This document shows, piece after piece, positions 1-64,000 of a stretch of DNA of 64,000 nucleotides. Within the stretch, counting starts at the first letter, position 1, and each line of letters opens with the position of its first letter. Source of the stretch: Patescibacteria group bacterium (lineage in GTDB: Bacteria; Patescibacteriota; UBA1384; XYA2-FULL-43-10; 1-14-0-10-43-13); the NCBI GenBank assembly GCA_041649155.1, contig JBAZNP010000001.1:3581-67580 (forward strand). The letters are read 5' to 3'. Below the pieces are notes generated by a model. That model saw nothing but the letters and a program-made list of their open reading frames with translations. It had not been told where the DNA came from and did not search any database. The translations under genes and the position numbers were made by a program.

Positions 1-2113
1 TATAAGTTGCAGGATTTGACCTTGGTGATTTTCCGATCGGAGATTGATCAATATTAATGACTTTGTCAATTTCTTCTGTTCCTTCGATTCTTTCGTGCTT
101 GCCCGGTTCATCTTTTGCCCGATAAAACTTCTGAGCCAAAGATTTAGCTAAAATATCATTAACCAAACTAGATTTACCAGAACCGGAGACACCTGTTACA
201 CAGGTTAAAGTATTTAATGGAATTTTAGCATTAACATTCTTTAAATTATTTTCTTTTGCCCCGATAATGGAAATATATTTGCCAATGCCGGAATGTCTGA
301 CCTTCGGCACATCAATCTTTTTTGCGCCAGACAGATATTGCCCTGTGATAGATTCAGAATTTTTCATAACTTCTCTTGGTACCCCTTCTGCAATAACTTT
401 GCCGCCGTGCTCTCCGGCACCAGGACCAATATCAATTACCCAGTCTGCCGCCATTATCGTTTCTTCATCGTGCTCAACCACAATGACAGTATTGCCAATA
501 TCACGCAAATGCTTCAACGTCTTTAAAAGCCTTGAATTATCGCGCTGATGAAGCCCGATTGACGGCTCATCTAGAATATATAGAACACCCATTAATCCCG
601 ATCCGATCTGAGTAGCAAGACGTATTCTCTGTGCTTCACCGCCAGCCAACGTGACCGAGTTTCTGTTGATAGTCAAATACGGCAAACCAACATCCATCAA
701 AAATTCCAATCTCTGTCTTATTTCTTTGATGATTTGGGTTGCAATTTGCATCTGTTCCAAGTTCAATCTAGTCGGTAATGTCTTAAAAAATTCTAAAGCA
801 TTTTCGATTGTCATTTCAGAAATATCAACAATGTTTTTACTGTCAATTAAAATGCCTAGTACTTCTTTTTTCAATCTTCTTCCATCGCAAACCGGACACT
901 TTTTAATGACCATATATTTTTCAATTTCTTTACGAATGTAATCGGATTGTGTTTCTTTGTGTCTTCTTTCAAGGTTTGGTATTACGCCTTCATACTTTGC
1001 CTCATATCCCCTCACATTAAAAGTTTCTTCCTTTTTACCATATAGAATGATTTTTAAATCATCTTTTGAGAGTTTTGAAATGGGTTTATTTAAATCAATA
1101 TTATATTTTTCTGCCGCTGCTTCAAGAATTGAAAAATACCAAGTCGAATTAGCCGCACTTCTTACCCATGGTCTAATTGCTCCTTCATTTATTGTTAATT
1201 TGGAATTTGGCAATATCAGACAAGGATCAATTTCCTGTCTTATTCCAAGCCCCTGACAGGCAGAACATGCTCCATGTGGAGAATTGAACGAAAAAGAACG
1301 TGGCGCAACTTCCGGCATAGAAATACCGCAATCAGGGCAGGCAAATAGTTCAGAATATGGTGTTTCTTTGCTGGTCTCAAAGTCAAACAAAGTTATTTTA
1401 CCTTTTGAAAGTCCTAATCCCTTTTCGATCGATTCATATAAACGCTTTTTGTTTGACTCATCTATTGCATCGGGCTCCAAAATCAAACGATCGATAACCA
1501 CCTCAATAGAATGTTTTTTCTGCCTATCAAGGTCTTTGGATTCAGCCTCCTCTAGATCCATAATAATCCCGTCAACCCTAACCCTTGAATATCCGGCTTT
1601 CAGTATTTGTCCGAAGACATCTTTATGCTCACCTCTTTTATCGATAACCAAAGGAGATAAAATAGCAATCCTTTTGGTTGTTTTTATATTTTTTATAATT
1701 TGCTCAACGATTTGGCCAACCGTTTGTCTTGTTACGGGTTTTCCACATTGAGGACAGTGCATTACACCCGCTCTGGCAAAAAGAAGCCTTAAATAGTCAT
1801 AAATTTCGGTTACAGTACCAACTGTAGATCGCGGATTTCTAGATGCTGATTTTTGATCGATAGAAATTGCCGGCGAAAGTCCTTCTATATGGTCAACATC
1901 AGGTTTTTCCATAATTCCCAAAAATTGCCGGGCATAAGACGATAATGATTCAACATATCTTCTTTGTCCTTCAGCATAAATAGTATCAAAAGCCAGTGAG
2001 GACTTACCTGAACCTGAAAGTCCCGTAATCACGACTAATTTATCTCTTGGTATTTCAAGAGAGATATTTTTTAAATTATGCTCTCTTGCACCAGTAATTT
2101 TAATTGAATTCAT
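1..2113 (-). CDS. uvrA: Excinuclease ABC subunit A (UvrA), N-terminal ~700 codons; the 3' part runs off the window start
   Basis: Minus-strand ATG at 2113-2111. Its translation is [46 protein letters not shown]..., the UvrA Walker A and N-terminus. There is no stop inside the window, so it is absent from the ORF track. The short + strand ORFs at 267-1751 are shadows. Confidence 0.9.
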
Positions 2114-2206
2114 AAATAGTATGATAAAAAATTCAGTCAAAGAAAAACTTAGGAAAGTATACCACTTTGGCTTTTTTTTATCAACACATCGGAAGAAAAA
2201 TTCGAG

Positions 2207-2235
2207 TTGCAACCAGCTAGTCCTTTGGTTATAAT
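2207..2235 (+). promoter_or_regulatory. Sigma70-type promoter: TTGCAA, 17 nt spacer, TATAAT
   Basis: ttgcaa at 2207-2212, a 17 nt spacer, then tataat at 2230-2235. An aaggag RBS sits 8 nt before the ATG at 2266. Confidence 0.6.
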
Positions 2236-2265
2236 CTAATCAAGCTATTTAACTAAGGAGAAATT

Positions 2266-2697
2266 ATGGAGAACAATGTTGACACCATCATCGGTATTAA
2301 CGTTATTTTAAAAGGAAATTTGAGAAACAAGGGTTCAATTCAAATTAATGGTACAGTCGATGGCGAAGTGAAAAGTGATGAAAATATAAACATCGGAGAA
2401 ACCGCAAAGATTAATGGACCTGTGGTTGCTAAAACAATCGAAATATCCGGCGAAGTGAAAGGCTTAGTAGAGGCTACAGAACGGCTGGAAGTTAATCCAA
2501 CAGGTAAAGTGTTTGGTGATATAAATGCTAAGAGCCTCATTATAAAGCAGGGCGCTAAATTTATTGGTAAAAGCATTATGCCTAGTTCTGGCAATACTGA
2601 AGTAGCTAAAACTGAAATAAAACCAGAAGGAACCAAAAAGGAAATCTCTGTTGATGAAAAAGCCGAAGACAAATTCGGATTTTTTGGAAAAAAATAA
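2266..2697 (+). CDS. Bactofilin (polymer-forming cytoskeletal protein, DUF583/CcmA family)
   Basis: 143 aa with repetitive beta-helix-like strands (INGTVDGEV, INGPVVAKTIEISGEVKG, GDINAKSLIIKQGAKFIG) and a K/E-rich tail, typical of bactofilins. Confidence 0.7.
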   Translation: MENNVDTIIGINVILKGNLRNKGSIQINGTVDGEVKSDENINIGETAKINGPVVAKTIEISGEVKGLVEATERLEVNPTGKVFGDINAKSLIIKQGAKFIGKSIMPSSGNTEVAKTEIKPEGTKKEISVDEKAEDKFGFFGKK

Positions 2698-2752
2698 TTA
2701 TTAGTTGTCAGTTGTCGGTAAATCAGTTATCAGTCTTTTGTTTTAATAAGAC

Positions 2753-2780
2753 TGTGAGCTGTGAACTGTGAACTGTGAAC
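2753..2780 (+). repeat. Tandem heptamer repeat ctgtgaa x3 (with ctgtgag)
   Basis: ctgtgagctgtgaactgtgaactgtgaac lies directly upstream of the 2768/2791 start. Related agttgtcagttgtc repeats occur at 2705 and 8271. Confidence 0.8.
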
Positions 2781-3565
2781 TTGACGACGCCATGTATTAT
2801 TACATATTCGATATAAAAAAATTTGCAAAAAGCTCACAGGTTGAAAACCTCAAAAACTATCTTGGCGGTCTTGGCATTTCTGGAGAATTTACATATCCTA
2901 CTCCGGCTCAAAATGTTGAAGAGTTGGTTGATCTTGGGCTAAGCAAACAATATACTACCATTGTCGCAATTGGCGGAGACGAGCTTGCCAATATAGTTGC
3001 GGGCAAATTAGTCGGCAGAAAAGAAGCTATGGGTTTTATACCGATAGATGCTTCTCCATCTCTTTGTCAACTAATCGGTAGCAATAGTTGGAAAGAAGCT
3101 TGTGACATCTTAAGGTTCAGAAAACTGAACGAAATAAGAATTGGAAAGACAGCATCACAAAAATATTTTCTAACCCACGTAGATTTGCAAATTAAAAATC
3201 CTACTGAAATCACTCTTGAACTTAAAGATTTTATTATTCAAACCACAGCAACAAGCCTGATGATTTCTAACTTTAATCCCTCAATTAAAAAAATAGGCGA
3301 TGATTTTTTGGATATTGTAATGACTAGCACTCATCCAACAAGTTCAATTTTATCTAAAATTAATATTTTTCGGGGCAAAAAAAGAGAAGATGAACTTGCA
3401 AATTCACTCTTAAGAGCAAGATCCTTGCGAATTTTTACGAAAAATCAAATTCCTATCAGCGCAAGTAATTATACTTTAGCAAAATCACCTCAATTAATAG
3501 AAAGTACCGACGAGTATTTACGCTTAATTACGACCAAAAAAGCAGAAATTTCTCCGGAAAAGTGA
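2768..3565 (+). CDS. Diacylglycerol kinase / NAD kinase-like lipid kinase (DAGK_cat-like); the true start is probably the ATG at 2791
   Basis: VAIGGDELANIVAGKL resembles the GGDG(T) motif of the DAGK/NAD-kinase catalytic fold. The protein is 265 aa. Confidence 0.4.
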   Translation: MNCELDDAMYYYIFDIKKFAKSSQVENLKNYLGGLGISGEFTYPTPAQNVEELVDLGLSKQYTTIVAIGGDELANIVAGKLVGRKEAMGFIPIDASPSLCQLIGSNSWKEACDILRFRKLNEIRIGKTASQKYFLTHVDLQIKNPTEITLELKDFIIQTTATSLMISNFNPSIKKIGDDFLDIVMTSTHPTSSILSKINIFRGKKREDELANSLLRARSLRIFTKNQIPISASNYTLAKSPQLIESTDEYLRLITTKKAEISPEK

Positions 3566-3689
3566 TACGGTTGCTCCTTACTCATGTAGCCCACACTTCA
3601 GCGTGTTTTCGCCCCAAACAGGCTAAAGCCTGATCTACAAATAATGGAGGACTAGCAGTGGATACCCATAAAATAATTCACTGAGTCTT

Positions 3690-4442
3690 ATGAAAAAAAA
3701 TATTATTACGCTCCTAATAGTAATTCTCCTCATAACTTCTGCACTCCTGATCTATAAAAATCGATCTAAAATTAAAAATGAGGTTAATCTCGAAAAAAGC
3801 GAGGTTATTTTATCGGAACCGGAAACAAAAAATACGAATGAAAACTCAGATCAAACCAAAACAGCAACAGAACAATCATTGCCTGATTCAGCGATTATCA
3901 AAATGCCTTTCCTAGTTCAGGCACCATTTGCAAATTGGGATCCCACGCATGAAGACGCCTGTGAAGAAGCAAGTTTAATTATGGTTTATCACCACATAAA
4001 TAAAACCAACATCTCCGGACAAGATCAGGGTGAAAAAGAAATTCTAGACTTAGTTAATTACGAAGGTCAGAATGGCTACGGATTAAGTATAACGTTAGAA
4101 CAGCTAGCAAATATTTCAAAGTCTTATTTTGGTTTAAAAAACCCGAGAATTGTAGAGGACGTAACAATAGAAAATATTAAAGCGGAAATTGCCGATGGAA
4201 AATCTGTGATCATACCGGCAGCAGGTAAAATATTGCCAAATCCCAATTTTAAAAATGGCGGACCAAATTATCACATGCTGGTCGTTAAAGGCTACGGCGA
4301 CGGCTATTTTATCACCAACGATCCAGGCACAAAAAACGGTGAAGGCTTTAAATATAAATATGAAGACCTAATCAATGCAATTCACAATTGGAATGCGGAT
4401 AATATTTTAAACGGAGAAAAAGCCTATTTAGTCTTTGACTAA
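3690..4442 (+). CDS. Membrane-anchored papain-like (C39-like) cysteine peptidase domain protein
   Basis: N-terminal TM anchor. A Cys-containing DACEEASLIMVYH segment and a downstream His in NYHMLVVKGYGDGYFITNDPG give the Cys...His arrangement of Peptidase_C39_2-like proteins. Confidence 0.4.
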   Translation: MKKNIITLLIVILLITSALLIYKNRSKIKNEVNLEKSEVILSEPETKNTNENSDQTKTATEQSLPDSAIIKMPFLVQAPFANWDPTHEDACEEASLIMVYHHINKTNISGQDQGEKEILDLVNYEGQNGYGLSITLEQLANISKSYFGLKNPRIVEDVTIENIKAEIADGKSVIIPAAGKILPNPNFKNGGPNYHMLVVKGYGDGYFITNDPGTKNGEGFKYKYEDLINAIHNWNADNILNGEKAYLVFD

Positions 4443-5519
4443 TTATTCATTAAGCCAAAACCAGAATTGATTTTTAAGCTCCTCTTGTAATTCGTGGGTA
4501 CTGGCGTGTGATAAGGCGCCAAGATACGAATTTAATGATTGGTCAAGCACATTCCTACTAATTAACCCTGCTTTAAATTCAGCTACTCTTTTTCTTAATT
4601 TCGCGAAGATTCTTCTTTTAGTTTTGGTTCTTAAAAGCCTATGATTAGGAAAAACCACATAGCCTAGAAAGTCAATCCCTTGCCTGATTTTTCGAATTGA
4701 AACTTTGTTTGGATGAAGTTTTAATTTTAAATTTATTTCTAGAAAGAATTGGATTTCAGGGATTAAACTTTCGAGATAAGCATGATCATTTGAGACGATT
4801 ACAAAGTCATCGGTATATCTGGCATAATGTCTGATTTTTAGTTTGTGTTTAATAAACTGATCAAACTCGTTCATATAAATATTGGCAAAAAGCTGGCTAG
4901 TTAAATTTCCGATTGGCAGTCCAGCAGAATTGCTCTCTCTCTCTCTCTCGAATAGCCCCAGCTGCAGAGGAACAGTTTTGCTATAACTGCCGATAATCCC
5001 ACTGAGCAGCCTCATTGTATTTTGATCAGATATTCTTTTTTGAATTATGTTTAATAAAATTTCATGGTCAATCGAGTCAAAAAACTTTTTAATATCGCAC
5101 TTCAAAACATAACAAGGCCCTGTATTATTCTTGCTTACTTGTCGAATAAACTTTGCTAAGCAATCTACGCCCTTATGATTTCCTTTACTAATTCGGCAGG
5201 AAAATGAACTTGAGATGAAAGTCGGCTCGAATATGGGATTGAAAACTCTAAAAATAGCATGGTGGAGCACCCTATCGACAACCGTTGCTTTGTGAATTTC
5301 TCTTAGTTTCGGATCGGTGATAAAGAACGAATAGTAGACACCGTGTTTGTAAGTGTGATACTTTAGATTTCGGTGAAGCTCTAAAGTATTCTCTTCCAGA
5401 TTCCACTCAAATTCCAAAACATCCTTTTTCTTCAGCTTTCCCTTTTTAAATTCATCCCAAGCCAAAAATAGATTGTCGAGAGAAATAATTTGTTCAAAAA
5501 TATTAGTATAAAATTTCAT
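4443..5519 (-). CDS. Diversity-generating retroelement reverse transcriptase
   Basis: 358 aa with RT motifs, including the YTDDFVIV (YxDD) box and an LPIGNLTSQLFANIYMNEFD palm region. The size fits DGR RTs, and it is adjacent to Avd and TR. Confidence 0.9.
   Translation of the reverse strand: MKFYTNIFEQIISLDNLFLAWDEFKKGKLKKKDVLEFEWNLEENTLELHRNLKYHTYKHGVYYSFFITDPKLREIHKATVVDRVLHHAIFRVFNPIFEPTFISSSFSCRISKGNHKGVDCLAKFIRQVSKNNTGPCYVLKCDIKKFFDSIDHEILLNIIQKRISDQNTMRLLSGIIGSYSKTVPLQLGLFERERESNSAGLPIGNLTSQLFANIYMNEFDQFIKHKLKIRHYARYTDDFVIVSNDHAYLESLIPEIQFFLEINLKLKLHPNKVSIRKIRQGIDFLGYVVFPNHRLLRTKTKRRIFAKLRKRVAEFKAGLISRNVLDQSLNSYLGALSHASTHELQEELKNQFWFWLNE
4933..4949. repeat. (CT)8 / (GA)8 dinucleotide microsatellite inside the RT coding sequence
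   Basis: tgctctctctctctctctcg on the + strand encodes ERERES on the minus strand. Confidence 0.9.
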
Positions 5520-5527
5520 ATTCTCTC

Positions 5528-5562
5528 GTCATTCCGGACTTGATCCGGAATCTATATAAATA
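5528..5562 (+). repeat. Palindromic MITE-like element, family Q (gtcattccggacttgatccggaatctatataaata)
   Basis: Near-identical copy at 8520-8554, with a compensatory G:C versus A:T pair in the stem. It lies in the divergent RT/avd promoter region. Confidence 0.8.
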
Positions 5563-5579
5563 ATTATGAAGGACAACTC

Positions 5580-5927
5580 ATGCAAGAATTTGACATCCCG
5601 ATTTTTAAGAAAACTTATGATTTCTACAAAAATTTCCATTTACTTAGAGCTAAGATATCAAAGCAGGATCGTTACACTGTTTTTCAAAGGTGTGAAAATG
5701 TCATACTCGATTTGTTGGAAAGAATTTTAGAAGCAAGCCAATTAAGCAAGGCACAGAAACTGCCTGTGCTTGAAAAAGCCAGCTTAAAATTGAACTTTCT
5801 TAGAGTATTTTTGCGACTAATGAAAGATATAAAATCGATTGATCTAAAAATCTACGCTGGTTTTGAGCAGAATGTCGACGAAATCGGAAGAATGCTCGGC
5901 GGTTGGATTAAATCTACTAAAGAATAA
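5580..5927 (+). CDS. avd: DGR accessory variability determinant (Avd, four-helix-bundle protein)
   Basis: 115 aa. The C-terminus EIGRMLGGWIKSTKE matches the Bordetella phage bAvd C-terminus EVGRILGSWIARVNRK. LNFLRVFLRLMKDIK parallels LAMLRFWLRFLAGIQ. Confidence 0.85.
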   Translation: MQEFDIPIFKKTYDFYKNFHLLRAKISKQDRYTVFQRCENVILDLLERILEASQLSKAQKLPVLEKASLKLNFLRVFLRLMKDIKSIDLKIYAGFEQNVDEIGRMLGGWIKSTKE

Positions 5928-6033
5928 GTTCGCTTCGCTTCTTTTTACGCACTGATTTTTGACTAATATATCTTGTAATAAAAGAGGAAGCGCTCATTTT
6001 CACAAGCATTCCCTCTTCGCTCAGGAGAGACTT

Positions 6034-6166
6034 CGGGAGGAAGCCAGAGGCAGACCCATAGTTGTCGTTCGTATTGTCAACCCTGTTGGTGTCGAACTTG
6101 ACCTTGTCGTCGTTGAAGTTGAAGTACGGAGCCTTGTCGAACTCACCATCGGCCTCAGAATCTTTG
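6034..6166 (-). other. DGR template repeat (TR)
   Basis: 133 bp that align without gaps to 6609-6741. All 21 mismatches are T on the + strand here (A on the minus, coding strand) against C or A in the other copy. In frame it encodes N-rich AAC codons (NFNDDKVKFDTNRVDNTNDNY). Confidence 0.9.
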
Positions 6167-6469
6167 CTTTTGTCCATCTATATTCACTGGAAATTGAGCT
6201 TTACTTCCACTTAGCGCAGACTATATGCTCTCTTCCCTGTATTTCATTTGGCAGCAGCTCGATATGTATTCACCGAACATCCGCACCAGACAAAAACAAG
6301 CAGTATCTCCTCAACCAGGTGCACTCTTAGAAACCTTGGTCGCTAAGATTCTGACCTTTCTATTGATTTGAGATTTCGGCGGCAGCAATCCCTGCCTACC
6401 GGCAGGCAAGCGTAAACTACTACACATTAGCCTATTTTCATCGAAAGTATACACTAGCACAGCTTAATA

Positions 6470-6520
6470 TTGCAAAAAAAATGTAAAGAAAACAGGCTAT
6501 TCGTATGGTGGCGAATAGCC
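6470..6520 (-). terminator. Putative rho-independent terminator of the DGR target gene
   Basis: 9 bp stem ggctattcg/cgaatagcc with an 8 nt loop. On the minus strand it is followed by the U-rich run tgttttctttacattttttttg. Confidence 0.45.
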
Positions 6521-6532
6521 TGCGCGTAGCGA

Positions 6533-6545
6533 CCGCCTTCGGCGG
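6533..6545 (-). other. GC hairpin downstream of VR (candidate DGR homing hairpin)
   Basis: ccgcc ttc ggcgg lies 64 nt 3' of the VR/IMH end. DGRs commonly need a GC stem-loop in this position. Confidence 0.4.
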
Positions 6546-6602
6546 ACAGGATCAAGTGGCAAAGAGCCAAAAGATCCAAGGGATCTAAGAAACAAGGAAC
6601 AA

Positions 6603-7508
6603 CTACTGCGGGAGGAAGCCAGAGGCAGACCCACAGCTGCCGCTCGCAATGCCAACCCTGTCGGTGTCGAACCCGACCCTGACGCCGTCGAAGCCGAAGT
6701 ACGGAGCCTCGTCGAACCCACCAACGGCCCCAGAATCTTTGAACTCATCTCCTGCCATGTCAGCGTGGAGCTGCTCCCAGCGAATGAATCGCTCAGGGTG
6801 AGTCAGCATGATGGCGCCAAACGCGACGCTTCCGAGTCCGAACTCGTTGGTCACGAAGACCTCGCGAGCCCTTCGTACAGATCTGCCACGATGGCGCATG
6901 CCGAGCTGGGCAGCGATAATCAGAATATCGCCTTTCTGTGTCTCGGCGATCTTCTCAAGTGCTTGCGCGGTACGGGCGAGAAGCCTCAGTTGAGCCGGTG
7001 TAATCTGCCCATCACGATAGTTGTAGAACGATCGCATCTCTGCGATCTTGACATGGATGAGCTGGATTGCTCTGCAGTACTTCTCGTCCCGGTCAGTGAC
7101 CTCGGGGAAGTGCTTCAGCGCTATGGCCTCGACAGCGGGGACAGCGAACCATCCTTCTGCTCCCTTAGGGAGCTCGGGCAGGTTCTTCGCGTTCAGGAAC
7201 GCCTCAGTCGGGTCAAGTTCGAAGATCTTGGCGATTGCCGCGATCTGTTCCTCAATTGGCTTCGGTCCCTTATACTCCGGCGGGTAGACGTAGCTGGACG
7301 CCACTTCCTCGTTGGCGAACTGGTTAGTGGCAGAATGCTTCTCGATGGCTTTTCTTATGTCATCTTGAAGTGCGCCACCATTCTCGTTAAGACGCTGTGC
7401 TCGATCCTCGTCGAGCTGAGCCTGGTTGTAGACAGCCTCAAAGAGGCCAGTTGCGTGGAGACCTTTCGGGTCTCTGGACGTGATCAATGCTTTCTGCATC
7501 GTCATCAT
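6603..7508 (-). CDS. DGR variable target protein, with VR at the C-terminus; the ORF is open back to 7565 but an RBS supports a start at 7508
   Basis: ggagga RBS followed by ATGATGACGATG at 7508. The C-terminus is ...FDEAPYFGFDGVRVGFDTDRVGIASGSCGSASGFLPQ. The gene is conspicuously GC-rich compared with its neighbours. Confidence 0.8.
   Translation of the reverse strand: MMTMQKALITSRDPKGLHATGLFEAVYNQAQLDEDRAQRLNENGGALQDDIRKAIEKHSATNQFANEEVASSYVYPPEYKGPKPIEEQIAAIAKIFELDPTEAFLNAKNLPELPKGAEGWFAVPAVEAIALKHFPEVTDRDEKYCRAIQLIHVKIAEMRSFYNYRDGQITPAQLRLLARTAQALEKIAETQKGDILIIAAQLGMRHRGRSVRRAREVFVTNEFGLGSVAFGAIMLTHPERFIRWEQLHADMAGDEFKDSGAVGGFDEAPYFGFDGVRVGFDTDRVGIASGSCGSASGFLPQ
6609..6741 (-). other. 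DGR variable repeat (VR), including the IMH at its 3' end
   Basis: Counterpart of the TR. The 25 bp stretch cgggaggaagccagaggcagaccca (6609-6633) is identical in TR and contains no A on the coding strand, which is IMH-like. Confidence 0.9.
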
Positions 7509-7534
7509 CCTCCTTGTGTATAGGATTTGCCGTT

Positions 7535-7595
7535 CCTTGTGTGGAACAAGCACTCTATTGACCATATTTTGATCAACAAGGTGCTTGTTCCAAGG
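7535..7595. promoter_or_regulatory. Inverted repeat (ggaacaagcac ... gtgcttgttcc) in the promoter region of the DGR target gene; candidate operator
   Basis: 11 bp perfect arms (7543-7553 and 7581-7591) with ccttg/caagg extensions and a 27 nt spacer, 35-87 nt upstream of the start at 7508. Confidence 0.4.
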
Positions 7596-7723
7596 TAATT
7601 TTAAAGTTCAATTTACGTTTAATATTATATCATAAAGTGAAAAATAAATCAAGTGGTTGACCAAAGTAACGTTTTGTGATATTTTAATAAGCGTAAAAAT
7701 AAAAAGTTTTCAAGGAGTTAAGA

Positions 7724-8247
7724 TTAGTAAAAACGATAGATTTCTTCGAGCAAACGAGCAAATCAGGTTCTCGCCTCTCATGATTATTGATGAAAATGGT
7801 GAGAAAATGGGAGAAATGTCTCGATTAGATGCCTTAGCCAAAGCCCGCGAAATGGGCCTTGATTTAGTTGAAATAAATCCGACTGCCCGTCCCCCAATTT
7901 GCAAAATCATGGATTTTGGCAGATTTAAATATGATCAGTCTAAAAAGCTGAAGGAAAGTCGAGCAAAGCAAAAAGAAGTTGAGCTCAAAGAAATCAGACT
8001 TACTTTCAAAATCGGTGATCACGACATAGAATATAAGGCAAAAAACGCTAGCGATTTTTTCACACAAGGCAATAAAGTCAAGGTATCAATGAGACTAAGA
8101 GGACGCGAAAATGCTTTTGTGGAAAATGCAATGGAAGTATTTAGAAAATTTGCAGACAAAGCAGGGCTGGATTACGAACACAGGCCGATTAAATCAGGTA
8201 ATCAAATAACAGCAATGCTAGCAGAAAAGAAAAAAGAGAGAGAATAA
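7724..8247 (+). CDS. infC: Translation initiation factor IF-3; probable AUU start at 7724 (ORF open from 7657)
   Basis: RFSPLMIIDENGEKMGEMSRLDALAKAREMGLDLVEI..., the IF-3 N- and C-domains. An aaggagt RBS precedes ATT at 7724. It heads an infC-rpmI-rplT operon. Confidence 0.85.
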
Positions 8248-8334
8248 TAAATAAATTAATAATTAGTAAATCAGTTGTCAGTAAATCAGTAATAATACTT
8301 ACGACTTATTCACTTACAACTTACAACTATAATC

Positions 8335-8517
8335 ATGAAACTAAAAACACACAAAGCAACTGTAAAAAGAGTTAAAAGAACACCTGCTGGTAAGCTTCTT
8401 CGAGTGAAAGCTGCAAAAAGCCATCTTTTATCACATAAATCAGACAGAACAAAAATTTCATTGACATTAAGCAAGGCTGATAACGGTAAAGTAAAGAAAT
8501 TAGCCCCATACTTATAA
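8335..8517 (+). CDS. rpmI: 50S ribosomal protein L35
   Basis: MKLKTHKATVKRVKRTPAGKLLRVKAAKSHLL... A 60 aa basic protein in the infC operon. Confidence 0.85.
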   Translation: MKLKTHKATVKRVKRTPAGKLLRVKAAKSHLLSHKSDRTKISLTLSKADNGKVKKLAPYL

Positions 8518-8519
8518 AT

Positions 8520-8586
8520 GTCATTCCAGACTTGATCTGGAATCTATATAAATAGTAGCTGGATCCCGTATCAAGTACGGGATGAC
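8520..8586 (+). repeat. Composite palindromic MITE-like element (modules Q and P, gtcat...atgac termini) in the rpmI-rplT intergenic spacer
   Basis: gtcattccagacttgatctggaatctatataaatagtagctggatcccgtatcaagtacgggatgac holds two hairpins whose loops, cttga and tcaag, are reverse complements. Confidence 0.8.
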
Positions 8587-8607
8587 AACCAATAAAGTGG
8601 AGACACA

Positions 8608-8949
8608 ATGAGAGTTAAAACAGGCGTAGTCAGAAGAGCTAAGCATAAAAATATATTAAAAAAAGCAAAAGGCTATATCGGACGAAGAAAATCCGTTTTT
8701 AAACTTGCAAAACAAGCTGTAATTAAAGCCGGTCAATATGCTTACCGTGACAGAAGAAACAAGAAAAGAGATTTTCGCTCTCTTTGGATCGTGAAGATTA
8801 ATGCTGCTGTCAGAGAATTTGGCATGAGCTATTCAGAGTTCATTAAAAAACTGTCTGATGCTCAAATACAGATCAACAGAAAAATATTGGCTGACTTAGC
8901 CCAAAACGAACCAGAGACATTTAAAGCGATTGTAGAAAAATTAAAATAG
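8608..8949 (+). CDS. rplT: 50S ribosomal protein L20
   Basis: [61 protein letters not shown]... Confidence 0.9.
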
Positions 8950-9057
8950 CATCCGGTATGGGCTATTTTATCCCGAAGGCACAGCTGAGGGATCTCAATT
9001 AAGATCAATTGAACTAGATATTAAAAAATCCGAGAAAAATCTCGGATTTTTTAATTT

Positions 9058-9128
9058 GTCATCCCCGCGAAGACGGAGATCCACAAAAGAAAATACTATC
9101 AGTAGATTCCCGCCTTCGCGGGAATGAC
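9058..9128. repeat. MITE-like element, family D (gtcatccccgcgaag...cttcgcgggaatgac), with terminal inverted repeats
   Basis: Related copies at 10676-10733 and 39063-39170 share the agacgg(a/g)gatccac and agtagattccc segments. Confidence 0.75.
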
Positions 9129-9137
9129 AGTGATTGA

Positions 9138-9539
9138 TTATGTTTTTTTGTATATGCTTGACTTAATCATATCTCGAGCAAATATCAAACAACCAGTCAT
9201 TATTAAAATATCTGCCAGATTGAAGGATGGATATTGAAGGATTGAGATATAATCCACACTACCACCATAAATCAATCGATCGACAATGTTTGATATCGAA
9301 CCAGCAGTAATTAGTATAAATGAATTAGTTGAAATTATTTGTTTATTTTCTAAAATTATTATTGAAAATAATATTATTACCGAAAAGAATATCGATAATA
9401 AATTATTTCCGAACAAACCAAATATAAAGCCGCTATTAATGTTGACTTCAAAATATTTCTGTACTAAAAATGATATTGCCTGAAAAACCAAAATTAATGC
9501 AGCAATTATCATATAGATTTTATTTGATATCTTTCTCAA
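9138..9539 (-). CDS. lspA: Lipoprotein signal peptidase (signal peptidase II)
   Basis: Four TM segments plus NIVDRLIYGGSVDYISI and PSFNLADI, which correspond to the conserved LspA blocks. Confidence 0.65.
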   Translation of the reverse strand: MRKISNKIYMIIAALILVFQAISFLVQKYFEVNINSGFIFGLFGNNLLSIFFSVIILFSIIILENKQIISTNSFILITAGSISNIVDRLIYGGSVDYISILQYPSFNLADILIMTGCLIFARDMIKSSIYKKT

Positions 9540-9550
9540 GAAAAAAACTA

Positions 9551-9895
9551 TTATCTTCTTTTCCTTTTAGCATTTCCATTGCAGGAAACACAAAGCTCTG
9601 CATAAGGCATTATCTCAAGGCGTCCATTTTCAATGTTGGACTTACATTTGGCGCACTGACCATACGTTCCATCGTCAATCGCCTTCAAGGCCTTGTTTAT
9701 TTTCTTAAGCAAAAACTCCAGCTGATCATCGAGCGAAAGATTGCTTTCATAATCTGCTAACTCCTGAATATTGTCCTCTTCATCAGACCCATAATCAGGA
9801 TATTCTTTTATTTTTTTTATTTTTTCTTCAATTCTGGCTTTTTCTTTGAGCATCAACTCTTTTTGTTTTTCCAGAAAATTAACTGATAATTTCAT
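9551..9895 (-). CDS. DksA/TraR-family C4 zinc-finger protein
   Basis: A coiled-coil N-terminus followed by CAKC...(17)...CVSC, in the usual position upstream of lspA. Confidence 0.65.
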   Translation of the reverse strand: MKLSVNFLEKQKELMLKEKARIEEKIKKIKEYPDYGSDEEDNIQELADYESNLSLDDQLEFLLKKINKALKAIDDGTYGQCAKCKSNIENGRLEIMPYAELCVSCNGNAKRKRR

Positions 9896-10631
9896 AGTCT
9901 TCTCCTTTTGTTCGCGATTTTAGTAATAATAATATTATCGTTATCAATGCAGCCAAGAATATAACCAGACTGAAGAACTGACCAAATGATAATTTCCATA
10001 AAATTGCTTCTTCATTTCTCCAGAAATCAATAATAAATCTACCTCCTGAATAAAGCAATAGCGTTAGAAAAAATACTAATCCTGGAAAAACTTTTTTCTT
10101 TTTCAGAGCCACAATTAATGCAATGGCAAAAACCAAAAGGCACAAGAAAGCCTCATAAAGCGGAGTTGGCAAGCCATTTCTGAATGAGCTCAAACCAGTA
10201 AAATTTGCTGCGTTATAGTAGTCGCCGGATATTATGTCTCCTATTCTGGCGCAAAATATTCCCACAGGAAGTCCAACAGCTAACGCATCAAACCATTTTA
10301 AAACCGGTTGTTTTTGAATTTTTAGAAAGATCAAAACTGTTAATCCACCCAAAACAAACCCACCATAAGAAACCAGTCCACCCTCCCAAAGAAGAATCAG
10401 CTGAGACAGACTATTAAACTGTTCGGGATATAGTATAAAATATGTAATTCTGGCGCCCACTATTCCAAATAAAACCGTGTAGAGAATATTGTTAAAAAGA
10501 AAATCTCCATCCAGATCTTCTTTTTTAGAAATTAAATATGCTATCAGGGCCGCGAAAACAATGCCCAAGACCATTAGAACCCCGTGCGAATAAAAACTTA
10601 GATTTCCTATTTTAAATAAGATCGGATACAT
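9879..10631 (-). CDS. lgt: Prolipoprotein diacylglyceryl transferase
   Basis: MYPILFKIGNLSFYSHGVLMVLG... N-terminus, GARITYFILYPE and GGLVSYGGFVLG blocks, and a polytopic membrane topology. Confidence 0.75.
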   Translation of the reverse strand: MYPILFKIGNLSFYSHGVLMVLGIVFAALIAYLISKKEDLDGDFLFNNILYTVLFGIVGARITYFILYPEQFNSLSQLILLWEGGLVSYGGFVLGGLTVLIFLKIQKQPVLKWFDALAVGLPVGIFCARIGDIISGDYYNAANFTGLSSFRNGLPTPLYEAFLCLLVFAIALIVALKKKKVFPGLVFFLTLLLYSGGRFIIDFWRNEEAILWKLSFGQFFSLVIFLAALITIILLLLKSRTKGEDYEIIS

Positions 10632-10675
10632 TTTGTTTTCTTTTAAGAATAATATTTAGGATTTATGCATTTGAT

Positions 10676-10733
10676 GTCATCTCCGTGTAGACGGGGATCC
10701 ACTAATAGTAGATTCCCTTCTTCAAGGGAATGA
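10676..10733. repeat. MITE-like element, family D copy
   Basis: gtcatctccgtgtagacggggatccactaatagtagattcccttcttcaagggaatgac. Confidence 0.75.
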
Positions 10734-10866
10734 CAGTGGATGACTTGCAATTTGTAATTATCATCAGAGAGAATCGTTAATCTATCCCTAAATATTATAG
10801 CCTGTTATTGACCAATGTTGTCAAGGATTGCTAAAATATATTAAGAAGAAGTAAAAAAAGGATCAA

Positions 10867-11562
10867 ATGGCTGATAAGTTTAAAGACGACGACAAATTAA
10901 ATACTAATTCAGAAGAATTAAACAACTTTGAAGCCGAAGATAATCCGGCTAAAGATTTTATGTACTTTATCTTTGATCTATTGAAAACCGGTTTGATAGT
11001 ATTTATCATTGCCTTTTCTTTAAGATACTTCGCAATTCAGCCATTCATTGTTGACGGTGAATCTATGATGCCAAATTTCGTTAATAACGAGTACATTTTA
11101 GCTGAAAAAGTTTCATATCTAACAGGAGAACCCAAAAGAGGTGATGTTGTGGTTTTCCGCTATCCAGGCAATCCCAATGTTAGCTACATTAAAAGAATAA
11201 TTGGACTTCCTGGTGAAACTGTTACGATTGCCAATGACTCAGTCAAGATCATCAACAAAGACAATCCCACAGGGGTAACTCTTGACGAGAAATACATACC
11301 CAAAACCACTCTGACTCTTGCAACGGATGCAGAAAACGGAACTCTTCAAAAAACGCTTGGCGATGATGAGTACTTTGTAATGGGAGATAACCGCCAACAC
11401 TCTTCCGATTCAAGAGAATGGGGTGTGCTTCCCAAAGCAAATATTATAGGACGAACATGGCTAACGATTCTGCCGTTTGATAAATTCGGCGTTCAAAAAA
11501 GAGTAAGTTACGCCTATTTACCTTTGAGATTTTTTGCGTCTCTGATTTCTTCCAACCGATAG
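10867..11562 (+). CDS. lepB: Signal peptidase I (S26 family)
   Basis: DGESMMPNF (Ser box), IKRIIGLPGETV, and GDNRQHSSDSREWG (GDNR box). The 3' end overlaps der convergently by 45 nt. Confidence 0.85.
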   Translation: MADKFKDDDKLNTNSEELNNFEAEDNPAKDFMYFIFDLLKTGLIVFIIAFSLRYFAIQPFIVDGESMMPNFVNNEYILAEKVSYLTGEPKRGDVVVFRYPGNPNVSYIKRIIGLPGETVTIANDSVKIINKDNPTGVTLDEKYIPKTTLTLATDAENGTLQKTLGDDEYFVMGDNRQHSSDSREWGVLPKANIIGRTWLTILPFDKFGVQKRVSYAYLPLRFFASLISSNR

Positions 11563-12864
11563 TAAATCTATAAATATTGGTGCGCCTTCCAGAGGGAAAA
11601 CGTCCCTGATTTTGTTCTCTAGATATCTTATTTGCGTATAATGAGGTTTTTCTCTTGTATATTTCAATTCAAATGTCGGAGTATTTCCTCTTTTCTGAGT
11701 TAGTGACTTGGCATTTTGTAATTGAAAATTTGATTCCTTGGCAAAATCAAGAATTTTATCCAAATCTTCCTGATTTATTTTTGTTTTTCGGTTCTTGCTT
11801 ACTTTGACGACCTGATTTAAAAGCGATTTTACATTTTCTCCATTTTGCGCCGAAGTAAAAACAACCGGAATCCATGGAACAAAGTTTAATTTATATTGGA
11901 GATCACCCAAGACTTCTGCCATAAATTCTTTAGCATCTTTTTTAATTAGATCAATTTTATTAACAACTAAAACTAATCCTTTTCCGTACTCCTTAGCCTG
12001 ACCAAGTATGTGAGTATCGCCGGCGACAAGACCTTCTTCAGCATCAATCAGGAGCACTACAACATCGGAATTTTGAATAGCTCGGTTTGTTCTTAAAGCA
12101 CTAAAACTTTCAATTGTGTCTTTTACGATTTTACCCCTTCTTCGCAGGCCAGCTGTATCAAAAATTCTGATCTTTTCATCTTTATGACTAAAAACAACAT
12201 CCACAACATCTCTAGTGGTACCTGCTTCAGCGGAAGCTACCACCCTTTTTTCGCCAAGAATTGTATTTAGCAAAGTTGATTTACCTACATTTGGACGACC
12301 GATAATGGCTAGATTAACTATGTCGTCATTTTTTTGTTCAGGTATATTTTGATCACTTTTTCCGAGCTCATTTACTATCTCTTCAAGCAAATCACCTGTA
12401 TTTTTACCTGAGATAGCCGAGATAGGAATTACTTTAAAATCTCCAAATCTTTTGAATTCGTCTACGGCCTGTATTCTTTCGATATTATCAGCCTTATTTA
12501 CCGCTACAATGGCTTTTTTATCGATCTTACGCAGCTTTCTGGCTATTTGCTTGTCTGTTTCATTATCTTTATCAGCCCAGTCAACCATGAAGACGAGAAG
12601 GTCGGCACTTTCGATAGCTAATTCAACCCCTTCCTGAATATTTTTGCCGATTTCTGACTTGGCTCCGACTTCAATTCCGGCGACATCAACTAAATTAAAC
12701 TTTTCTCCCTGCCAAAGTACCTCGCCATAAAGACGATCTCTGGTTGTGCCAGCGACAGATGTTTCAATTGCTTCTCTTTTACCAATAAAACGATTAAAAA
12801 GAGTGGACTTGCCCACATTCGGCCGCCCAATAAGCGCAACAGTTTTTAAGTCTAATGTTTCCAT
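11518..12864 (-). CDS. der: Ribosome-associated GTPase Der/EngA
   Basis: Two GTPase domains ([12 protein letters not shown] and [12 protein letters not shown]) and a C-terminal KH-like domain. Confidence 0.9.
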
Positions 12865-12972
12865 GATGCTCTATCATAACATTTTTTAGTTCAATAAGCA
12901 ATGATCGAACACGGATTGCTACCTTGATATTTGATGCTTGATACTTGATACCAAATACTAGATACTACAATT

Positions 12973-15030
12973 ATGATTGCTGAAGTTATTCCAGAAAAAA
13001 GGACCGGTCCGGACAAGGATACTTTTTCATACCTTGTGCCTAACGAAATGCAAAGCCAAATCCAAATCGGCTTTATTGTTGATATTCCCTTTGGGAAAAA
13101 GAATATTAGGGGAGTGATAGCAAGTACACGGGATACAGACAACAGAATACAGATTGATTATGCATTAAAGAAAGTTCAGTCTATTAATTCAGAATTTGTG
13201 ATGCCGGAAAGCTATATTTCAATTGCTAAATGGATCTCAGAATATTATCTATGCTCTTTGGGCGAAGCAATTTCCCTATTTTTGCCACCGGCAATCTCGC
13301 ATTCACGAAAACAAGCATCAAGTATTAAGCATCAAGTATTAAGCAAAAGCATTCAGTTAACGAATGATCAGGAACAAATTTTTCAAAAACTTCTCCATAA
13401 ATTATCAACCATTAACCATAAACCTAGTTTAATTCATGGCGTTACCGGCAGCGGCAAAACCGAGATTTACTTGAAATTGGCTGCTGAAGCATTAAAAAAA
13501 GAAAAACAAGTTATTGTGCTTGTACCAGAAATAATGCTAACGCCCCAAACTATAGAAAAATTTGAAGAGATTTTTCCGGATCAAATTTGCCTAATGCATT
13601 CTAGACTTTCAAAGTCGCAACGTTATGCAACTTATAAACAATTTTATAGTGGTGAAAAACCAATAATAATCGGTCCCCGTTCTGCCTTGTTGGTGCCAAG
13701 TGAAAATATTGGATTAATAATAATTGATGAAGAACAGGAAGATGCTTACAAGCAGGAAAAAGATCCTCGCTATCATGCAGTTGATTTGGCTGAAAAAATC
13801 TCAGAAAAATTAAACGCTTTGCTTGTTTTAGGAACTGCCACACCAAGAGTTGAGACATACCACAAGGCTGTTAATTCCTCCCCTTTAGAAGGGGAGGCTA
13901 GGTGGGGTGGAGGTGAATTCAAACAGAATAGCAGCCTCACCCATCCTCTCCTTACTAAGGAGAGGAGCCATTATGACCTTTTTGAGCTCAATTCCCGATA
14001 TCAAAAATTAATCCTGCCACCCTCAACAGTGGTTGATTTGAAATATGAGATAAAACAGGATAATTTTTCACCAATTTCGCTGGAATTGCAAAAAAACATA
14101 GCTAGAGTGCTCAAGGACAAGCGTCACGCCATCTTGTTCCTAAACCGCCGCGGCATGGCTACTTTTGTATCATGTCGCGAATGCGGGGAAGTAATTAATT
14201 GCCCGCATTGTAACATTCCAATGGTTTATCATATAAATTATGACAAACATATTTTAAACTGCCATCATTGCGATTACAAAACTCCAGTACCGGCTATTTG
14301 CCCCGTCTGCAAAAGTCCAAAAATAAAATTTTTCGGTGCCGGTGTGGATAAAATTGAGAATGAAATTAAAAGGCTATTTCCAAAAGCCAGAATTAGAAAA
14401 ATCGATTCTAAAAGTCTGCAAAATAAAGATGAATATGTGAAATTGTATGAGGAATTAAAAAATGGCAAAATTGACATATTAATCGGGACTCAAATACTGG
14501 CAAAGGGGCTTAATATCGGAACTGTGGATTTAGTCGGCGTAATTTCCGCCGATGTTGGACTTCATATGCCCCATTTTCGCGCAAATGAAAAAACTTTTTC
14601 TCTCCTAACTCAGGTTTCCGGTAGAAGCGGACGAAAAGAAAATTCGGGCATGACAGTTATTCAAACCTACTGGCCCGACTCCAGTTCAATCAAATTTGCA
14701 GCACAGCACAACTATAAAGATTTTTATAAAAGCGAAATTTTGGAACGGAAAAAATTCAACTATCCCCCATTTTGCCATTTAATCAGGGTTGTTTCAGAAG
14801 ATAAGAACAAACAAAAAGCTAAATCAGAATTGGAGAAAATCGCAAAAGAATTAGAACAAAACAAAATAGACTTCATCGGCCCCGGCCCATGTTTTTTAAA
14901 TAGAATTAACAATAAATTCAGATATCACATAATCATCAAGACTAACACTTTGCCCAATCCTAAAATCAGAGAAATATTTAGAACAAACCCATATCTGGTC
15001 TGGGATGTCGATCCAATTGATTTGCTCTAA
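12973..15030 (+). CDS. priA: Primosomal protein N' (PriA helicase)
   Basis: Walker [12 protein letters not shown], a DEEQE box, the CxxC...CxxC zinc-binding region (CRECGEVINCPHC...CHHCDY...CPVC), and a helicase C domain. Confidence 0.9.
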   Translation: MIAEVIPEKRTGPDKDTFSYLVPNEMQSQIQIGFIVDIPFGKKNIRGVIASTRDTDNRIQIDYALKKVQSINSEFVMPESYISIAKWISEYYLCSLGEAISLFLPPAISHSRKQASSIKHQVLSKSIQLTNDQEQIFQKLLHKLSTINHKPSLIHGVTGSGKTEIYLKLAAEALKKEKQVIVLVPEIMLTPQTIEKFEEIFPDQICLMHSRLSKSQRYATYKQFYSGEKPIIIGPRSALLVPSENIGLIIIDEEQEDAYKQEKDPRYHAVDLAEKISEKLNALLVLGTATPRVETYHKAVNSSPLEGEARWGGGEFKQNSSLTHPLLTKERSHYDLFELNSRYQKLILPPSTVVDLKYEIKQDNFSPISLELQKNIARVLKDKRHAILFLNRRGMATFVSCRECGEVINCPHCNIPMVYHINYDKHILNCHHCDYKTPVPAICPVCKSPKIKFFGAGVDKIENEIKRLFPKARIRKIDSKSLQNKDEYVKLYEELKNGKIDILIGTQILAKGLNIGTVDLVGVISADVGLHMPHFRANEKTFSLLTQVSGRSGRKENSGMTVIQTYWPDSSSIKFAAQHNYKDFYKSEILERKKFNYPPFCHLIRVVSEDKNKQKAKSELEKIAKELEQNKIDFIGPGPCFLNRINNKFRYHIIIKTNTLPNPKIREIFRTNPYLVWDVDPIDLL
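13877..13965 (+). repeat. In-frame palindromic insertion within priA (two hairpin modules)
   Basis: cctcccctttagaaggggagg ... cctctccttactaaggagagg encodes SPLEGEARWGGGEFKQNSSLTHPLLTKERS, which interrupts the conserved PriA helicase region. Confidence 0.7.
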
Positions 15031-15057
15031 GAATAAATAATTAGATATAATTAGATT

Positions 15058-16224
15058 ATGAATAAAGAACAGTTAACTATTTTAGTTACTGGCGGTGCTG
15101 GATATATCGGCAGTTTTACCGTCAAAGAGCTTCTAGACCAAAATTTTAATGTTGTAGTATTGGATTCACTTGAAAACGGGCACAGAGAAGCGGTTGATCC
15201 AAGGGCCAAATTTGAAATTGCTGATTTAGGCGACAAAAATGCAACTGCAATAGTTTTTGATAAATATAAAGTTGATGCAGTAGTTGATTTTGCTGCTTAT
15301 CTTGCTGTTGGCGAGTCAATGCAAGAGCCGGAAAAATATTTAAAGAATAACGTTGAAAATTTTATTAACCTTTTAGATGTAATGGTCGAAAAAGGATGCA
15401 ATCACATAATCAAATCCTCCACCGCCGCAGTTTACGGTAATCCACAAGATAAATCAGCAATTCCACTTAACGAAGAATACGTGAATAAATTCAAGCCAGA
15501 TAAATCTTCTTTGCTAACAGGACAATGGCAAGATTCCAAAATTGAAGGTGAACCGTTCCTGCGAGAAATTTTAAAATCATATAAAGATATGGTCAAACCC
15601 GACTTATATTTAAATGATGAGGAAATCACGCAACTTCGAATTCCAAGCAATGTTTATGGTGTTACCAAGATGCTTGACGAGATAATACTAAAAAAGTATA
15701 GTATAAAGTCACCAATTAAATTCGTCTCCTTGAGATATTTCAATGCGGCTGGAGCTAGTGATGATGGAAAAATTGGTGAAGACCACCCCATTGAGACACA
15801 TCTAATACCATTGGCGCTAAAAAATGTTTTAGATGGATCAGAGTTCAAGTTGATGGGCACGGATTATAAAACCAAAGACGGCACAGCAGTACGGGATTAC
15901 GTTCATGTAATTGATTTGGCAAAAGGACATTTTAAAGCCCTTTTATACTTGATGGAGAATAATCAAAACAGTATATTCAACCTTGGTAATGGTGACGGCT
16001 TTACAGTTAACGATGTTATTAAAACAATTGAAAATACAATAGACAAAAAGGTTAATTGCACTATTTGTCCACGTCGATCCGGAGATCCTGACGTTTTAGT
16101 AGCAAACAGTCGAAAAGCAAAGGAAGTATTGAATTGGTCACCGCAATATTCCCTGAAAAAAATAATTGAGACTGCATGGAAATGGCACCATGAAAATCCT
16201 AAAGGATTCTCTAAATTGCCCTAA
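15058..16224 (+). CDS. galE: NAD-dependent epimerase, UDP-glucose 4-epimerase-like
   Basis: VTGGAGYIGS Rossmann motif and the YGVTKMLDE (YxxxK) catalytic motif. There is a ~55 aa insertion between AAVYG and NVYG relative to canonical GalE. Confidence 0.75.
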   Translation: MNKEQLTILVTGGAGYIGSFTVKELLDQNFNVVVLDSLENGHREAVDPRAKFEIADLGDKNATAIVFDKYKVDAVVDFAAYLAVGESMQEPEKYLKNNVENFINLLDVMVEKGCNHIIKSSTAAVYGNPQDKSAIPLNEEYVNKFKPDKSSLLTGQWQDSKIEGEPFLREILKSYKDMVKPDLYLNDEEITQLRIPSNVYGVTKMLDEIILKKYSIKSPIKFVSLRYFNAAGASDDGKIGEDHPIETHLIPLALKNVLDGSEFKLMGTDYKTKDGTAVRDYVHVIDLAKGHFKALLYLMENNQNSIFNLGNGDGFTVNDVIKTIENTIDKKVNCTICPRRSGDPDVLVANSRKAKEVLNWSPQYSLKKIIETAWKWHHENPKGFSKLP

Positions 16225-16300
16225 ATTCTAATTAACCTAAATAAATCCCAATAATAAAACCCCAATTTTAAAATAATCTGACAACTTACAACTAGAAAAA

Positions 16301-17638
16301 ATGATTTTAAAGATAAAAAAAACTAACGATCCAATATTGAGAGAGCCAGTTGAAAAAGTGGTTGATTTTGGTTTTGAATTTCAAAAGTTCATTGATGACA
16401 TGGTTGAGACAATGCACAAAAAAAACGGAGTTGGCTTAGCCGCCCCTCAGGTTGGAGAATCAAAAAACGTTTTCATATGCGGATTCGAAGGCGATAAAGA
16501 TAATGAAGACGAGAGAAAAATCAGTTTTCCATTAACCGTAATTTGCAACCCCAAGATAACCAATTTCAGCTCAAAAAAATGCAAAATGGTAGAAGGATGC
16601 CTTTCTTTCCCGGGAATGGAGTTAATAATCAACCGGCCGGAAGCAGTTACAATTCAGGGGCAAGATCGATATGGAAAGAATATTGAAATTAAAGCCGACG
16701 GTTTGTATGCAAGAGCGATACAGCATGAATATGACCATTTAAATTCAACTCTTTTAATTGACCGGTTGGAAGAAATTAAAATTATATTTATCGGCACAGG
16801 TACGCTTGGTGCCAAATCGCTTGAATTATTAGCAAAAGATCCTCAATATAAAATTTTGGCTGTTATAACAGGAAGCGAGAAAAAAGTTATAAGCCGAAAT
16901 AAAAGTGAAAAGAAAAATGTTATTCTTGAAATCGCTAAAAATAATAAGTTGAATGCAATAGTTACAGATAATATTAAAAATCCCGAAACTATAGAAAAAA
17001 TTAAGAAACTAAAGCCGGAATTAGGTGTGATGGCTGATTTTGGTCAGATTATCCCAAGAGAAGTTTTAGATATTCCCGAACACGGAGTCATCAACATTCA
17101 CCCATCACTTTTGCCAAAACATCGCGGCTCCTCCCCAATTCAACAAACAATTCTGGACGGCGACAAATTTACCGGCGTTTCGCTTATTCTGACATCGGAA
17201 AAAATGGATGCCGGCGACATTATTTCACAAACAAAAGTCGAATTATCAGGTGCTGAAACTAGCGGCATATTGAAAGACTATCTATCACAAATCGGCGCTT
17301 CCATGCTATTAAATTCAATTCCATACTACATGACAGGCGATTTAAAACCATTTCCCCAAAAAGAGGAAAAAGCAACTTATACAAAAATGATAAAGCCGGA
17401 AGACGGATATGTTGACGCCCAGACCAAAGCTGCAGTAGTAGAAAGAAAAGTCCGAGCCTTTGATCAATGGCCAAAAGTTTACACAAAAATCAAAAATAAA
17501 AGAGTGCAGATTACTTCATCTCATTTTGAAGAAGACGGCGTGTTTGTAATTGACAGGGTTAAGCCAGAAGGCAAAAAGGAGATGAATTATTCGGATTTTC
17601 AGAATGGTTACAAAACCGAGTTGACTTTTGACGCATAG
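16301..17638 (+). CDS. def-fmt: Bifunctional peptide deformylase / methionyl-tRNA formyltransferase (Def-Fmt fusion)
   Basis: Def motifs GVGLAAPQVG, EGCLSFPG and QHEYDHL are followed in one ORF by Fmt motifs IIFIGTGTLGAKSLELL and HPSLLPKHRGSSPIQ. Confidence 0.85.
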   Translation: MILKIKKTNDPILREPVEKVVDFGFEFQKFIDDMVETMHKKNGVGLAAPQVGESKNVFICGFEGDKDNEDERKISFPLTVICNPKITNFSSKKCKMVEGCLSFPGMELIINRPEAVTIQGQDRYGKNIEIKADGLYARAIQHEYDHLNSTLLIDRLEEIKIIFIGTGTLGAKSLELLAKDPQYKILAVITGSEKKVISRNKSEKKNVILEIAKNNKLNAIVTDNIKNPETIEKIKKLKPELGVMADFGQIIPREVLDIPEHGVINIHPSLLPKHRGSSPIQQTILDGDKFTGVSLILTSEKMDAGDIISQTKVELSGAETSGILKDYLSQIGASMLLNSIPYYMTGDLKPFPQKEEKATYTKMIKPEDGYVDAQTKAAVVERKVRAFDQWPKVYTKIKNKRVQITSSHFEEDGVFVIDRVKPEGKKEMNYSDFQNGYKTELTFDA

Positions 17639-17639
17639 C

Positions 17640-17681
17640 GTCATCCTGAGCGAAGCCGATAATCGGCTGAGTCGAAGGATC
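17640..17681 (+). repeat. Palindromic element, family B (gtcatcctgagcgaagccgataatcggctgagtcgaaggatc)
   Basis: Starts immediately after the def-fmt stop. Related partial copies at 28905-28927 and 29396-29420. Confidence 0.7.
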
Positions 17682-17698
17682 TTTTCCTAAAATTGCGG

Positions 17699-17727
17699 TT
17701 GACATGTGGGATAAAATTTGTTATTTT
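17699..17727 (+). promoter_or_regulatory. Promoter for rpsP (TTGACA, 17 nt, extended -10 TGtTATTTT)
   Basis: ttgaca at 17699-17704 and tatttt at 17722-17727, preceded by tgt. A ggag RBS sits before the ATG at 17768. Confidence 0.55.
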
Positions 17728-17767
17728 AATGGTGATATTTTGATAATCAGAAAGTCGTAGGAGTTAC

Positions 17768-18235
17768 ATGCTTAGAATTAGATTGACCCGAGTTGGTAAG
17801 AAAAACAGTCCGGCCTATCGTGTAGTTATAGCCGATAGCAAGAGAGCTGTTAAAAGAAAATTTATTGAAATTATAGGTCACTATAATCCAACCCTAAATC
17901 CAAAGGAAATCGTTATTGATAAAGAACGAGCTCTTTTCTGGATTGGAAATGGCGCACAGCCTTCTGACACTGTAAATAATTTAATGTGCGATTTAGGCAT
18001 ATTAAATAAAAAAGATAAGGTTAACAAGGTATTTGGCAAAAAGTTTTCGAAGAAAGACATCAAAGAAGGCAAAGACAAAGAACCTGAAACACCTGCAGCA
18101 GTAGAAGAGAAAACTGAGACAAAAGAAGTCGAAGAAGCACCTGTGGAAACAGTTGAAGAAGTAACTGCAGAAGAAGAAACACCTGAAAAAGAAGAGGCAG
18201 CTGAAGCTACCGCTGAAGAAGCAAAATCAGAGTAA
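17768..18235 (+). CDS. rpsP: 30S ribosomal protein S16 with an acidic, K/E-rich C-terminal extension
   Basis: MLRIRLTRVGKKNSPAYRVVIADSKRAVKRKFIEIIGHYNP... Confidence 0.9.
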   Translation: MLRIRLTRVGKKNSPAYRVVIADSKRAVKRKFIEIIGHYNPTLNPKEIVIDKERALFWIGNGAQPSDTVNNLMCDLGILNKKDKVNKVFGKKFSKKDIKEGKDKEPETPAAVEEKTETKEVEEAPVETVEEVTAEEETPEKEEAAEATAEEAKSE

Positions 18236-18302
18236 ATTTATCCAATTTGGTAATTAATATTTTCTCAAGACCATAAACGGTATTGAGAGAAAGGAAAGAA
18301 AA

Positions 18303-18656
18303 ATGGAAAAAGACCAGAAATTCGTAGAAGACGTAGTTAAGGCAATCGTCGACATGCCAGAAAAAGTTACAACCGAAAGAACAATCGACGAAATGGGAGT
18401 ATTAATCAAACTAACAGTTGACCCATCAGATATGGGTAAAGTTATCGGCAAAGACGGTAAAACTGCAAAATCAATCCGAACTTTACTTAGAGTATTGGGA
18501 GCAAAAAATAACGCTAGAGTAAACTTAAAGATTGTTGAGCCAGAAGGAAGCGAACGACCACAGAGCAGACACACAGAAGAAGAAGTAGCAGAAGAAAAAG
18601 AGGAAGTTAAGGAAAACGAAGCTCTTTCAGATGTTCCAAACGACGTGCTTGCATAA
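18303..18656 (+). CDS. KH-domain RNA-binding protein (YlqC/UPF0109-like)
   Basis: KLTVDPSDMGKVIGKDGKTAKSIRTLL is a KH GxxG motif. It sits between rpsP and trmD. Confidence 0.75.
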   Translation: MEKDQKFVEDVVKAIVDMPEKVTTERTIDEMGVLIKLTVDPSDMGKVIGKDGKTAKSIRTLLRVLGAKNNARVNLKIVEPEGSERPQSRHTEEEVAEEKEEVKENEALSDVPNDVLA

Positions 18657-18755
18657 TCAAACAACTAAATATTATAAAAGAGTCGCCACAACTCACAAAA
18701 AAGAGTTTTTGGCGATTTTTTTAATACACCCTTTTAGCACATTGTAATTTAGTCA

Positions 18756-18800
18756 TTTGGAATTTGATTAGAAATTAGAAATTTGGAATTAGAAATTATT
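18756..18800 (+). repeat. Tandem tagaaat-type heptamer repeats upstream of trmD
   Basis: gattagaaattagaaatttggaattagaaatt. A similar attagaaattagaaatt occurs at 63552-63568 upstream of queH. Confidence 0.7.
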
Positions 18801-18829
18801 GAATGTAGAATACAAACAAAGGATAATTT

Positions 18830-19522
18830 ATGACCGAGATCAATATACTCACCCTGTTCCCATCGATGTTCCAAGGTCCTCTCTCTGAGAGTATTGTTAA
18901 GCGTGCTATCGATAAAAAAATAGTTAAAATTAACTATTTTAATTTAAGAGACTACGCAACAGATAAGCACAAAACAGTTGACGACACGCCATGTGGCGGT
19001 GGAGCAGGCATGGTTTTGAAAGTCGATGTTGTGGATCGCGCTCTAAAAGAAATCATCAAGGGGAAAAGAGAAGATTTTCATGTGGTATTAATGACGCCAC
19101 AAGGAAAAACTTTTAATCAAAAAATCGCTCAGGAACTGACTCAAAAGAAAAAAATGATATTAATTTGCGGTCACTACGAGGGTTTTGATGAAAGGATTAG
19201 AGAATATTTAGTAGATGAAGAAATTTCATTGGGAGATTTTGTCTTAACCGGAGGCGAAATCGCAGCCATGGCGATAACAGACGCGGTCGTCAGACTTTTG
19301 CCTGGAGCACTTGGAAAAGACGAATCCAGTCAGGAAGAATCCTTCAGTTTAAGCAATGGCAAATCGCAACTTTTAGAATATCCAATTTACACAAGGCCTG
19401 TAGAGTACAAAAACTGGGAAGTTCCTAATGTTTTACTCTCCGGAGACCACAAGAAAATCAACGACTGGCGCTTGGAACAGGCATTAATAAGAACTAAGAA
19501 CAAACGACCCGATCTGCTGTAA
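18830..19522 (+). CDS. trmD: tRNA (guanine37-N1)-methyltransferase
   Basis: INILTLFPSMFQGPL N-terminus and the SPOUT knot region ILICGHYEGFDERI...GDFVLTGGEIAAMAI. Confidence 0.9.
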   Translation: MTEINILTLFPSMFQGPLSESIVKRAIDKKIVKINYFNLRDYATDKHKTVDDTPCGGGAGMVLKVDVVDRALKEIIKGKREDFHVVLMTPQGKTFNQKIAQELTQKKKMILICGHYEGFDERIREYLVDEEISLGDFVLTGGEIAAMAITDAVVRLLPGALGKDESSQEESFSLSNGKSQLLEYPIYTRPVEYKNWEVPNVLLSGDHKKINDWRLEQALIRTKNKRPDLL

Positions 19523-19544
19523 TAAAGGGTATTATACCCCAGAG

Positions 19545-19612
19545 CAAGCCCTGGACCCTGTCCCGATAAATCGGGACAAATTGCGCGGCAAGCCGCGCGG
19601 TATTTCACCTTT
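19545..19612. terminator. Cluster of three GC-rich hairpins followed by a T-run, between convergent trmD and the cohesin gene
   Basis: ccagagcaagccctgg, gtcccgataaatcgggac, gcgcggcaagccgcgc, then ttttttacg. Confidence 0.45.
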
Positions 19613-19652
19613 TTTACGCACTGAATTATTTACTATTCGTATCTTGTAATAG

Positions 19653-21284
19653 TTAACTCGCCTGACCTTGATTCGAGTTTGGCAAATTCTGGTCGTTAGG
19701 AATAGAATTTTGATCTACAGGATTATTAGCGACTGCAATATCTACTTCTGCAGGAATAGAAGTGTTGTTAGTATTTTGCGTAGAAATATAGGTCTGAATA
19801 AGCTGATTATCATTATGATCAGTTTTGACATTTTGGCTGTCCTGTTTATTTTCCACAGCGGCCTGCTCGGGCATGTTGCTTTGAGTCTCCTCTGAAATAG
19901 CTTGACTTGAGTCAGCTTGGGGGATTGTTTTAGCATTTTCATTTGCAATAACGTCTTTATTTATCCCTCCAAAACCATGCTCAATAGTCCCTTGCCCTGA
20001 CACAGTGCTGTTTTGAACCACCAGTTCCGGAGCTGGTATCGAAGGCTCAGCTTGAACAGGAGTATCTACTAAGCCTTGATCTTGAATAACTTGATTTGGT
20101 TGAGGTTGAACCGATATTTCCTGTGCTATATTCATCGATTGGTCACTTTGAGAAATCTCATCCATCGGATTAACAGTAACAGCAGCAGGCTCTGAAAAAC
20201 TCGTCATACTTCTTAGCATTGCTGCATGTTCTTTTCTCCTCTTAACAAAAAGCGCTATAAATACTACCATTCCGATAAAAATAAGCGCCGAACCTCCATA
20301 AATAGCATATGTTAAATATTTATTCTCTTTTTCAGGAGTCGCCTCCGTTGTAACAGGCACAGCTTTTATTTCCGGAAGAGTTTTTCCGAAAGCAACTCTC
20401 GTGCTATCCAAAACGAAATCAGCCGCTACATCCGTACTTTTTACGCCGTCTTTTTCGGTATTAATAACGATCTGATGAGCACCGTCTTCAATCTTTTGAT
20501 CTAACGTATAAGACCAATTACCAGATTCATCAGACTGGACCGAAGCAGCAATCGGATCACTGTTGATCGTAACATTCACTTTAACCGATGGATCGGCCGT
20601 TCCCATAAAAACAAGTTTCCACTCATCACTATTTTTAATTGAAATTTCGGGATTTTCAGGATCAACAGTGGAGTTAAGAAAAGAAACATTTTTAATTACG
20701 GGTAAATTTAGCACAGTTGGCGTGGTTGATGCGGCCGGCGTAGTTGTTGTTTTTGCTGAAGATGTTGTCTTTTTAGACACTGATGTTGAAGTTGTGTTAG
20801 CTGTTATACTGGCCACAGATGAGGACCCCGACACAGCAATATTTGCCCCATCGCCATCATATGCAGCCAAATCGGTTAACGACAAAGTTGCTTCTCCCTG
20901 AGCTTTAGTTTTAAATGGTATGGTTAGCAAAGTGGCATCCTCCGTAGAACAACCAGTTGCGCCAAGTTGATAATGAATCCTACTCGCAGAATTTTCTGCA
21001 GCAGTTGACATAGTATAAACCGAGCCTAAAGAAGGTGTGGAAGTGACTTCCAGAAGATCAGAAGGATATGTCAATGTAAATTCAACTGCACAAATCCTGT
21101 TTCCTCCGGATGATAAACCAATACTAGAATTAAATGTCGCTCCAACCTTGTAGCTTCCACCACCAGAAACACCCATGGAGACACCATCCGCTTTAACTAA
21201 ATCCGCGCTCAAAAATAACAAAGTGAATACTGCAATAAAATATAATATTTTTCTCATTTCTTTCCTCTTTTTATTCATTTTCAT
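19653..21284 (-). CDS. Type I membrane surface protein with an N-terminal cohesin-like domain, a Ser/Thr linker, one TM and a Q/N-rich cytoplasmic tail
   Basis: Signal peptide MKMNKKRKEMRKILYFIAVFTLLFLSADLVKA. VEFTLTYPSDLLEV fits the cohesin F-x-L-x-Y-D-x-x-L-E-V pattern. TM segment YAIYGGSALIFIGMVVFIALFV. Confidence 0.55.
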   Translation of the reverse strand: MKMNKKRKEMRKILYFIAVFTLLFLSADLVKADGVSMGVSGGGSYKVGATFNSSIGLSSGGNRICAVEFTLTYPSDLLEVTSTPSLGSVYTMSTAAENSASRIHYQLGATGCSTEDATLLTIPFKTKAQGEATLSLTDLAAYDGDGANIAVSGSSSVASITANTTSTSVSKKTTSSAKTTTTPAASTTPTVLNLPVIKNVSFLNSTVDPENPEISIKNSDEWKLVFMGTADPSVKVNVTINSDPIAASVQSDESGNWSYTLDQKIEDGAHQIVINTEKDGVKSTDVAADFVLDSTRVAFGKTLPEIKAVPVTTEATPEKENKYLTYAIYGGSALIFIGMVVFIALFVKRRKEHAAMLRSMTSFSEPAAVTVNPMDEISQSDQSMNIAQEISVQPQPNQVIQDQGLVDTPVQAEPSIPAPELVVQNSTVSGQGTIEHGFGGINKDVIANENAKTIPQADSSQAISEETQSNMPEQAAVENKQDSQNVKTDHNDNQLIQTYISTQNTNNTSIPAEVDIAVANNPVDQNSIPNDQNLPNSNQGQAS

Positions 21285-21320
21285 CTTATTTGTTAACTAG
21301 TCGCTTATTTATATTTTACT

Positions 21321-24300
21321 CTATTTCCCCCAATAACTCATCATTATAGAAAAGTCAGATATATTGACCTTATTGTCTTCGTTGAAATCTGCTGTATTGG
21401 CAATTTCAGTTTTGTTCCAATTAGACATCAGGTTTGAAAAATCCTTAATGTTCACCGCGCTGTCGTTATTAGAATCACCGGATTTACGTCTTATTAAAGA
21501 TATTAACAGGGGCTCTGATTGGTTTCTATTACTATCTTCAGCAATGACAGTTAGGGTGGTTGTTCCGATTGGAAGATCTACTTCTTTTGTCCACGTAGTT
21601 ATATCCGCAGGTACATCTACTTCTGAACCATTTATGATTAATCTAGTTACATTTGTTGATTTAGTACCGGTTACAGAATATTTAGCTTTGTAAGTAAAGC
21701 TTCGAGCAAGATTGGTGGTTGGAGAATTTAAAGTCATTCCTTCTGTTAGAGATGTCATTCCTTCAAACATTTTCTTTTCAAACTTATTAGCAGCTATCTG
21801 CAAAGCACTAAGATTAGATTCACTACTAAGATCGACTCCCCACCAACCAGTACTGGCAAATGCAGAAGTGGTACTTTCGGTTGGACTGGTTAATTCATAA
21901 AAATGAATATCCCCCAACCAAAGATAATCACTATCTGTTCCACTATATATTGTTATCGCAAATTCGATCTGGGTTGCATCAGACGGAGTAGTAAATTCAC
22001 AATAGCCAGAATTAAACTGAGAAAATTTTTCCCAATTAGATATAGCATAGCCAAACTGGTTTCCAGGACCGCCGGAAATATAAGTTCCGTCCGCATTATA
22101 ATAGCTAGTAGATAAATTAAAACTTTCTATCGTCGGGCTTTTTGTAACAAATGTGTACCAATATTTAGTATTTGGTTTCACGGTAATTTTTTTAGAAACT
22201 ACGGTCCGTAAATATTGAGTTTGGTCTTTTTTCGCGAATGAGATTTTCATTGTATTATGACCATTGTATTGATTAACGCTATCGGTAGTGAAGTTCACTG
22301 ATCCATGCCAATTATCGCTTAAAGAATTTTGAAATGTTCCATCCGGAAAAATATCGGAGCCAATATTAACATCTGATTTTGTATCAAGTATTGCGTCAGA
22401 TAATCCGGTAATCCAATCGGCAGAAGTAGATTTTGTCCAATCAACTCCCCATTCGCCAAAAACAACTGGTTTTTGCATTAAAGTAGCGTAATGACTGCGT
22501 AATTTAAGCTGTTTTATTGCTCCAGCGACATCGATTGGACCGCCAACAGGACCGTACTTATCAATCCAATCCGCAGCTTCAGCGTCTGTTAAGCCTCCTC
22601 GTTTATTGGAATCAGTCGGATCAAATTGGCCATAATATCCATGGTTAAACACGAAACCGCTTGACTCCGGATATCCGTGCCATGTCAGTAAATCAATACT
22701 TTCCGAAATTCCCGACAACACAAAATCATGATTATTATTTGCGTTGAACCCAGCTTCATAATTATGCGTGAACCAAACACTTCCATCATCGCCAGATGAT
22801 AACATGTGATTCGGATCAATACTTTTTTCATATTTGCTTATTTTATTGATCCATGATCGCAGTCTGCCACCAGAACCGGTATCAAAAGGTTCGTTAACAA
22901 GTTCCCAAGCGAAAATCGCCGGATCATCTTTGTAAACTTTACCAGTCACTGTATTTGTACGATTAAGAAATTTATTAATAATTTGATCGGTCATATTTTC
23001 TGAACAAGCATCATTAAAGAAACTACTGTTCCAAGTTGTAGCACAATTTCTCGCAATTTCTCTTGTGCCGCCAGTATTGTTGTCATGCTGATCAAGAAAA
23101 GTGAACATTATCCTAACATTATATTTTTGAGCCAAAGCCATGACTTTATCGGCAGCAACAAGGGCATCCTCATTCCAATTGCCAAAACCAGTCATATAAG
23201 CGCTACTTTCACCAGTTGGCCATTGAGTTCTAGGGTTATCTTTAGTTTCGTTTGTTGTTGGCAAAACACCGGCAGCGGCTGTGCTATTTGAAGTAGGTAT
23301 TGCAGGAGAAGTTGCTGCCACACCTTCATCAACATAAGAAACAACACCATTAACACTGCGAATCATTGCAATAAATTTTTCGCTTCCTTCCAGATCTGAT
23401 GATTTACGACGATATATGGCCGCCCAAGGAGAATTTTGAGTTGGAACAGTCACCTTAACTGCTTCACTGCCTGAGACTGTTACTTGAGCAGTTGGACTTG
23501 CTAATGTGAGAAATGTTCCGTTATTTCCTGCCACAAATTTTTCACCGTTTTCTTTGCCGTTGACTGGTTTGCGTTGTTCTTTAAAGGCATATCGATAAAT
23601 ATAATCTCCTGCTTCTAAGGTCGTTGTGGCACCAGTATTTCTTGCTTGGGTTTCTAATGTTGGCGCTTCTGTTGGATCAGCCCAAATTCCCGATGGTCGA
23701 TAGGAACCGTCATCAATGAAGGTCGCATCTTGTCCGGCCGGAGCTTCAGCAAAACCAAGATAGGTTTCGCTATCTACTGCATCAGTTGTATTGCGTCGAT
23801 AAACTAGATATCGGTAAGATTGCGCACAAGCCTTAAGCGTCAAGCTAACCTTCTGGCTGTCAGAAACAGTTACAGCACCAGTTGCAGGACTCGCTAATGT
23901 CTCGGCATAATCATAAGCAAAAGTAGTTTTGCTTAAATTCGCACATGTATAACGATAAACATAACTTCCAGCAGAAAGAGTACCACCGTCAGAAATTGCA
24001 GCTGTAGGCGCAGCTGTAGGATCGGGTAGTTTCATATCGTCAAGCATATAATTAATGACTCTAATCATTTTGATACCGGCTTTTTCGTCATTAGCAAAAC
24101 CTTCTTCCACTTGATCAGGATTGCCCATCATTTCAACAATTGCCCCAAAATTATTTGCTCCATTACCATAATATGGATGATCATTTTCTATGATTTGGGT
24201 ACCTTCGGATTTTAATATTGATTTAGAGTCATCGCCATACTCAATTTTGAATTTATTAGCAGCAGAAACTAAATTATCTGTTTTATCTGATACTGAAATT

Positions 24301-24647
24301 GTATGAACACCATTATTTAGGGCATCTGGTTTATAATAAAAATGACCGGCAGAATCTACCGTGACACTAGTCAATGTAGTTCCATCATACGAAATATCCA
24401 AAGAAGCATTTGGCGTAGCAGTCCCTTGTATTAAAGGATTATTTACATAAGTAAATCTTGAATTATTTGTTGGGGATAAAATTGTTGGCTGTATAATTGC
24501 ATTCTCATCTGCTTTAAAGAAAAATTTATACTTAAAAACGACGGCAAACAAGCCAGCAAACAAAAATACGCATATTAAAATAATAAGACGCACTTTTGTT
24601 TGATTGCCTAATTTATACATTAAATCACCCTCCTGGGGTTCGAACAC
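21321..24647 (-). CDS. Membrane-anchored GH5-family glycoside hydrolase with a C-terminal dockerin domain
   Basis: IFAWELVNEPFDTG is the GH5 NEP catalytic acid/base motif. The C-terminus GDSNNDSAVNIKDFSNLMSNW...ADFNEDNKVNISDFSIMMSYWG is a duplicated dockerin Ca-binding segment. N-terminal TM anchor. Confidence 0.7.
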   Translation of the reverse strand: MFEPQEGDLMYKLGNQTKVRLIILICVFLFAGLFAVVFKYKFFFKADENAIIQPTILSPTNNSRFTYVNNPLIQGTATPNASLDISYDGTTLTSVTVDSAGHFYYKPDALNNGVHTISVSDKTDNLVSAANKFKIEYGDDSKSILKSEGTQIIENDHPYYGNGANNFGAIVEMMGNPDQVEEGFANDEKAGIKMIRVINYMLDDMKLPDPTAAPTAAISDGGTLSAGSYVYRYTCANLSKTTFAYDYAETLASPATGAVTVSDSQKVSLTLKACAQSYRYLVYRRNTTDAVDSETYLGFAEAPAGQDATFIDDGSYRPSGIWADPTEAPTLETQARNTGATTTLEAGDYIYRYAFKEQRKPVNGKENGEKFVAGNNGTFLTLASPTAQVTVSGSEAVKVTVPTQNSPWAAIYRRKSSDLEGSEKFIAMIRSVNGVVSYVDEGVAATSPAIPTSNSTAAAGVLPTTNETKDNPRTQWPTGESSAYMTGFGNWNEDALVAADKVMALAQKYNVRIMFTFLDQHDNNTGGTREIARNCATTWNSSFFNDACSENMTDQIINKFLNRTNTVTGKVYKDDPAIFAWELVNEPFDTGSGGRLRSWINKISKYEKSIDPNHMLSSGDDGSVWFTHNYEAGFNANNNHDFVLSGISESIDLLTWHGYPESSGFVFNHGYYGQFDPTDSNKRGGLTDAEAADWIDKYGPVGGPIDVAGAIKQLKLRSHYATLMQKPVVFGEWGVDWTKSTSADWITGLSDAILDTKSDVNIGSDIFPDGTFQNSLSDNWHGSVNFTTDSVNQYNGHNTMKISFAKKDQTQYLRTVVSKKITVKPNTKYWYTFVTKSPTIESFNLSTSYYNADGTYISGGPGNQFGYAISNWEKFSQFNSGYCEFTTPSDATQIEFAITIYSGTDSDYLWLGDIHFYELTSPTESTTSAFASTGWWGVDLSSESNLSALQIAANKFEKKMFEGMTSLTEGMTLNSPTTNLARSFTYKAKYSVTGTKSTNVTRLIINGSEVDVPADITTWTKEVDLPIGTTTLTVIAEDSNRNQSEPLLISLIRRKSGDSNNDSAVNIKDFSNLMSNWNKTEIANTADFNEDNKVNISDFSIMMSYWGK

Positions 24648-24652
24648 AAATA

Positions 24653-24688
24653 TGTTTTATATATTAAGAAATTGTGAGCCCTTGTCAA
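24653..24688 (-). promoter_or_regulatory. Promoter of the GH5 gene (TTGACA, 17 nt, AATATA)
   Basis: Minus strand reads ttgacaagggctcacaatttcttaatata, followed by a ggaggg RBS before the ATG. Confidence 0.4.
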
Positions 24689-24779
24689 ATTTCTTAATAA
24701 AAGATACTTATATCTTGACATATTACCTTCTTCCTTGCAATAAATTCAGGCAAAATAGCACAAAAAAAATCGCGATGAT

Positions 24780-25580
24780 GCGATTAAAGTAATTGGGTGC
24801 TTCCGGCCGAGGAATTTGTGGCCGGAAGCAGAGCTCTATATTAAGTCGCAAGGTGCAACTTGTTTATATTGGTTTGAGGCTATGCTTGGCAGCATCCTCC
24901 GCCACGCTTCACTCGCCCAAAGGTATGGATTCGATCCAGGGCCTCCTCGACCCTTTGTCTGAAATTGATCTCAGTCTTCCGATCACGCGTGATGATGCAA
25001 ACAACAGGAGCCATGCTCTCCACTTTATTAAGGATTGAGGTATGGCTTAAGCTTCTCTTGAGTCTAGTGGATTTTCCGCTAGACTTTTCAGATCTTCTTC
25101 TTGGCATCCCATTACCGCTACGCATTGGTCCATAAACCTCCTTGTCTATGTTTTTTCTTCATCCTAAGCTTCGGAGTTTTCTTCTGCTTGTCCAAAGATG
25201 ACCTAAACCATCTTCCTCTGTGTTGAGATGTGTCTGATCTGACATTACTACTCATAATGTCATCTCCTGACAAATCGTTTCCTGCCCTGTTAGAACAGGG
25301 TTGAACAAGCAGTCAGAACTCTTAGGATCAATGTAGCGTGCAGACACACCAGTGTCCAATGGGTGGCTTTGTGATGCTTCACAGAAACTCAAGCTCACTG
25401 AGCTAATAGCGTTAACCCTACGAACGCACCTTTCTTCTCTTGCTGCGGCCATAGCTGGCCGCAATCGTTGTACTTCTCTCCCCATAACCTTCCCTCCATG
25501 TCATCCATGATTTGTTGTACTTGCAAGAGCAGAATTAGCCAAATTTCTCGTTTTTATCACCTCTCTTCTGTAGTAGACAT
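24780..25580. ncRNA. GC-rich island without a long ORF; candidate structured ncRNA of unknown class (strand undetermined)
   Basis: Roughly 50% GC by eye inside an AT-rich locus. It holds only overlapping 77-81 codon ORFs on both strands and has many hairpins (cttccggcc/ggccggaag, ccctgt/acaggg, gcggcca/tggccgc). Confidence 0.25.
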
Positions 25581-25683
25581 TACGAGCTCTCATGGCTCAT
25601 TTTAATACCTCATTCTATGTCGAAGATAATACTACGTTTTAAGCTATTGCGCAAGTGGATAAATTGCTTTAAAATAGTAAGTT

Positions 25684-27750
25684 ATGCAAAAGGTACAATT
25701 TAAAATTCATTCGCGTTACTCTCCGACCGGCGACCAACCGGAAGCTATTTTAAAATTATCTGAAAATATTAAGAAAAAAGTTAAACATCAAACCCTCTGG
25801 GGAGTGACCGGAAGCGGCAAAACTTTTACTATTGCCAATGTTATAGAAAAAACTCAAAAGCCGACCCTTGTCATTGCCCATAATAAAACTCTGGCTGCTC
25901 AGCTTGCTGATGAATTCAGACAATTCTTTCCAGAAAATGCAGTTCATTATTTTGTTTCATATTATGACTATTACCAACCAGAAGCATATATTCCTCATTC
26001 CGACACTTATATCGAAAAAGATTCTTCTATAAATGATGAAATTGATCGCCTCCGACATGCCGCGACTCATGCTCTTCTAACTAGAAGCGATGTCATCATT
26101 GTAGCTTCGGTCTCTTGTATTTATGGTATAGGTTCGCCTGAATTTTACAGAGCGGAAAATTTTACATTCAAGGTCGGGGAGAAAATTGAAAGAGATTATT
26201 TTTTGCACCAGTTAAATAATCTGCAGTTCAACCGCAATGACATCGAATTAAAAAGAGGCACGTATCGCCTTCATGGAGATACTTTGGAAATTTTTCCCGC
26301 TTACGAGACAAACACTGTAAAGGTAGAATTTTTTGGAGATAGTGTTGAAAAAATTATTGAAACTGACTGGATAACCGGCAAACAGGTAAAACAGCTTGAA
26401 TCGTTTGAAGTATTTCCGGCGAAGCACTTTATTACACCAGAAAACTTACAAAAAGAAGCAATAAAAAACATCAAGAAAGATCTTGAAGTTAGGGTAAATA
26501 GCCTAAAAAAGGCAGACAAATTGCTTGAAACCCAAAGGATCGAGCAGAGAACAAACTTTGACTTGGAAATGATTGAACAAACTGGATCTTGCTCCGGCAT
26601 TGAAAATTATTCAAGATATTTTGACGGACGAAAGCCAGGCATTCCGCCGACAACCCTTATTGATTATTTCCCTGACGATTTTTTAATGGTGATTGATGAA
26701 TCACACATAACTGTTCCACAAATCGGCGCCATGTATGCAGGAGACCGGTCAAGAAAAGAAAAACTTGTTGATTACGGTTTCAGACTTCCATCCGCTTTTG
26801 ACAATAGGCCATTTAGATTTGATGAATTTTACCACAAAATAAATCAGGTAATTTTCACGTCAGCAACCCCAAATGATTTTGAGTTAAGAAAAAGCTCTAG
26901 TGAGAATGTCATTTCGACCCATCCCGAGCCCACCGCTGGGTGGATCGAGGGAGGCGAGAAATCCCATCGCAATGCCGATAAACCTCAACCATATGATGGA
27001 GTTGTGAAACAATTCATAAGACCAACAGGCCTTCTTGATCCAAAGATTGAAATTAAAAAAACCAAAGGTCAAATAAATGATTTGATTGAAGAAATTAATA
27101 AAAAAGTAGTCAAAAATCAAAGGGTGCTAGTTACAACTCTCACTAAAAAAATGGCTGAAGCCCTGACAGATCATTTATTAGATCACAAAATTAAAGTGGC
27201 CTATATTCACTCTGACGTCGAGACGCTTGAACGTACTGAAATTTTGCACTCTTTGCGCTTGGGCGAATATGACGTTTTAATCGGAATCAATCTGCTTCGA
27301 GAAGGTCTTGATTTGCCAGAAGTTTCACTTGTTGCCATACTAGATGCTGATAAAGAAGGCTTTTTGCGAAGCAGAACCTCCCTGATCCAAACCATCGGTC
27401 GGGCAGCACGACATGTTGAAGGCAGAGTCATTATGTATGCCGATGTCATGACAGAATCGATGAAAATTGCAATTAACGAAACAAATATCAGAAGAGAAAT
27501 GCAAGAAAAATATAATAAAGATCACAACATCACGCCCAAAAGCACAGTGAGAAAACTTGAGCCCAAAGAAATTAAGGAAGAAAAAGAACAGCTTGAGATT
27601 GATCTGTCATTTAAAAAACTTCCAAAATCAGAAAAGAAAAGTGTTATTTCTGAGTTAAATATTCAGATGAAAAAAGCAGCGCAGCAGTTAGAGTTTGAAC
27701 ATGCTGCCCGCCTAAGAGATCAGATCACAAAACTTGAGAGTATGATATAA
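25684..27750 (+). CDS. uvrB: Excinuclease ABC subunit B
   Basis: [15 protein letters not shown] Walker A, helicase motifs and a UvrB/UvrC interaction C-terminus. It carries a ~25 aa insertion from a palindromic element. Confidence 0.9.
26908..26968 (+). repeat. In-frame palindromic element, family C, inside uvrB
   Basis: gtcatttcgacccatcccgagcccaccgctgggtggatcgagggaggcgagaaatcccatc encodes [21 protein letters not shown] second copy at 29706-29767 differs only by 5 transitions. Confidence 0.8.
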
Positions 27751-27902
27751 TCAGTCAGAATCAAGAAGTTTGAATAAAGAATTATGGGCCCGTCTAGTTA
27801 AGTTTCAAATCAAAAATATCCATGATTCATAATTCATGATTCAAGATTCTAATTTAGATAATTGATTTTTATGCCGTTTTAGTGTAAAGTAATGAGGTAA
27901 TT

Positions 27903-28217
27903 ATGAACCATTTAGAATTGTATAATCTTTTAAAAACAGTTCAAAAAAACGTTCGTTGTCCGCAATGCGGTAAGGAATATGATTTTCCAAATATTAAAAT
28001 CAGAGGAATTGCAGAGTTTATTGTTTTCCTAGAGCTAAATTGCGGAAATCACATGCCCCTAATTGCAACTGTAGCGCTGACAAAGAAGATTGATAAGGAA
28101 GAAAAAATAAGACCATCAGGAAAGATAAGCTCCAACGATATAATCGAAACTTATAATTTCTTAAAGGACTTTTCCGGTGGATTTGATAAGATATTTCAAG
28201 ATAATAAACTAAAATAA
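27903..28217 (+). CDS. Hypothetical small zinc-ribbon protein
   Basis: CPQCGKEY ... LNCGNH cysteine pairs. No recognisable family. Confidence 0.3.
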   Translation: MNHLELYNLLKTVQKNVRCPQCGKEYDFPNIKIRGIAEFIVFLELNCGNHMPLIATVALTKKIDKEEKIRPSGKISSNDIIETYNFLKDFSGGFDKIFQDNKLK

Positions 28218-28227
28218 TGGAAAAAAG

Positions 28228-28905
28228 ATGACAGATTTCAAATTAGACGCAAAATTAAGACAAGATGCCCCCAACAAAACCAGAAATGAAGGTTTTGTAC
28301 CGGCAATTGTGTATGGAAAAGGTTTTGACAACATTCAAATTGCTTTGGAAAAAATTAGCTTCATGAAGCTTTTCAAAGAAGCTGGAACTTCAAACCTTAT
28401 TGATTTAGTAATCGATGGCGGTAAAAGCGTTAAAACTCTGATCAACGACATACAGCTTGATCCTATTAAGTCAGATATTATTCATGTTGATTTTTACAAA
28501 GTGAACATGAAAGAAAAAATTCACGCAGAAGTCCCATTGAAATTTGTTGGCGACTCTATTGCTGTCATCGACAAAGAAGGATCTTTAATCACCAGCAAAG
28601 ATTCAATTGAAGTTGAATGTTTGCCTGCTGATCTTATTCCTGAACTTGAAGTCGACATTTCTGTCTTGGATGACTTTGAGAAAAATATTAAGATTTCAGA
28701 TCTTAAGTTGCCAGAAGGAATTGAAATTCAAGATGATCCAGAAGAGATTATCGCTCACGTTGAAGAACCTAGAAGCGAACAGGAACTAGAAGAACTTGAA
28801 ACCGAAGTTGTTGAAGATGTTTCAGCTATTGAAGTTGAAAATAAGGGCGAAGAAACTCCTGCTGAGGGCGAAGGCGAAAAAGCAGAAGAAAAATCCGCTG
28901 AATAG
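28228..28905 (+). CDS. rplY: 50S ribosomal protein L25 / general stress protein Ctc, with an acidic tail
   Basis: N-terminal L25 fold sequence ...RNEGFVPAIVYGKG... and a beta-barrel C-domain. Confidence 0.8.
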   Translation: MTDFKLDAKLRQDAPNKTRNEGFVPAIVYGKGFDNIQIALEKISFMKLFKEAGTSNLIDLVIDGGKSVKTLINDIQLDPIKSDIIHVDFYKVNMKEKIHAEVPLKFVGDSIAVIDKEGSLITSKDSIEVECLPADLIPELEVDISVLDDFEKNIKISDLKLPEGIEIQDDPEEIIAHVEEPRSEQELEELETEVVEDVSAIEVENKGEETPAEGEGEKAEEKSAE

Positions 28906-29085
28906 TCCTGAGCAAAGTCGAAGGAAGTAAATTCATTTATATCAAGCGATATATAATTCAAAAATGCCCCAAAGGGGCGTTTTTGAAATCTGATCTGAAA
29001 ATTGATAAATTAATAATTAAATGAAAATTGTCCCAACGATAAATATCGGGATCCCGATCGAAGCATCGGGAAAAATTCTAATTAT

Positions 29086-30246
29086 ATGAAGTACTTTGTT
29101 AAAGTCTATGGCTGCCAATATAACGAATGGGATGCAGCCAGAATAAGCTACATGTTAAAAAGCATCGGCTTGATTGAATCGTCCGAAAAGGATGCCGATA
29201 TTATTTTTGCATTGTCTTGCTCAGTTCGCAAAAGTGCTGTTGACCGCATAATGGGAATGGTCAAAAATTGGCAAGGCAAAAAGGTCGTCATTACAGGCTG
29301 CGTTCTTCCAAATGATAAACCAAAATATTTAAAAAAGAACGTCATTCTTTGGGATAATAAAAAGCCGGAAGATTTGAAAGATATTCTCCCACACTGTCAT
29401 TCTGAGCAAAGCGAAGAATCTCAAGATCATTCAGCTACGCCTCAAGATGACAAAATTAGCAAACTATTAAACAGCGGCAATTCCTCCTCCGCCTATCTCC
29501 CAATAATGATAGGCTGCAATAATTTTTGCTCTTATTGCGCCGTCCCATACACCAGAGGACGCGAAGAATCCAGACCCTTTAATGAAATCATGAGTGATTT
29601 CAAAAAAATGGTTGAAAAGGGATACAAAGAAATAATGCTCTTAGGCCAAAACGTAAATAGCTACAGAATTCAGAACGCAGATAACAGAATACAGCAAAAC
29701 AAAGCTGTCATTTCGACCCATTCCGAGCCCACCGTTGGGTGGATTGAGGAAGGCGAGAAATCCCATCACGATAAGTCTGGCTTTGCCATACTACTAGAAA
29801 CCTTAGATAAAATCCCAGGTGATTTCATGATTTCATTTACTTCAAACCATCCAAAAGATATGACTGATGACATTATTACTGCAGTTAAAAATTTACCAAA
29901 AGTGAAGAAAGAAATTCACCTGCCGCTTCAATCCGGAAGCAATGAAGTTTTAAAAGCAATGAACCGACCCTATACCATAGAGAAATATTTAGAACTAATC
30001 GAAAAAATAAAGAAAGAAATTCCGACTGTTTCGATTACAACCGACATTATTGTTGGTTTTCCGAACGAAACGGAAGAAAATTTTCGAAAAACCGTGGAAA
30101 TATTCAAAAGAATCAACTTCAAATCTGCCTACATAAATAAGTACTCTCCCCGTTCCGGAACAGCCGCCTTCAAACTCGGCGACCCAATCCTTTGGACAGA
30201 AAAACAACGTCGCTGGAAAATATTGAATGATATTGCGAATAAATAA
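29086..30246 (+). CDS. MiaB/RimO-family radical-SAM methylthiotransferase (no obvious TRAM domain)
   Basis: MTTase N-domain and the radical SAM CNNFCSYCAVPYTRGRE (CxxxCxxC). It contains two in-frame palindromic-element insertions. Confidence 0.7.
   Translation: MKYFVKVYGCQYNEWDAARISYMLKSIGLIESSEKDADIIFALSCSVRKSAVDRIMGMVKNWQGKKVVITGCVLPNDKPKYLKKNVILWDNKKPEDLKDILPHCHSEQSEESQDHSATPQDDKISKLLNSGNSSSAYLPIMIGCNNFCSYCAVPYTRGREESRPFNEIMSDFKKMVEKGYKEIMLLGQNVNSYRIQNADNRIQQNKAVISTHSEPTVGWIEEGEKSHHDKSGFAILLETLDKIPGDFMISFTSNHPKDMTDDIITAVKNLPKVKKEIHLPLQSGSNEVLKAMNRPYTIEKYLELIEKIKKEIPTVSITTDIIVGFPNETEENFRKTVEIFKRINFKSAYINKYSPRSGTAAFKLGDPILWTEKQRRWKILNDIANK
29396..29420 (+). repeat. In-frame small palindromic element (gtcattctgagcaaagcgaagaatc) inside the miaB-like gene
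   Basis: Encodes the HCHSEQSEES insertion. Same family as the element at 17640. Confidence 0.65.
29706..29767 (+). repeat. In-frame palindromic element, family C, inside the miaB-like gene
   Basis: gtcatttcgacccattccgagcccaccgttgggtggattgaggaaggcgagaaatcccatc encodes VISTHSEPTVGWIEEGEKSH, in the same frame as the uvrB copy. Confidence 0.8.
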
Positions 30247-30285
30247 TATTTGCAATTAATATTAGAGATTAATGTAATTAAAAAG

Positions 30286-30325
30286 ATGTGATAATTTTTG
30301 CGCGGCCACGATATTTTTATCACAT
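30286..30325. repeat. 40 bp palindromic repeat, copy 1 (atgtgataatttttgcgcggccacgatatttttatcacat)
   Basis: Identical to 30978-31017. It has 9 bp inverted arms atgtgataa/ttatcacat. It overlaps the last codons of the Cas2-like gene. Confidence 0.9.
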
Positions 30326-30946
30326 CAAATCTTTTAATGATAAAACATTTTTATTTAAAAAGTGGTCGATTATCTTATCTTCCCCCATTGCTATGTCTAC
30401 TATTAAGTAAGATAAATATTCTTTTGAACAAGTGAAGAAACAAAGCGCATCGATTTCTTTTTTGCAATCAAACGGGTAGACAAAAACGCTCTCCTGAATT
30501 TTTTCAAAGCCCATTTCTTCAAGTTTTCTTCTAATTATATCTCTTGTCGTTTTTTTCTTCTCTGGCACATCAAATATTACTAAACGAAATTTTTTATCCC
30601 AAATCTTTGGGCGATGTTTCGGCAATTCGCCAAGCTTATGCCACACTATTTTTTTAAATCCCTTATCGGTTAACTCAGCAAACTTTTCATTATTTTTCAA
30701 AAAAGTTTTGATTAATCCCTGTTTTTCTAAGTAATATATATGATTTCTAAAATCGCTAGAGGCATTCATCCTTTTGGCATATTCCTGAACGCTTACCGAT
30801 TGATATGGATTCTTTTCTAGATCGATCAAAAAGTTTTCAACTCCTTCAAATAAACAAACGAATATCTCTTTTGCTGATTGTTTTATTCTTTGCTTAATAC
30901 CCTTCTTTTTTTCAGAGTCTTTTTTTGACTCATTTTCACTCATCAC
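30320..30946 (-). CDS. wHTH (PaaX-like N-domain) fused to a Cas2-like/VapD-fold C-terminal domain; putative regulator
   Basis: RLVIFDVPEKKKTTRDIIRRKLEEMGFEKIQESVFVYPFD matches the Cas2 core (LVxxDVxxxxxxRxxxxxxLxxxGxxxQxSVFxxxxD). The N-terminal YYLEKQGLIK region looks like a winged helix. Confidence 0.55.
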   Translation of the reverse strand: MMSENESKKDSEKKKGIKQRIKQSAKEIFVCLFEGVENFLIDLEKNPYQSVSVQEYAKRMNASSDFRNHIYYLEKQGLIKTFLKNNEKFAELTDKGFKKIVWHKLGELPKHRPKIWDKKFRLVIFDVPEKKKTTRDIIRRKLEEMGFEKIQESVFVYPFDCKKEIDALCFFTCSKEYLSYLIVDIAMGEDKIIDHFLNKNVLSLKDLM

Positions 30947-30977
30947 CCCCCCTTTTTTTTATTTATTATAAAGTAAT

Positions 30978-31017
30978 ATGTGATAATTTTTGCGCGGCCA
31001 CGATATTTTTATCACAT
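30978..31017. repeat. 40 bp palindromic repeat, copy 2, about 30 bp upstream of the Cas2-like gene start
   Basis: Perfect 40/40 identity with copy 1. Candidate operator or recombination site. Confidence 0.9.
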
Positions 31018-31047
31018 TTTTACTCTCTCAAGTACAAGTAATTAAAA

Positions 31048-31575
31048 TTACTCAACAATCTTAATCGGTTTTAGCTTCAAAAAATCTTCTTCTGAGGGAA
31101 TCGCAATCCCTTGGTATTTAAAGTTCTCTCTTTCCCCTCTAGTAAACAAAGTTATATGGGGAAATTGAGATGGAATATTTTTGCCAAGCTTCTCACTAAT
31201 TTTTTTATAAAGAAGTTTAATAGAAGGCATTTCAATAGTTCTAATATAAGATTCTCTATTTTCTAAAATATCGCTACCATCCCAGTAACCGCTTTTTTCT
31301 ATATGGAAAAGATCCTTTTCCTTGTATTCCCAATCAAACTTCAAAAGCAAAGAAAGAATTTTTTTATTTAGCACTTTTTTATCTAGCGATGTATGCTCAA
31401 TTATTTCTCTAACTTTACTACCAGAAAGAATCGTTATATGCCTTGACGTCTGTTCTCGATAACCTTCAGCTAAAGCTCTTTCTTTAATATCAGATACATT
31501 AACTTGATTTGCAGTTAACTCGATACATGAATGTAAATCCGAATTTAAAACTGGTTTATTGGGCTTAATAAGCAT
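31048..31575 (-). CDS. 2H phosphoesterase superfamily protein (LigT / 2'-5' RNA ligase-like)
   Basis: Two H-x-T-x motifs (SRHITILSG and FPHITLFTRG) at the spacing typical of 2H enzymes. Confidence 0.5.
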   Translation of the reverse strand: MLIKPNKPVLNSDLHSCIELTANQVNVSDIKERALAEGYREQTSRHITILSGSKVREIIEHTSLDKKVLNKKILSLLLKFDWEYKEKDLFHIEKSGYWDGSDILENRESYIRTIEMPSIKLLYKKISEKLGKNIPSQFPHITLFTRGERENFKYQGIAIPSEEDFLKLKPIKIVE

Positions 31576-32053
31576 TATTCTCCATTTTGATTATTTCTAG
31601 ACACTCTTTACAGAATCCTGAAAGATTAGTTGGAATGTTATCTAATTTAAAAAATTTTATTTCACTAATTTTTTCTGGCTCCATATTTTTCGGCCCATCT
31701 TTTGTTTTTGCTTGGAAATTAATTCCAGTCCAGTGCTTGTTATCAAAAATAAAATCATTATAGTTAATTAGTTTTTCTTCATAAATTTTCATACCCAGCT
31801 CTTCTTTAATCTCTCGCTGCAAAGCTTCGGCACAAGTCTCACCAAACTCAACTGTTCCACCCGGCATAGACTAACACTCCGAAAACCCCTTTGGCTTTTT
31901 TTCGGTTTTTTTGTGATTGACCAGCAAAACTTCATTTTTGTCATTAAAAATGAGTGCGAAAACCGAAACGCCGATACAGTCTTGTCCTATTTTCATACTT
32001 TTTAATCCTTCTTGGGATATTTTTTCTGTGCCTCGATTGCTATTTTGATACAT
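31565..32053 (-). pseudogene. Nudix hydrolase interrupted by an in-frame TAG (or a read-through gene)
   Basis: The N-part GVSVFALIFNDKNEVLLVNHKKTEKKPKGFSEC ends at TAG (31871-31873). It is followed in the same frame by S-M-PGGTVEFGETCAEALQREIKEELG, the Nudix box. Confidence 0.6.
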
Positions 32054-32283
32054 TCTTCTGGGTCATAACCTAAATCATCACACCAACGAATAGTTGAGAA
32101 TATGATATTCCCCAATTCTTTCTTCAATTCGTCATCTGTATGAATAATTTCATCTTTTTTATCATTTCTTGACCAACGACAAATATCACCAAAAACTTTT
32201 CCCATTCTAACTATCGCTTCTCTAAGATCGCATTTTCCGGTCCATATCGATTTGCTTTCATCTAAAAGTTCATTGATTTTCAT
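32002..32283 (-). CDS. MazG-like nucleotide pyrophosphohydrolase domain protein
   Basis: MKINELLDESKSIW...ELGNIIFSTIRWCDDLGYDPEECIKIAIE is a MazG/HisE-type all-alpha NTP-PPase. Confidence 0.55.
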   Translation of the reverse strand: MKINELLDESKSIWTGKCDLREAIVRMGKVFGDICRWSRNDKKDEIIHTDDELKKELGNIIFSTIRWCDDLGYDPEECIKIAIEAQKKYPKKD

Positions 32284-32340
32284 ATTCCCTCCCTGCTCCG
32301 TTTGATGCCCCAAAGGGGCTATCCAACTGGGGCTACACTA

Positions 32341-34071
32341 TTATATTATTCCCTTAACAATATCTTCTGTCGACATTAAGCCCTTATCGCCCTCTCCATA
32401 TTTACGAACTGCAACTTTGTTTGCTTCTTTTTCCTTATCTCCAACAATTAGCATGTAAGGAATTTTTTGCATTTCTGACTCGCGAATTTTTTTGCCCATA
32501 GATTCATTTCGCTCATCAACTTCCACTCTAATATTTTTTTCTAGTAACTCTTTTTCAACTTTTTTTGCATATTCTAACTGCTTTTCAGAAATCGGAATAA
32601 TAACTGCCTGAACCGGCGCAAGCCATACTGGGAAGGCTCCGGCAAAGTGCTCTATGAGAAGTGCCATAAACCGCTCATATGACCCCAGAATTGCACGATG
32701 TATCATAACAGGACTTGCTGCCTCACCACCTTCATTAATGTAAGTTAAATTAAATCTTTTTGGAGTGGCAAAGTCCAACTGAATAGTTGGTATTTGGATT
32801 TCCCGACCTGTTGCGTCCTTGAACATAAAATCAAGTTTGGGGCCATAAAGTGCAGCTTCACCTTCACATCTTTTAGCCTCGAGTCCCATCTCATCAGAAA
32901 TTTCCTGAAGTGTTTTTTCGCAAAGATCCCAATCTTTTGTGTCGCCAATATATTTTTCTGGATGTGAGTAATCACGGACAGAAAGAGAGACCCAGTGATT
33001 ATCCCACATACCAAGCGAAGAATAAAAGTCTTTGATAATATTAACAAGATTTTTAATCTGATCTTTAACCTGTGATGGTGTACAAAAAGTATGGCCATCT
33101 TCGCAAGTAATAGCATAAACCCGATTAAGGCCTCCGACTTCGCCTGATTTTTCAGCCCTATACTGCTTCTCAGATTCCATATAGCTAATTGGCAAATCTT
33201 TATATGATCTTTGTCTTGATGCATAAATTTGAGTTTGATGAGGACATTGGACTGGCTTTAACACAAAATCATGGTCTTTGGCAGAAGTAACGTGGAATAA
33301 TTCATCTCCAAATTTATCGGCATGACCGGATATTTTATATAAATCGATTTTAGCAAGATGAGGAGTTGAAACTTTTTGAAATCCATATTTTCTGCAGATA
33401 TCTTCAACTTTTTTTTGAAGAGTTTCTCTAATGAAAGTGCCTTTTGGAGTAAAAAGCGGTAAACCAGGTCCAACTAAATCGGAAAAAACAAAAAGATCCA
33501 ATTCTTTGCCAAGCTTACGATGGTCTCTTTTTTCAGCTTCAATTAATACTTCTTCATACTTTTTCAAGTCTTCTGGTGTTTCAAAAGCTAGTCCGTAAAT
33601 TCGTTGAAGCATCTTGTTTTTTTCGCTACCCCGCCAATAGGCACCGGCGATTTTATGAAGTTTGAAACCGATATCTTTCAATTCTCCAGTCGAAGCAACA
33701 TGAGGGCCTTTACAAAGATCAATGAAGCCATCAATGGTGTAGAAACCTGCTTTTTCATCTTCCAATTCTTCAACTAGTTCAGCTTTATACGGTTGATTTG
33801 TTTTTTTAATAAATTCAATTGCTTCTTTTTTTGTTTTTTCATGTTTTTCAATTTTGATATTTTTTTCAATAATTTTACGCATCTTCTCTTCCAGAATTGG
33901 TAAATCTTCGGGAATTAGCGTTCTTGGCAAGTCAAAATCGTAATAAAATCCGTTATCAATCGCCGGACCAATACCAAGCTTTGCTTCCGGAAACATTTCC
34001 AAAACTGCCATCGCCAAGACATGGCTAAGCGAATGACGAACCGTTTCAATGTTAACTTTTTTATCTGACAT
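32341..34071 (-). CDS. thrS: Threonine--tRNA ligase (lacks the N-terminal TGS domain)
   Basis: HSLSHVLAMAV editing-domain HxxxH, class II core, HRAILGSYERFMALLIEHFAGAFPVWLAP, and an anticodon-binding C-terminus. Confidence 0.9.
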   Translation of the reverse strand: MSDKKVNIETVRHSLSHVLAMAVLEMFPEAKLGIGPAIDNGFYYDFDLPRTLIPEDLPILEEKMRKIIEKNIKIEKHEKTKKEAIEFIKKTNQPYKAELVEELEDEKAGFYTIDGFIDLCKGPHVASTGELKDIGFKLHKIAGAYWRGSEKNKMLQRIYGLAFETPEDLKKYEEVLIEAEKRDHRKLGKELDLFVFSDLVGPGLPLFTPKGTFIRETLQKKVEDICRKYGFQKVSTPHLAKIDLYKISGHADKFGDELFHVTSAKDHDFVLKPVQCPHQTQIYASRQRSYKDLPISYMESEKQYRAEKSGEVGGLNRVYAITCEDGHTFCTPSQVKDQIKNLVNIIKDFYSSLGMWDNHWVSLSVRDYSHPEKYIGDTKDWDLCEKTLQEISDEMGLEAKRCEGEAALYGPKLDFMFKDATGREIQIPTIQLDFATPKRFNLTYINEGGEAASPVMIHRAILGSYERFMALLIEHFAGAFPVWLAPVQAVIIPISEKQLEYAKKVEKELLEKNIRVEVDERNESMGKKIRESEMQKIPYMLIVGDKEKEANKVAVRKYGEGDKGLMSTEDIVKGII

Positions 34072-34080
34072 ATTTCTCCT

Positions 34081-34335
34081 TTACCCTGTGAAATACGATT
34101 TGAGTCGATTTCGCAAGAATTGTTTACCTCTAAAACTTTTTAAATATTTTTCTCTATGTGTTGCGTCTTTTTGACAAACGCAAGCTTCATAATATATTAA
34201 TTTCAATGGCCTACGATCTTTAGTTGAATCAACCAACCCATTCTCATGTTTCTCAAATCGTAATTTTAAATTTTTCGTATAACCTGTATACATTTTACCA
34301 TCATTTTGCGAATGTAGGATATAGACATAAAACAT
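34081..34335 (-). CDS. GIY-YIG nuclease superfamily protein (standalone, 84 aa)
   Basis: FYVYILHSQNDGKMYTGYTKNLKLRFEKH is a GIY-YIG motif. Confidence 0.7.
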   Translation of the reverse strand: MFYVYILHSQNDGKMYTGYTKNLKLRFEKHENGLVDSTKDRRPLKLIYYEACVCQKDATHREKYLKSFRGKQFLRNRLKSYFTG

Positions 34336-34382
34336 GACTTTTATCTAATTTAATAAAAATTTAAAATATTTCACAGGGTGAA

Positions 34383-34440
34383 CAAAAAAAGACCGTTTGT
34401 TTCGAGATCCCGATGCAACATCGGGAGGTTCCATCTCGAT
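34383..34440 (-). terminator. Rho-independent terminator downstream of coaE on the minus strand
   Basis: Hairpin tcgagat(gg)aacctcccgatgttgcatcgggatctcga followed on the minus strand by aaacaaacggtcttttttt. The preceding ~120 nt are GC-rich and structured. Confidence 0.55.
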
Positions 34441-34560
34441 TTGGTCTTAATTTACTCGTTCGCTCGAGTCTGCGCTGGTTCTCCGGGGCGGTACTCCCAT
34501 CGACAAATCAGATATTATGTTTTTATATTACCATTTTTAAAATTAATGTAAATATGCGGA

Positions 34561-35103
34561 TTAAGAAATATTCTCTAATATTTTGTCTATTTTTTTATTA
34601 AGTCCCTCGATTGTACCTGAATTATCAATAATATAATCAGCCTTTTCTTTGCATAAATCAATTCTTTGAGAACTTTTACCTGACATTTCAAGTTGTTCTT
34701 TTTCTTTTAATTCTTCCAATGTAAGCTTTTTTTCCTGGTCATCTCTCGATCTCTTAATTAGTCGCTCATATCTAATTTCTATTGGAGCATCAACAAAAAT
34801 TAATTTAAAGTTATCAATAGTTTTTAAATAATCGATTTCCCCAATATCTCTTAGAGCAGAGATAACAAGATTTTTTTTACTCTTTTGTTCAACTGCCATC
34901 TTAGCCAAAATTGCGCTGTCAAACTCTTTTTTTAAATTATTAGATAACATGCGAACAGTTTCCCTATCCAAGCCCAAACTTCTCTCTTTTGCTACTTCAC
35001 GAAGAATATCCGAGGTTGAAATATGCTCAAAGCCTTTTTCTGCTAGATATTCCGAAACAGCATCTTTTCCTGCTCCAAACGTGCCTGTAAGTCCAATGAT
35101 CAT
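34561..35103 (-). CDS. coaE: Dephospho-CoA kinase-like P-loop kinase
   Basis: IGLTGTFGAGKDAV Walker A and a C-terminal ADYIIDNSGTIEGL block like the CoaE C-terminus. Confidence 0.5.
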   Translation of the reverse strand: MIIGLTGTFGAGKDAVSEYLAEKGFEHISTSDILREVAKERSLGLDRETVRMLSNNLKKEFDSAILAKMAVEQKSKKNLVISALRDIGEIDYLKTIDNFKLIFVDAPIEIRYERLIKRSRDDQEKKLTLEELKEKEQLEMSGKSSQRIDLCKEKADYIIDNSGTIEGLNKKIDKILENIS

Positions 35104-35810
35104 CCTCTTTCCCTCAATTCAATTGTTTTTATTTTATCTGGTTTTCCGCAATGTAATTTTCCTTGCCAGCAAATTTTTTCCGTTACACAAGTAGGACCAG
35201 CATATTTAAAAATGTTTGGTGCAATTATTTTACATTCTTTCAACATCATGCCTGCCATATTGCGAATTTCCCACTGCGCCCTATTGCATAATCTTTCTTC
35301 AAAAAAATTAAATAGGGATCTACAATTCATTGTGACAACAATCTTTGTCTCACAACCATTTGGCAAAATCATTCTTGCATCTTCGGCAGGAATTCCTAAG
35401 TCAATCAGTTTTTGATAATTTTTTTGAATAGAAGATAATTCATCAGTATAGAATTTTAAGGCCTGAGAGTTCTTTTTAATGGATGGCGGCAATATGTATT
35501 CGAAGCCACCTTCTTTAACATAACGTTGAGATTTTTGGGAATAAGAAGCAATCCTGTGCCTAACCAACTGATGCGTTAACGCTCGAGAGATCCCCTCAAT
35601 TGAAAAGGTGAAATATGCATGTTCAATTGTAGAATGATGCCCTGAAGAAATAACTTGTTTAATTAATCTTTGTTTTTGATCTTCTGTCACCTTTTCCCAC
35701 AACTCTTTGCCGGAGAGCAGACTATAACATTGTCTTATGGCAGCGACAATAGTCCTTTCTGGATCTTTTGTATAAGATAAAACACAAACTTTTAGTTTGG
35801 CCTGATTCAT
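35100..35810 (-). CDS. thyX: Flavin-dependent thymidylate synthase
   Basis: HQLVRHRIASYSQKSQRY is the ThyX RHRxxS...SxR signature. Confidence 0.85.
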   Translation of the reverse strand: MNQAKLKVCVLSYTKDPERTIVAAIRQCYSLLSGKELWEKVTEDQKQRLIKQVISSGHHSTIEHAYFTFSIEGISRALTHQLVRHRIASYSQKSQRYVKEGGFEYILPPSIKKNSQALKFYTDELSSIQKNYQKLIDLGIPAEDARMILPNGCETKIVVTMNCRSLFNFFEERLCNRAQWEIRNMAGMMLKECKIIAPNIFKYAGPTCVTEKICWQGKLHCGKPDKIKTIELRERG

Positions 35811-35812
35811 AG

Positions 35813-36382
35813 CTATCCTTTTTTAAAGTTTTTATAATATTCGCTAGCCGTCGGATCAACTTGATTTTGATATTTGCTACCAATTTTCCTTGAACCATAG
35901 GGTGTTTCGCATGGAGTACATAAATTCATAAAAGAAAGTTGACCTATTTTCATTCCAGGATAAAGAGCTATGGGAAGATTTGCCACATTAGAAAGCTCTA
36001 GAGTGATTGTGCCTTTAAATCCAGGATCAACGTATCCAGCTGTCGAGTGAATAAGAAGACCCAATCTCCCAAGTGAACTTTTTCCTTCTATGCGAGCAAC
36101 AACTGTTTTATCTAATCCTATTACTTCTAGAGTAGAGCCAAGAATAAATTCTCCGGGATGTAGAATAAATGGTGAGCCATTTTTTAGTTCAACCAAAGAA
36201 GTTAAATCAAGCTGTTTTTCCCTCGGATCTATAATAGAATATTTATAATTATTAAAAACTCTAAACTTATTAGATAATCTAACGTCATAGCTTGATGGTT
36301 GAATCATGGAATCGTCTTCGGGAGTGATTATAATTTTTTTATCTTCAATTGCTTTTTTGATATCATTATCGCTGAAAACCAT
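35813..36382 (-). CDS. dcd: dCTP deaminase
   Basis: MVFSDNDIKKAIEDKKIIITPEDDSMIQPSSYDVRLS... and GYVDPGFKG. Dcd-type dUTPase fold. Confidence 0.85.
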   Translation of the reverse strand: MVFSDNDIKKAIEDKKIIITPEDDSMIQPSSYDVRLSNKFRVFNNYKYSIIDPREKQLDLTSLVELKNGSPFILHPGEFILGSTLEVIGLDKTVVARIEGKSSLGRLGLLIHSTAGYVDPGFKGTITLELSNVANLPIALYPGMKIGQLSFMNLCTPCETPYGSRKIGSKYQNQVDPTASEYYKNFKKG

Positions 36383-36391
36383 TTCTCTCCT

Positions 36392-37648
36392 TTATTTATT
36401 AATTCCGGGTACTGGAAACTTTGTACACATTTCACGTATTTCTTCTTTTATTTCTGCCAATTTTTCGTCATTATCTTTGTTTTCATAAACCAGATTAAAT
36501 AGCTCCGCGATTCTTTGCATTTCAACCAAACCCATACCGCGAGTAGTTAATGCGGCGACCCCAACTCTAATTCCAGAAGTGACTGCCGGAGGAAGAGGAT
36601 CGCCTGGGATTGCATTTTTATTTACTGTGATTTCTGCTTTGCCAAGCGCATCTTCAAATTCTTTTCCAGTAATATTTTTACTTCGTAAATCAACAAGACA
36701 TAAGTGATTGTCGGTTCCGCCACTAACCAAATTGAAATCAAAAGAGCTTAAAGTTTCAGCAAAGCAACTCATATTTTGAACAATATTTTTTGCGTATTCT
36801 TTAAAACTTGGCTTTAAAGCTTCACCAAAAGCTACTGCTTTTGCAGCAATAATATGCTCATGGGGACCGCCCTGTAACCCTGGAAATACCGCCTTATCAA
36901 TCGCTTTGGCATATTTTTCTTTGCAAATAATCATTGCGCCTCGTGGCCCTCGTAGTGTTTTGTGAGTTGTTGTCATCACAACATCAACAAACGGAAAAGG
37001 GCTTGGATGAACTCCGCCAATGATCAGGCCTGATATATGAGAAATGTCAGCCATGTGAATCGCGCCCACTTCGTCAGCAATTTCCTGAAATTTTTTGAAA
37101 TCAATTTGGCGAGGATAAGCCGTAGCGCCTGATACGATAATTTTTGGCTTATGTTTTTTTGCTAACTCTCTAACTTCATCATAGTTAATTCTTTGATCAT
37201 CTTCGCGAACACTATATTGTATGAAATTGTATGCACGACCGGAAAAATTAACTTTATGGCCATGAGTTAAATGACCCCCTTGAGCCAAGCTCATTCCCAT
37301 TAAAGTGTCTCCAAATTCTGCCAATGCAAAATAGATGGCAATATTAGCAGGAGAACCGGAGTATGGTTGAACATTGGCGTGCCATTCTGGCTCAGATAAG
37401 CCAAAAAGTTTCAATGCTCGTTCGCAAGCTAGAGTTTCCACCTTGTCAGTCCATTCTTGTCCGCCATAATATCTTTTTCCTGGATACCCCTCTGAATATT
37501 TATTGGTAAAAATAGAGCCCATCAATTCTAATACTGCTTCCGAAACATAATTCTCTGAGGCTATCATTTCCAAGCCTTCCTTCTGCCTCTTTTTTTCACC
37601 CTCTAAAATTTTAGATACTTCTTTATCACTTATTTTTACTGTGCTCAT
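36392..37648 (-). CDS. glyA: Serine hydroxymethyltransferase
   Basis: [15 protein letters not shown]-lysine region, GLQGGPHEH and YSGSPAN blocks. Confidence 0.9.
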
Positions 37649-37703
37649 TCCGCTCCTTCCTTAAAATCAACAACCTACTATTCTATTTATTATTATTGTT
37701 GTT

Positions 37704-37788
37704 GTCATCCCAGACTGCAATCTTGAGATCTGGGATCCAGAAATTTTTACTACGAACTTCCTAGATTCCAGATCAAGTCTGGAATGAC
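37704..37788. repeat. Composite palindromic MITE-like element (modules P and Q), intergenic copy
   Basis: gtcatcccagactgcaatcttgagatctgggatccag...attccagatcaagtctggaatgac. Inverted relative to 8520. An inverted, diverged copy is inserted in rsmH. Confidence 0.8.
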
Positions 37789-37808
37789 AATGTATTTCAG
37801 ATCATTAT

Positions 37809-38900
37809 TTACCACCTTAGAGTTTGGTCTGCTTGATCAAGATGTTGCTGCTCGGTGTCAATGTTTAATTTTGATGTGACAATATTATAAATCTCTTTTT
37901 CAATATCCCCGATTTCTTTTTCGCCGTCAATAATAACGAAACGATTACTTTCATCTTTTGCTAAAAGTTCATAAGTCGCTAAAGTTTTTTCTAATTTTTT
38001 CTCTTCCTCAAAAAGTTCAAAACCATCTCGGGACTTTCCTATGCGATCAATGCAAACTTCCGGCGGAACTTTAATAAAAAAAGTAATATCGGGCAAAATA
38101 AAATGCTTGTTAATTTCTCTTAGCCATTCTATATCAGCGCCAATTGAACCGAAAGCAATACTAGAAAAAAGGTAGCGGTCAGTAATTACAACATCCCCTT
38201 TATCTAAATTTGGGATGATGGTATGCTTTAAATGATGTGATCGATCGGCAGCATACAAAAGTTGGAATCCTTCTGCTGGAATCGTCCATTCTTTTGTTAA
38301 AACCCCTCGAATCAATCCACCAATCAGATTATTGGTTGGTTCTTTAGTTGTAGAAACTGTCAGGCCATTCCCCCGTAGATTTTTTGCTAATAAATCCACC
38401 TGGGTTGTGCTACCAGATCCGTCAAGACCTTCGAACGCAATAAATAAGCCTTTTTGACTACATTCCTTGGCTGTATGCTTTTTTCCAGTAGAGCCAAATC
38501 CGTTCATACCACGATCCGAAGCTGATAATTCTTCAACTATTTGAATATTTGGATGCTCGATCTTTTGAACTAACAGTTGAGCTACCTTGTCTCCCTTTTC
38601 TATTATATAATCCTCTTGACCAAGATTAAGAAGACTAACATGATATTCTCCTCGATAACCTGCGTCCATTACGCCGCCCATGGTTTTAATTGAATGTTTT
38701 GTTGCTAATCCGCTTTTGTCCCATATTAAAGCTACATGATCATCAGGAATTTCTATAGCCAGTCCAGTTTTAATACTGAGAACTTCGTTTGGTTTTAGTA
38801 CACAATTTTCGATACTAAACAAATCCATTCCCGCATCATTATGATGTGCAAATTCTGGAACAATTGCGTCAGGATGTAATTTTTTAACTTTTAAGTCCAT
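37809..38900 (-). CDS. dut-tmk: Bifunctional dUTP diphosphatase / thymidylate kinase (Dut-Tmk fusion)
   Basis: Dut motifs DAGMDL, GVMDAGYRGEY and RGMNGFGSTGK. Tmk P-loop FEGLDGSGSTTQ and a lid region. One continuous 363 aa ORF. Confidence 0.8.
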   Translation of the reverse strand: MDLKVKKLHPDAIVPEFAHHNDAGMDLFSIENCVLKPNEVLSIKTGLAIEIPDDHVALIWDKSGLATKHSIKTMGGVMDAGYRGEYHVSLLNLGQEDYIIEKGDKVAQLLVQKIEHPNIQIVEELSASDRGMNGFGSTGKKHTAKECSQKGLFIAFEGLDGSGSTTQVDLLAKNLRGNGLTVSTTKEPTNNLIGGLIRGVLTKEWTIPAEGFQLLYAADRSHHLKHTIIPNLDKGDVVITDRYLFSSIAFGSIGADIEWLREINKHFILPDITFFIKVPPEVCIDRIGKSRDGFELFEEEKKLEKTLATYELLAKDESNRFVIIDGEKEIGDIEKEIYNIVTSKLNIDTEQQHLDQADQTLRW

Positions 38901-39062
38901 TAAATAACCACAATTAATTGCTTAGCTTTAGTTCATTTTTATTTTTGTTATTTTTTGTTTGTTTCCGTCTGGGCTCGAGCCAGCCGAGACTGATGCCTAT
39001 TTATTATAGAGGTAAAAACAAAAAACTCAAACTAGTCTTATCCACAACACTCCACCCCCACT

Positions 39063-39170
39063 GTCATTCCTGAATCAAGTTCAGGACAAGCTCTCGGGAA
39101 GGCAACGCCATGGCCCGAGGATCAAAAATATTAATATACTATTAGCAGATCCCCTTCTTTAAGGGAATAA
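39063..39170. repeat. MITE-like element (family D-related) with a gtcattcctgaatcaagttcaggac hairpin
   Basis: Shares agcagatccccttctttaagggaataac with the 9058 and 10676 copies. Confidence 0.65.
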
Positions 39171-39194
39171 CGATAGATAGCTGCTACTTGCTAC

Positions 39195-39839
39195 TTAGAA
39201 CAAACTACCTTGGTTAACATGATTATTAAATTTATTTAAAAATGTTTTACGATGGTGTTTACATGGGCCGAATTTTTCCAAAGCCTCCATGTGGCTCTTA
39301 CTTCCATAGCCTTTATTGGAAGCAAAATCATATCTAAATACTTCGTCATGAATTTCCTGCATCAAAGCATCTCTGTAAACTTTAGCAATAATCGAAGCGG
39401 CGGCGATAGAAATCGATTTGGATTCACCTTTTTCCAAACAAACATATTCATAATTAAGTCCCCTAAAACGCCGCCCATCAATTAATACAAAATCACACTT
39501 TTTTAATCCTTTTAGAGCTCTTTGAAACGCCATCACATTAGCGGATCCGATGCCATATTTATCAATCTCACAAGCTTCGACAATCCCGATTGCAAAATCA
39601 GACGCTTTTGATTTTATTAATTCATCATACTCTAAACGTTTAGTTGGAGATAATATCTTCGAGTCATTGATGCCGGATAGATGATTTATGATATTTTCAT
39701 ACTTTTCGAAAACTACCGCAGACGTTACTATTGGTCCAGCCAAAGCTCCTCTGCCAACTTCATCCACGCCAGCAATAACTTTCTTATCAATAGAATGCTT
39801 AATCTCGTATTCAAAAGTGGGAGTTTTTTTCTTAGTCAT
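39195..39839 (-). CDS. rnhB: Ribonuclease HII
   Basis: IAGVDEVGRGALAGPIVTSAVVF is the RNase HII catalytic DEVGRG motif. Confidence 0.9.
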   Translation of the reverse strand: MTKKKTPTFEYEIKHSIDKKVIAGVDEVGRGALAGPIVTSAVVFEKYENIINHLSGINDSKILSPTKRLEYDELIKSKASDFAIGIVEACEIDKYGIGSANVMAFQRALKGLKKCDFVLIDGRRFRGLNYEYVCLEKGESKSISIAAASIIAKVYRDALMQEIHDEVFRYDFASNKGYGSKSHMEALEKFGPCKHHRKTFLNKFNNHVNQGSLF

Positions 39840-39926
39840 TAATTTGAGTGTACATCTGATTTAAATAAATGCAAATGACCGTGATTGAATAATATATAAA
39901 AATTTGTTAAAATTTGTTTATTGTTA

Positions 39927-40003
39927 GCGCCCATAGCTCAGCTGGTTAGAGCGTCGCATTGACATTGCGGAGGTCAGAGGTTCGAGTCCCCTTGGGCGCA
40001 CCA
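39927..40003 (+). tRNA. tRNA-Val (anticodon GAC) with encoded CCA
   Basis: Cloverleaf: acceptor gcgccca/tgggcgc, D-arm gctcagctggttagagc, anticodon stem tcgca/tgcga with loop ttGACat, T-arm agagg ttcgagt cccct, then a cca. Confidence 0.9.
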
Positions 40004-40007
40004 AAAA

Positions 40008-40040
40008 AAACGTCAGTATAAATACTGACGTTTTTTTATT
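40008..40040 (+). terminator. Rho-independent (bidirectional) terminator after the tRNA
   Basis: aaaaaaaacgtcagtataaatactgacgttttttt. Confidence 0.75.
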
Positions 40041-40053
40041 GCAAAGGATAATT

Positions 40054-41253
40054 TTATTCATATTTTAGAGCATCGAGCGGATCTATTTTCACTGCTCTCT
40101 TTGAAGGATACCATCCGGTAAGAAAGCCTACTAGGATGGAGAATAACGCTACACCGAGAGCAAAAAACCAAGGCGTCACGAATATACTGATTTTTTCTGC
40201 ATTCGCTCTTTCGGCTAAAGCGCTCAAGATAAGGTTGATGCATTGCCCAGTCGCCCAGCCCATCATCAGACCGATTATTCCGCCAAAAATACCAATTATC
40301 AATGACTCTGCCAAAAACAACTTATAAACATCTTTATTCTTCATACCAAGAGCCTTAAATAGACCAATTTCCTTAATTCTCTCAAGAAGACTTATTGTTA
40401 GAGTATTAAATGTACCAAGTGCTGCAACTACCAAAGCGACTAAACCAAAAGCGGCAAGAATTGCACGGAAAAGCGAAAATACCTGACTTATTTCATTAAC
40501 TGTGTCTCCGACATATTCAGTAGAGAAACCCATATTTTCAAGCTGCTTTCGTAGTGGTTCTACATTAGTCTGTTGGTCAACTTTAATTTTAATCGAGGAA
40601 TATTTAGTCGCATCCTGAGAAACTAATAAACTGGAATTAGTGTAAACAACTGGCGACTTATCGTCATTTAAAATACCGGTAACTGTTAATGGTATATGCT
40701 CTGCCAATTTCAAACCATCGCTTGAGTTGGTACGTAATTCAGTAGGGATTATTATATCAAGTTCAATTTTCTTGCCGATGATACTGTTTTCGTCTTCCTG
40801 AATTAAGTTTAGAACAGATTTATTTATCATAACCTCATCTGATTTTAAGGGTAGGTTTCCTTTATCAGAACTTATGGAGGCTAATTTCCAATAGTCACTG
40901 GTGCCACCAACAATAACTGTTTCCGCGCTTGAAGAAGTTTCCGATTTTCTAATTCTACCAGCTAAATTTGTAACAGGGGAAACTGTTTTAACATGACCTA
41001 ATACAGAAATTCTTTCAATTGCGCTATCATCTATTTTGATAGTACTAATGTTTGCAGATGGAACGTCAACCACAGTAAAAGCATCAAAATTAGCAACATT
41101 TTTGGTTACTAACTGTTCAAGCCCATACCCCAATGACACAAGAAAAATTATCGATGCAATACCGATAGTAACACCAAGAACAGTTAAAATGGTTCTCATC
41201 TTGTGCGACCAAAGGTTTTTTAAAGCAATTTTTAGAATAATTCTTAATTTCAC
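40054..41253 (-). CDS. ABC transporter permease, FtsX/MacB-like
   Basis: N-terminal TM, large periplasmic domain and a C-terminal 3-TM FtsX domain. Confidence 0.8.
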   Translation of the reverse strand: MKLRIILKIALKNLWSHKMRTILTVLGVTIGIASIIFLVSLGYGLEQLVTKNVANFDAFTVVDVPSANISTIKIDDSAIERISVLGHVKTVSPVTNLAGRIRKSETSSSAETVIVGGTSDYWKLASISSDKGNLPLKSDEVMINKSVLNLIQEDENSIIGKKIELDIIIPTELRTNSSDGLKLAEHIPLTVTGILNDDKSPVVYTNSSLLVSQDATKYSSIKIKVDQQTNVEPLRKQLENMGFSTEYVGDTVNEISQVFSLFRAILAAFGLVALVVAALGTFNTLTISLLERIKEIGLFKALGMKNKDVYKLFLAESLIIGIFGGIIGLMMGWATGQCINLILSALAERANAEKISIFVTPWFFALGVALFSILVGFLTGWYPSKRAVKIDPLDALKYE

Positions 41254-41987
41254 AATACCCCCTTTAGTTCTTCTTTGATCTGTTCCCTTACGGCTTGTGT
41301 GTCACTAGAAACTACGCCGCCATCTTTCATGGCAATAGTTTTTGTTGCCAAAGGTAGATAAGCCAAATTGTGAGTCACCATAATAACTGTTCTCTTTTTT
41401 TCAACATTTAATAATTGTAGTATCTGCATCACTTGATCTGCATTATGGGTATCAAGATTACCGGTTGGTTCATCTGCTACAATAATCCATGGATTATTCA
41501 CCAATGCTCTTGCCAGAGAAACTCTCTGTTGCTCGCCACCGGACAAAACTACTGGAAGTTTGTTTGCATATTTTCCCATTTCTAATTCTTCCAATACCTG
41601 CATTGCTTTTTTTTTGGCTTTTGCTTCTGGCAATCCGGTTATATAAAGAGGCATGGCAACATTGTCCAAAACGCTTAAAGCCTTGGCCCAATACCAAAAT
41701 TGATAAACCATGCCAAATTTTTCAGCCCGAAACACGGCTCTTTCTTCTGAGCTTAATTTTGTAATATCTGTTCCGCGAATAGATATTTTCCCTTCAGTCG
41801 GTAGCTCCAGCCCAGCAATATGATGAAGCAATGTTGATTTGCCCGAACCGGAAGGGCCGTAAATTATGGCAAAGTCTGTCGAACAGATATCCAGGTTGAC
41901 GTTTTTCAACACTTCTGTTGCACTAGATCCTCCGGTTTGATATGTCTTGCTAACTTTTTCTATCTCAATAATCGCTTCATGCTCCAT
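41250..41987 (-). CDS. ABC transporter ATP-binding protein (LolD/MacB type)
   Basis: GPSGSGKSTLLH Walker A, LSGGEQQRVSLARAL signature, [11 protein letters not shown] Walker B. Confidence 0.9.
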   Translation of the reverse strand: MEHEAIIEIEKVSKTYQTGGSSATEVLKNVNLDICSTDFAIIYGPSGSGKSTLLHHIAGLELPTEGKISIRGTDITKLSSEERAVFRAEKFGMVYQFWYWAKALSVLDNVAMPLYITGLPEAKAKKKAMQVLEELEMGKYANKLPVVLSGGEQQRVSLARALVNNPWIIVADEPTGNLDTHNADQVMQILQLLNVEKKRTVIMVTHNLAYLPLATKTIAMKDGGVVSSDTQAVREQIKEELKGVL

Positions 41988-42025
41988 TTTTTCCTCCCTA
42001 ATTCTGTAATTTCACACAACTCAAA

Positions 42026-45000
42026 TCATTTAAAAATACCCATTATCCAGCTAAGGGATTTTTGTAATGAGTCAACGATAATATCAATTACAGAACTTTG
42101 TGTTTTACCTGTAATGGTAGTTGTGTCATCGGAATATCCAGCATTACCAGCATTATCTTTTGAAATAGCTCTTAGATGATAAATTTTATTTGATTCTAGC
42201 TCCGAAACAATTACAACGTGAGAAGTTGAAAGCACTGCATCTTCTTTACTTTTGTTTTTGTATTCGCTGCCCGATATACCTTGTTCATATTCTACCTGTG
42301 AAGTACCTGGCTCATCCGTTTCCCAAGTCACCACCACTTGCGCTTTCTGAGATGTGCCAAAACCAGAAGATTTGACTTCAATGGTCATGTTAGATATTTT
42401 TGGAGAACGAGAGTCTTTTGGCGTATCAATACTTGTTGTAAATGGAGTCTCTATTTCATTTCCATACTTATCCCTGCCTGTTACTATAAATTTATAGGTA
42501 CTCATGTCAGCCAAATCTGGAATTATGAGGTCATGGTTAATAGTATAATCAGCGGATGAACGTGATAGTTTTTGGCCAGAAGATGATTCGTAGTTTATAA
42601 TCGTTGTCGTCTCTACATTTGTTTCCCAAGAAAATCTGTAGGTTGTAGTTGGAGCAGTAGTATCCTGATCTGACCGGACTCCATTTGTTATAGCTGGCAT
42701 TGTCAAAGTATTAAAATCATTTTTAGCGCCAAAATCCATTTTATTACCATCTACATCAGAGCCAAGAATATAGTAATAATATTTTGAAGAATGATCTAAT
42801 CCCGATAAATTAATAGTATGGTTTTGAATATATCCAGTTTCAACTTCTTCCACCTTCCCTGCTCCTTTATCAATTTCGTCCTTATCTTTGCTGTAAACAA
42901 TAGAGGTAGTTGTTGGAATTGAGGTTGTATAACTGATTGTTGCAGAATTTAAAGATATATTATCCACAGGAGCAACAGAAACAATAGGTCTTGCCAATGT
43001 ACGAAAACTCATTTTTTCACTTCGACCCTCGTTTCCATTTTCATCAACCCAAACTGCTTGATAGTAATATAGCGCCCCGCCAGGCTGCAACCCAGTGATC
43101 GTTACGCTATGTTGATCAGTCAAACTCAATTGACCCTTGGTTTCACCGCCATTTTCCTGTCCAATTTTATTTGGATCGGTTCCGTATTCAACAAAGCTAG
43201 AAGCTTTATGAACAACTTTTGGATCGACATCTGTTGTTTCCCAAGAAATCGTGGCGGAATAAGCCTTTTCAACTACATCTAGCTTTTCATTTTTTATAAT
43301 AGGCGCATTACTAAATTTGCCAGTTGGCACTATTTGAACTGTACTAGAAGCAACAGATGTTTGACCGGCATTGTCCTCAGATTCAACATTATAGAAATAT
43401 GCTTGCGAAGAAAGACTTGTATCAGCAAAAGTCGTGCTAGTGGTAGTTCCTGCTTGACTAAAATTTATTCCATCAGTCGACCTATAAACGTTGTAGCCCA
43501 TAAATCCGGCACCTTTATCTTGAGGCTCACTCCATGTTAGAAACACTTTATAACTGGCGAGATCACGATTTGAACCATCAACTGCAGAAACTGCCGTCGG
43601 CGTACCCGGAGCCGGAGTAATCGCCCAAAAAGACGCTGAAGCATAAATATCGTAATTTATATTTCCAGCTTCATCTTTAGCAACGACATATATTGTATTT
43701 TGTCCTTGACGTGTTGCATAGGAATCGGCAGCAAGTGATAGTGTTGTCGACAATGTAATATTTGTAGAGTTGGGAGTCTCGTTTATACTGTAATAATATT
43801 TCAATGCCGATTCGTTTCCAGAAAAAGTTGCTGGCTTGGACCACGAAAAAGAAAAATTATTCGATGCTGACGGATTCTGTTCTGACGATTCAGGGGAAGC
43901 GGTTAAATTTTGCGGAGCCGATGGCGCAGAATCATTATGATAAAAAGTGGCTTGAACGGGGCTGCTTTCATTGCCGGCGTTATCGATAGTTTTTAAGTAA
44001 AATATATTTGACCCTTCTTGATACCAGGCGCCATTTAAAGTTACTTGGAGTTCGGTTGTTATGTTTGACCAATTAGCATAATCTCCCCCGCCAGTTTTAT
44101 ATTTATAACCGCTTAAGCCAGAACCAGCATCAGAACCAGCCGGCCACAAGAAAGTGTAATCATTTACCGAAGAGTATCCAGATGGGGAAGATGAAACATA
44201 CGAAGGATTAGTCGGCAAGGTGTTTTCGTATTGGTATTTAAATGCCTTGCTTGAAACTGTCGGATCCCAAATCGTGCTATTGCCAAAGTTATCTTTTATT
44301 TTAACTCTCAAATAATATGTCGATCCTGAAACCAAAGCTCCAGCTACGGTTGCATTTGGCGATTCGGTCCAATAAACTGACCCGTCAGCATTTAGAACAC
44401 CGGAAGTTTCTTCTGGATCAGCAGTATTACTCGTACCAAAATAAACATAATAACCATCTATCCCGTTAGTATCGCTATCACCGCTCCATGAAAAATATGG
44501 ATTGGCGTGATTATGCCAATGATCTTCATTCGAAATAATTTCATCTCCTCCAGAAGCAGACAAAGAAGTTAAATTTGTGGGAGAACTGGGATTTACTAAA
44601 TCACTGGAAACATCAAAAATCTTTAACTTGTCAATCAAACCGCTAAATGTATCAAAACCTCCGCCCGGTACGGAACCAACATAAAAATCATCACCATAAT
44701 TTGGGGCCGGTGCAGACCAACTTGTTGTAGTGCTAGTAGTCACACCATCAACAGTTAATGACAATTCTCCGGTTGATTGCTTGTAACTAGCAGAAATAGA
44801 ATGCCAGCTATCGCGAGTCCAATCAAGAGTCGCGCTTTCTAAATATGTAGAATTATTCGGGGTGCTTGAGTTATATGAAGGATAAAATCTAACTTTTCCT
44901 CTAAACGGATCGATCTCTAACCTTAAACTGTTTGTCGAATTGCTTGACTGTAAAAGAACTTGGGATGGAGGAGTTCCATCATATGTTTCCCAAAAGGAAT

Positions 45001-47440
45001 CCATATCTGTTTTTATAATACTACGATTTCCGGCATTAGCTACATAAACGAATCCGTCATCATAATAAATTTCTTGTGGACCATTAAATTTTCCTTCTCC
45101 ACTCGCGCCGAATATGCCATAAGTTGTCCATCCGGTCCATGAATCGTCAAGTTTGGTTTTAACGATCCTATTATGGCCATCTGAAATATAGAAATACTGA
45201 TCGACGTTATCATACGCGATCCCTTTGGGTGTAGAAAACTTGCCAATGGCGTCGCGGGTGCCGGATGTGCCATAAGTTGTCCATCCGGTCCATGAACCGT
45301 CAAGTTTGGTTTTAACGATTCTAGCATTACTGCTGTCTACAATATAAAGATACGGATTTGCCGGATCATCACTTGGAACCGCCATGATAGCACTGGCACC
45401 TGAGAAGTTGCCAACACCGGTGCCGCTAGACCCCATTGATAGCAGACCTGTCCCATCAGATTTAATTCGAGCAATACTAGTACCAAGAGTATAGTAAATA
45501 TAATCATTAACAGAATCATAATAAATTTTACTCACAGAGCCAGCGACATTGATAGTTTTTTTTGAATTTGACCCATCTAATTTCAGAATAGTAATAGTTG
45601 AAACACTTGAATACTTTTCAGCTACAAACAAATTTTGACTTGCTTCGTCATAATAAAATGATTCCAGAGTAAAATTAGGAGAATTAGTAGAGTAGGCGCT
45701 CCAATCAGTACCGTCGAAATTTGTTTCAATTATTTTATCACCATCGACATTAGTAGAAAATGTATTACCAATAAACATTTTCCCAGATACATTATCATAA
45801 TAAAACTCTGTTACTCCATTGAAGGGGCGACTAGCACTCAAAGACCTTGGGCTTTCATCAGATCCCACCGCATGCCAACCCGATATTGATGTAGTATCTT
45901 CTCCAGTCCAACCCAACACGGTATGAGAAGCGTCATTATCAAAGACTTGAATACGATTATTTGTAGTATCGGCAACATAGATTTTGTTGTTTGAGTCAAG
46001 AGTCACTCCAGAGGGATGAGCAAAATTGTAATCGCCAGAACCGGTCACTCCTACTTTGCCAGAGCCGACATCATGCCAGCCAGCATCAGTGCTGCTCTTC
46101 CCCATCCAGCCCAACATGGTGTGAGAAGCGTCATTATCAAAGACTTGAATACGATTATTTGTATACTCGGCAACATAGATCCTGTTGTTTGAATCAATAG
46201 CCACTCCACGAGGAGCATTAAAATTATAATCGCCAGAACCGCTTGTTCCTATTTTACCGGAGCCCAGCGCATGCCAGCCAGCATCATTAGCGCTCTTTCC
46301 CATCCAGCCCAACATGGTGTGAGAAGCGTCATTGTCAAAGACTTGAATACGATGGTTCGAATACTCGGCAACATAAATCTTGTTGTTTGAATCAAGAGCT
46401 ATTGCATAGGGAAGATTGAAATTGTAATCGCCAGAACCGGTCACTCCTACTTTGCCAGAGCCGACATCATACCAGCCAGCATCAGTGCTACTCTTTCCTA
46501 TCCAGCCCAACATGGTGTGAGAAGCGTCATTGTCGTAGACTTGAATACGATAATTCCCATAATCGGCAACATAGAGTCTGTTGTTTGAATCAAGAGCCAC
46601 TCCTTTAGGACTATTAAAACTGTAATCGCCAGAGCCGATCGCTCCTGTCCCGTCGGAGCCAATATCATGCCAGCCAGCATAAGCGCTGCTCTTTCCAATC
46701 CAACCCAATGGAGAACCTGCATTGTCAAAAATTTGAATTCTATGATTAGTACTGTCGGCAACATAAATATTGCCGCTACTGTCTACAGTTACGCCCGATG
46801 GAACATTTAACTGTCCGTCCCCAGTTCCAGATAAACCAAAACTACGCCAGCCCGTAACACCGTCGGGTTTTACGACTACAATACGATTATTACTAGTATC
46901 GGCAATATACAAAAGATCGGTACCTGCATGATAAAAAACGGTCTGAGGAGAATTAAAGCCTCCATCCCAATCCCCCTCGATCACTCCGGGATATTTTGCC
47001 TGTAAAGAAATCATGCCTTCGGAATCACTCAAGTTGCTCGATGCTGAATATTTTAAAGTTTTACCATTTGTTAACTGCGCCGCTTGCCCCATTTCATTAT
47101 AGCCAGGACTTACCAAACTAGCCGGAGTACCATCGTTGGAAGCGGCAGTAGAACCAAGCCCGCTATCTGCGTTCAAACTGCCTGCATTATAATTGGCGGA
47201 AAAACCATTTGCCGCCTTAGATAACCTCACATCAACGAATAAACTACTCAATATCAAACCTATAATAGTAGTAGCGCATAAACCAAGTGTCGCAAAATGC
47301 ACTTTCTTGTGATGAGGATGATGATGCCAGTCATGGTATTTTTCTGATTTAGAACACAAAAATTCATGCGCTTTTGTAAGCGGTTTAATCTTTGGAGTCG
47401 AACAATTAGGACAATTGCAATAAGTCAAAACCTCCTCCAC
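42026..47440 (-). CDS. Giant (1804 aa) type II membrane surface protein with an NHL-repeat beta-propeller and FN3-like and LamG-like domains
   Basis: N-terminal CNCPNCS...C zinc ribbon, His-rich HDWHHHPHH, then a TM segment. At least six near-identical NHL repeats (YVADSTNHRIQIFD, YVAEYSNHRIQVFD, ...). LamG-like LDWTRDSWHSISASY. Confidence 0.7.
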   Translation of the reverse strand: MEEVLTYCNCPNCSTPKIKPLTKAHEFLCSKSEKYHDWHHHPHHKKVHFATLGLCATTIIGLILSSLFVDVRLSKAANGFSANYNAGSLNADSGLGSTAASNDGTPASLVSPGYNEMGQAAQLTNGKTLKYSASSNLSDSEGMISLQAKYPGVIEGDWDGGFNSPQTVFYHAGTDLLYIADTSNNRIVVVKPDGVTGWRSFGLSGTGDGQLNVPSGVTVDSSGNIYVADSTNHRIQIFDNAGSPLGWIGKSSAYAGWHDIGSDGTGAIGSGDYSFNSPKGVALDSNNRLYVADYGNYRIQVYDNDASHTMLGWIGKSSTDAGWYDVGSGKVGVTGSGDYNFNLPYAIALDSNNKIYVAEYSNHRIQVFDNDASHTMLGWMGKSANDAGWHALGSGKIGTSGSGDYNFNAPRGVAIDSNNRIYVAEYTNNRIQVFDNDASHTMLGWMGKSSTDAGWHDVGSGKVGVTGSGDYNFAHPSGVTLDSNNKIYVADTTNNRIQVFDNDASHTVLGWTGEDTTSISGWHAVGSDESPRSLSASRPFNGVTEFYYDNVSGKMFIGNTFSTNVDGDKIIETNFDGTDWSAYSTNSPNFTLESFYYDEASQNLFVAEKYSSVSTITILKLDGSNSKKTINVAGSVSKIYYDSVNDYIYYTLGTSIARIKSDGTGLLSMGSSGTGVGNFSGASAIMAVPSDDPANPYLYIVDSSNARIVKTKLDGSWTGWTTYGTSGTRDAIGKFSTPKGIAYDNVDQYFYISDGHNRIVKTKLDDSWTGWTTYGIFGASGEGKFNGPQEIYYDDGFVYVANAGNRSIIKTDMDSFWETYDGTPPSQVLLQSSNSTNSLRLEIDPFRGKVRFYPSYNSSTPNNSTYLESATLDWTRDSWHSISASYKQSTGELSLTVDGVTTSTTTSWSAPAPNYGDDFYVGSVPGGGFDTFSGLIDKLKIFDVSSDLVNPSSPTNLTSLSASGGDEIISNEDHWHNHANPYFSWSGDSDTNGIDGYYVYFGTSNTADPEETSGVLNADGSVYWTESPNATVAGALVSGSTYYLRVKIKDNFGNSTIWDPTVSSKAFKYQYENTLPTNPSYVSSSPSGYSSVNDYTFLWPAGSDAGSGLSGYKYKTGGGDYANWSNITTELQVTLNGAWYQEGSNIFYLKTIDNAGNESSPVQATFYHNDSAPSAPQNLTASPESSEQNPSASNNFSFSWSKPATFSGNESALKYYYSINETPNSTNITLSTTLSLAADSYATRQGQNTIYVVAKDEAGNINYDIYASASFWAITPAPGTPTAVSAVDGSNRDLASYKVFLTWSEPQDKGAGFMGYNVYRSTDGINFSQAGTTTSTTFADTSLSSQAYFYNVESEDNAGQTSVASSTVQIVPTGKFSNAPIIKNEKLDVVEKAYSATISWETTDVDPKVVHKASSFVEYGTDPNKIGQENGGETKGQLSLTDQHSVTITGLQPGGALYYYQAVWVDENGNEGRSEKMSFRTLARPIVSVAPVDNISLNSATISYTTSIPTTTSIVYSKDKDEIDKGAGKVEEVETGYIQNHTINLSGLDHSSKYYYYILGSDVDGNKMDFGAKNDFNTLTMPAITNGVRSDQDTTAPTTTYRFSWETNVETTTIINYESSSGQKLSRSSADYTINHDLIIPDLADMSTYKFIVTGRDKYGNEIETPFTTSIDTPKDSRSPKISNMTIEVKSSGFGTSQKAQVVVTWETDEPGTSQVEYEQGISGSEYKNKSKEDAVLSTSHVVIVSELESNKIYHLRAISKDNAGNAGYSDDTTTITGKTQSSVIDIIVDSLQKSLSWIMGIFK

Positions 47441-47532
47441 ATTAAAAAGTTAACCTCATCGTTTATTTCATTATAAAATAGATATAAATTTAAAGCAACT
47501 AATTAAAATAAAAATGTAATATTTTACATTCA

Positions 47533-47566
47533 AAAAAACACCACTGAGTCAGTGATGTTTTTTATT
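47533..47566 (-). terminator. Terminator downstream of the HTH-Hsp20 gene
   Basis: Minus strand: hairpin acatcactgactcagtggtgt followed by ttttttt. Confidence 0.5.
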
Positions 47567-47582
47567 TACCTAAATCAAATAA

Positions 47583-48386
47583 TTACTTTTCAGTTTTTTT
47601 ACTCTTTAAAACTTTAACTTTAGTAGCCTTTTTAGGTTCTATTTTTGGAATAGTAATCGAAAGAACTCCATTTTTCATTTCAGCGTCTGCTTTCTCCGCA
47701 ATAACTTCTGTTGGCAAAGTGAAACTTCTGGAAAAAGTGCCTGAATGGCTTTCTTTATAACAGTATTCCCCTTCCTCTTTTTCCCTTTCCTCTGTTTTCT
47801 CTCCCGAGATAGTCATCACCCCCTCTGATATTTCAACATCAATCTGATCTTCGGACATTCCGGGAAGTTCAGCCTTTACTACAATGCTGTTTTTTTTATC
47901 TTTAATATCGATTCTTGGTATTGCAACCGTTGCTTTTGACGTAATTACACTGTCCTCAAAAAGTCTGTCCATCGCATCTCTCAGAGATACCATTTCTCTA
48001 AACGGGCGCCATGGTTCCATTTCATTTGCCATAATGTTCTCCTTGTCTCTGACAAGCCCTGAGCAATCCGGCTCAACATTTTGAGATAGAAGCCTGATGG
48101 GCCCATCGGTAATATTAATAATATTTTTCCTATTATCTTTATTTAAAATATTGTCTATTTCTTCTTCAATTTCCATTTGAAATTCAAAGATCTCCTCAAA
48201 AGGCGAATGAAAAAATTTGCACATACTCACGACCAACGGGAGCGAAGGCAGATATTTTCCTTGTTCGAGCGCAATTACAGATTGACGAGAAATACCCAAT
48301 TCTTCAGCTAATTCTTCCTGGCTTAGATTGTGTTTTTTTCTCAAATCTTTTAATCTGTTTTCAATTGATAATTCATCGTTATTCAC
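47583..48386 (-). CDS. XRE-family HTH domain fused to a small heat-shock protein (Hsp20/alpha-crystallin) domain
   Basis: N-terminal LKDLRKKHNLSQEELAEELGISRQSVIALEQGKY (HTH_XRE). The C-terminal WRPFREM...KAELPGMSEDQIDVEISEGVMTISGEK...NGVLSITIPK is an ACD. There is an internal M (MANEMEPW) at the usual sHsp start. Confidence 0.75.
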   Translation of the reverse strand: MNNDELSIENRLKDLRKKHNLSQEELAEELGISRQSVIALEQGKYLPSLPLVVSMCKFFHSPFEEIFEFQMEIEEEIDNILNKDNRKNIINITDGPIRLLSQNVEPDCSGLVRDKENIMANEMEPWRPFREMVSLRDAMDRLFEDSVITSKATVAIPRIDIKDKKNSIVVKAELPGMSEDQIDVEISEGVMTISGEKTEEREKEEGEYCYKESHSGTFSRSFTLPTEVIAEKADAEMKNGVLSITIPKIEPKKATKVKVLKSKKTEK

Positions 48387-48454
48387 TTGTCCTCCGTAGT
48401 CTTCGTCATATTATAGATAAATTATTCTTTCAGTTGACGAAGGGGGATGGCTTA

Positions 48455-48476
48455 AATGTAAAGCAAACTTTACATT
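48455..48476. promoter_or_regulatory. Palindromic operator candidate (aatgtaaag-caaa-ctttacatt) inside the putative promoter of the HTH-Hsp20 gene
   Basis: 9 bp perfect inverted arms ~70 nt upstream of the GTG start. The minus strand also carries TTGACA and TACATT hexamers 17 nt apart. Confidence 0.45.
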
Positions 48477-48796
48477 ATGTCAAGAGTAGGGGCGACATGA
48501 CAACCTTAACACATTCATAGTACATTAGATCAATAGTCGTAATCACTATCATTTATTCTAACTTTTCAAATAGAGACTATTCTTGTTTTACTGGAAATAT
48601 TTTTAAATCAGTCAGTTTTAAAGTATCGATTATGGCTTTTTGACTCAAATACACTGTAGGTGCACCAAAAATCTGAGCAAAAATCATACAAACAAGTCAG
48701 AACATCATTAACAATAATAGAACAATGATGGTAAATTGAATAAAGATCATAGTATAATTAATTATGGCATAATACTTTTCTTAAACTGGAGGAGAA

Positions 48797-49030
48797 ATGG
48801 ACGATCAAGAACTTAAAAAAGCATTGGTGGATATGGCAAAAGCTCAGAAAAAATCAGCGAGCCTGTGGTTGACTTTTTGGCGTGGAGTTCTTTACGGACT
48901 TGGTTTTTTTATCGGCTCTGCAATTCTGGCCACTGTAGTTATCTACATTCTGTCCAAATTGGAGGGCTGGGGCACAATTGGTAATTTTATTCACAATATT
49001 GTAGATAATGCGAGTAAATCAAAATCTTGA
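48797..49030 (+). CDS. Small hypothetical membrane protein
   Basis: 77 aa with one to two TM segments (GVLYGLGFFIGSAILATVVIYIL). ggagg RBS. Confidence 0.4.
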   Translation: MDDQELKKALVDMAKAQKKSASLWLTFWRGVLYGLGFFIGSAILATVVIYILSKLEGWGTIGNFIHNIVDNASKSKS

Positions 49031-49047
49031 CGTACATTTAGTTTCAC

Positions 49048-49095
49048 CAAAATAGTCCCACCAAAAAATGACCAGAAATATTTCTGGTCATTTTT
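49048..49095. terminator. Bidirectional terminator (perfect 20 bp palindrome)
   Basis: caccaaaaaatgaccagaaatatttctggtcattttttggtg. Confidence 0.7.
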
Positions 49096-49802
49096 TGGTG
49101 GAGGTGGCGGGTAATGCTCCCGCGTCCAAAAGGTTAAGAACACATCGTCTACAAGTTTAGTTCCGGTTGAAAATTTAAATATTGGATAAAATCGGAACCA
49201 AAAACCAATATTCTACCTCTAGTAAATCTTAAGATAAATTGCTAGAGAATCAATAAATCAGCAACTCGAATTATGACACCCGTTAATCTTCAGTCGAGTA
49301 GCCAAAGAACGGATGGTTGTCGCAATTAAGCAGCAACTGGCGCAAAGCTAGGCATGCTGAAAGCAGCTTTTACTTTGCTAACAAATGAATTTGCATTTGT
49401 AATTTTTGAAAGTTTATAAAGTGGCTTTCACACTTACTTGCAGATATGTTTTTAAAGTCCTTCTGTCGAAGCTAATACACCCCCACAACAAGCATAATTC
49501 TATAACATTTATCTCCTCACGTCAAGATCGTCTTCGGGGACGGTTCTAAATTGAATACAGATTTAGTGATAATTTAATATTTACTAATCTTTTCTTAATA
49601 TTCCTCGCCGCATAGTGAAAATAAGAAAAAAATATAATGCAAAAAAGAGATTTAAATATCACCAAAATAATAAATAGTCACCTTATCGCCAATCATGAGA
49701 TCATTTTAGAACCGTCCCCAAGATGGTCATTCAAAATAAACGCATTGAAACTAATGCATAGCACAAATATTCATTTTTTCAATACAGAATTAACAATTTT
49801 TA

Positions 49803-49831
49803 TTGACATTATTTTTAATTGCCTTTATGTT
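49803..49831 (+). promoter_or_regulatory. Promoter of the KAP NTPase gene (TTGACA, 17 nt, TATGTT)
   Basis: ttgacattatttttaattgcctttatgtt, then an aaggag RBS and the ATG at 49848. Confidence 0.45.
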
Positions 49832-49847
49832 GAAAAAAAGGAGAAAA

Positions 49848-52580
49848 ATGTTGACTGAAAAATTCGTTGCAGAACTGAGAAAGAATTGGGATCTACCACA
49901 AGATTACAGAATAAATAAATCTAGTGGGGAATTTGCTGATCAAGAAGAAAAATTAAATAAACTAAAACATCTAATAAAGACTCAACGAAACTCAGTATTA
50001 ATCTGTGGGGAGAGAGGAGCCGGCAAAACTTCTTTGGCCTATCATGCAATACGATTGGCATCACAAGAAAGCAACTCGAACAAGATTAAATTAATACCTG
50101 TGATTATTAATGCCAATCAGCTTAATGCAATTTCGGTTGACAAAAATCAGATAAACTTCAATAGACAATCAGTTTTAGAAAACATGATTTTTAGGCTAAG
50201 GAAATCATTTCAAAAACAGTTTTGCCTGACCGATGGAGCATGGTGGTATATCACAACACCATGCCTACGTTTCCCCATTTTATTAAATGATTTATACAAA
50301 AAAGCATCTTGCAGCAAGTTTGAAAGAATTGACTCAAAAGAAATTAAACATATTTTTCATTTCGAAATATCTAATTTGATCATCTGGATATTAGCGCTTG
50401 CTTCACTATTATCTCTGCTTTTTAACTTTTATGTTCCTTCCAATTTTCAGCTAATCGGAAAAATAGCTAGCGCATCGCTCCTTTCGATTTCTTTTATACT
50501 TATATCTACCAAAAAAACATCTTACATTTATGAAAAAGATTATTGCAATCTAGAATCCGATTTAATAAATCTTATGGAGAAAAACGGCAAATTAAGCTTC
50601 GTTTTTGTGATCGACGAACTAGATTTATTTAAGGCGCCAAATGGTCCAGGTATTGTTGAAAAGGATTCCAATAATACTATTATTTTCCCACTACTTAAGA
50701 CCTATAAGAATATTTTTCACTTTATAGAAGCTACATTTATAGTAATCGCTGACGAAGAAGTTTACGAGAAAATTGAGAAAGAAGATTTATACTCAACCTT
50801 ATTCACAGATGATATTTTCGTTTTTCTGCCTAGCAGAAAAGAACTAGATAGATACTTTGACAATATAATTAAAAAAAAAGATGATGATACATGGTCAAAT
50901 AACCTTGAGATATTTAAGAATTATATCCTTTGGTCAGGAAAAGGAAATATTAGGAAAATCATAAAGGCTATTAAAGATTTTGATCAGAATTCAACAAATA
51001 AGATAGTCTTCAATATCGAGAGTAAAAACTTATCTCAATCTAAGGCTTTTAAATTAATGTTTGAATACTATGAATCTATTAAAGACGGCCTAAGAAGCCA
51101 AGAATATAATAATAGAGAAAAATTTACTAAGTTATATCAAATTATTGATGATGATGTATGGACCAACCACGGTAAACCGTTTAAAGAGGCATTAAACGAA
51201 GATCAAGAGTTTTTGTTTCATTTATTAGGTGGTGTTCTTGAAAGAATTTATAATCAAAATGATGCAGGATTCATAATTAAATACAAACCATCGTCTAGCC
51301 CAGAAAGCATTTCCTCCTCCTTCAGAAATCCCGTTCCTCATGAAGAAAAACTAATTAATAAATTTAAAGAAGCTAATAACTTAGTCATTAGTTACGGAAA
51401 AAAACTTGGCGTTACACCGGAAGAGCTTATTCAGATATCTAAAGAGGAATCAGAGATAGACTTTCAACATTTGAAAAAATGTGAAGATTTATTATCGGAG
51501 ACATTTAACCTAGACCAGAATACAAGAAAGACATCTAATATTATTGTCATCGGACAGAGTTTCATCCAAATTCCAGTCCTAGAAGATATAATAAAACGTA
51601 TTACCCAAGATATTTTTAAGTATTGGGAAAGAAGACTTAAAACTACCGATAAATGGACCCTAAAATTCAAACACGAGGGAAACGAAACAGATGGCGCCCT
51701 CTTAAAGCAGCTGAATTTGCAGCAAAATACAGAGCTCTACCTAACAGAGTTGTTCAACGTACTCGGAATAAATATTATTGAGAAACTTGACCTCTCGCGA
51801 CATCTAATATTTTATAATAGAGAAACCAGCAATAAGTTTATAATTGTTATTGATGATCATGAACTGCGCATAGCCGTTAAGCACGCCATAGAATCATCAG
51901 GATTTAGTAACCATATGTTTGTGATAAGTAACTCCACTGACATTTCCGATTTACGAAAATGGTTTCTTAGCCGATACATACATTTTAAAAAAACTAAGAT
52001 GATTGTTGAGTCGGGTGTTGCTCAATTATTAGATGATTCTATTGTCTTGCACAAACTTGAAGATATAAACAAAGATACAAGCGGATGTTTACAAACATTT
52101 TTAAGATTTGACAGAAAAGCCTTCCCTCTAATTCTAGAGGCAGAGATAGAATTATTGGAAAATAATAGTATTTTTAACTTCTTCTTTGATTATACCCAAA
52201 ATAATCAAAATGAAATCCGATTTTATATGTGTAGGATAGATACTAGAATTGGCGACAAAAATGCAGATGGGATATTGCTAAAGAACTATTCTAGTGTTGA
52301 AACATTTTGGAACTATATTAACAAAGATCAAGATAAACATTCTTTCGCAAATCAGGCGCTTAAAGTAAGAATCGTTTACACTCAGAAAATGATTTCTTTT
52401 TACAAATTCATTGGTAAAAGAATTATTTTAATTGATAAAATAAATAATGAACTCGGTATCCATGGGGACTTTGGCTTCTTTAATGAAAGCCAAAGAGCTA
52501 AAGTTTCAAACCTGAGCATTAGATCAATACCATCAAAAACAAAGGAAAGGCAAATTCCTCTTTTGAGGTCAAAAAAATGA
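49848..52580 (+). CDS. KAP-family P-loop NTPase (TM helices inserted between Walker A and B) with a ~600 aa uncharacterised C-terminal region
   Basis: Walker A CGERGAGKTSLA, two TM segments (IIWILALASLLSLLFNFYV and ASLLSISFILIST), then Walker B FVFVIDELDLF. This is the KAP NTPase architecture. The ORF is open from 49803. Confidence 0.65.
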   Translation: MLTEKFVAELRKNWDLPQDYRINKSSGEFADQEEKLNKLKHLIKTQRNSVLICGERGAGKTSLAYHAIRLASQESNSNKIKLIPVIINANQLNAISVDKNQINFNRQSVLENMIFRLRKSFQKQFCLTDGAWWYITTPCLRFPILLNDLYKKASCSKFERIDSKEIKHIFHFEISNLIIWILALASLLSLLFNFYVPSNFQLIGKIASASLLSISFILISTKKTSYIYEKDYCNLESDLINLMEKNGKLSFVFVIDELDLFKAPNGPGIVEKDSNNTIIFPLLKTYKNIFHFIEATFIVIADEEVYEKIEKEDLYSTLFTDDIFVFLPSRKELDRYFDNIIKKKDDDTWSNNLEIFKNYILWSGKGNIRKIIKAIKDFDQNSTNKIVFNIESKNLSQSKAFKLMFEYYESIKDGLRSQEYNNREKFTKLYQIIDDDVWTNHGKPFKEALNEDQEFLFHLLGGVLERIYNQNDAGFIIKYKPSSSPESISSSFRNPVPHEEKLINKFKEANNLVISYGKKLGVTPEELIQISKEESEIDFQHLKKCEDLLSETFNLDQNTRKTSNIIVIGQSFIQIPVLEDIIKRITQDIFKYWERRLKTTDKWTLKFKHEGNETDGALLKQLNLQQNTELYLTELFNVLGINIIEKLDLSRHLIFYNRETSNKFIIVIDDHELRIAVKHAIESSGFSNHMFVISNSTDISDLRKWFLSRYIHFKKTKMIVESGVAQLLDDSIVLHKLEDINKDTSGCLQTFLRFDRKAFPLILEAEIELLENNSIFNFFFDYTQNNQNEIRFYMCRIDTRIGDKNADGILLKNYSSVETFWNYINKDQDKHSFANQALKVRIVYTQKMISFYKFIGKRIILIDKINNELGIHGDFGFFNESQRAKVSNLSIRSIPSKTKERQIPLLRSKK

Positions 52581-52775
52581 TTATTTTATAAAATCGGTTG
52601 TGTATAGCTTCTTCATACTTTGTATGATTTTATAAAAAAAGTCTTACCAGGAGATCCTTTTTGTTCTTACGATTTTTGTTCGGTACTATTGACTATCTGA
52701 TAACAAATGCTATACTTTTCTTAGATCGTAAGATCTACTTTATTGCTTAAGGACTCCTTCGGGGGCCCTTTTTGC

Positions 52776-53575
52776 TTATGCTGGAATAACTTCCTCTTGG
52801 GAAGAAAGTGATCCCATTTCGATACTTGGAATAGGATCATCAGCCAGAGATAATTGAAGTTCTTTTTCTCTACATATGGAATTTCTAATTTTATTAATCT
52901 CAAACACAATTAGTCCTTTTTCAATAAGATTATTCAACTCAGAAGCTACTCTCCCGGCAGTACAAACAAGTATCACTTGTTTATTGTCAGCCAACAATTT
53001 CTCGATTGGTTCTGCAAAATCACTATCACCACTCCAGAGAACGAAAGTGTCATTTTTCAATGAATCTTTTTCAATCTCTCTTCCTATTTCTACGTCAAAA
53101 TTACATTTTTTATCCTCTATATAAAAAACACCTTGGTCATTCAAGCTAATTAGCTCTTGATTTAATGCCTTGATCGTTTCCTGTGAAATCTGTTTAGTAA
53201 TGGTTTTTTAATGAAATTTTTCAAAATAGCGGTCGACTCAATTGGTATACTCTGGGCAAAAATTGGAATTCTAATATTTTTTACTGGTTTGGTAAAAACT
53301 TCGAATCCTACTGCTTTTGCTTTCTTTATTAATCTTTTTGACCGGTCATTTTTTGGCAATTGGCCATAAAAGAACTTAATGCTTTTAATATTCGGAAATG
53401 ACTCAAAAAAAGATTTGGTTCTTCCAAGATCAACATGCCATTTTTGGGTCCAGTTTACAACATTAGCATAATCAATATACAAAATAGTTTTTCCAACAAA
53501 AAGCTTCTGGATCTCTTCCATTCTGCCATCGTCGTGTATAAATTTAGATTTAATTTCTTCAATAATGCTAGGCAT
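52776..53575 (-). pseudogene. NYN-domain (LabA-like, PIN-fold) nuclease split by a frameshift near a T6 homopolymer
   Basis: N-part ORF 53162-53575 has ILYIDYANV. C-part ORF 52776-53144 has LWSGDSDFAEPIEKL...QVILV (NYN GDSDF motif). The reading frames overlap at 53162-53207, next to ggtttttta. Confidence 0.55.
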
Positions 53576-54089
53576 AAACCCATAATAGTACTTACCATCA
53601 ACTCGATCAAGGACTGATAGTGCTAATACACTAAGGGGTTATATCTTCAAAGAAAATTTGTGCTTCTGGAATTTTGGATAGATTACTTCCTTCCAGCGTC
53701 TGGTCTCTGATCGTATTATGTGTAAATTCTCGCTGACGAGCTCCATCAATAAAATGATCATTCTTTTGAATGGTCATTTTATTTAGATGATCTAAGCAGA
53801 TTGGTTATATATTATTTTTTATTCAATTAACATTGAACGTTCTATGGTCAGCCATCTTTTTTGGCCCAGAAAACCCAATTTTCGGATTTGTAATAATTTT
53901 AACTCTTTGGATAGCAATATTTTTACTATCTTTTACTTCTACAGAATAAACAGGATTGCCGCATATTTGTTGATTCCATACATATTATGGGTCAGTTTTG
54001 CCGCAGTCTTGAACTACTCAATTGCGGTGTTTAATTAACAGCAATATTTCTCACCAATTCTGACGAATACTGAACATTGACAAGCTTTT

Positions 54090-54713
54090 TTACAAAATTG
54101 CGACCGAAATAGCCGATATAACGAACAAAATTCCCCAAATTAGATCTGTTTTTAAACTTTTCTTGCCATATCTTCTGGCAATCGGATTATCGATAAAGAA
54201 AAACAATCCCATCGCAAACACATATAGAGCGACTCCATACTTCAACCAAATTAAATTCTGATAAAAATTAAGCAAAGAAATTTCTTTAATAAAAAATAAG
54301 CTAAGAGATCCAATAATTATCCCTAATATCGGGTAAAATATCGGGCTATCGAAGCTTAAAGGCTCATATATTTTTTTCACAGGTTTTCCATCGCACACTT
54401 CAATAATATTTGAAGCAAAACCTTTGAGATCTTCATAACCGTCCAAAACTGTTGTTCTACCAACCGAAAATACACGGACCTCACGAATATTTTTCTCTTT
54501 AGTAACTACTACGGCTAATTTGTTAATATCCCTTATAAACAAAACTTCCTTGGAATCTGAGGTAATTTTTTCTAACTTTTCATCGCTAAGAATAATTTTT
54601 CTATCTCGAAATGTATAAAAAAGTTTTACAATAAAAATGCGAAAAATAATAAAAACAATAACGAGAAATGTAAAAATAATTCCTGTATATCCCAAGTTAT
54701 CACGCCAGAACAC
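54090..54713 (-). CDS. Hypothetical polytopic membrane protein
   Basis: 207 aa with four hydrophobic segments. No recognisable family. Confidence 0.4.
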   Translation of the reverse strand: MFWRDNLGYTGIIFTFLVIVFIIFRIFIVKLFYTFRDRKIILSDEKLEKITSDSKEVLFIRDINKLAVVVTKEKNIREVRVFSVGRTTVLDGYEDLKGFASNIIEVCDGKPVKKIYEPLSFDSPIFYPILGIIIGSLSLFFIKEISLLNFYQNLIWLKYGVALYVFAMGLFFFIDNPIARRYGKKSLKTDLIWGILFVISAISVAIL

Positions 54714-55276
54714 CCCCCCATCAACAAAAAGGTTGCCGACAGACTAACAGCAAGAGAAGTAAAAGCTTTTATTCTTCTCCCTATCTCTGACTCTGAGATT
54801 TTATATTCGGCGCGAATGTTATTCATCTGCTTTTGTTAATTTATTAAACTGGCCCTTTGTAATAAAAATCCTAACCAATGAAGCATCGGCAAATTTTTCT
54901 TCAATCAAATCCGCCCTCTGCCCATAATCCCAAGCAATTATCGATCTTGTTTTTAAATCTAGATCAATATAATATCTAGTATCTTGATCCTCTGGCTTAT
55001 TATTCATTTTTCTCCTTATTTATAGAAATAATATTAGCTTCAAGCTTTTCTATTTGTTTCATATCTTCATCTTTGATTTAAGTATAAGATATCTAGCACT
55101 AATTTTCCATGGGAATCCCTGAGCTCATAGCTAATTTGCACTTCGCATAGTTAAAGTGAAGTATCTCTCTCCATCTTCTCGATTCTTCTACTATTGAGTG
55201 TAAACTTTGCTTGATTTCTACCACCATACAAGATTTTGGGGCATTTTGTGCCTTTTTTTCTTTGCAAATTAAGCTT

Positions 55277-56008
55277 CTATATTTTCGCCAAAATGAATGC
55301 TAGCAAAAACCCTGCTACTGTCAATGCTCCGATCGAGAAACCGCCCTCCTCAAAAGCCTCCGGCATCATACTGTCGGCCAGCATCGCAAGAATAGCGCCG
55401 GCAGCGAAAGCTTCTATCGATCCAATAATATTTGGATTGATATCATGTAAAAATAGGAAACTCAAAATTGTTGTCGCAAAAGCCAGAACGGCGACAACCA
55501 TCCAGATTGAATAAATTTGCCTGTTGGAAAAATTCTCTTTCCGCAGTCCGCGAATTGATGATATGCCTTCAGGAAAATTTGACAAAATTATTGCGATCAG
55601 CATTAAAAGACCGGTACCTGCTCCATTAAAAATGGCTATTCCCAGTGCAATCGATTCAGGGATGCCATCCAAAAGCGCTCCCAATGTTATCACTAAACCA
55701 GTACTTTCAACCTTGGGAACCAAATTCTGAGTTCTTTTGTGGCGTCTGCCGCCAAAAATATGAATTAAATAGTCTCCTCCTATAAAAACGAGTCCACCCA
55801 AAACAAAGCCCAAAATGGCAGCATCAAAACCGCCCTGATTAAAAGCTTCTTCCATCAGCCCGAAAGTAAGAGCGCAAACTAAAAGGCCGGAACCAAAAGC
55901 CATAAATCGGGCAATTGTTTTTCTCTTGAATTTAAAATAGATTCCGGACCATGCCCCGATCAAAAGTGCCAATCCGCTTGCTCCGCCATAAATAATTGCA
56001 TTTGTCAT
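55277..56008 (-). CDS. zupT: ZIP-family divalent metal transporter (ZupT-like)
   Basis: GIPESIALGIAIF and ILSNFPEGISSIRGL (HNxPEG-like), about 8 TM segments. Confidence 0.75.
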   Translation of the reverse strand: MTNAIIYGGASGLALLIGAWSGIYFKFKRKTIARFMAFGSGLLVCALTFGLMEEAFNQGGFDAAILGFVLGGLVFIGGDYLIHIFGGRRHKRTQNLVPKVESTGLVITLGALLDGIPESIALGIAIFNGAGTGLLMLIAIILSNFPEGISSIRGLRKENFSNRQIYSIWMVVAVLAFATTILSFLFLHDINPNIIGSIEAFAAGAILAMLADSMMPEAFEEGGFSIGALTVAGFLLAFILAKI

Positions 56009-56116
56009 AAACTTCTCCTTTTGGTTTTTATAGTTTCATTATAGACCTATTTATGGATATAAAAAAAATAAGTCAGATAAGCTTACCTGACTTATTTTTT
56101 GTTTAGATTTATTTTT

Positions 56117-58102
56117 TTACTCTTCTCTTAATGCCTCAGCCGGATCAAGTTTGGCTGCTCTTTTAGCAGGGAAATAGCCTGCAACGCCTGCAACTAAAAT
56201 TGAAAACAATACAACTCCGACCGAAAGATAAATCGGCACATAGAAAGAGAGCGAATCTCCAGTGCTTGAAGCTGATTGACTCATCATATAATTATTAACT
56301 AGTGCTTGAACTAATTTTGAGCCAAGAAAGCCAAGGGAAAGTCCAACCAATCCGCCGAATAATCCAATAAGAGATGCTTCAGAAATAAATATCGAACGAA
56401 TATCGCGATTTTTTGCACCGACTGCTTTCATAATGCCAATCTCTTTAGTTCGTTCTAAAACTGACATTATCATTGTATTCACAATACCAAGCGAAGCAAC
56501 CAACAACGCGATTCCTCCAATAACACCCATGACAATTTGCATTATCGTAAAAGTACGAGTCATTGATTTAGCGATATCTTCATAAGAAGTAGCACCATAA
56601 CCCTTATCATCAACCGCTTTTTTAATTTCAGAAACTTTTGAGGTATCGTTTGCTCTTACAATAATCGAACTATAAAGATTAGGACTTGCCTTTGCCAATT
56701 CAGTGGTCTTGGTTTGCTTAAGCCAATCATTGGCAGTTTTCATTGGAATATAGGTGTAATAACTGAATTTTTCATCTTCGCCCAGAACTCCAACAATTTT
56801 TGTTTTAAATTCCTTATCATCTTCGTTTGACTTGATCGTTACTTCCGCGCCGATTGCTTTTGTCGGATCAGAAAATCCCAAAGCAACAGCTTGACCGTGA
56901 GGGATAACAACACCATTTTCATCATCGCTAGTCACAAAGCTACCATATTTAACTTTGTCTTTTGCGGTTTGCTTTACATATTTTAACGGCGCAAGCCCTT
57001 GACCATAAACCCTGGAAGTTTTATCTCCATATGTCATTTCGCCGGAAATAGTGACGTCAGGATACACAACCTCTACATTTGAAATTTTCTCTAGATCAGC
57101 AATCGTAGTATCATTTAAATCTTTTGTTTCAGTCTTGGCAAAATCAGTACCGACTGAGAAATTTACGACATCTCTTTTTTCACCGCTAACATTTATTTCT
57201 TCAACTTGAGAATAACTTTTAAGCTCATCTGTAACTTCTCGCTGCAGACCAGCACCAAAGGAGACAAGAACAACAATTGCCATTGCGCCGATTGCAATTC
57301 CAAACGAAGTTAAGAAAAAACGTAGCTTTCTTCTTTTTAGGTTTTTTAATGCAATTGAAAAACGAGAACGAGAATTAATATTTTTAATATCAAAATTTCT
57401 TTGTACTTTGCTTTCAGTCAATTTTGACTTAGCATTTTTTTCAGAGATAATTTCTCCATCAAGCATCTTAACAACTTTGTCAGCATACTTTTCATAGGCC
57501 TCATTGTGAGTAACCATAATGATAGTATGACCGTCATCATTCAGCTTTTTTAATAACTCAATAATTTCTTGGCCAGTTTTTGAATCCAGATTTCCTGTCG
57601 GCTCATCACACAATAAAATTTGCGGATTATTTACGAGCGCACGAGCAATTGCCACCCTTTGCTGTTGTCCGCCAGAAAGCTTTTTAGGCAGACTTTTTGC
57701 TTTTTCCGTCAGACCGACTGACTCCAAAACATTCATTGCAATTTTGGTCTGCATTTTTTGATTTTGACCAGAAAATTTCAGCGGCATTTTTACATTTTCC
57801 AAAACCGTTGCGTCATTTATCAAGTTAAACTTCTGGAAGATCATGCCGACTTCTTCTCGACGATATTTTGCCAATTGATCCGGTTTTTCAGAAGCCAAAT
57901 CCCTATTATTAACTTTTACAGAACCGCCAGTTGGCACATCCATACCGCCAAGAATATTAAGCAATGTTGATTTACCGCAACCAGATTGACCAAGAACAAC
58001 AACGAATTCACCGGAATTAATACTTAAATTTATGCCGGAAAGTGCTTCAAAATCTTGGTCTTCGATTTTATAAGTCTTTTTTAGATTTTTAATTTCGATC
58101 AT
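56117..58102 (-). CDS. MacB-type ABC transporter (fused ATPase plus FtsX permease)
   Basis: N-terminal [39 protein letters not shown]-terminal 4-TM FtsX domain. Confidence 0.85.
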
Positions 58103-58109
58103 TTTTCTC

Positions 58110-58883
58110 CTAAAGTTTATTAATATTTAAATTTCCTGAAGTAGTTTTGACAGAAACATTATATTTACCGTCATTTGCCTTGCCGACCATATGTTTCCCG
58201 TCATTTTGTTGCATAATCAGACCGAATAAATCAGAGATAATTCCAGTTTCAGTATTATATATAAAACTAAGACTACTATTTTGGGGAAGAAAAAGATTAA
58301 TATCACCGGAACCCGAAACGATTGTTTTATTGTTTTCTAAAACAGAATCAACAATTTTTACATCCCCAGAATTAGTATTTATTTGTTCTTCTCCTTTACA
58401 ATTAGTTAAATTCGTACTGCCGGATGTAGCTGAAACTTCAATTTTTTTAAGAATTAATGAATCTATTTCTATATCGCCAGTATCTGATTTTACTTTGATA
58501 TTTTTGGAATATGCAGTGGGGATTTTTATTTCCAATTTAAAACCCTCAAGAGTGGTATACATGGCAGCAGTATCTGACATTCCGCTTGTTATATTAAGGT
58601 CGGAACCAACTTCATTTGTTGTAACTGTAGGGTCATTTTTACCATTTGATCTAGCTTCCCCAAAGTAACGAATAGAAATATCACTGCCATCAGTCGGTGT
58701 AACAAAAATGTTTGCGCTAGAGCTAGTGATATTAATTGCTTCAATATTTTGTATAGAAGATGTCTTTGAAATATCAATATTTTTTTTCTGAATTTCAAAA
58801 CCCCCATTATAAGAAATTATTAACAAGCCGATCCCTAAACAGATTGATGAAATACCCAAAATCCACAAGACTACTTTTTTCAT
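58110..58883 (-). CDS. DUF4097-like putative adhesin (LiaG-like) with an N-terminal TM anchor
   Basis: Repetitive beta-helix-like segments (SGDVKIVDSVL, SGSGDINLFL, TSGNLNINK) after a single TM. Confidence 0.45.
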   Translation of the reverse strand: MKKVVLWILGISSICLGIGLLIISYNGGFEIQKKNIDISKTSSIQNIEAINITSSSANIFVTPTDGSDISIRYFGEARSNGKNDPTVTTNEVGSDLNITSGMSDTAAMYTTLEGFKLEIKIPTAYSKNIKVKSDTGDIEIDSLILKKIEVSATSGSTNLTNCKGEEQINTNSGDVKIVDSVLENNKTIVSGSGDINLFLPQNSSLSFIYNTETGIISDLFGLIMQQNDGKHMVGKANDGKYNVSVKTTSGNLNINKL

Positions 58884-59473
58884 TTCATCTCCTTATCGCC
58901 TTTAATGATACTCATATTGATTCGAAGATATGAAACGGTTAATTGATAAAACCATTTTGCCAGGAACCAGCAACCAATTAAAAACAAAATACTGAATCCA
59001 GTCAAAGCAATAAAAAGGAATAACAGAGCAAGGGGCGTAATTCCAATATTAATTAGCGGATTAGCAAAGTTAGGAATGATTATAGCGGCGGCTGCAATTA
59101 AAAAACCGACCACACCAGAAGCAAAAGCCGCTACGCCGGAAGCAATGAGACCACATAAAATGAATAAAAGGCCAAAAAATGGAAAAGCGATAAAAACTAA
59201 ATTAAAAAAACTTAATCCCGCAGTCGCAAGCACTGCTCGCACAATGCTACTGGCAGAAATTTTATCGTCCGCTTTCCTTATATGGTGATCAGCCCTAAGC
59301 TGTCTAGCAATAGATGAAGGTTCGCCTAACGATTTAGCAATTTCGTTCTCGCTTCGTCCTGATTCTTTTCCTGCTCGAAAATGTTCCTCATAATCAGAAA
59401 TAATGTCTTCAACTTCCGATTCCGGCAAACTTTTTAGAGACCCTCTTAATTTTTTAATAAATTGTTCTTTCAT
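58880..59473 (-). CDS. DUF1700-family membrane protein (PadR-associated sensor)
   Basis: [55 protein letters not shown] is the canonical DUF1700 N-terminus. It has a C-terminal multi-TM region and overlaps padR by 4 nt. Confidence 0.7.
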
Positions 59474-59787
59474 TTTTTAAATTCCCCTAATAACTGATTA
59501 ATATTTATATTAAATTCTTTCCATTCTTTTAATAATTCTTCGCTGGCTACCTTACCTTTTTTAGTTAAACGATAATATTTTCGAGGAGGACCGTCTGTTG
59601 ATTCTTGAAGATAGGTATCAACATATTCTTCGTTTTTTAAACGACGAAGTAAAGGATAAATTGTTCCTTCTGAAATAGCGATTGTTTTGGAAATATCACT
59701 AACCAATTCATAGCCATAACAATCTTTGCGTTCCAAAACAGTCAAGACACACATTTCCAAAACACCTTTTTTTAATTGAGTATCCAA
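59470..59787 (-). CDS. padR: PadR-family transcriptional regulator
   Basis: [23 protein letters not shown]...[16 protein letters not shown] is a winged helix of the PadR family. Confidence 0.85.
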
Positions 59788-59985
59788 GTTAGCTCCTTAA
59801 ATAGCTATTATGCATTACACAGTACTATGTTATATATACCACAATATGATTTTCTGTCAACATTTACAGAGAGCTATTTTAACTTCATATAGCAATATTA
59901 CCAGTCTGAGACATAATAATATTATTAGATTTATTTTGTGAAAAAAGGAACGCAGTCCCCTTTTGATCTCATCTTTGGCTTTTTA

Positions 59986-60948
59986 TTATCTCAGAACAAG
60001 ATTAAATAAATATCCAGTAAACAATATCCCCAAGCCCACAATGCCGGCAAAAATTAAAATTAGCTTGGTTTTCATCACTTTTTTTAAAATCATAAATTCA
60101 GGAAGAGACAATCCTGTTACGGCCATCATAAATGCAAGAGTTGTACCTATAGCCACGCCTTTTTCCGTAAGAACTGAAACAAGTGGGATAATACCTGCCG
60201 CGTTTGAATACAGAGGAATACCGATCAATGTTGCGAATGGCACAGCATACCACTTATCGCTGCCGGCATATTGAGCCAGAAAATCAGTCGGCACATAGCC
60301 GTGAATCCAGGCCCCAATTCCAATGCCGATGATTACATAAATCCAAACTTTTTTAATAATGTTAAAAGTATATTTTCTAGCGTAGAAAGCTCTTTCCGGT
60401 AATGTTTTTTCTTTTATAACGCCGGAGTTATTTTTGTATTCAATCTTTTCTATCAAATCCTCAACTTTGAGCCTGCCAATTATTATGCCGGAAATTATCG
60501 CAATCAAAAGACCGCTCAAAACATACAATAAGGCAATTTTCCAGCCGAACATGCCAAGCAAAAGAACAATAGCGACCTCATTTATCATCGGCGAAGCAAT
60601 AAGAAATGAAAAAGTAACTCCAAGCGGCACACCCGCCTCAATGAAACCAAGAAATAGAGGGATTGCGCTGCAAGTGCAAAATGGAGTCAAAATGCCAAAA
60701 AAGGCGGCTAGAATATTGCCGACAAATGAATATTTATGAGTTAAGATTTTCCTAATTTTTTCAGTCGGCAAAAATGTACGAATAACAGAGACTACAAATA
60801 TGATAACTACGAGCAAAATAAGGATTTTAATTGTATCAAAAATAAAGAAATTGATAGCTTCAGCTAAAAACGTTCCATGTGCTATTGAGAACACTGAATA
60901 AGTGAGCCAATCTGCTAATAATTTAACCGGATAAAATATTGTGTCCAT
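59986..60948 (-). CDS. Predicted permease (DUF318/PF03773-like, ArsP-type) with a CxC motif
   Basis: About 8 TM segments, with the motif TPFCTCSAIPLF and a duplicated half-topology. Confidence 0.5.
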   Translation of the reverse strand: MDTIFYPVKLLADWLTYSVFSIAHGTFLAEAINFFIFDTIKILILLVVIIFVVSVIRTFLPTEKIRKILTHKYSFVGNILAAFFGILTPFCTCSAIPLFLGFIEAGVPLGVTFSFLIASPMINEVAIVLLLGMFGWKIALLYVLSGLLIAIISGIIIGRLKVEDLIEKIEYKNNSGVIKEKTLPERAFYARKYTFNIIKKVWIYVIIGIGIGAWIHGYVPTDFLAQYAGSDKWYAVPFATLIGIPLYSNAAGIIPLVSVLTEKGVAIGTTLAFMMAVTGLSLPEFMILKKVMKTKLILIFAGIVGLGILFTGYLFNLVLR

Positions 60949-61218
60949 GAAATCCTTAACATTTTTAATTTATATGACCGCCATAACTATGCGCCGATCT
61001 GAAACGGGTTGAAATTGGTCTTAGTATCGTAAAAGTCCTCTGATTCTTTTTTCTTAAGCTTGTTTACAATCAAATAAGTTAACAGTGTGAAAGTTATTTG
61101 ATTGATATTTTACTTAGTTGATTATACCAAACTGAAAGCATCGAAGACAGTGTTTAAATTTAGTTTTACCTTTTATAAAAATGATTTATAATTAACCTAA
61201 TATTAAACAAGGAAACAA

Positions 61219-62112
61219 ATGATTGAAATTTTTAACGATGCCCTAATTGATACTCTTAAAATGGTTCCTCTGCTATTCATAATTTACGTGGTAATTGAAT
61301 TTATTGAGTACAAGTACAGCGTCAAATTAAAGGAGAGAGTCGAAAAGGCAGGCAATGCAGGGCCTACAATCGGCGCATTGGTCGGAGCGGTACCGCAATG
61401 CGGTTTTTCAGTTATTTCCTCGGCACTGTATACTCAAAGATTATTAACAATCGGCACCTTATTGGCCGTTTATCTCTCAACCTCAGATGAAGCAATCCCG
61501 ATAATATTGTCAGAACCCGGCAAAGCCAAGGTTGTCTTACCCTTAATCCTCACTAAAATAGTGCTGGCATTGTTTGCCGGATATGTCGTCGATTTATTTT
61601 ATCGTAAATCAAATAAAAAAGTCTTGAATCATATAGATAAATTTGATCGCCATGAATGTCATCATGATCATACAGTTGATGAAACTGCCTGCTGTGGCCA
61701 CGAATTAGGAGAGAAACCTAAAGTAAAAAATTTACTTATTCACCCCCTAATTCATACTGCAAAAATTTTCATGTTTATATTTTTAGTCACCTTATTGATA
61801 AATTATATCTTTTTCCGTGTAGGAGATGAGAATATTGCCAATTTCTTTTTAAGCCAATCTATTTTTCAGCCTGTTGTTGCCGCTCTAATCGGGTTAATCC
61901 CAAATTGTGCCGCATCGGTCGCCATTGCAGAACTATATTTAAAAGGAGCAATTTCTTATGGCTCTACAATTGCTGGCCTATCAGCAGGAGCGGGTTTAGG
62001 GCTTCTTGTTCTGTTTAAAGAAAACAAAAATCTAAAAAATACTCTTCTAATATTAGGCCTGCTCTTGTTTTTTAGTATAGGAGCCGGAATTTTGATTGAT
62101 ATGATTTTTTAA
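61219..62112 (+). CDS. Membrane protein, putative 10-TM metal/metalloid efflux permease (ArsP_2-like)
   Basis: Two repeated halves carrying GAVPQCGFS and LIPNCAASVAI motifs, with a His-rich loop HECHHDHTVDETACCGHE. Confidence 0.4.
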   Translation: MIEIFNDALIDTLKMVPLLFIIYVVIEFIEYKYSVKLKERVEKAGNAGPTIGALVGAVPQCGFSVISSALYTQRLLTIGTLLAVYLSTSDEAIPIILSEPGKAKVVLPLILTKIVLALFAGYVVDLFYRKSNKKVLNHIDKFDRHECHHDHTVDETACCGHELGEKPKVKNLLIHPLIHTAKIFMFIFLVTLLINYIFFRVGDENIANFFLSQSIFQPVVAALIGLIPNCAASVAIAELYLKGAISYGSTIAGLSAGAGLGLLVLFKENKNLKNTLLILGLLLFFSIGAGILIDMIF

Positions 62113-62196
62113 ACTTTTTTTCATCGTCATTGCGAGGTCGCCGTGGCGACCGTGGCAATATTTAGACAGATATTATTCAATATGTAAGTTACTCTA

Positions 62197-62226
62197 AAAA
62201 ATCACAAAATTTTTGTGATTTTTTGT
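62197..62226 (+). terminator. Terminator after the ArsP_2-like gene
   Basis: aaaaaatcacaaaatttttgtgattttttg. Confidence 0.55.
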
Positions 62227-62269
62227 TTATCGCCTATATAACAAGCGTTTATTTATAGCGTAATATTAT

Positions 62270-62405
62270 GCGCGTAGATGGTATAAGGAGGCGAAATAGG
62301 ATCCCCCTCCCAAAGGATCGGAGACTAATAGCTGATACGATAGCTACGTTTATACCATCAACGGGCCATGGCCTCACCTGATCTTTCGGGTGAGGCCATT
62401 TTTTC
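62270..62405 (+). ncRNA. Candidate small structured RNA or leader ending in a strong intrinsic terminator, upstream of rsmH
   Basis: Long-range pairing gatggtataa...ttataccatc encloses inner hairpins. It ends with ggcctcacctgatctttcgggtgaggcc followed by attttttct. The true rsmH start (MKHIPVL) is at 62444. Confidence 0.3.
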
Positions 62406-62443
62406 TAGAAAAAAAATGAATTTTATGCTAAGATTATTAATCA

Positions 62444-63504
62444 TGAAACATATCCCCGTTTTAAAAAATGAAGTTTTGGAAGCGTTCAGCTATCTTAAAG
62501 ACGTCAAGAATAGCTTTTTTGTTGATGGTACGCTCGGATTAGCAGGCCACAGCTTGGCCATAGCCGAACAATTTAAAATTCAAAAAATAAAATTTAAAAT
62601 TATGGGTATCGATAAAGATAAAACTGCTTTGAGGTTAGCAAAAGAAAATATTGAAAATACAGGCTTTATAAATAATTTTTTATTTGTGCATGATGATTTT
62701 AAAAATATCGAAGAAATTTTAAAAAACTTGCGTCATTCCAGACCTGATCTGGAATCCAGAAATACCACAGGCAAACCAACTTCCTGGATCCCGGATCTCA
62801 AGCTTACAGTCCGTGATGATGAGTCTGATAATGGTAGCTTGATGATCAACGGAGCGCTAATTGATCTTGGTGTCTCATCGATGCAATTAGACGACAAAAA
62901 AAGAGGGTTTTCTTTTTCCGATCCAGAGGCAGCTTTGGACATGAGAATGGATCAAACTCAGGAGTTAAGTGCTTTTGATGTTTTAAATTACTATCCGCAA
63001 CTAAAACTGGAAAAAATATTCAAAGAATATGGAGAAGAAAAATTTTATAAAAATATCGCAAAAAATATTTGTAAAGACAGAAAGATCAAACCAATTGAAA
63101 AGGTCGGTGAACTCTTGGACATCTTAGAAATATCGATCCCAACCAAAATAAGAAAAACCAGTAAAAAACATTTTGCAACCGGAACTTTCAGAGCATTGCG
63201 GCTTGAGGTCAATCAGGAATTAACAAAACTTGATACGACACTTATGAATTTTATAAATGCTCTCAAAAAAGGTTCAAGGTTAGCTGTTATATCTTTTCAC
63301 TCAACTGAAGATAGAATCGTAAAGGAAACCTTTAGAAAAGCTGAAAATCCATGTGTCTGTCCTCCCTTAGCTCCAGTTTGCACATGTGAAAATGTTTCTG
63401 CCGTCAAGATAATAACCAAAAAGCCGATTATTCCGTCAGATCAGGAAATAGCAGAAAATCCTCGTTCTAGAAGCGCTAAATTAAGAATAATTGAAAAACT
63501 ATAA
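62444..63504 (+). CDS. rsmH: 16S rRNA (cytosine1402-N4)-methyltransferase RsmH (ORF open from 62368)
   Basis: MKHIPVLKNEVLEAF, DGTLGLAGHS, DLGVSSMQLDD and a C-terminal RsmH domain. It contains a ~30 aa in-frame palindromic-element insertion. Confidence 0.85.
62732..62820 (+). repeat. In-frame composite palindromic element (modules Q and P) inside rsmH
   Basis: gtcattccagacctgatctggaatccag...ggatcccggatctcaagcttacagtccgtgatgat is the inverted homolog of 37704-37788. It encodes HSRPDLESRNTTGKPTSWIPDLKLTVRDD. Confidence 0.75.
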
Positions 63505-63590
63505 TTCAAATACCAAAAGTATATGAATTTAATGATTGGATATTTTATTAGAAATTAGAAATTGTTTTGCGACTAAGATCGTTAATTCAT

Positions 63591-64000
63591 ATGACCAAAA
63601 ATAAAAAACCAACATTATTACTTCACTCGTGTTGCGCACCCTGTACAACGGCAGTGTATGAAAAAATATGCAATAACTTTAATGCCACTCTGTTTTGGTT
63701 TAATCCCAACATCGAACCATTTTTAGAATACGAAAAACGTCTTGACGAACTTAAAAAGTTATCTAAGATACTTAAAATAGAATTAATAGTTGATGATAAA
63801 TATGCAGCCGAGAATCAGAATTGGAACCTTCTAGTTAGAAATTTTACCGACGAAAAAGAGGGTGGAAACAGATGCAGGCTTTGTATTAAAAGCCGGCTTT
63901 TAAGTACAGCAAAATATGGAAAAGATAATAATTTTGATTATTTTGCCACAACTTTAACAATTTCCCCTCATAAAAACTCTAAAATGATAAATGAAATTGG
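63591..64000 (+). CDS. queH: Epoxyqueuosine reductase QueH (DUF208), 5' part; runs off the window end
   Basis: MTKNKKPTLLLHSCCAPCTTAVYEK... is the QueH LLHSCCAPC signature. There is no stop inside the window. Confidence 0.7.
   Translation, partial: MTKNKKPTLLLHSCCAPCTTAVYEKICNNFNATLFWFNPNIEPFLEYEKRLDELKKLSKILKIELIVDDKYAAENQNWNLLVRNFTDEKEGGNRCRLCIKSRLLSTAKYGKDNNFDYFATTLTISPHKNSKMINEI

Follow-up and report, generated by a model that had tools for sequence, protein, structure and literature searches.

A complete diversity-generating retroelement in a Patescibacteria bacterium, with a GA-repeat tract as a candidate switch of its reverse transcriptase

Positions 4443–7652 of the window, the 64-kb stretch of DNA analysed here, almost certainly hold a complete chromosomal diversity-generating retroelement (DGR) of functional type, judging by sequence, and its reverse transcriptase (RT) gene contains a (GA)n tract. 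The explanation that best fits the locus as a whole, and which we regard as very likely, is a complete DGR with an RT gated by this tract. To our knowledge, DGRs are the only natural targeted protein hypermutation system in prokaryotes, and CPR bacteria are strikingly rich in them. The host here is a tiny, uncultured CPR/Patescibacteria bacterium, in which the DGR would rewrite the tip of one protein. A preliminary description of this DNA had proposed a complete DGR with RT, Avd, TR and a VR at the 3′ end of a target gene, and every sequence hallmark of a DGR that could be tested was present.

Repeat search and alignment placed the TR at 6030–6166 and the VR at 6605–6741, both on the minus strand, as a gapless direct repeat of 137 nt with 85% identity. 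The two gapless repeats first reported are real and slightly longer than the 133 bp given for them. When substitutions were tabulated by TR base, mismatches were found exclusively at A: all 21 fall on TR adenines of the minus (coding) strand and none of the 99 non-A positions differs (hypergeometric p ~1e-14 for 21 mismatches all on the 38 A's among 137 positions). With 21 of its 38 adenines changed, the TR differs from the VR by 17 A>G, 3 A>T and 1 A>C. The adenine-only pattern in the preliminary description stands for all 21 mismatches, of which only 20 lie inside the 133 bp, and the VR carries C as well as the G or T it had listed. Each mismatch is at codon position 1 or 2 and is non-synonymous; the adenines of the TR itself are placed in the same way, with 37 of 38 at these positions and one at the third. 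That the mismatches fall mostly in AAC (Asn) codons was an overstatement, as 7 of the 21 are in Asn codons and the others are in GAC, AAG, GAG, GAT, ACG and TAT.

The 21st mismatch, the A>C (TR 6033 / VR 6608), sits just beyond the 133-bp repeats. Since the TR ends in ...CCGAAGT and the VR in ...CCGCAGT at nearly all related loci, this change does not appear to be random and looks like a fixed IMH*/IMH difference. Beside it is an IMH-like, GC-rich stretch of 25 nt (VR 6609–6633 / TR 6034–6058), A-free and identical in the two copies, as originally described. No second VR was found within the 64-kb window. A segmental duplication of the 3′ end of the gene, combined with a general A-to-G bias and an unrelated RT (of a group II intron or defence system), would produce a repeat in which A>G dominates, as it does in 17 of the 21 changes, but it sits poorly with 0 of 99 non-A positions changed and with strand-specific changes that all spare the third codon position.

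The RT gene (4443–5519, minus strand) is an intact, or ON, open reading frame of 358 aa recognized by its Pfam and PDB matches and its motifs. Its translation carries LPIGNLTSQ (motif 4, IGNLTSQ) and YTDD (motif 5), the latter being the YxDD box noted previously, and a profile search of 4443–5519 matched Pfam RVT_1 at 6e-22. The top NCBIfam match is a group II intron maturase model, which could be read in favour of a duplication beside an unrelated RT, but its 149 bits do not reach the cut-off of 300 and the RT is far closer to a 328-aa RT, its best solved relative (entries 8ub7–8ube; 8ub7_A, E 2.6e-46 over the full length), than to the best group II intron RT in the PDB (E 1.2e-23). From its 328-aa length and its sequence we take the 8ub7 RT to be Bordetella phage bRT, the PDB label being 'Reverse transcriptase' only. 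The 115-aa Avd accessory protein is encoded at 5580–5927 on the plus strand, opposite to the RT, TR and target, a point missing from the preliminary description. A profile search of this interval confirmed the proposed homology, with NCBIfam DivGenRetAVD at 81.4 bits, above the family cut-off of 80, and Pfam bAvd at 1.6e-16; a sequence search of the PDB gave no match for Avd.

A matching RT-Avd-TR-VR cassette with the matching adenine-only pattern recurs in 26 other genomes, where the TR/VR pairs carry 12–25 A mismatches against 0–2 at other bases. The protein hypervariation system proposed earlier is supported by the RT, the Avd, the A-only TR/VR pair and these 26 related cassettes. A plain duplication with A-to-G bias is effectively refuted by the A-only mismatches, the 8ub7 match and the 26 recurring cassettes, and we give it next to no weight.

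The final 45 codons of the target gene make up the VR, in agreement with its reported position at the gene's 3′ end. This gene (6603–7499, minus strand) encodes 298 aa; its frame is open up to 7565, and the start at 7499 is backed by homologues and an AGGAGG site. Upstream are a 23-nt inverted repeat in the 5′ leader, found by repeat search (7542–7564 / 7570–7592, minus strand), and a promoter-like TTGATT-17-TATAAT with TG, a consensus match (7624–7652, minus strand). A confident model indicates that the C-terminal domain is a divergent C-type-lectin fold and places the variable residues on it, in keeping with the C-type-lectin or Ig-like fold expected of DGR targets. The N-terminal domain is helical, and by inspection no signal peptide, lipobox or membrane helix was seen; the protein is apparently cytoplasmic. 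Its family is very large, with >1,400 homologues, all without annotation.

Between the VR and the TR lie ~436 nt of non-coding DNA. Just 3′ of the VR is a structured region (6533–6577, minus strand) that includes the GC hairpin CCGCCGAAGGCGG at 6533–6545, 64 nt downstream of the IMH-like stretch as previously noted, and a stem-loop at 6549–6577 with conserved CTTG/CTTTTG motifs, a motif kept in 25 loci. In this region 65.6% of cells were paired, as opposed to 57% in shuffles and 35–47% in slid controls, and the covariation score was 0.347 against 0.23. Support for the structure is modest because RNAalifold on this region in related loci gave no consensus structure, and we consider the region a candidate target-recognition element. 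Past the target gene is an intrinsic terminator-like hairpin with a T run (6492–6523, minus strand), seen in the sequence, and a promoter-like TTGCAA-18-TATACT, a consensus match only, could drive the TR RNA (6446–6475, minus strand). On the other side of the TR, a spacer (Sp-like) RNA region (5928–6029, minus strand) starts with the conserved AAGTCTCTCC and contains, by RNA folding, a stem-loop of 16 bp capped by a GAAA tetraloop (~5982–6019). Most of the 24 related loci listed have an equivalent stem-loop 3′ of their TR. The window's stem-loop is similar in kind to those, likewise capped by a tetraloop, that have been described as binding Avd (bioRxiv 10.1101/2023.10.23.563531).

A (GA)8.5 microsatellite of 17 nt, which encodes ERERES, lies inside the RT reading frame at 4933–4949 (minus strand). 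It is positioned between motif 3 and motif 4, upstream of motifs 4–7, within an insertion of ~11 aa that the 8ub7 RT lacks, and it is the sole di- to hexanucleotide repeat in the window. This repeat had not been noted in the preliminary description. (GA)n reads as poly-Glu-Arg in every frame, and at 17 nt the window's RT is in frame. Relatives have (GA)6–25 at the equivalent site, in tracts of 13 to 51 nt, or G10 in one lineage (locus L034), and the tract was found in >100 independent contigs from many studies. Of 13 tract-bearing RTs among the genome loci, L034 with its G10 included, 12 break into two frames precisely at the tract, and 13 of 13 tract-less RTs are intact (Fisher 2.7e-6). The distinct RTs from genomes and metagenomes, after de-duplication, give the same picture: 65 of 81 tract-bearing RTs are out of frame (16 ON, 38 OFF+1 and 27 OFF+2) and 12 of 12 tract-less RTs are intact. 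Before de-duplication 16 of 88 were ON, which is rarer than one third (p = 0.0012), and 43 were OFF+1 versus 29 OFF+2 (p = 0.12), although binomial tests overstate independence here because the loci counted are phylogenetically related and their states were read from consensus assemblies.

It is conceivable that the DGR is an ordinary one in which the GA tract is a tolerated low-complexity insertion, and that the frame breaks in relatives are assembly or sequencing errors or mark RT pseudogenes in decaying cassettes. Short-read assemblies are error-prone at repeats, the RT in the window is simply intact, and for ~50 of 80 target homologues no RT lies within 6 kb, which implies that cassettes may be lost or decay. 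We find this explanation very improbable, as the breaks occur only at the tract (12/13 tract-bearing vs 0/13 tract-less RTs), the tract recurs in all those independent contigs, the length differences are whole repeat units and a G10 homopolymer occupies the equivalent site in L034. Decay is also hard to reconcile with the split RTs themselves, which have no other stops in either half and a dN/dS of 0.03–0.18 in both halves, OFF/OFF pairs included, indicative of purifying selection, or with OFF loci that retain a clean adenine-only VR divergence with 0–1 non-A changes.

Near-identical contigs show how the tract varies. Where contigs match exactly over the 300-nt flanks and both tracts are complete, four of five such pairs or groups differ in tract length. 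Over 6348 nt, L075 (OFF, 18 nt) and L129 (ON, 20 nt) are identical bar one GA unit. L083 and L119, both OFF, have one common VR; over ~2.9 kb L108 (ON) differs from them by one GA unit, 19 VR differences, 18 of which are at TR-adenine positions, and one difference 24 nt past the VR. The VRs of close relatives in general differ almost only at TR-adenine positions: in the relative L203, whose overall nucleotide identity is 90%, the VR differs from that of the window at 22 of 38 TR-A positions and 3 of 100 others. The VR and the 17-nt tract are the same in two independent assemblies of the window's strain (ERZ27247363 and SRR8542065).

Alternatively, the out-of-frame RT alleles of an otherwise ordinary DGR might be read by programmed recoding and not switched by phase variation of the DNA. 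On the GA repeat tRNAs re-pair perfectly after a shift of ±2 nt, which the ribosome could make, perhaps with a downstream hairpin as a stimulus, or RNA polymerase could slip on the tract; either way the tract would set a low RT expression with no heritable switch. The appeal of this proposal is that purifying selection acts on both halves of the RT and the VRs show fresh diversification, although the majority of alleles are not in frame. OFF+1 is also somewhat commoner than OFF+2 in the counts above, and at many loci (~30–50%) a GC hairpin, often with a UUCG-type loop, lies a few nt past the tract. However, hairpin presence or stability has no association with frame state (p = 0.2) and no strong hairpin follows the window's own tract. 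Moreover, all three frame relations are seen, whereas programmed frameshifts normally use one fixed relation. The DNA itself varies, because contigs that otherwise match completely have tracts that are whole GA units longer or shorter. We therefore think it unlikely that recoding replaces DNA-level phase variation, though the two are compatible and not mutually exclusive.

The tract is probably a slipped-strand phase-variation switch of the RT, going by the sequence comparisons. We favour, by a smaller measure, the further reading that the tract (or G10 in one lineage) is a selected contingency switch that gates hypermutation, with the DGR of many CPR bacteria OFF in most cells and stochastically ON in a minority. 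A minus-strand transcript of the TR (6030–6166) and the structured 3′ spacer would be bound by RT and Avd and reverse transcribed, with misincorporation opposite template adenines, and the resulting cDNA would replace the VR (6605–6741). Retrohoming would be directed by the common 25-nt A-free end together with the fixed TR-A/VR-C difference beyond it, and the structured region 3′ of the VR probably also directs the cDNA to the VR. In this way ~20 first- or second-position adenines would be recoded in the last 45 codons of the target, which form part of the predicted lectin-fold binding domain of the apparently cytoplasmic 298-aa protein. If slipped-strand mispairing added or removed one GA unit, motifs 4–7, including YTDD, would fall out of frame, so that the mutator would be switched stochastically and reversibly, and it appears OFF in most cells or lineages. 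Such switching of the DNA in the window's own lineage is proposed, as are the transcript boundaries, the roles given to the hairpins and any biological role of the target.

The DGR of Bordetella phage BPP-1 (mtd-avd-TR-brt), the prototype, shares the RT clade with the window, via the 8ub7_A match, as well as an Avd partner, a TR of ~135 nt and adenine-only mutagenesis. Both also have the VR at the C-terminal end of a protein with a C-type-lectin fold, an IMH-like end that is GC-rich and free of A, a hairpin past the VR and, 3′ of the TR, a structured spacer with a tetraloop stem-loop. Unlike BPP-1, the window's DGR is chromosomal and not phage-borne, its avd is inverted and placed between TR and RT, ~436 nt of non-coding DNA lie between VR and TR, its target, which shows no secretion signal, is no tail fibre, and the RT has an extra loop encoding the (GA)n tract. 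The chromosomal DGR targets TvpA of Treponema denticola and LdtA of Legionella are lipoproteins or surface proteins; the window's target differs in having no signal peptide or lipobox and an unrelated helical N-terminal domain, and no sequence similarity to TvpA or LdtA was detectable. By its sequence features, the DGR is of a known type restricted to CPR/Patescibacteria, with clade membership inferred from the host and these features: CPR DGRs correspond to 'DGR clade 2' of Roux et al. 2021 (PMC8144416) and the 'CPR set' of Wu et al. 2018 (PMC5758913). It shares with them a host group (homologues are named Paceibacteria, Vogelbacteria, Uhrbacteria, Berkelbacteria and similar), a cellular location, targets in which neither a domain nor a membrane anchor can be recognised, VRs outside the classical sequence classes, and ribosomal-protein genes adjoining the cassette (infC, rpmI and rplT in the window). 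Frame-shifted RTs, RT repeat tracts and a GC-rich target are unmentioned in Roux et al. 2021 and Wu et al. 2018.

The window's tract resembles contingency loci in that an intragenic repeat sets the reading frame by its unit number, ON and OFF alleles occur among near-identical sequences (here in relatives), and the gene is otherwise under purifying selection. Such simple-sequence-repeat loci are known from Neisseria, Haemophilus, Campylobacter and Helicobacter, for example the phase-variable mod genes or 'phasevarions'. Unlike in those, the RT that would be switched is a targeted mutator, so one stochastic system would gate a second; the gene belongs to an uncultured CPR bacterium, and the repeat, a dinucleotide, is translated as poly-Glu-Arg in all frames. 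We found no published description of an RT phase-variation tract in the literature covered, which included Roux et al. 2021 and Wu et al. 2018; the main survey of CPR DGRs is reportedly Paul et al. 2017 (Nat Microbiol).

We know of little on how the timing of DGRs in general is controlled, and a slippery-repeat RT switch, if true, would be a simple, heritable and reversible control. A contingency switch would amount to two-tier bet-hedging, undescribed for any DGR, and would explain the broken look of many CPR DGR RTs in assemblies; pipelines that demand an intact RT reading frame would under-count such DGRs or call them degenerate. The switch can be tested directly from existing metagenome reads, using tract lengths and VR variants. 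The target family, with its >1,400 unannotated, apparently intracellular members and a new variant of the lectin fold, is a large and well-defined candidate through which to learn the purpose of CPR DGRs.

The nature of the target protein and its GC-rich composition were not part of the preliminary description. The target gene has a GC of 0.57 and a GC3 of 0.67, compared to a median GC3 of 0.31 for the genome's long open frames, and its GC is above that of the flanks in 79 of 80 genomes. Speculatively, the composition may stem from an unusual regime of recombination or gene conversion that affects the target but neither RT nor Avd. In the 60-nt divergent intergenic region between RT and avd, the hairpin GTCATTCCGGACTTGATCCGGAATC (5528–5552) is a member of a dispersed repeat family (D3); the 8-mer of this family or its complement has nine matches in the window, seven of which are GTCATTCC...GGAATC hairpins.

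The locus carries what is, on sequence, a diversity-generating retroelement (DGR) of a known type restricted to the Patescibacteria (CPR), and all of the defining features that can be read from sequence are present. A direct repeat of 137 nt aligns without gaps between the template repeat (TR, 6030–6166, minus strand) and the variable repeat (VR, 6605–6741), and when read on the minus strand the TR copy has an A at 21/21 mismatches. The changes from TR to VR are 17 A>G, 3 A>T and 1 A>C; they hit 21 of the 38 TR adenines and 0 of the 99 other TR positions (chance probability ~1e-14), and all fall at codon position 1 or 2 of the target frame. The preliminary description had placed 21 mismatches in a repeat of 133 bp; the gapless alignment and the confinement to adenines held, but that stretch contains 20 of them, with the 21st at 6033/6608. 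Its account of the affected codons as mostly AAC was overstated, as Asn codons hold 7/21 changes. Two other features that it reported are present as well: 25 identical nt free of A, and a GC hairpin that follows 64 nt downstream. The TR ends in ...CCGAAGTCTC and the VR in ...CCGCAGTA(G/A) in most of the 26 loci with a TR/VR pair, and because the same end difference recurs in most related loci, we attribute the lone A>C of the window to a fixed IMH*/IMH-type difference between the marker ends of TR and VR and not to mutagenesis. Across 27 loci, A>G is the dominant substitution from TR to VR (typically 50–80% of changes), either because this clade of reverse transcriptase (RT) misincorporates with a bias or because Gly, Asp, Ser and Arg codons are selected for. 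No further VR-like copy or trans target was found in the 64-kb window. An 86-aa ORF at 5917–6177 was considered as a gene and rejected; it is the TR in the VR frame and had no family match.

The RT and Avd assignments are solid, and both agree with what had been described before. The RT (5519–4443, minus strand) matches Pfam RVT_1 and has the motifs LPIGNLTSQ and YTDD, while Avd scored 81.4 against NCBIfam DivGenRetAVD, where the curated cut-off is 80. The best solved relative of the RT is a 328-aa RT (entries 8ub7–8ube), matched over its full length at E 2.6e-46, compared with only 1e-23 for group II intron RTs. This 328-aa chain, named only 'Reverse transcriptase' in the database, is presumably the Bordetella phage bRT. 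On one side the DGR is flanked by infC, rpmI and rplT, and on the other by a C39-like peptidase, bactofilin and uvrA, with the tmRNA gene further along; these neighbours are housekeeping genes, and the element is therefore chromosomal. An ENA contig of 603 kb (ERZ27247363 k141_656675) is an exact match to the window.

The interest of this locus lies less in the DGR itself than in a putative switch in its RT gene. The RT ORF (4443–5519) had been described, but not the (GA)8.5 tract inside it at 4933–4949, which encodes ERERES and is the sole di- to hexanucleotide repeat of the 64-kb window. The tract separates RT motif 3 from motif 4 and belongs to an ~11-residue insertion that the 8ub7 RT lacks. 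In the genome loci compared, 13 RTs have a tract at exactly the same site, ranging from (GA)6.5 to (GA)17.5 in 12 and being G10 in one (L034), and in 12/13 the tract divides the gene between two frames, the RT of the window alone being in frame. RTs lacking the tract are a single intact ORF in 13/13 (Fisher p = 2.7e-6). The G10 homopolymer of L034 (8370–8379) replaces (GA)n at the same RT position and is out of frame, which suggests an independent acquisition of a slippery tract in the same RT loop, and hence two or more gains in all.

A metagenome scan for (GA)≥6 with the coding sequence of PIGNLT behind it gave at least 120 contigs, and 108 of the matches listed encode the same RT. The de-duplicated (GA)n RTs of genome and metagenome loci with well-defined frames (n = 81 among the matches listed) comprise 16 that are in frame across the tract (ON), 38 OFF+1 and 27 OFF+2. 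Among the matches listed, the shortest tract is 13 nt and the longest 51 nt. Tract-less RTs, also de-duplicated, are ON in 12/12. When the matches listed are counted without de-duplication, ON makes up 16/88, below the one-third expected by chance (p = 0.0012, kinship ignored). The split RTs are not pseudogenes, because their halves have no other stops, dN/dS is 0.03–0.18 in both halves (OFF/OFF pairs included) and VR divergence at these loci is cleanly adenine-only.

Tract length varies on very short time scales. One GA unit is the sole difference across 6,348 nt between two related contigs, L075 (18 nt, OFF) and L129 (20 nt, ON). Contigs L083 and L119 (18 nt, OFF) have one VR in common, and L108 (20 nt, ON) is the same as these two over ~2.9 kb apart from the GA unit, 19 VR differences (18 of them at TR-adenine positions) and one difference 24 nt beyond the VR. 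Tract lengths also differ in two more contig pairs with identical 300-nt flanks, and in the window lineage the tract is 17 nt in both assemblies (ERZ27247363 and SRR8542065).

Judging from these comparisons, a prototype-like DGR with slipped-strand switching of its RT is the most likely reading. As in the prototype, RT-Avd would copy the TR-spacer RNA and misincorporate nucleotides opposite its adenines, and the cDNA would then replace the VR. Slipped-strand mispairing at (GA)n would move RT motifs 4–7 in and out of frame, and most lineages would then have the mutator reversibly OFF, with a minority ON. The chief alternative to switching at the DNA level is recoding at the tract, since tRNAs can re-pair perfectly on a GA repeat once displaced by ±2 nt, and a GC hairpin lies just past the tract in many loci. 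However, programmed frameshifting predicts that the hairpin is associated with frame state, and no such association was seen (p = 0.2). With all three frame relations found among tract-bearing RTs, and the DNA tract polymorphic in itself, we conclude from these three observations that DNA-level variation is at least the primary process. An RT gated by slipped-strand mispairing at a repeat would be like the classical contingency loci in mechanism. Our search found no literature linking DGRs with repeat tracts, slipped-strand mispairing, phase variation or frame-shifted RTs, with Paul et al. 2017 outside its scope; Wu et al. 2018 (PMC5758913) mention frameshifts for TR/VR indels only.

The clustered protein collection has 1,437 homologues of the target (E ≤ 1e-3), and an exhaustive search gave 1,502 target clusters at the 50% level. 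The homologues are ~65–70% identical over the first 250 residues with the last ~40 hypervariable, and those that are named belong to Patescibacteria. The same cassette (target, ~600 nt, inverted avd, RT) is present in about 30 of 80 homologue-bearing genome loci, and the 26 cassette loci with a TR/VR pair show 12–25 adenine mismatches and 0–2 others. The closest relative with the infC-flanked context of the window (L203) is 90% identical in nucleotides overall, and its VR differs from that of the window at 22/38 TR-adenine and 3/100 other positions. A search for strain variants using the exact 25-nt IMH pattern had no match in JGI metagenome contigs, and exact look-ups of the Avd and RT proteins led to ERZ27247363 and SRR8542065 contigs with a VR and tract identical to those of the window. 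Some JGI records (P0018, P0046 and P0070) label target homologues as 'ribosomal protein S16'. This label is probably erroneous: in the related locus L001 an S16 gene is located ~6 kb off, and an S16 domain was not detected in the target family.

The target itself had no match in Pfam, NCBIfam or a PDB profile search. A first model from a shallow alignment of 31 sequences reached a pLDDT of 50 and was discarded, and an AlphaFold2 model from 80 sequences reached 96.4. This model places the VR on a divergent C-type-lectin fold, in line with the expectation of Roux et al. (PMC8144416) for unannotated CPR targets. The fold is preceded by a helical N-terminal domain for which relatives were not detected. 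Foldseek searches with the model against PDB and viral structures returned nothing significant. Inspection revealed no signal peptide or membrane helix in the target, in keeping with comments in the literature that the targets of CPR DGRs are perhaps not membrane-bound.

The target gene forms a sharp GC island (GC 0.57 and GC3 0.67, window 6000–7600), where the 35 long open frames of the window have a median GC3 of 0.31 and the GC of RT and Avd is 0.35 and 0.34, respectively. Target GC exceeds flank GC in 79/80 of the related loci L001–L081 (medians 0.60 vs 0.42), and in these cassettes RT and Avd lie slightly under their flanks. The island extends to GC3 and is therefore not accounted for by amino-acid composition; frequent transfer, GC-biased gene conversion or nucleic-acid-level selection are possible sources. 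'Orphan' target copies, which lack both RT and TR within 8 kb, are GC-rich also. L001 and about 50 of L002–L081 carry a target homologue without RT, Avd or TR within 6–8 kb, and these RT-less homologues are still GC-rich with a hypervariable C-terminus; a distant DGR may act on them in trans, or they may be relics.

A promoter-like site for the target gene is found at 7624–7652 (minus strand), and the 5′ leader between it and the start codon contains a 23-nt inverted repeat, 83% complementary with a 5-nt loop (7542–7564/7570–7592), that could be a regulatory hairpin or operator. The probable start codon of the target (minus strand, stop at 6603) is the ATG at 7499, since AGGAGG lies ahead of it and homologues begin there too. 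On the same strand, the VR is followed by a structured region (6533–6577), an intrinsic terminator-like hairpin (6492–6523), a second promoter-like site (6446–6475) and the TR. A spacer of ~100 nt after the TR starts with AAGTCTCTCC and has a 16-bp stem-loop with a GAAA cap, and avd (5580–5927, plus strand) converges on it. RT and avd diverge from a 60-nt intergenic region.

Stem-loops rich in CTTG/CTTTTG after the VR are conserved in 25 loci, with the two motifs ~10 nt apart in nested stems just past the VR stop in the window (6549–6577) and 24 other loci (alignment A3). A structure specified by hand had 65.6% of cells paired, vs 57% in shuffles and 35–47% in slid controls, and RNAalifold predicted no consensus structure after the VR from the 25 loci; covariation support for the stem-loops is modest. 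What has been described for the Bordetella phage DGR is a single hairpin, which this element exceeds in size. There are no Rfam matches inside the DGR locus, and those in the window are only the tmRNA gene (49096–49484, minus strand) and one tRNA gene (39927–40000, plus strand).

Short intergenic hairpin repeats of the form GTCATTCC-N-GGAATC, which are REP-like, are dispersed through the window (5528–5552, 8520–8544, 9102–9129, 10700–10735, 37755–37790, 39063–39090 and 62732–62756). One copy is in the 60-nt gap between the RT and avd starts, where the independent assembly SRR8542065 is broken, and another is between rpmI and rplT. A GTCATTCC...GGAATC hairpin-repeat insertion is also found in the GA-tract loop of the RT of a related locus (L017, ~7900–8050), and the RT loop at the tract site seems to tolerate insertions.

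What the first reader, a model, noticed from the sequence alone, without database searches (positions are those of the whole stretch)
5528..39170. Several families of hairpin-forming MITE-like repeats with gtcat...atgac termini and compensatory stem mutations
At least four related families are present. Family Q appears at 5528, 8520, 37764 and 62732. Family P forms composites with Q at 8520-8586 and 37704-37788. Family B is at 17640, 28905 and 29396. Family C is at 26908 and 29706. Family D is at 9058, 10676 and 39063. The copies at 5528 and 8520 differ by a G:C to A:T compensatory pair that preserves the stem. This argues that the hairpin, whether DNA or RNA, is what selection maintains. Copies sit at the starts and ends of operons, for example directly after the def-fmt and rplY stops and between rpmI and rplT.
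Basis: seen in the sequence. Interest (0 to 1): 0.55.

Follow-up and report, generated by a model that had tools for sequence, protein, structure and literature searches.

The report
CGTC-tagged REP hairpin repeats in Patescibacteria
The repeats are real, small mobile DNA hairpins of an already described superfamily (CGTC-tagged REPs, which includes Rickettsia RPE-4/-6 and Neisseria dRS3). Here they are in a tiny candidate-phyla-radiation genome, where several copies sit in frame inside essential genes.

Summary
The basic unit is (C/T)GTC, an 8-bp stem starting A-T/T-A, a 4-5 nt loop, the returning stem, and a C(C/T)A tail. Two units usually face each other with the tags outward, 59-111 bp overall. 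The inner stem pairs differ between copies by fully compensated changes.

This matches feature by feature the CGTC-tagged REP superfamily of Di Nocera et al. 2013 (PMC3733652). That family has no known transposase.

The window comes from a Patescibacteria MAG, a phylum not listed in that paper.

Syntenic relatives show clean filled and empty sites. A 57-64 nt subfamily occupies the same reading frame in seven different genes.

An unbiased pattern scan found the same hairpin in MAGs and isolates of many phyla and in viral contigs. About 90% of those hits were fully Watson-Crick at the unconstrained pair positions.

Best reading: selfish, non-autonomous, REPIN-like mobile hairpins whose stem is needed for propagation. 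The mobilising enzyme remains unknown.

Verdict: new member of a known kind, moderate interest.

The parts
5527..5554 (+). Solo CGTC-2 unit: tag CGTC, stem ATTCCGGA/TCCGGAAT, loop CTTGA, tail CTA. It lies between the divergent DGR reverse transcriptase and bAvd genes.
8519..8587 (.). Head-to-head heterodimer with tags outward. Q unit 8520-8546(+) and P unit 8560-8586(-, stem ATCCCGTA/TACGGGAT). It fills the rpmI-rplT spacer and starts 3 nt after the rpmI stop.
   Evidence: (z = -5.1)
9057..9129 (.). Head-to-head dimer of 4-nt-loop (CGTC-1-type) units. The left unit (9058-9082) has 2 broken pairs; the right unit is 9106-9128(-). It lies between convergent rplT and lspA, downstream of the rplT hairpin plus T-run at 9024-9052.
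   Evidence: D6, D18; z = -5.4
10675..10735 (.). Head-to-head dimer of CGTC-1-type units: 10676-10698(+), loop GTAG, and 10712-10734(-), loop GAAG. It lies between the divergent lgt and signal peptidase I genes.
   Evidence: z = -3.5
17639..17683 (+). Family B long unit: CGTC tag, outer stem ATCCT/AGGAT, inner hairpin AGCCGA-TAA-TCGGCT, tail C. It starts 2 nt after the def-fmt stop and lies upstream of the rpsP promoter-like site.
   Evidence: (present in L127, absent in L129)
26907..26970 (+). Family C element (64 nt, long imperfect hairpin) in frame inside uvrB. It encodes [20 protein letters not shown]. The net insertion is 60 bp relative to relatives.
   Evidence: (D7)
28904..28927 (+). 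Decayed family B relic (aGTCcTGAGCAAAGTCGAAGGAag) overlapping the rplY stop. It differs from L128 by a 12-nt indel.
29395..29451 (+). Family B short unit (GTCATTCTGAGCAAAGCGAAGAATC) plus a degenerate partner ending ATGAC. It is in frame inside the miaB-like radical-SAM gene and is shared with L128.
29706..29769 (+). Second family C element, in frame in the miaB-like gene and in the same reading frame as the uvrB copy (VISTHSEPTVGWIEEGEKSH).
   Evidence: (D7)
37703..37789 (.). Head-to-head heterodimer. P-long unit 37704-37736(+), 14-nt loop, and Q unit 37765-37788(-). It lies between glyA (SHMT) and the dut-tmk fusion gene, and is absent from the same spacer in L128.
   Evidence: I7; z = -3.6
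39062..39172 (.). Decayed composite: a left unit with a 7-bp stem, an internal extra hairpin, and a right CGTC-1-like unit whose tag has mutated to GTT. It lies between dut-tmk and rnhB.
   Evidence: D6; z = -3.2
62731..62820 (.). Head-to-head heterodimer (Q 62732-62756(+), decayed P-long about 62786-62820(-)). It is exactly 30 codons, in frame in rsmH (RHSRPDLESRNTTGKPTSWIPDLKLTVRDD).

Best explanation
These are CGTC-tagged REPs: short palindromic DNA units with a (C/T)GTC tag, an 8-bp stem, a 4-5 nt loop and a ~CCA tail. Most are arranged as head-to-head dimers, and some are longer nested-hairpin variants (families B and C). They behave as selfish, non-autonomous, REPIN-like mobile elements in a Patescibacteria genome.

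Shown:
- The anatomy of the units.
- An excess over chance.
- Compensated stems.
- Discrete presence or absence at orthologous sites in relatives.
- The same 64-nt element at 92-97% identity in different genes and genomes whose host genes are only 75-87% identical.
- In-frame survival in loops of essential proteins.
- Occurrence of the same hairpin in many phyla and in viral contigs.

Inferred:
- Copies spread by a trans-acting enzyme that recognises the tagged hairpin, probably on single-stranded DNA. This would resemble the way RAYT/IS200-type HUH enzymes handle GTAG REPs, which insert and excise without target duplications.
- The need for that hairpin is what keeps the arms complementary.
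- Copies persist only where harmless: in intergenic spacers, or in frame and stop-free in surface linkers.
- Any effect on RNA, or as an outward -35-like ATGACA hexamer, is secondary.
For: - Anatomy and excess over chance.
- Covariation in genomes: in 129 hits from a genome scan whose pattern left three pair positions free, 116 (90%) are Watson-Crick at all three (chance about 3%), with 16 distinct stem types.
- Covariation in viral contigs: 111 of 118 hits are fully paired.
- Covariation in family C: 95.5% of cells are paired, 6 pairs change on both sides, 0 of 500 shuffles reach this, and slid controls give 30-57%.
- The flanking tag and tail, which the pattern did not constrain, match the family: C or T before GTC in 121/129 hits, and tail CCA in 73/129.
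- Dimer architecture: 66 of 76 adjacent +/- pairs are spaced 45-114 bp.
- Filled and empty orthologous sites: uvrB 60 bp, miaB-like, glyA/dut-tmk spacer, def-fmt/rpsP, rsmH.
- Element copies are 92-97% identical, against 75-87% nucleotide identity for the host genes.
- One 57-64 nt subfamily sits in a single frame in seven different genes.
- Literature match: PMC3733652.
Against: - No transposition event is observed directly.
- No candidate mobilising enzyme was found in the window or next to copies elsewhere.
- Gene trees among the relatives are mosaic. Gain, precise loss and recombinational transfer therefore cannot be separated.
- No target-site signature could be defined. Flanks at empty sites are only loosely similar (T-rich, then AA).
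- Single B and C copies do not fold better than shuffles.
- Only 64 kb of a roughly 0.6-0.8 Mb genome was visible, so there is no genome-wide census or strand bias.
- The ssDNA/HUH-like mechanism is an analogy with GTAG REPs, not a result.
Confidence: 0.75

Rival explanations
1. The hairpins are kept mainly as functional RNA elements: 3' mRNA stabilisers, attenuators or terminators, or small-RNA genes. Their dispersal would be a by-product.
For: Several copies start 2-3 nt after a stop codon: def-fmt and rpmI. PMC3733652 reports that REPs lie mostly downstream of ORFs and are probably transcribed. The 37686-37807 dimer gives a sub-threshold match (34 bits, E about 1e-5) to Rfam WsnRNA46, a Wolbachia sRNA whose consensus is itself such a dimer.
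Against: Five elements are inside ORFs. Copies also lie between divergent genes (5528, 10676). One lies after a normal hairpin plus T-run terminator. None of the canonical Q, P or D stems carries a T-run; the scan flagged only two short sub-stems inside elements (17663 in B, 37729 between units). Close relatives lack the copies at the same sites with no visible replacement. No Rfam family reaches its gathering score.
Confidence: 0.13
2. They are recognition or attachment sites for another mobile element or a host DNA-binding protein. Neisseria dRS3 serves this way as the integration site for filamentous prophages via an IS110-type recombinase, and E. coli REP/BIME binds gyrase and IHF. Under this view they are kept because of that interaction.
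For: CGTC-1 in Neisseria equals dRS3. That dRS3 is a prophage integration site is from my own recollection and was not checked in a paper here. One IS30-like gene lies between REP dimers in a Sphingopyxis locus. Hairpins are present in many viral or prophage contigs.
Against: No IS or prophage interrupts or abuts any of the window's copies. No recurrent neighbouring protein family appears in 120 loci from other genomes. In-frame intragenic copies make poor attachment sites. The variable stems argue against one sequence-specific binder.
Confidence: 0.06
3. They arise de novo and repeatedly through replication or repair errors (template switching, hairpin-primed synthesis) at favourable sequences, rather than by transposition of pre-existing copies.
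For: No transposase is known for the whole superfamily. The same protein loops (UvrB residue 404/406 junction, the RsmH loop) carry different palindromic inserts in many lineages.
Against: Copies in unrelated genes share 57-64 nt at 92-97% identity, including loop and non-paired positions. The tag, loop and tail are the same in distant phyla. Neither fact is expected from independent de novo origin.
Confidence: 0.04
4. Chance similarity or an assembly artefact.
For: None beyond the short length of each unit.
Against: There are 5 matches against 0 expected, and 17 against 3.5. The rsmH copy is identical in independent assemblies from ENA and Logan, and in the 100%-identical NCBI protein P0001. 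Copies are conserved in relatives from other samples.
Confidence: 0.01

Closest known systems
CGTC-tagged REPs, families CGTC-1 to CGTC-4 (Di Nocera, De Gregorio and Rocco 2013, BMC Genomics 14:522, PMC3733652)
   Same: A CGTC or TGTC unpaired tag. An 8-bp stem beginning A-T, T-A. A loop of 4 nt (the window's D units, CGTC-1-like) or 5 nt (Q and P units, CGTC-2-like). A short tail near CCA. Mostly head-to-head dimers with tags outside, heterodimers common. Intragenic in-frame copies, including in uvrB. No associated transposase.
   Different: The host is a Patescibacteria/CPR genome of roughly 0.6-0.8 Mb; the paper lists Proteobacteria, Chlorobi, Bacteroidetes, Spirochaetes and Thermotogae. 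Spacers are at or below the paper's 20-100 bp range in three of the four compact intergenic dimers (19, 23 and 13 nt). The tail is CTA as often as CCA. Families B, C and P-long have much larger or nested loops than the 4-5 nt given for the family.
Rickettsia palindromic elements (RPE-4 and RPE-6 are CGTC-4 and CGTC-1 REPs per PMC3733652; RPE-1 is the classic protein-coding palindrome)
   Same: Palindromic repeats inserted in frame into many unrelated housekeeping genes of a reduced genome. They are tolerated in surface loops and show proliferation and decay between relatives.
   Different: The lineage is different, and the long family C (57-64 nt) differs in sequence from the 100-150 nt RPE-1. 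No direct sequence comparison with RPE consensus sequences was possible here.
GTAG REPs / REPINs mobilised by RAYT (IS200/IS605-type HUH tyrosine transposases)
   Same: The logic is the same: a 4-nt tag plus hairpin, inverted doublets as the mobile unit, no target duplications, and intergenic dispersal.
   Different: The tag is CGTC rather than GTAG. No RAYT or other tyrosine transposase is flanked by these units in the literature or in the loci examined here.
Neisseria dRS3 / NIME repeats
   Same: dRS3 is a CGTC-1 REP per PMC3733652. The window's ATTCCCGC-GAAG-GCGGGAAT unit at 9106-9128 has the ATTCCC...GGGAAT form.
   Different: In Neisseria the units cluster in large mosaic arrays and act as prophage integration sites. 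Here they are dispersed dimers and intragenic inserts.
Rfam RF02625 WsnRNA46 (Wolbachia small RNA)
   Same: The model consensus is a GTCAT...GGGATCCAG...CTGGATTCC...GGATGAC dimer. The window's 37686-37807 aligns end to end with it.
   Different: The score of 34 bits is well under the 65-bit gathering threshold, so it is not a member. The resemblance is the shared REP-dimer architecture.
Classical bacterial MITEs (for example Correia/NEMIS, QMITE1)
   Same: Small, non-coding, dispersed, with inverted ends, and able to sit in or near genes.
   Different: No target-site duplication, no IS-derived terminal inverted repeats, and no parent IS. Each end is itself an independent hairpin.

Membership tests
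CGTC-tagged REP superfamily (PMC3733652) | Unpaired 5' tag CGTC (often TGTC) | tested here: met
   All 17 YGTCATYYC matches carry a CGTC or TGTC tag, and 13 of them lie at element ends (17 found against 3.5 expected). In scan hits the base before GTC was left free and is C or T in 121/129.
CGTC-tagged REP superfamily (PMC3733652) | Stem of 8-9 bp whose first two pairs are A-T and T-A | tested here: met
   Eight strict window units all have 8-bp stems starting AT. In other genomes 232/254 units have 8-bp stems.
CGTC-tagged REP superfamily (PMC3733652) | Loop of 4 nt (CGTC-1) or 5 nt (CGTC-2 to -4) | tested here: met
   Q and P units have CTTGA or CCTGA. D units have GAAG or GTAG. Exceptions are the P-long 14-nt loop and families B and C, which have nested interiors.
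CGTC-tagged REP superfamily (PMC3733652) | 3-nt unpaired tail, mostly CCA | tested here: met
   Window tails are CCA (8562, 10676, 37704, 62732) or CTA (5528, 8520, 9128, 10734, 37788). In the scan hits CCA occurs in 73/129 and CTA in 20/129.
CGTC-tagged REP superfamily (PMC3733652) | Predominantly head-to-head dimers (tags outside), spacer 20-100 bp | tested here: met
   Six of the seven loci with canonical Q/P/D-type units are head-to-head composites. 66/76 adjacent +/- pairs elsewhere are spaced 45-114 bp overall. The 8520, 9058 and 10676 spacers (19, 23 and 13 nt) are at or below the published lower bound.
CGTC-tagged REP superfamily (PMC3733652) | No flanked or dedicated transposase gene | tested here: met
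   No transposase was found among the roughly 40 window ORFs scanned. No recurrent neighbouring family appears in 120 loci. Genes bracketed by dimers are phage portal, phage tail and one IS30-like gene. The rest of the genome was not visible.
Rickettsia palindromic elements (protein-coding palindromes) | In-frame insertion into unrelated conserved protein genes, absent from orthologues | tested here: met
   uvrB, a miaB-like gene (three elements) and rsmH in the window. The elements are absent from close orthologues. The same element occurs in MiaA, ATP synthase delta, IleS-like, TrmD and a radical-SAM activase in relatives.
Rickettsia palindromic elements (protein-coding palindromes) | Sequence homology to RPE consensus sequences | not tested
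The link rests on PMC3733652 equating RPE-4 and RPE-6 with CGTC-4 and CGTC-1.
GTAG REP / REPIN-RAYT system | GTAG (GT[AG]G) tag at the hairpin foot | tested here: not met
   The tag is CGTC or TGTC in all units.
GTAG REP / REPIN-RAYT system | A RAYT gene flanked by the same REPs in the genome | not testable with these tools
   Only 64 kb plus a few 10-kb flanks of the roughly 0.6-0.8 Mb genome are readable. None was seen in what was read.
Classical MITE | Target-site duplication flanking copies | tested here: not met
   The filled/empty comparisons at uvrB, miaB-like and glyA/dut-tmk show no duplicated flank. The uvrB net gain is 60 bp for a 64-nt conserved core.
Classical MITE | Terminal inverted repeats derived from a resident IS | tested here: inconclusive
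   The ends are inverted (GTCAT...ATGAC), but each end is a self-contained hairpin. No IS was found in the window. The full genome was not available.
Rfam RF02625 WsnRNA46 | Score at or above the gathering threshold (65.3 bits) | tested here: not met
   34.1 bits for 37686-37807. There were no other Rfam hits at gathering score.
Intrinsic terminators | GC-rich hairpin followed directly by a T-run | tested here: not met
   None of the canonical Q, P or D stems is called and their tails are CCA or CTA; only short sub-stems at 17663 and 37729 are listed. rplT and rplY have their own hairpin plus T-run at 9024-9052 and 28966-28990.

The most novel reading that the evidence does not exclude
CGTC hairpins may have no dedicated transposase at all. 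They could be moved by a ubiquitous housekeeping single-strand-DNA processing activity.

This would explain three observations. The same tag, stem and loop are found in many phyla, in viral contigs, and in a roughly 0.6-0.8 Mb Patescibacteria genome with no visible transposase. The elements insert and disappear seamlessly. A 57-64 nt 'VISTH' subfamily has recently colonised at least seven essential genes in one reading frame.

If so, these minimal genomes would be the smallest search space in which to identify the activity behind an orphan class of mobile DNA.
Probability: 0.15. Interest if true: 0.75.

Novelty: new member of a known kind. Interest (0 to 1): 0.4.

Why it matters
The finding extends an orphan class of mobile palindromes, whose mobilising enzyme has been unknown since 2013, to the candidate phyla radiation.

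In that setting the elements have turned over recently. They are embedded in frame in UvrB, RsmH, a MiaB-like enzyme and, in relatives, in TrmD, MiaA, an IleS-like synthetase and ATP synthase delta.

There is a practical consequence for annotation. Such inserts inflate and diversify CPR protein sequences, create spurious small ORFs, and can mislead alignments and phylogenies.

There is also a biological opening. A genome of only about 0.6-0.8 Mb that still shows lineage-specific spread narrows the list of candidate mobilising activities. The wide phylum range and presence in viral contigs raise the question of how near-identical hairpins are shared so broadly.

Tried and rejected
- A literature search by short sequence strings returned only primer matches and was useless.
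- Rfam at gathering score found only tmRNA and one tRNA. E-value mode gave weak hairpin-type hits, the only informative one being WsnRNA46.
- ARAGORN found no tRNA-like copies.
- I looked for a cis-encoded enzyme in two ways. Clustering all ORFs of 120 loci from other genomes gave no family present in more than 7 loci. Searching for ORFs bracketed by inverted units found a phage portal gene (recurrent in Sphingomonad prophage or GTA-like regions), a phage tail gene and one IS30-like gene, but no recurrent transposase.
- Pfam on about 40 window ORFs found no transposase, integrase or HUH protein.
- Target-site duplications were looked for at three filled/empty site pairs and not found.
- An attempt to polarise gain versus loss failed. 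Gene identities among the four syntenic genomes are mosaic, for example thrS L127-L128 91% against window 64%, and miaB window-L128 88% against L127 74%.
- Single-sequence folding of B and C copies is not better than shuffles, so their hairpin rests on covariation only.
- The idea that the DGR next to the 5528 copy is connected with the repeats was considered and dropped. The other copies have no DGR context.
- A resemblance of the loop plus first stem base (TTGAT) to the ISDra2 target pentanucleotide was noted from memory and not pursued.

Full report
**Observation**

The common unit is (C/T)GTC, an 8-bp stem that begins A-T, T-A, a loop of 4-5 nt, the complementary arm, and then C(C/T)A. Q units (ATTCCRGA-CYTGA-TCYGGAAT) are at 5528, 8520, 37764-37788(-) and 62732. 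A P unit (ATCCCGTA-CTTGA-TACGGGAT) is at 8562-8586(-).

A P-long form with a 14-nt loop is at 37704-37736. In decayed form it is also at about 62786-62820(-). D units with 4-nt loops (GAAG or GTAG) are at 9058, 9106-9128(-), 10676 and 10712-10734(-).

Two units normally face each other with the tags outward:
- 8519-8587
- 9057-9129
- 10675-10735
- 37703-37789
- 62731-62820
- 39062-39172, which is decayed

Family B (GTCATYCTGAGC...GAAGRATC) is at 17640 in a long form with an inner hairpin and at 29396 in a short form. At 28905 it survives only as a relic. Family C (64 nt) is at 26907-26970 and 29706-29769, and the two copies are 92% identical.

The G:C to A:T double change between 5528 and 8520 is exact.

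**Significance**

The degenerate 25-mer has 5 matches against 0.00 expected in shuffles. YGTCATYYC has 17 matches against 3.5 +/- 1.8.

As single-stranded DNA the intergenic dimers fold with z from -3.2 to -5.4. Single B and C copies and the intragenic rsmH dimer do not beat shuffles (z -0.2 to -1.7).

**Context**

The window is 36.6% G+C. It comes from a 603-kb ENA metagenome contig. The same proteins occur on a 798,787-bp NCBI contig annotated as 'Patescibacteria group bacterium'.

Intergenic copies:
- 8519-8587 sits 3 nt after the rpmI stop and before rplT.
- 17639-17683 starts 2 nt after the stop of a def-fmt fusion gene.
- 9057-9129 lies between convergent rplT and lspA, downstream of a normal hairpin plus T-run (9024-9052).
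- 10675-10735 lies between divergent lgt and lepB.
- 5527-5554 lies between a divergent DGR reverse transcriptase and bAvd.
- 37703-37789 and 39062-39172 flank a dut-tmk fusion gene.

- Family C in uvrB.
- Family B and family C in a miaB-like radical-SAM gene.
- A decayed B partner in the same miaB-like gene.
- A 30-codon Q/P dimer in rsmH.

In UvrB the insert falls where residues 405-438 of the query correspond to a one-residue junction (404/406) of the solved UvrB structure 9gy7_E.

**Comparative evidence for turnover**

Syntenic loci from related Patescibacteria were fetched (L123-L129).

| Site | Element present | Element absent |
|---|---|---|
| uvrB, clean 60-bp difference | window, L127 | L128, L129 |
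| miaB-like, family C site | window, L127 | L128, L129 |
| glyA/dut-tmk spacer dimer | window | L128 |
| B element after def-fmt | window, L127 | L129 |
| rsmH | window | L125 |

At the rsmH site, L123 carries an element at the same codon with a nested insertion. L124 keeps only a remnant (..caagttcaggatgac).

Relatives also carry units where the window has none, for example L123 2109-2175 and L127 4604-4627. No target-site duplication is visible at any of these junctions.

The four family C copies (two genes, two genomes) are 92-97% identical. Their host genes are only 75-87% identical at the nucleotide level. This points to recent spread or homogenisation.

Gene identities among these genomes are mosaic. 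Gain, seamless loss and recombinational transfer therefore cannot be told apart.

**Family C more widely**

A metagenome scan for its outer stem with a free interior gave 56 loci. The 57-nt class splits into subfamilies whose inner stems differ by compensated changes.

On 16 distinct copies:
- 95.5% of cells are paired, against 30-57% when partners are slid.
- Six pairs change on both sides.
- 0 of 500 shuffles reach the observed score.

Two caveats apply. The outer stem was fixed by the search pattern, and the subfamilies represent few independent events.

One subfamily encodes V-I-S-T-H-x-E-P-x-x-G-x-x-E-x-G-E-K-S. It lies in long ORFs, always in the same frame and orientation. The host genes are UvrB, the MiaB-like protein, MiaA, ATP synthase delta, an IleS-like synthetase, TrmD and a radical-SAM activase. 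Five of the six frames are stop-free. The other main subfamily is mostly intergenic.

The UvrB and RsmH loops also carry other palindromic inserts in many CPR homologues, for example 'VIPAKAGIQ'.

**Distribution**

The taxa include Patescibacteria lineages, Dehalococcoidia, Elusimicrobia, Dependentiae, Omnitrophota, Ignavibacteria, Campylobacterota, Bacteroidota, Spirochaetes, Planctomycetota, many Sphingomonads (including cultured strains) and one Methanosarcinales MAG.

Of 129 hits, 116 are Watson-Crick at all three free pairs (chance about 3%), with 16 different stem types. The unconstrained base before GTC is C or T in 121. The unconstrained tail is CCA in 73.

In the same loci 254 strict hairpins were found, and 232 of them have 8-bp stems. 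Of 76 adjacent +/- pairs, 66 are 45-114 bp apart.

A scan of viral contigs also saturated, and 111 of 118 hits are fully paired. MAG contamination and provirus boundaries are caveats for single taxa. They do not affect the overall breadth.

**Identification**

These features match the CGTC-tagged REPs of Di Nocera, De Gregorio and Rocco (2013, PMC3733652):
- A terminal CGTC, often TGTC.
- Stems of 8 bp (families 1 and 2) or 9 bp, with A-T and T-A first.
- Loops of 4 nt (family 1) or 5 nt.
- Tails near CCA.
- Predominantly head-to-head dimers with tags outside; heterodimers are common in CGTC-2.
- Intragenic copies, notably in DNA-repair genes including R. conorii uvrB.
- No associated transposase.

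That paper equates CGTC-1 with Neisseria dRS3, and equates CGTC-1 and CGTC-4 in R. conorii with RPE-6 and RPE-4. It lists five phyla, not CPR.

A full-text search found no report of such elements in Patescibacteria. That library is incomplete, so this is not proof of absence.

Rfam has no family for them at gathering score. The sub-threshold match to WsnRNA46 (34 against 65 bits) reflects that this Wolbachia sRNA model is itself such a dimer.

**Mechanism**

The evidence shows dispersed, discrete, structurally constrained units that come and go between close relatives. They survive only where they are harmless.

I infer, by analogy with GTAG REPs/REPINs and RAYT, that a trans-acting enzyme recognises the tagged hairpin, probably on single-stranded DNA. 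I further infer that this requirement maintains arm complementarity. Seamless junctions without duplications fit that class of mechanism.

The enzyme is unknown:
- None was seen in the window.
- None recurs next to copies elsewhere.
- The literature reports none.

RNA-level roles are possible for some copies but cannot explain the intragenic, divergent-promoter and post-terminator positions. Roles as attachment or protein-binding sites, and de novo origin, are less likely.

**Verdict**

It is incomplete on placement, and the repeats are not novel in kind.

This is a new member and a new host phylum of a known superfamily. It comes with a useful set of filled/empty sites and a protein-coding palindrome subfamily in CPR bacteria. 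Interest is moderate (0.4).

Noticed in passing
window 4443-7565: A complete diversity-generating retroelement. It has a reverse transcriptase (4443-5519, -), bAvd (5580-5927, +), a template repeat at 6030-6166 and a variable repeat at 6605-6741, which lies at the 3' end of target ORF 6603-7565 (-). Essentially all mismatches are T in the template copy against C or A in the variable copy on the + strand. On the coding strand that is adenine-specific mutagenesis (D3, 17, 78).
   Followed up: partly
window 42026-47440 (-): An 1804-aa ORF containing 198-nt tandem repeats (4-6 copies, 67-100% identical; D1/D2). The neighbouring large ORFs 19653-21284 and 21321-24647 have bacterial Ig-like and dockerin domains. 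These are probably surface proteins.
   Followed up: no
window 30283-30325 and 30975-31017: A 43-nt direct repeat (98% identical), itself containing an inverted repeat (ATGTGATAA...TTATCACAT). It brackets ORF 30320-30946 (-), which has a PaaX/Cas2-like domain (D19, 57). It could be a small cassette or a pair of operators.
   Followed up: no
window 8582-8609, 10651-10680, 37680-37708, 5505-5532: The tagged end of the elements reads ATGACA or ATGACG outward, a 4-5 of 6 match to the -35 hexamer TTGACA. At four elements the promoter scan pairs it with a -10-like hexamer pointing into the neighbouring gene. In an AT-rich genome this may be chance. Two cases (lgt, glyA) have plausible geometry.
   Followed up: partly
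UvrB and RsmH homologues P0004, P0013, P0126-P0212; L123 2224-3342: The same two protein loops carry unrelated palindromic or low-complexity inserts in many Patescibacteria. These are the UvrB junction after helicase motif III and the RsmH loop before INGALIDLG. Examples are 'VIPAKAGIQ', 'PHPTSPRAGEE', 'HPASPYKGEG' and 'PSPLRGEARWGE'. L123 has a nested insertion inside the right-hand hairpin.
   Followed up: partly
L123 3412-3684; window 34081-34335 (-): Small stand-alone GIY-YIG nuclease ORFs (84-90 aa). One is conserved next to thrS in the window, L127 and L128. An extra copy sits between rsmH and queH only in L123, which suggests it is itself mobile.
   Followed up: no
window vs L127/L128/L129, genes uvrB, rplY, miaB-like, thrS, trmD: Protein and nucleotide identities among these syntenic genomes are strongly mosaic. 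thrS is 91% between L127 and L128 but 64% to the window. miaB is 88% between the window and L128 but 74% to L127. trmD is 82% between L127 and L129 but 71% to the window. This indicates frequent recombination or gene replacement among related Patescibacteria.
   Followed up: partly
window 16301-17638, 37809-38900, 47583-48386: Gene fusions: def-fmt (peptide deformylase plus formyltransferase), dut-tmk (dUTPase plus thymidylate kinase), and an HTH-Hsp20 fusion.
   Followed up: no
window 49096-49484 (-), 39927-40003 (+), 49803-53575: tmRNA and tRNA-Val (GAC) genes. Next to the tmRNA lie a 925-aa STAND/AAA-type NTPase ORF and two adjacent NYN-domain ORFs that look like one split gene. This is possibly a defence island at a tmRNA integration hotspot.
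   Followed up: no
window 29645-29705: Immediately upstream of the family C copy in the miaB-like gene, the window has about 40 extra in-frame nucleotides with an internal direct repeat (cagaattcag...cagaatacag, encoding RIQNADNRIQQNKA). These are absent from L127, L128 and L129.
   Followed up: no
window 37737-37764 vs 62757-62785: The two Q/P-long dimers carry similar spacers in the same + strand orientation (CAGAAAT...AACTTCCT), while the positions of the Q and P-long units are swapped. This suggests exchange or inversion between units of a dimer.
   Followed up: no

Follow-up and report, generated by a model that had tools for sequence, protein, structure and literature searches.

The question raised by this locus is whether two neighbouring genes, one for a cohesin-bearing membrane protein and the other for a dockerin-bearing glycoside hydrolase of family GH5, form a system that keeps an enzyme on the surface of a CPR bacterium. 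Genomes of the CPR/Patescibacteria are tiny, and these bacteria are believed to live fixed to other cells or to particles; how they display enzymes at the cell surface is little understood. We analysed a window of 64 kb from a MAG of 0.8 Mb (the whole stretch of DNA, to which all coordinates refer), in which the original prediction had recognised a minimal cellulosome-like pair. The two genes most likely encode a two-part system that would hold the enzyme on the cell surface, and we put at roughly two in three the probability that they form a two-gene operon encoding a cohesin-dockerin tether of the non-cellulosomal type.

Both open reading frames were recovered as predicted, head to tail on the minus strand, on which all features given below also lie; their starts had to be moved. 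The enzyme gene (21321..24620, NCBI MFA4995547.1) starts at ATG 24620 and encodes 1099 aa, and the anchor gene (19653..21257, MFA4995546.1, annotated at NCBI only as "Ig-like domain-containing protein") starts at ATG 21257 and encodes 534 aa. The mechanical ORFs reach further, to GTG 24647 and to 21284, which had given 1108 and 543 aa; in both genes the start corresponds to Met10 of the mechanical ORF, follows a Shine-Dalgarno (SD) sequence (AGGAGG and GAGGA, respectively) and agrees with the NCBI lengths. The 63-nt spacer (21258..21320) contains the SD of the anchor gene and no terminator-like site. Just upstream of the GH5 gene lies a promoter-like site, TTGACA-16-TAATAT (24661..24688, 10/12), which is a consensus match only, such matches not being statistically enriched (11 found vs 16.7 expected). 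The gene trmD is convergent and downstream of the pair. The promoter-like site, the short gap with its own SD and no terminator-like site and the convergent trmD together make the layout operon-like; the pair thus looks like a two-gene operon, and the enzyme and anchor genes are presumably co-transcribed. The genes around the pair are housekeeping genes, an 800-nt structured region lies upstream, and Rfam gave no match in two GC-rich, ORF-poor regions. Within the 64-kb window there are exactly one cohesin and one dockerin, adjacent on one strand across this gap, and a chance adjacency of the sole cohesin and the sole dockerin is unlikely.

The anchor protein has all the parts announced for it by the original prediction. 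A signal peptide (…LSADLVKA/DG, 21189..21257) is followed by a cohesin module (20796..21182), a nine-strand beta-sandwich with a Cys pair that is invariant in its subfamily, then by a Thr/Ser-rich linker (20673..20795), a Big_13 bacterial Ig-like domain (20406..20612, 34.3 bits for a cut-off of 27), a single transmembrane (TM) helix (20235..20318) and a Q/N/S-rich low-complexity tail of about 190 aa (19656..20234). The TM helix is followed by KRRKE, which by the positive-inside rule places the C-terminus in the cytoplasm. The N-terminal domain is a cohesin. PF00963 missed it when the full-length protein was scanned against Pfam but matched the isolated domain (20760-21203) at 32.9 bits (cut-off 24.1, E 8.8e-8), as it did 53 of 60 relatives of this domain, and the family profile retrieved the scaffoldin cohesins 1g1k and 2vn5 (E about 5e-7). 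The AF2 model was all-beta (pLDDT 89.1, pTM 0.81), and its best 15 Foldseek matches in the PDB were all cohesins (TM 0.64-0.78), among them 2xdh (E 6e-9, TM 0.70-0.74). Pfam revealed no carbohydrate-binding module (CBM) in the anchor. Low-complexity linkers can evidently mask cohesin domains in whole-protein profile scans, and a membrane cohesin has here been overlooked by current annotation.

The C-terminus of the enzyme (21324..21482) is, as judged from its sequence, a canonical duplicated type I dockerin, with two F-hand repeats, DSNNDSAVNIKDFSNLMSNW and DFNEDNKVNISDFSIMMSYW. PF00404 scored 25.1 bits when the whole protein was scanned and 31.4 bits on the module alone (cut-off 22.9), and the NCBIfam GC-type dockerin model scored under its own cut-off. 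Both 12-residue Ca loops follow the canonical pattern D-x-N-x-D-x-x-x-N-x-x-D: DSNNDSAVNIKD and DFNEDNKVNISD each carry D1, N3, D5, N9 and D12 within repeats of about 22 residues, an EF-hand-like loop and then a helix. Repeat positions 10/11 and 17/18 read IK/MS and IS/MS. The best PDB matches were type I dockerins, with a loop-for-loop alignment to 4fl4, 2y3n_B, 2vn5_B and 1daq. In the full-length enzyme model this region had pLDDT <50, with two short helices at the expected places.

The remainder of the enzyme is an elaborate GH5 protein. It begins with a hydrophobic helix (aa 7-35, 24516..24602) followed by a conserved "KAD". This helix is probably a signal peptide, for which cleavage is assumed; the hydrophobic segment is long, with Phe at -3, so that it is possibly an uncleaved signal anchor and might stay in the membrane, in which case the cohesin-dockerin tether would be redundant. 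A bacterial Ig-like domain (24243..24485, Big_7, 26.2 bits for a cut-off of 24.1) precedes the first part of a (beta/alpha)8 barrel (24021..24233, beta1-alpha1-beta2), which holds the conserved Arg in IKMIRV. The barrel is then interrupted by about 270 aa (23211..24020) forming two tandem-duplicated all-beta domains (33 % identical, E 4e-11), for which no Pfam family and no PDB sequence relative were found; the second copy is missing from the relatives P0009 and P0011. The main part of the barrel (22350..23210) carries WELVNEP, WHGYP and VVFGEWG. It is followed by a beta-sandwich of CBM16/CBM4/CBM22-like fold (21861..22349), which had no Pfam match and was recognised by Foldseek through 2zew and 3oeb (TM 0.75 relative to the target), and by a strand with an invariant TGWW and a long helix (21756..21860). 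If the latter are beta8/alpha8 of the barrel, as we infer, the CBM-like module would be a second insertion. An Ig-like beta-sandwich (21483..21698), Glucodextran_B-like at a sub-threshold score, leads to the dockerin.

The assignment of the barrel to GH5, predicted from WELVNEP, held. The domain matched solved GH5 mannanases with E 3.6e-21 to 1e-16 (9m20, 3.6e-21; 4qp0, 1e-20; 8gf3, 3e-18), and E reached 2.7e-24 once the insertion was spliced out. WELVNEP aligns with the mannanase motif WE(I/L)xNEP and contains the acid/base Glu, E577 in the 1099-aa numbering; the Arg of IKMIRV and the H-x-Y of WHGYP align as well, whereas the putative nucleophile, E723 in VVFGEWG, aligns weakly to 9m20. N576, E577, H648, Y650 and E723 are invariant across the enzyme family, as are NEP and FGEWG. 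The full-length model was moderate (pLDDT 69.6), and its top 16 Foldseek matches were GH5 mannanases or mannosidases (E 2e-11 to 2e-8, TM relative to the target 0.4-0.54). The domain is thus a GH5 (beta/alpha)8 barrel in which the catalytic residues appear intact. No GH5 match came from scanning the whole protein with Pfam and NCBIfam, the classical PF00150 being silent, although PF26410 ("GH5_mannosidase") is on record for this protein. Taken alone, these scans, with neither a cohesin nor a GH5 match, would have led us to dismiss the finding wrongly; isolated-domain scans and PDB and profile searches settled the matter. The original prediction was to be abandoned if profile searches found no cohesin or dockerin, or if the GH5 catalytic residues were missing, and neither was the case. 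The enzyme resembles the beta-mannanases/mannosidases of GH5_7 and carries a CBM16-like module, the subfamily being assigned from its nearest neighbours, which are without exception mannanases or mannosidases and include BlMan5_7. Mannan would accordingly be the expected substrate. The original prediction had also considered scavenging of polysaccharide from a host or the environment; the surrounding housekeeping genes give no hint on a host, and beta-mannan is at least as suggestive of detritus from plants or algae.

The identified domains, the topology signals and an arrangement of genes that recurs are observations, and from them a simple working scheme can be drawn. The downstream gene would produce a type I membrane protein, its signal peptide cleaved off, whose single cohesin would be held off the membrane by the Thr/Ser linker and the Ig domain, with one C-terminal TM helix as anchor and a disordered, Q/N-rich cytoplasmic tail. 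The upstream gene would produce a secreted multi-modular GH5_7-like beta-mannanase/mannosidase with, in order, an Ig domain, the interrupted barrel, the CBM16-like module, a further Ig domain and the dockerin. This C-terminal dockerin is predicted to plug, in a Ca2+-dependent manner, into the cohesin of the anchor; the enzyme would thus be displayed on the surface of its own cell and manno-oligosaccharides would be released beside it. That the two modules bind each other is a prediction for which their genomic association speaks, and they offer a concrete, testable protein pair of two small modules. The locus would then represent a complete minimal plug-and-socket arrangement in a CPR bacterium. 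The parts are real, and such a tether would be ordinary in principle, cohesin-dockerin tethering being already known from other bacteria and its principle being unchanged here.

The pairing recurs, which supports the predicted enzyme-tethering pair. In L002, a dockerin tail ending in ...DFNEDSKVNIQDFSIMMSYWGK* lies directly upstream of an anchor 65 % identical to ours. In L016, from another Patescibacteria MAG, the gene of a GHL15-family protein (53 bits) whose tail is dockerin-like precedes a cohesin-Ig-TM gene by 37 nt, so that the pairing recurs independently with a different hydrolase; L016 also has P0024, an adaptor-like protein with a cohesin and a dockerin-like tail, near this cassette. 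The dockerin-like tails of L016, P0024 and P0029 remain under the Pfam cut-off, at 13-15 bits. A signal peptide, a single cohesin and a TM helix were found in 102 of 150 representatives of the anchor family. We rejected a universal adjacency of the two genes because relatives exist with either partner unpaired: four closer anchor homologues adjoin type IV pilus genes and have no dockerin neighbour, orthologous anchors occupy a conserved pilus-trpS-RNaseH neighbourhood containing no dockerin genes, and the other dockerin-bearing GH5 protein, P0005, is encoded alone in a ribosomal-protein cluster. P0005 and the anchor P0015 come from one sample, on separate contigs. The enzyme family varies at its C-terminus, which bears a dockerin in P0003 and P0005, a TM helix in P0007 and P0010, an LTD domain in P0006 and P0012 and Ig domains in P0009; this swapping of C-terminal modules suggests that this end is an attachment device. 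Word-index homologue searches had yielded two anchor and ten enzyme relatives, to which a profile re-search added nothing useful, and scans with the GH5 alignment found four loci in genomes and three in metagenomes, none with a dockerin or a cohesin.

Of the "cellulosome-like" pair, the minimal pair stood and the cellulosome did not. The anchor protein contains one cohesin, the window one cohesin and one dockerin; there is no CBM3 and no multi-enzyme scaffold, and the cargo is a mannanase-type enzyme with its own CBM16-like module. A cellulase or cellulosome reading was rejected since the nearest neighbours of the enzyme are all mannan-active GH5 proteins and the hallmarks of scaffoldins are absent from the window. 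The nearest analogues are, for the same reasons, direct single-cohesin anchors and minimal pairs. ClcC/ClcD of Cellulosilyticum lentocellum is an adjacent pair with one cohesin and one dockerin, for which the heterodimer was shown experimentally (PMC13487519). As here, the genes are about 40-60 nt apart, with the only cohesin on one protein and the only dockerin on the GH5 partner. However, ClcC is soluble, is built as CBM3-X2-cohesin, directs its enzyme to cellulose and lacks a membrane anchor, whereas our anchor is a type I membrane protein devoid of CBM; ClcD is a GH5_1 cellulase, whereas our enzyme is GH5_7-like; and the enzyme gene comes first in our pair but second in ClcC/ClcD, which belongs to a Firmicute.

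OlpA and OlpC of Clostridium thermocellum resemble our anchor in carrying one type-I-like cohesin on an envelope protein that captures an enzyme without a multi-cohesin scaffoldin, and 4dh2 (Coh-OlpC) was the rank 13 structural match of our cohesin model. OlpA and OlpC are anchored to the Gram-positive wall by SLH modules and coexist with a full cellulosome, whereas the present anchor uses a C-terminal TM helix and a long cytoplasmic tail. Single-cohesin proteins with C-terminal TM helices, and thus with the same anchoring logic, occur in Lachnoclostridium sp. MSJ-17, an organism of another phylum that was judged non-cellulolytic and for which an adjacent dockerin-enzyme gene was not reported (PMC11557425). 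The best matches of the cohesin model were 2xdh from Archaeoglobus fulgidus and 2jh2, 2vo8 and 2w1n from Clostridium perfringens (E 6e-9 to 3e-7, TM 0.66-0.78, at a sequence identity of 14-18 %), in which cohesin-dockerin modules work outside cellulosomes; in C. perfringens it is the enzymes that carry the cohesin, through which complexes of toxins or glycosidases are assembled. As for the catalytic domain, the best matches in both sequence and structure were the GH5_7 enzymes 4qp0, 8gf3 (BlMan5_7), 1rh9, 3pz9, 1qno and 1uuq, with which the Arg (beta2), Asn-Glu (beta4) and His-x-Tyr (beta6) align; the present barrel differs by the tandem beta-domains inserted after beta2 and, probably, by the CBM-like insertion before beta8. 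Cellulosome-related genes had been remarked earlier in CPR genomes at the annotation level, in other lineages and for other genes, with no analysis of domains or structures and no comparison (Kantor et al., 2013, PMC3812714). Our literature searches found this passing remark and no dedicated description of CPR cohesin-dockerin systems.

Other explanations of the pair have to be weighed against a dedicated tether. The cohesin-Ig-TM protein could be a general docking port for several dockerin-bearing clients encoded genome-wide, the GH5 enzyme being one of them and the adjacency a lineage-specific convenience rather than the mark of a 1:1 pair. The wide distribution of the anchor architecture, the anchors of the pilus-trpS-RNaseH neighbourhood, the separate contigs of P0005 and P0015 and the adaptor-like P0024 all favour such a port; however, the window holds only one dockerin, and P0005 and P0015, with GC contents of 0.407 and 0.386, are not assignable to one genome. 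We consider this unlikely; it is nonetheless compatible with the tether, which it extends. Much less probable is that the complex serves adhesion more than catalysis: the CBM-like module and the binding cleft of the enzyme would grip a surface that contains mannan, be it a host cell, a particle of plant or algal origin or the matrix of a biofilm, and the cohesin-dockerin bond would bear the force that keeps the small cell attached. Cohesin-dockerin bonds are indeed mechanically strong, extra beta-domains and the CBM16-like module surround the active site, and the pilus genes adjoining relatives' anchor genes are attachment machinery. Nevertheless, the family-wide conservation of all catalytic residues argues for an active enzyme, and adhesion and catalysis are not mutually exclusive.

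The functional link itself could also be an illusion, the dockerin being an orphan Ca2+-binding stabilising module or a binder of something else, the cohesin-like domain having another ligand and the genes being neighbours by chance. For many cohesins and dockerins outside cellulosomes no partner is known, a survey listing single-cohesin proteins "of unknown function" (PMC11557425), and several relatives lack the adjacency; but its recurrence in L002 and, with a different enzyme, in L016, as well as the close same-strand spacing of the window's only two such modules, make mere coincidence highly improbable. The dedicated tether thus remains our preferred reading. More tentatively, one may imagine the cohesin-Ig-TM protein as a lineage-wide socket of Patescibacteria, usually beside type IV pilus genes, that possibly takes interchangeable dockerin-tagged hydrolases (the GH5 mannanase in our window, the GHL15 protein in L016) as well as cohesin-dockerin adaptors such as P0024. 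If true, this would be a modular, membrane-anchored exo-enzyme display for ultra-small, wall-poor episymbionts, evolved separately from clostridial cellulosomes. The Q/N-rich cytoplasmic tail of the anchor, which is conserved, might then couple the occupancy of the socket to the cell interior.

Two open reading frames were found head to tail on the minus strand, as had been claimed from the sequence: an upstream frame of 1108 aa (21321-24647) encoding the dockerin-bearing enzyme and a downstream frame of 543 aa (19653-21284) encoding the cohesin protein, called here the anchor. In each of them a strong Shine-Dalgarno sequence (AGGAGGGTGATTTA for the enzyme, AAAGAGGAAAGAA for the anchor) precedes an internal Met10 (ATG at 24620 and 21257, respectively), and these starts agree with the NCBI lengths of 1099 aa (MFA4995547.1) and 534 aa (MFA4995546.1). 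The real gap between the two adjoining genes is thus 63 nt. The attribution to a reduced-genome CPR bacterium also agreed with the NCBI record of both proteins ("MAG: Patescibacteria group bacterium", contig of 798,787 bp). A promoter-like sequence, TTGACA-16-TAATAT, lies just 5' of the enzyme gene, as a consensus match only and of a type not enriched in the region. No terminator-like site was detected between the enzyme and anchor genes, and a convergent trmD gene follows the latter.

A whole-protein Pfam scan of the anchor returned a Big_13 Ig domain only; a cohesin was absent even at E<=1. A search of PDB sequences with the whole protein likewise gave no match, and both results seemed to contradict the predicted cohesin. 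This absence was a false negative, overturned by the match of the isolated domain to PF00963 Cohesin (32.9 bits, E 8.8e-8, gathering score 24.1); whole-protein hmmscan had missed a domain that stands 9 bits over the threshold when scanned alone. When residues 28-175 were used by themselves, an exhaustive HMMER search recovered 487 representative relatives at E<=1e-3, PF00963 was also matched by 53 of the 60 aligned relatives, and the alignment profile retrieved the Clostridium cellulolyticum scaffoldin cohesins 1g1k and 2vn5 (E about 5e-7) together with other cohesins. The AlphaFold2 model obtained from this alignment was confident and all-beta (pLDDT 89.1, pTM 0.81), and its best Foldseek matches in the PDB were cohesins without exception (15/15). 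Matches included Archaeoglobus fulgidus 2xdh (E 6e-9, TM 0.70/0.74), C. acetobutylicum CohA2 (from dockerin complexes), C. perfringens cohesin modules, R. flavefaciens ScaB, and C. thermocellum OlpC. The long low-complexity Thr/Ser and Gln/Asn stretches of the anchor most likely explain why the full-length scan missed the domain. NCBI labels the anchor and its relatives just "Ig-like domain-containing" or "hypothetical", and cohesins are probably under-annotated in low-complexity-rich CPR surface proteins.

The other predicted parts of the anchor were all present: a signal peptide (ending VKA/DG), a Thr/Ser linker (32 % Thr, 15 % Ser), a single TM helix followed by KRRKE, and a tail of 190 aa rich in Q (13 %), N (12 %), and S (11 %), to which the Big_13 Ig domain is added (34.3 bits versus a cut-off of 27, scanned alone). 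The positive-inside rule makes the anchor a type I membrane protein whose cohesin faces outward and whose tail is cytoplasmic.

Pfam Dockerin_1 recovered the duplicated dockerin ascribed to the enzyme at 25.1 bits within the full sequence (cut-off 22.9) and at 31.4 bits (E 2e-7) when the module was scanned alone. Its two repeats, DSNNDSAVNIKDFSNLMSNW and DFNEDNKVNISDFSIMMSYW, exhibit the canonical Ca2+-ligand pattern D1, N3, D5, N9, D12. It aligned repeat for repeat with the type I dockerins of the solved complexes 4fl4, 2y3n_B, 2vn5_B, and 1daq (E 0.002-0.01, with a query of 60 aa). At the positions by which type I dockerins recognise cohesins, the repeats are near-symmetrical (IK/IS at 10-11, MS/MS at 17-18), a symmetry that would be compatible with a dual binding mode. 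The fold of the dockerin was not resolved in the full-length AF2 model of the enzyme (pLDDT below 50) because just two of the ten aligned sequences carry this module.

The enzyme has no match to the classical PF00150; its residues 478-667 matched solved GH5 beta-mannanases with E 3.6e-21 to 1e-16 (soybean MAN19-1 9m20, Rhizomucor 4qp0, BlMan5_7 8gf3, tomato 1rh9, and Thermotoga 3pz9), and its precomputed Pfam label in the database is PF26410 "GH5_mannosidase". This initial alignment covered the mid-barrel only, and residues 143-198 weakly matched the barrel start. When residues 201-470 of the 1099-aa protein were deleted in silico as an insertion test, the spliced enzyme aligned unbroken over the junction to residues 3-261 of 4qp0 and the E value improved to 2.7e-24. 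The insertion (23211-24020, minus strand), located between beta2 and beta3 of the GH5 barrel, is an all-beta domain duplicated in tandem (33 % identity, E 4e-11), the second copy being missing in two homologues. These beta-domains have no relative in Pfam or the PDB; the pair may influence the shape of the substrate cleft.

The catalytic apparatus is intact, in support of the predicted GH5 domain: the Arg (IKMIRV), Asn-Glu (WELVNEP), and His-x-Tyr (WHGYP) motifs align with those of mannanases, and N576, E577, H648, Y650, and E723 (the Glu of FGEWG) do not vary among the ten family members. With the full-length model (pLDDT 69.6), GH5 mannanases/mannosidases came first among the structure matches, and residues ~771-911 matched CBM16 modules with a TM of 0.75 relative to the target; one of these, Caldanaerobius CBM16-1, had been crystallised with mannopentaose. 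This CBM-like beta-sandwich is followed by an invariant TGWW strand and then a long helix; we infer that they are probably beta8/alpha8 of the barrel, and the CBM-like module would therefore be a second insertion. From the mannanase and CBM16 matches, the best guess for the substrate is thus beta-1,4-mannan or manno-oligosaccharides, not cellulose. The hydrophobic helix at the enzyme N-terminus (aa 7-35, with Phe at -3 of a conserved KA/D) may either be cleaved off as a signal peptide or stay as an anchor.

The cohesin and dockerin of this pair are the only ones in the 64-kb window, and similar associations were recovered in other genomes. In the related contig L002, which encodes a 65 %-identical anchor orthologue, the tail of the preceding gene at the contig edge ends in ANTADFNEDSKVNIQDFSIMMSYWGK and a stop, the same dockerin as in the window. 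In L016, a contig of another Patescibacteria MAG (MFA6423122.1), a 484-aa cohesin-Ig-TM protein (cohesin 35 % identical) is encoded 37 nt downstream of the gene for a 1064-aa protein ending in an Ig domain and a dockerin-like tail, a putative glycoside hydrolase of family GHL15 (53 bits versus a cut-off of 27) and thus of a different family from GH5. About 5 kb from this pair (4046-8732 in L016 coordinates), P0024 (13644-14570), a protein of 308 aa, combines a cohesin of the anchor type with a dockerin-like tail and is a possible adaptor. The tails of the L016 enzyme, P0024, and a further protein, P0029, score 13-15 bits, under the Pfam cut-off; they are 26-52 % identical to the window dockerin and share the invariant skeleton R...D...DF...W...DxNxD...DF...W. 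The C-terminus varies within the enzyme family. P0003, P0005, and the product of the L002 gene end in a dockerin, P0007 and P0010 in a TM helix, P0006 and P0012 in a lamin-tail domain, and P0009 in Ig domains. A dockerin in place of the homologues' membrane anchor is expected if anchoring is delegated to the cohesin-TM protein.

Adjacency is not universal, being contradicted by P0005, the other dockerin-bearing GH5 protein, encoded alone between map and infA in a ribosomal-protein cluster, and by four closer anchor homologues (P0013, P0015, P0018, and P0019) near which no dockerin gene was found. The latter share a neighbourhood in the order type IV pilins and prepilin peptidase, trpS, RNase H, anchor, Memo/CapA-like. 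These cases, and the arrangement of one N-terminal cohesin ahead of a TM helix in 102 of the 150 best cohesin-family representatives, suggest as the main rival that the anchor is a common socket on the cell surface, with clients possibly encoded elsewhere, a reading compatible with a tether. The conserved pilin-trpS-RNase H-anchor-Memo/CapA-like block, which holds the orthologous cohesin-Ig-TM anchor genes in L007, L009, L018, and the P0019 contig, suggests a cohesin socket linked to a pilus or attachment apparatus.

The capture of a dockerin-tagged enzyme by a cell-bound cohesin is a well-established principle. Its closest precedents include single-cohesin envelope anchors such as OlpA and OlpC of C. 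thermocellum, of which OlpC (4dh2) resembles the window cohesin in structure, and the Lachnoclostridium single-cohesin proteins with C-terminal TM helices (PMC11557425). Another is ClcC/ClcD of Cellulosilyticum lentocellum, an experimentally verified adjacent one-cohesin/one-dockerin pair as in the window, although ClcC is a soluble, CBM3-bearing targeting factor and ClcD a GH5_1 cellulase (PMC13487519). Cellulosome-related genes in CPR genomes were remarked at the annotation level in 2013 (PMC3812714), and our literature search found no paper dissecting a cohesin-dockerin system in CPR. The locus lacks a multi-cohesin scaffoldin, a CBM3, and cellulases, and we thus rejected a cellulosome identity. 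Of the original prediction, which was partly supported, the enzyme tether stood, "cellulosome-like" applies only loosely, and scavenging from a host is a mere possibility; the pair should be called a non-cellulosomal cohesin-dockerin tether, with predicted binding. It is mildly novel for its CPR context, for a membrane-cohesin family that is unannotated, apparently widespread, and found in a recurrent hydrolase-anchor cassette, and for the doubly interrupted GH5 barrel.

Immediately 5' of the GH5 gene, ~800 nt without credible ORF (24760-25560, minus strand) have a GC content of 0.41-0.54 versus 0.30 in the flanks and a predicted RNA fold of -265 kcal/mol, far more stable than shuffles (z = -6.6), closed by a hairpin and T8 terminator (24785-24768). 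Nothing in Rfam matched this stretch, even at E<=1, nor did any fetched locus contain similar DNA; it is a candidate large structured non-coding RNA without Rfam family. A GC island at ~6000-7600 (GC up to 0.615, against 0.366 for the genome) may be foreign or mobile DNA and has no Rfam match; it includes a protein-like 320-aa ORF without Pfam family (6603-7565, minus strand) and a direct repeat of 137 nt (6030-6166 and 6605-6741, 85 % identical). An 1804-aa protein (42026-47440, minus strand) with NHL/beta-propeller repeats, a laminin-G domain, and a purple-acid-phosphatase N-terminal-like domain is a probable further very large surface protein in this small genome. Finally, a dUTPase is fused to thymidylate kinase (37809-38900) and peptide deformylase to methionyl-tRNA formyltransferase (16301-17638), the def-fmt fusion also being present in L002; such gene fusions are typical of streamlined genomes.

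Follow-up and report, generated by a model that had tools for sequence, protein, structure and literature searches.

In a 64,000-nucleotide stretch of a Patescibacteria genome (contig JBAZNP010000001.1; hereafter the window), one small hairpin repeat lies in frame inside two unrelated housekeeping genes, uvrB for DNA repair and, for tRNA modification, a gene encoding a MiaB/RimO-family methylthiotransferase (MTTase). This is a known phenomenon with a new example, a protein-coding palindrome in Patescibacteria. The element itself is very probably a non-coding hairpin repeat, a member or a descendant of the GTC-tagged palindromic repeats (CGTC-tagged REPs and NTS/Ssn-related motifs), a recognised class of selfish DNA in bacteria.

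A repeat search within the window aligned positions 26907-26973 with 29706-29772 (67 nt, 91% identity; family D7), and the two copies differ at 5 positions, all transitions, over the 61-nt span named in the initial annotation, which had rightly reported the same element of about 60 nt in uvrB and a miaB-like gene. A 28-nt core pattern matched these two sites only, where shuffled sequences give an expectation of 0, and no more than these 2 copies are visible within the 64 kb; other contigs carry 1-2 each. Local G+C at the copies is 0.55-0.63, compared to 0.37 for the window. Copy 1 (26907..26971, plus strand, TGTCATTTCGACC...GGCGAGAAATCCCATCGCA; R1 covariance model, 92.2 bits) is in frame in an intact uvrB of 688 aa (25684..27750, plus strand; NCBIfam NF003673, 1017 bits, PDB alignment and AlphaFold2 model), where it is read as a 20-residue peptide, (V) + 20 residues. 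Copy 2 (29706..29770, plus strand; R1 86.7 bits), encoding VISTHSEPTVGWIEEGEKSHH and read as VISTHSEPTVGWIEEGEKSH in its host, is in frame in the 386-aa radical SAM MTTase gene (29086..30246, plus strand; TIGR00089, 344 bits, PDB alignment and orthologue survey). Translation of both ORFs confirmed that the two plus-strand copies use one shared reading frame. Compared to empty orthologues, the net insert in uvrB is exactly 60 nt. The same size had been proposed for the second gene, where the insert is instead a composite of 108 nt comprising the element and 42 nt of another small repeat. The filler adjoining copy 2 on its 5' side (29650..29705, plus strand, in frame, RIQNADNRIQQNKA) is made of this different repeat, CAGAAT(T/A)CAG...GATAACAG, which is also present in relative L001 in the spacer downstream of uvrB, while L002 has only 12 nt at the filler position.

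Alignment to solved structures placed UvrB residues 405-438 opposite a single residue of 9gy7_E and MTTase residues 201-229 opposite a single residue of MiaB 7mjz, both alignments being otherwise collinear, in agreement with the proposal that the inserts interrupt their host regions. The UvrB insert lies in the linker preceding the second RecA-like domain, flanked by helix 398-404 and strand 440-443, and the MTTase insert occupies the loop that follows the beta-strand LLGQN. In the AlphaFold models of both proteins, pLDDT drops below 50 at the inserts only (residues 413-431 of UvrB and 208-225 of the MTTase), so that modelling, suggested earlier as a check for surface loops, puts both inserts in predicted disordered loops. 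The MTTase lacks a TRAM domain and carries two separate in-frame repeat insertions. The second of these (29396..29451, plus strand), which encodes CHSEQSEESQDHSATPQDD, is only a weak match to R1 (20.6 bits; pLDDT 56-60) and belongs to another family, a head-to-head dimer GTCATTCTGAGCAAAGCGAAGAATC...GATGAC common to the window and L001; it lies in the linker joining the N-terminal domain to the radical SAM domain, a site that is filled in many orthologues. In many orthologues from Patescibacteria, different GTC-tagged repeats likewise occupy both protein sites of the element.

The closest relative found, L001 (87% DNA identity in uvrB), lacks both inserts, as do L003/L004, while L002, which is more distant than L001, has both. 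The empty site is present for copy 1 in L001 and L003 and for copy 2 in L001, L003 and L004, and an R1 covariance-model scan of these three relatives found no copy. By orthologue comparison the insertions are lineage-specific. The search for further copies that had been called for yielded 25 distinct copies on Patescibacteria contigs, with 16 outside genes and 9 in frame inside genes. Near-identical copies were found between genes and inside at least 5 other housekeeping genes of other Patescibacteria; among the genes with an in-frame copy are those for MiaA, ATP synthase delta, IleRS, TrmD and an NrdG-like activase. Since close relatives are empty and copies occur between genes and in other genes, the segment is, as first thought, an inserted repeat and not native protein sequence.

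Taken together, the 25 copies describe a three-tier hairpin that is imperfect and shows strong compensatory change. Its compound stem of ~19 bp (6+2+6+5 pairs) is bulged and closed by a 4-nt loop, the hairpin spanning 53 nt. Across the copies 95% of cells are paired and 8 pairs have changed on both sides; the covariation score was reached by 0 of 500 shuffles, and slid controls were 26-52% paired. Folding energies of single copies showed no gain over shuffles (z -0.1 to -1.3), and we therefore accept the hairpin on covariation across the 25 copies and not on folding energy. The description of the element as palindromic thus stands as far as the hairpin is concerned, but the palindrome is imperfect and folds no better than shuffled sequence. 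In all 25 copies the palindrome has an unpaired T-GTC on its 5' side and a C directly on its 3' side (T-GTC-ATTTC...GAAAT-C), an invariance that is partly by construction because the search pattern fixed these bases. Relatives recovered through R1 and through protein surveys also keep them, and L032, L034 and L039 have dimers that include family members.

A 59-nt core is 100% identical (59/59) between hosts whose proteins share only 63% identity, which could mean that the sequence has a function. Where the L002 copies differ from those of the window, the changes are mostly nonsynonymous and, in the stem, compensatory, indicating that conservation is not at the protein level. By sliding identity, the sequence adjoining the inserts places the window together with L002, opposite to the gene-wide signal; informative sites divide 21:8 close to the elements and 56:151 elsewhere, with patch limits set after inspection of the data. 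These patterns suggest homologous recombination as the route by which filled alleles move, and such alleles appear to spread between genomes of these lineages via short recombination tracts.

The window contains other GTC-tagged hairpins, and about 1/3 of its GTC-tagged loci are intragenic. A dimer with a CGTC tag lies in frame in rsmH (62732..62819, plus strand) and encodes RHSRPDLESRNTTGKPTSWIPDLKLTVRDD. Outside genes there are a head-to-head dimer of short hairpins in the infC/rplT spacer (8520..8586), a dimer at 9058..9128 whose right unit, TGTCATTCCCGCGAAGGCGGGAATC, approximates the Neisseria NTS core, a dimer in the lgt/lepB spacer (10676..10734), a dimer between glyA and dut-tmk (37704..37788) and a single CGTC-tagged hairpin, cGTCATTCCGGACTTGATCCGGAATC (5528..5552, plus strand). 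A single hairpin directly 3' of def-fmt (17640..17680, plus strand) matches R1 weakly. A regex scan of the window with the published Ssn-related-motif pattern, HGTCWYN(0-2)YYVSBRHN(0-5)WNVSBRGN(0-2)RNCYNB, gave 3 matches against an expectation of 0.17, at 10675(+), 9129(-) and 8587(-), corresponding to the left unit of the lgt/lepB dimer and the right units of the dimers at 9058..9128 and 8520..8586. The element copies at 26907 and 29706 do not match this pattern because their loop contains two further stems.

In Neisseria, NTS/Ssn-related motifs are bound by SsnA, a small GIY-YIG nuclease that binds ssDNA and not RNA, and the GTC just 5' of the palindrome and the C just 3' of it are critical for SsnA cutting and binding (PMC11893778). 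The window encodes a single-domain GIY-YIG protein of 84 aa (34081..34335, minus strand; Pfam PF01541, E 1.5e-15) with a distant resemblance to N. gonorrhoeae SsnA (35% identity over 66 aa), making it a candidate distant Ssn-type ssDNA nuclease on sequence similarity; no repeats flank its gene. In L002, where both inserts are present, the same slot holds a clear SsnA homologue of 96 aa, which shares 42% identity with N. gonorrhoeae SsnA (E 7e-29) and has ATTTCGAC...GAGAAATC hairpins of the element's class on both sides (R1 26.4 and 22.1 bits). The N. gonorrhoeae gene has 10 NTS copies around it.

We propose that the conserved features of the element, namely the compound stem of ~19 bp, the unpaired 5' TGTC and the 3' C, would work at the DNA level, with an Ssn-type GIY-YIG nuclease as the putative partner protein. 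What Chenal et al. (2025) showed for SsnA is cleavage and an influence on transformation rather than mobility (PMC11893778). Copies landing in genes would persist only if their length and frame leave the ORF open and the ~20 added residues enter a tolerant loop, here the UvrB inter-domain linker and the MTTase loop after LLGQN. The insert is most likely translated, giving an acidic, Pro/Gly-rich disordered loop that presumably has no function of its own, and the filled alleles would be passed between genomes of these lineages on short homologous recombination tracts. A stronger version of this scheme, to which we give a rather low probability, holds that the UvrB loop (after E-N-V/I) and the MTTase loops (after GQNVNSY and in the domain linker) are long-lived landing pads where GTC-tagged hairpins are replaced, lost and gained again time after time, with a master sequence of hardly any variation spreading in a homing-like manner between divergent lineages. 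During natural transformation, for example, Ssn might nick ssDNA next to a repeat already in place and thereby set off short gene-conversion tracts. Landing pads would explain the 59/59-nt identity at 63% protein identity, the different families at identical sites and the insert-centred mosaic patches.

Mobile elements of better known kinds account less well for these observations. A classical MITE, derived by deletion from an insertion sequence, bearing terminal inverted repeats, mobilised in trans by a DDE transposase and generating a target-site duplication, would share with the element its small size, inverted symmetry, several copies and frequent head-to-head dimers bounded by TGTCAT...ATGACA. 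However, no target-site duplication was found at any filled/empty pair (uvrB, MTTase), the single unit is asymmetric (5' GTC tag versus 3' C), covariation runs along the whole stem and not just its termini, and Pfam scans of ~50 ORFs in the window, which is 8% of the genome, detected neither Y1_Tnp nor any other transposase; we regard a MITE as very unlikely. The absence of a target duplication, the hairpin with its conserved unpaired 5' tag and the common inverted dimers would suit a REP/REPIN moved by a RAYT, an IS200/IS605-type Y1 HUH transposase, via single-stranded hairpin intermediates. This too seems decidedly unlikely, given that the tag is GTC(AT) and not GTAG, that no Y1_Tnp domain was found among ~50 ORFs of the window, that the gene actually flanked by this hairpin class encodes a GIY-YIG protein (L002) and that CGTC repeats are listed without transposase gene association (Di Nocera et al., Table 1, PMC3733652).

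Two further explanations place the function of the insert in protein or RNA. The ~20-residue peptide might be a functional protein module that was selected and copied between genes, with the DNA repeat as a by-product; all 9 in-frame copies from the DNA pattern search share one frame, which yields an acidic PEST-like loop, the subfamily with the CCCGAG/CCCACC stem is mostly intragenic (9/12 copies), and sequence conservation is very high. Yet identical copies lie in intergenic DNA of L009 and L012, base changes from copy to copy are for the most part nonsynonymous and restore pairing, a family member in L039 is read in another frame, short relatives in L032 and L034 are read from the reverse strand, and the models predict disorder in a segment that close relatives lack, all of which makes a protein module extremely unlikely. 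A structured RNA element, either regulatory or removed from the transcript and not translated, would agree with the covariation of the stems, some of whose pairs are G-U. An Rfam search with the element returned no match, and all intragenic copies keep the frame open and have a length divisible by three, which excision would not need; moreover, 60 nt is below the size of any known self-splicing intron. SsnA, in addition, binds ssDNA and not RNA (PMC11893778), and we assign an RNA element next to no probability.

Read as a GTC-tagged hairpin repeat, the element adds the Candidate Phyla Radiation (CPR) to Rickettsia and the few other bacteria that have protein-coding palindromes; in the compact CPR genomes a large share of such repeats comes to lie within essential genes. 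The case also connects this RPE-like behaviour with the recently described Ssn nuclease/repeat system, which provides a concrete candidate partner protein. For annotation, the 29-residue insert peptide or CHSEQSEES in CPR proteins should be taken as a repeat insertion and not as a domain feature, and the recurrent use of the same loops maps out where UvrB and MiaB-family enzymes naturally tolerate insertions.

Among known systems, REP/REPIN-RAYT (Bertels and Rainey 2011; Nunvar et al. 2010) resembles the element in its hairpin repeats, conserved unpaired tag, inverted dimers and presumed action in the form of ssDNA, but is defined by a GTAG tag and a Y1 transposase, neither of which was found in the window. 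The NTS/Ssn-related motifs have the same layout of HGTC, palindrome and C; the window adds a near-NTS core, pattern matches and a small single-domain GIY-YIG gene, and the hairpin-SsnA-hairpin order in L002 resembles NTS-ssnA-NTS. The element differs in falling outside the published degenerate pattern, owing to its long inner stem, and in its intragenic share, 9/25 for this family versus ~2% of NTS copies in N. meningitidis (PMC11893778). With the CGTC-tagged REPs it shares a tag that takes no part in pairing, the short 3' tail, the common head-to-head dimers, the lack of a transposase gene and a multicopy, mostly intergenic distribution (16/25) with some units in frame in genes. Its tag, in contrast, is TGTC in 25/25 copies, although the window hairpins at 5528 and 62732 read CGTC, and its 53-nt hairpin has a far longer stem than the 8-9 bp published for CGTC REPs, whose loop measures 4-5 nt and whose tail is 3 bp (PMC3733652); the short hairpins of the window do fit these sizes.

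The CGTC REP superfamily has been reported from five phyla, Patescibacteria not among them, and Di Nocera et al. (2013) placed the Rickettsia palindromic elements RPE-4 and RPE-6 within it and described in-frame CGTC REPs in R. conorii uvrB and tRNA synthetase genes (PMC3733652). The unpaired GTC tag of the element is that of this superfamily, and the likeness to RPEs put forward in the initial annotation is supported. RPEs (Ogata et al. 2000, 2002; Di Nocera et al. 2013) are small palindromes that lie between genes or in frame in housekeeping genes, including uvrB and translation-related genes; they keep the host ORF open and encode ~20-30 residues thought to occupy loops, and the short CGTC-tagged RPE-4 and RPE-6 have an unpaired tag with GTC at one of their ends. 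RPEs were compared by description, and the likeness lies in tag and behaviour: RPEs are found in Alphaproteobacteria, whereas the Patescibacteria element is a bulged three-tier hairpin with a stem of ~19 bp. It nevertheless behaves as an RPE does, being an in-frame palindrome in unrelated conserved genes, absent from orthologues and compatible with the fold of its host proteins.

A repeat search of the window (G+C = 36.6%) returned a direct repeat with copies at 26907-26973 and 29706-29772 (67 nt, 91% identity), and a 28-nt core pattern, searched with as many as 3 mismatches permitted, occurred at two places only in the window, compared to 0 expected by chance. Both copies of this element lie on the + strand and are read in the identical frame, the first in uvrB (25684-27750; NF003673, 1017 bits) and the second in a MiaB/RimO-family radical SAM methylthiotransferase (MTTase) gene (29086-30246; TIGR00089, 344 bits; without a TRAM domain), which confirms the observation in the initial annotation of one repeat carried in frame by uvrB and a miaB-like gene. 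The UvrB of the window has the same sequence as database protein P0001, from a Patescibacteria MAG. In alignments to solved structures, UvrB residues 405-438 fell opposite one residue of 9gy7_E and MTTase residues 201-229 opposite one residue of MiaB 7mjz, demonstrating that both copies are insertions. The C-terminal TRAM domain was absent throughout the MTTases of this clade (the window protein and 120 orthologues; 312-442 aa among the listed orthologues).

Gene order in the segment from uvrB to the MTTase gene is the same on related contigs, and alignment of the orthologues revealed that the inserts are lineage-specific. The element is absent from both genes in L001, the closest relative found (uvrB DNA 87% identical to the window), and in L003 and L004 (77%), and a search of these three contigs with R1, a covariance model built only from copies of the element, gave no copy. 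In contrast, the more distant contig L002 (82% identical) has the element at both sites. The uvrB insert has a net length of 60 nt. That of the MTTase gene measures 78 nt in L002 and 108 nt in the window, where an extra 42 nt derive from another small repeat. No target-site duplication was visible when filled and empty sites of uvrB and the MTTase gene were compared. An assembly artefact was rejected, since the same filled sites are seen in independent assemblies.

Pattern scans of GTDB genomes, JGI metagenomes and the window, the latter being the only part of its genome to enter the count, yielded 25 distinct copies, all on Patescibacteria-like contigs. Once aligned, these form a three-tier imperfect hairpin, every copy starting with T-GTC-ATTTC and ending with GAAAT-C-C. 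Paired cells made up 95.2% of the alignment compared to 82% in shuffles and 26-52% with the partners slid, and 8 pairs change on both sides (column 19/48, for example, is C-G, U-A or G-C). None of 500 shuffles reached the observed covariation score, and RNAalifold independently found the same inner and middle stems. We relied on covariation because the folding energy of single copies was no better than that of shuffles; for the same reason, the description of the element as palindromic holds for the family but is not obvious from one copy. Most of the substitutions that separate the L002 copies from those of the window are nonsynonymous, and they are often compensatory; conservation is of the nucleic-acid structure and not of the peptide. 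No Rfam family matches the element. A subfamily found only between genes (L007, L014, L021, L022, L025, L029 and L031) has the inner stem CCAGGC/GCCTGG and conserved flanks past the hairpin (...AAAAATGAsgrgT upstream and CCTACCATACATGCAATAATG downstream), and is thus a longer unit.

Copies outside genes are the majority (16 of 25), and the other 9 are in frame in genes: UvrB and the MTTase in both the window and L002, and, at single loci, MiaA (L017), ATP synthase delta (L019), IleRS between the catalytic and anticodon-binding domains (L024), TrmD (L026) and an NrdG-like radical SAM activase (L027, also database protein P0121). P0121 was the sole match when a six-frame peptide concatenate was searched against the protein database, with a word index ill-suited to 20-residue queries. 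All 9 in-frame copies are translated as VISTH..EP..G..E.GEKSH. A rule that the reading frame is always the same was nevertheless dropped, since locus L039 carries a family member at another MTTase site in a second frame, translated SFRPIASPPLGG, and the UvrB genes of L032 and L034 contain dimers in which short relatives lie on the reverse strand.

Both insertion points also receive other sequences. About 16 of the best 60 UvrB matches have extra residues at the site of the element, and 4 of these hold, at the DNA level, other GTC-tagged single units or dimers. Extra residues directly after GQNVNSY were present in 68 of 121 MTTase sequences, at least 7 of them with full VISTH-type inserts, and the same point accepts shorter relatives and other families (VIPAKAGIQ, VILNGSEES, VIPHLMRD). 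A second MTTase hotspot is the linker that joins the N-terminal domain to the radical SAM domain, with CHSEQSEES-type dimers in many orthologues; in the window it is occupied by an in-frame GTC-tagged hairpin dimer (29396-29451), which L001 shares, and in L039 by the member of the element's own family in another frame. These hotspots may reflect selection for permissive loops, target preference or turnover at existing repeats.

Sliding-window identity showed that the window resembles L001 over most of both genes, the exceptions being L002-like patches around the elements (26854-27033 and 29519-29833) and one intergenic segment. Informative sites within the patches grouped the window with L002 in 21 cases and with L001 in 8, compared to 56 and 151, respectively, elsewhere (Fisher's test, p = 3e-6, with patch limits set once the data had been seen). 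Since the sequence directly beside the elements is L002-like as well, we considered allele transfer more likely than two independent transpositions into the same sites of the window and L002. The simplest reading is that homologous recombination passed filled alleles between genomes and that they did not arise twice. The MTTase of L037 is only 63% identical to that of the window, yet its element core is identical to the window uvrB copy at 59/59 positions, as are the cores of intergenic copies in L009 and L012. A 114-nt intergenic segment that follows uvrB on its downstream side (27752-27865) shares 97% identity with L002, is replaced by a different palindromic segment in L001 and is missing in L003; no further copies of it were found among the sequences compared.

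AlphaFold2 models were used to locate the inserts in the proteins. The UvrB model (66 sequences; mean pLDDT 83) fell below 50 only at residues 413-431, which form a coil linking helix 398-404 to strand 440-443. The MTTase model (68 sequences; mean pLDDT 86) was below 50 at residues 208-225, in the coil that runs from strand 182-186 to helix 232-241, the sole other such segment being the Cys-rich cluster loop at 147-152; the second repeat insert, around residues 101-120, had pLDDT 56-60. Low confidence at the inserts is partly expected, as few aligned sequences carry them. Even so, both are predicted to lie between regular secondary-structure elements. Every residue that the orthologue alignments show as invariant occurs in the window proteins too, as it must by construction.

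No transposase was found in Pfam scans of about 50 window ORFs, and the only reverse transcriptase in the window belongs to a diversity-generating retroelement. The latter is of textbook form (4443-7565), with the reverse transcriptase at 4443-5519 (-), bAvd at 5580-5927 (+), the template repeat at 6030-6166 and the variable repeat at 6605-6741, at the 3' end of an ORF at 6603-7565 (-); 21 of 21 template/variable repeat mismatches are at template adenines. Direct repeats of 43 nt (30283-30325 and 30975-31017, 98% identical) enclose a 208-aa ORF (30320-30946, -) that has a PaaX_M/Cas2-like domain, and the region 30283-31017 looks like an inserted cassette, since the ORF is absent at the syntenic position in L001, L002 and L003. 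The window also contains at least 4 tandem 198-nt repeat units (45902-46795, 67-87% identical) inside a 1804-aa ORF (42026-47440, -), and two gene fusions, one of peptide deformylase and methionyl-tRNA formyltransferase (16301-17638), the other of dUTPase and thymidylate kinase (37809-38900).

A candidate Ssn-type nuclease, an 84-aa single-domain GIY-YIG protein, is encoded at 34081-34335 (-). The Neisseria NTS repeat (CGTCATTCCCGCGMAVGCGGGAATCYRG) and the related "Ssn-related motifs" flank ssnA, which encodes a 94-aa GIY-YIG nuclease. This enzyme binds the repeat exclusively in its ssDNA form and cuts it a few nucleotides upstream; the critical positions are the three bases that precede the palindrome on its 5' side and the C that immediately follows (Chenal et al. 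2025, PMC11893778). Our reference, from an N. gonorrhoeae chromosome filed among plasmids, is a 94-aa SsnA orthologue with Y6, Y17 and E64 as in PMC11893778; 10 NTS copies lie within 400 nt of its gene. Over 66 residues this orthologue and the window protein share 35% identity, and their catalytic residues align; for the window protein, neither PDB nor NCBIfam returned an SsnA-specific match, and its gene has no flanking repeats. In L002 the corresponding place in the gene order encodes a different, 96-aa protein, which matches SsnA with 42% identity over 89 residues (E 7e-29) and whose gene has ATTTCGAC...GAGAAATC hairpins on both sides in inverted orientation, recognised by R1 with scores of 26.4 and 22.1 bits. 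This slot, which thrS and a CoaE-like gene border, encodes an identical 84-aa GIY-YIG protein in the window and L001 and the SsnA-like 96-aa protein (14028-14318) in L002; such different genes in one slot among close relatives suggest that the nuclease gene can itself move or be replaced. Upstream of the window gene, a G+C-rich stretch of about 190 nt (34336-34560, -) without an ORF ends in a T-run; it has no Rfam match and may be an undescribed small RNA.

The window contains many short GTCAT(T/C)YY...RRATC hairpins, as single units and head-to-head dimers. Two of these are in frame in genes: the MTTase dimer (29396-29451) and a head-to-head dimer in rsmH (62732-62819; gene 62368-63504), which adds about 30 residues directly before the conserved DLGVSS motif. 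The published degenerate Ssn-related-motif pattern had 3 window matches compared to 0.17 expected, one being TGTCATTCCCGCGAAGGCGGGAATC at 9129(-). The element itself does not match this pattern because its "loop" holds two further stems; it keeps the GTC tag and the 3' C of the NTS and Ssn-related motifs. L002 shows the NTS-ssnA-NTS layout with the element's own hairpin class, which, by inference, makes an Ssn protein the most likely partner of the element. The CGTC-tagged REP superfamily was defined by Di Nocera et al. 2013 (PMC3733652), who found no associated transposase; Rickettsia palindromic element (RPE) sequences of R. conorii end in CGTC, the intragenic units correspond to RPE-4/RPE-6, and such repeats are reported inside R. 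conorii uvrB, uvrA, polymerase and tRNA synthetase genes (PMC3733652). We found no earlier literature report of such a repeat in Patescibacteria. The RPE-like interpretation proposed initially is supported: the element is a new family of a kind of repeat that has already been published as occurring in frame in uvrB and translation-related genes.
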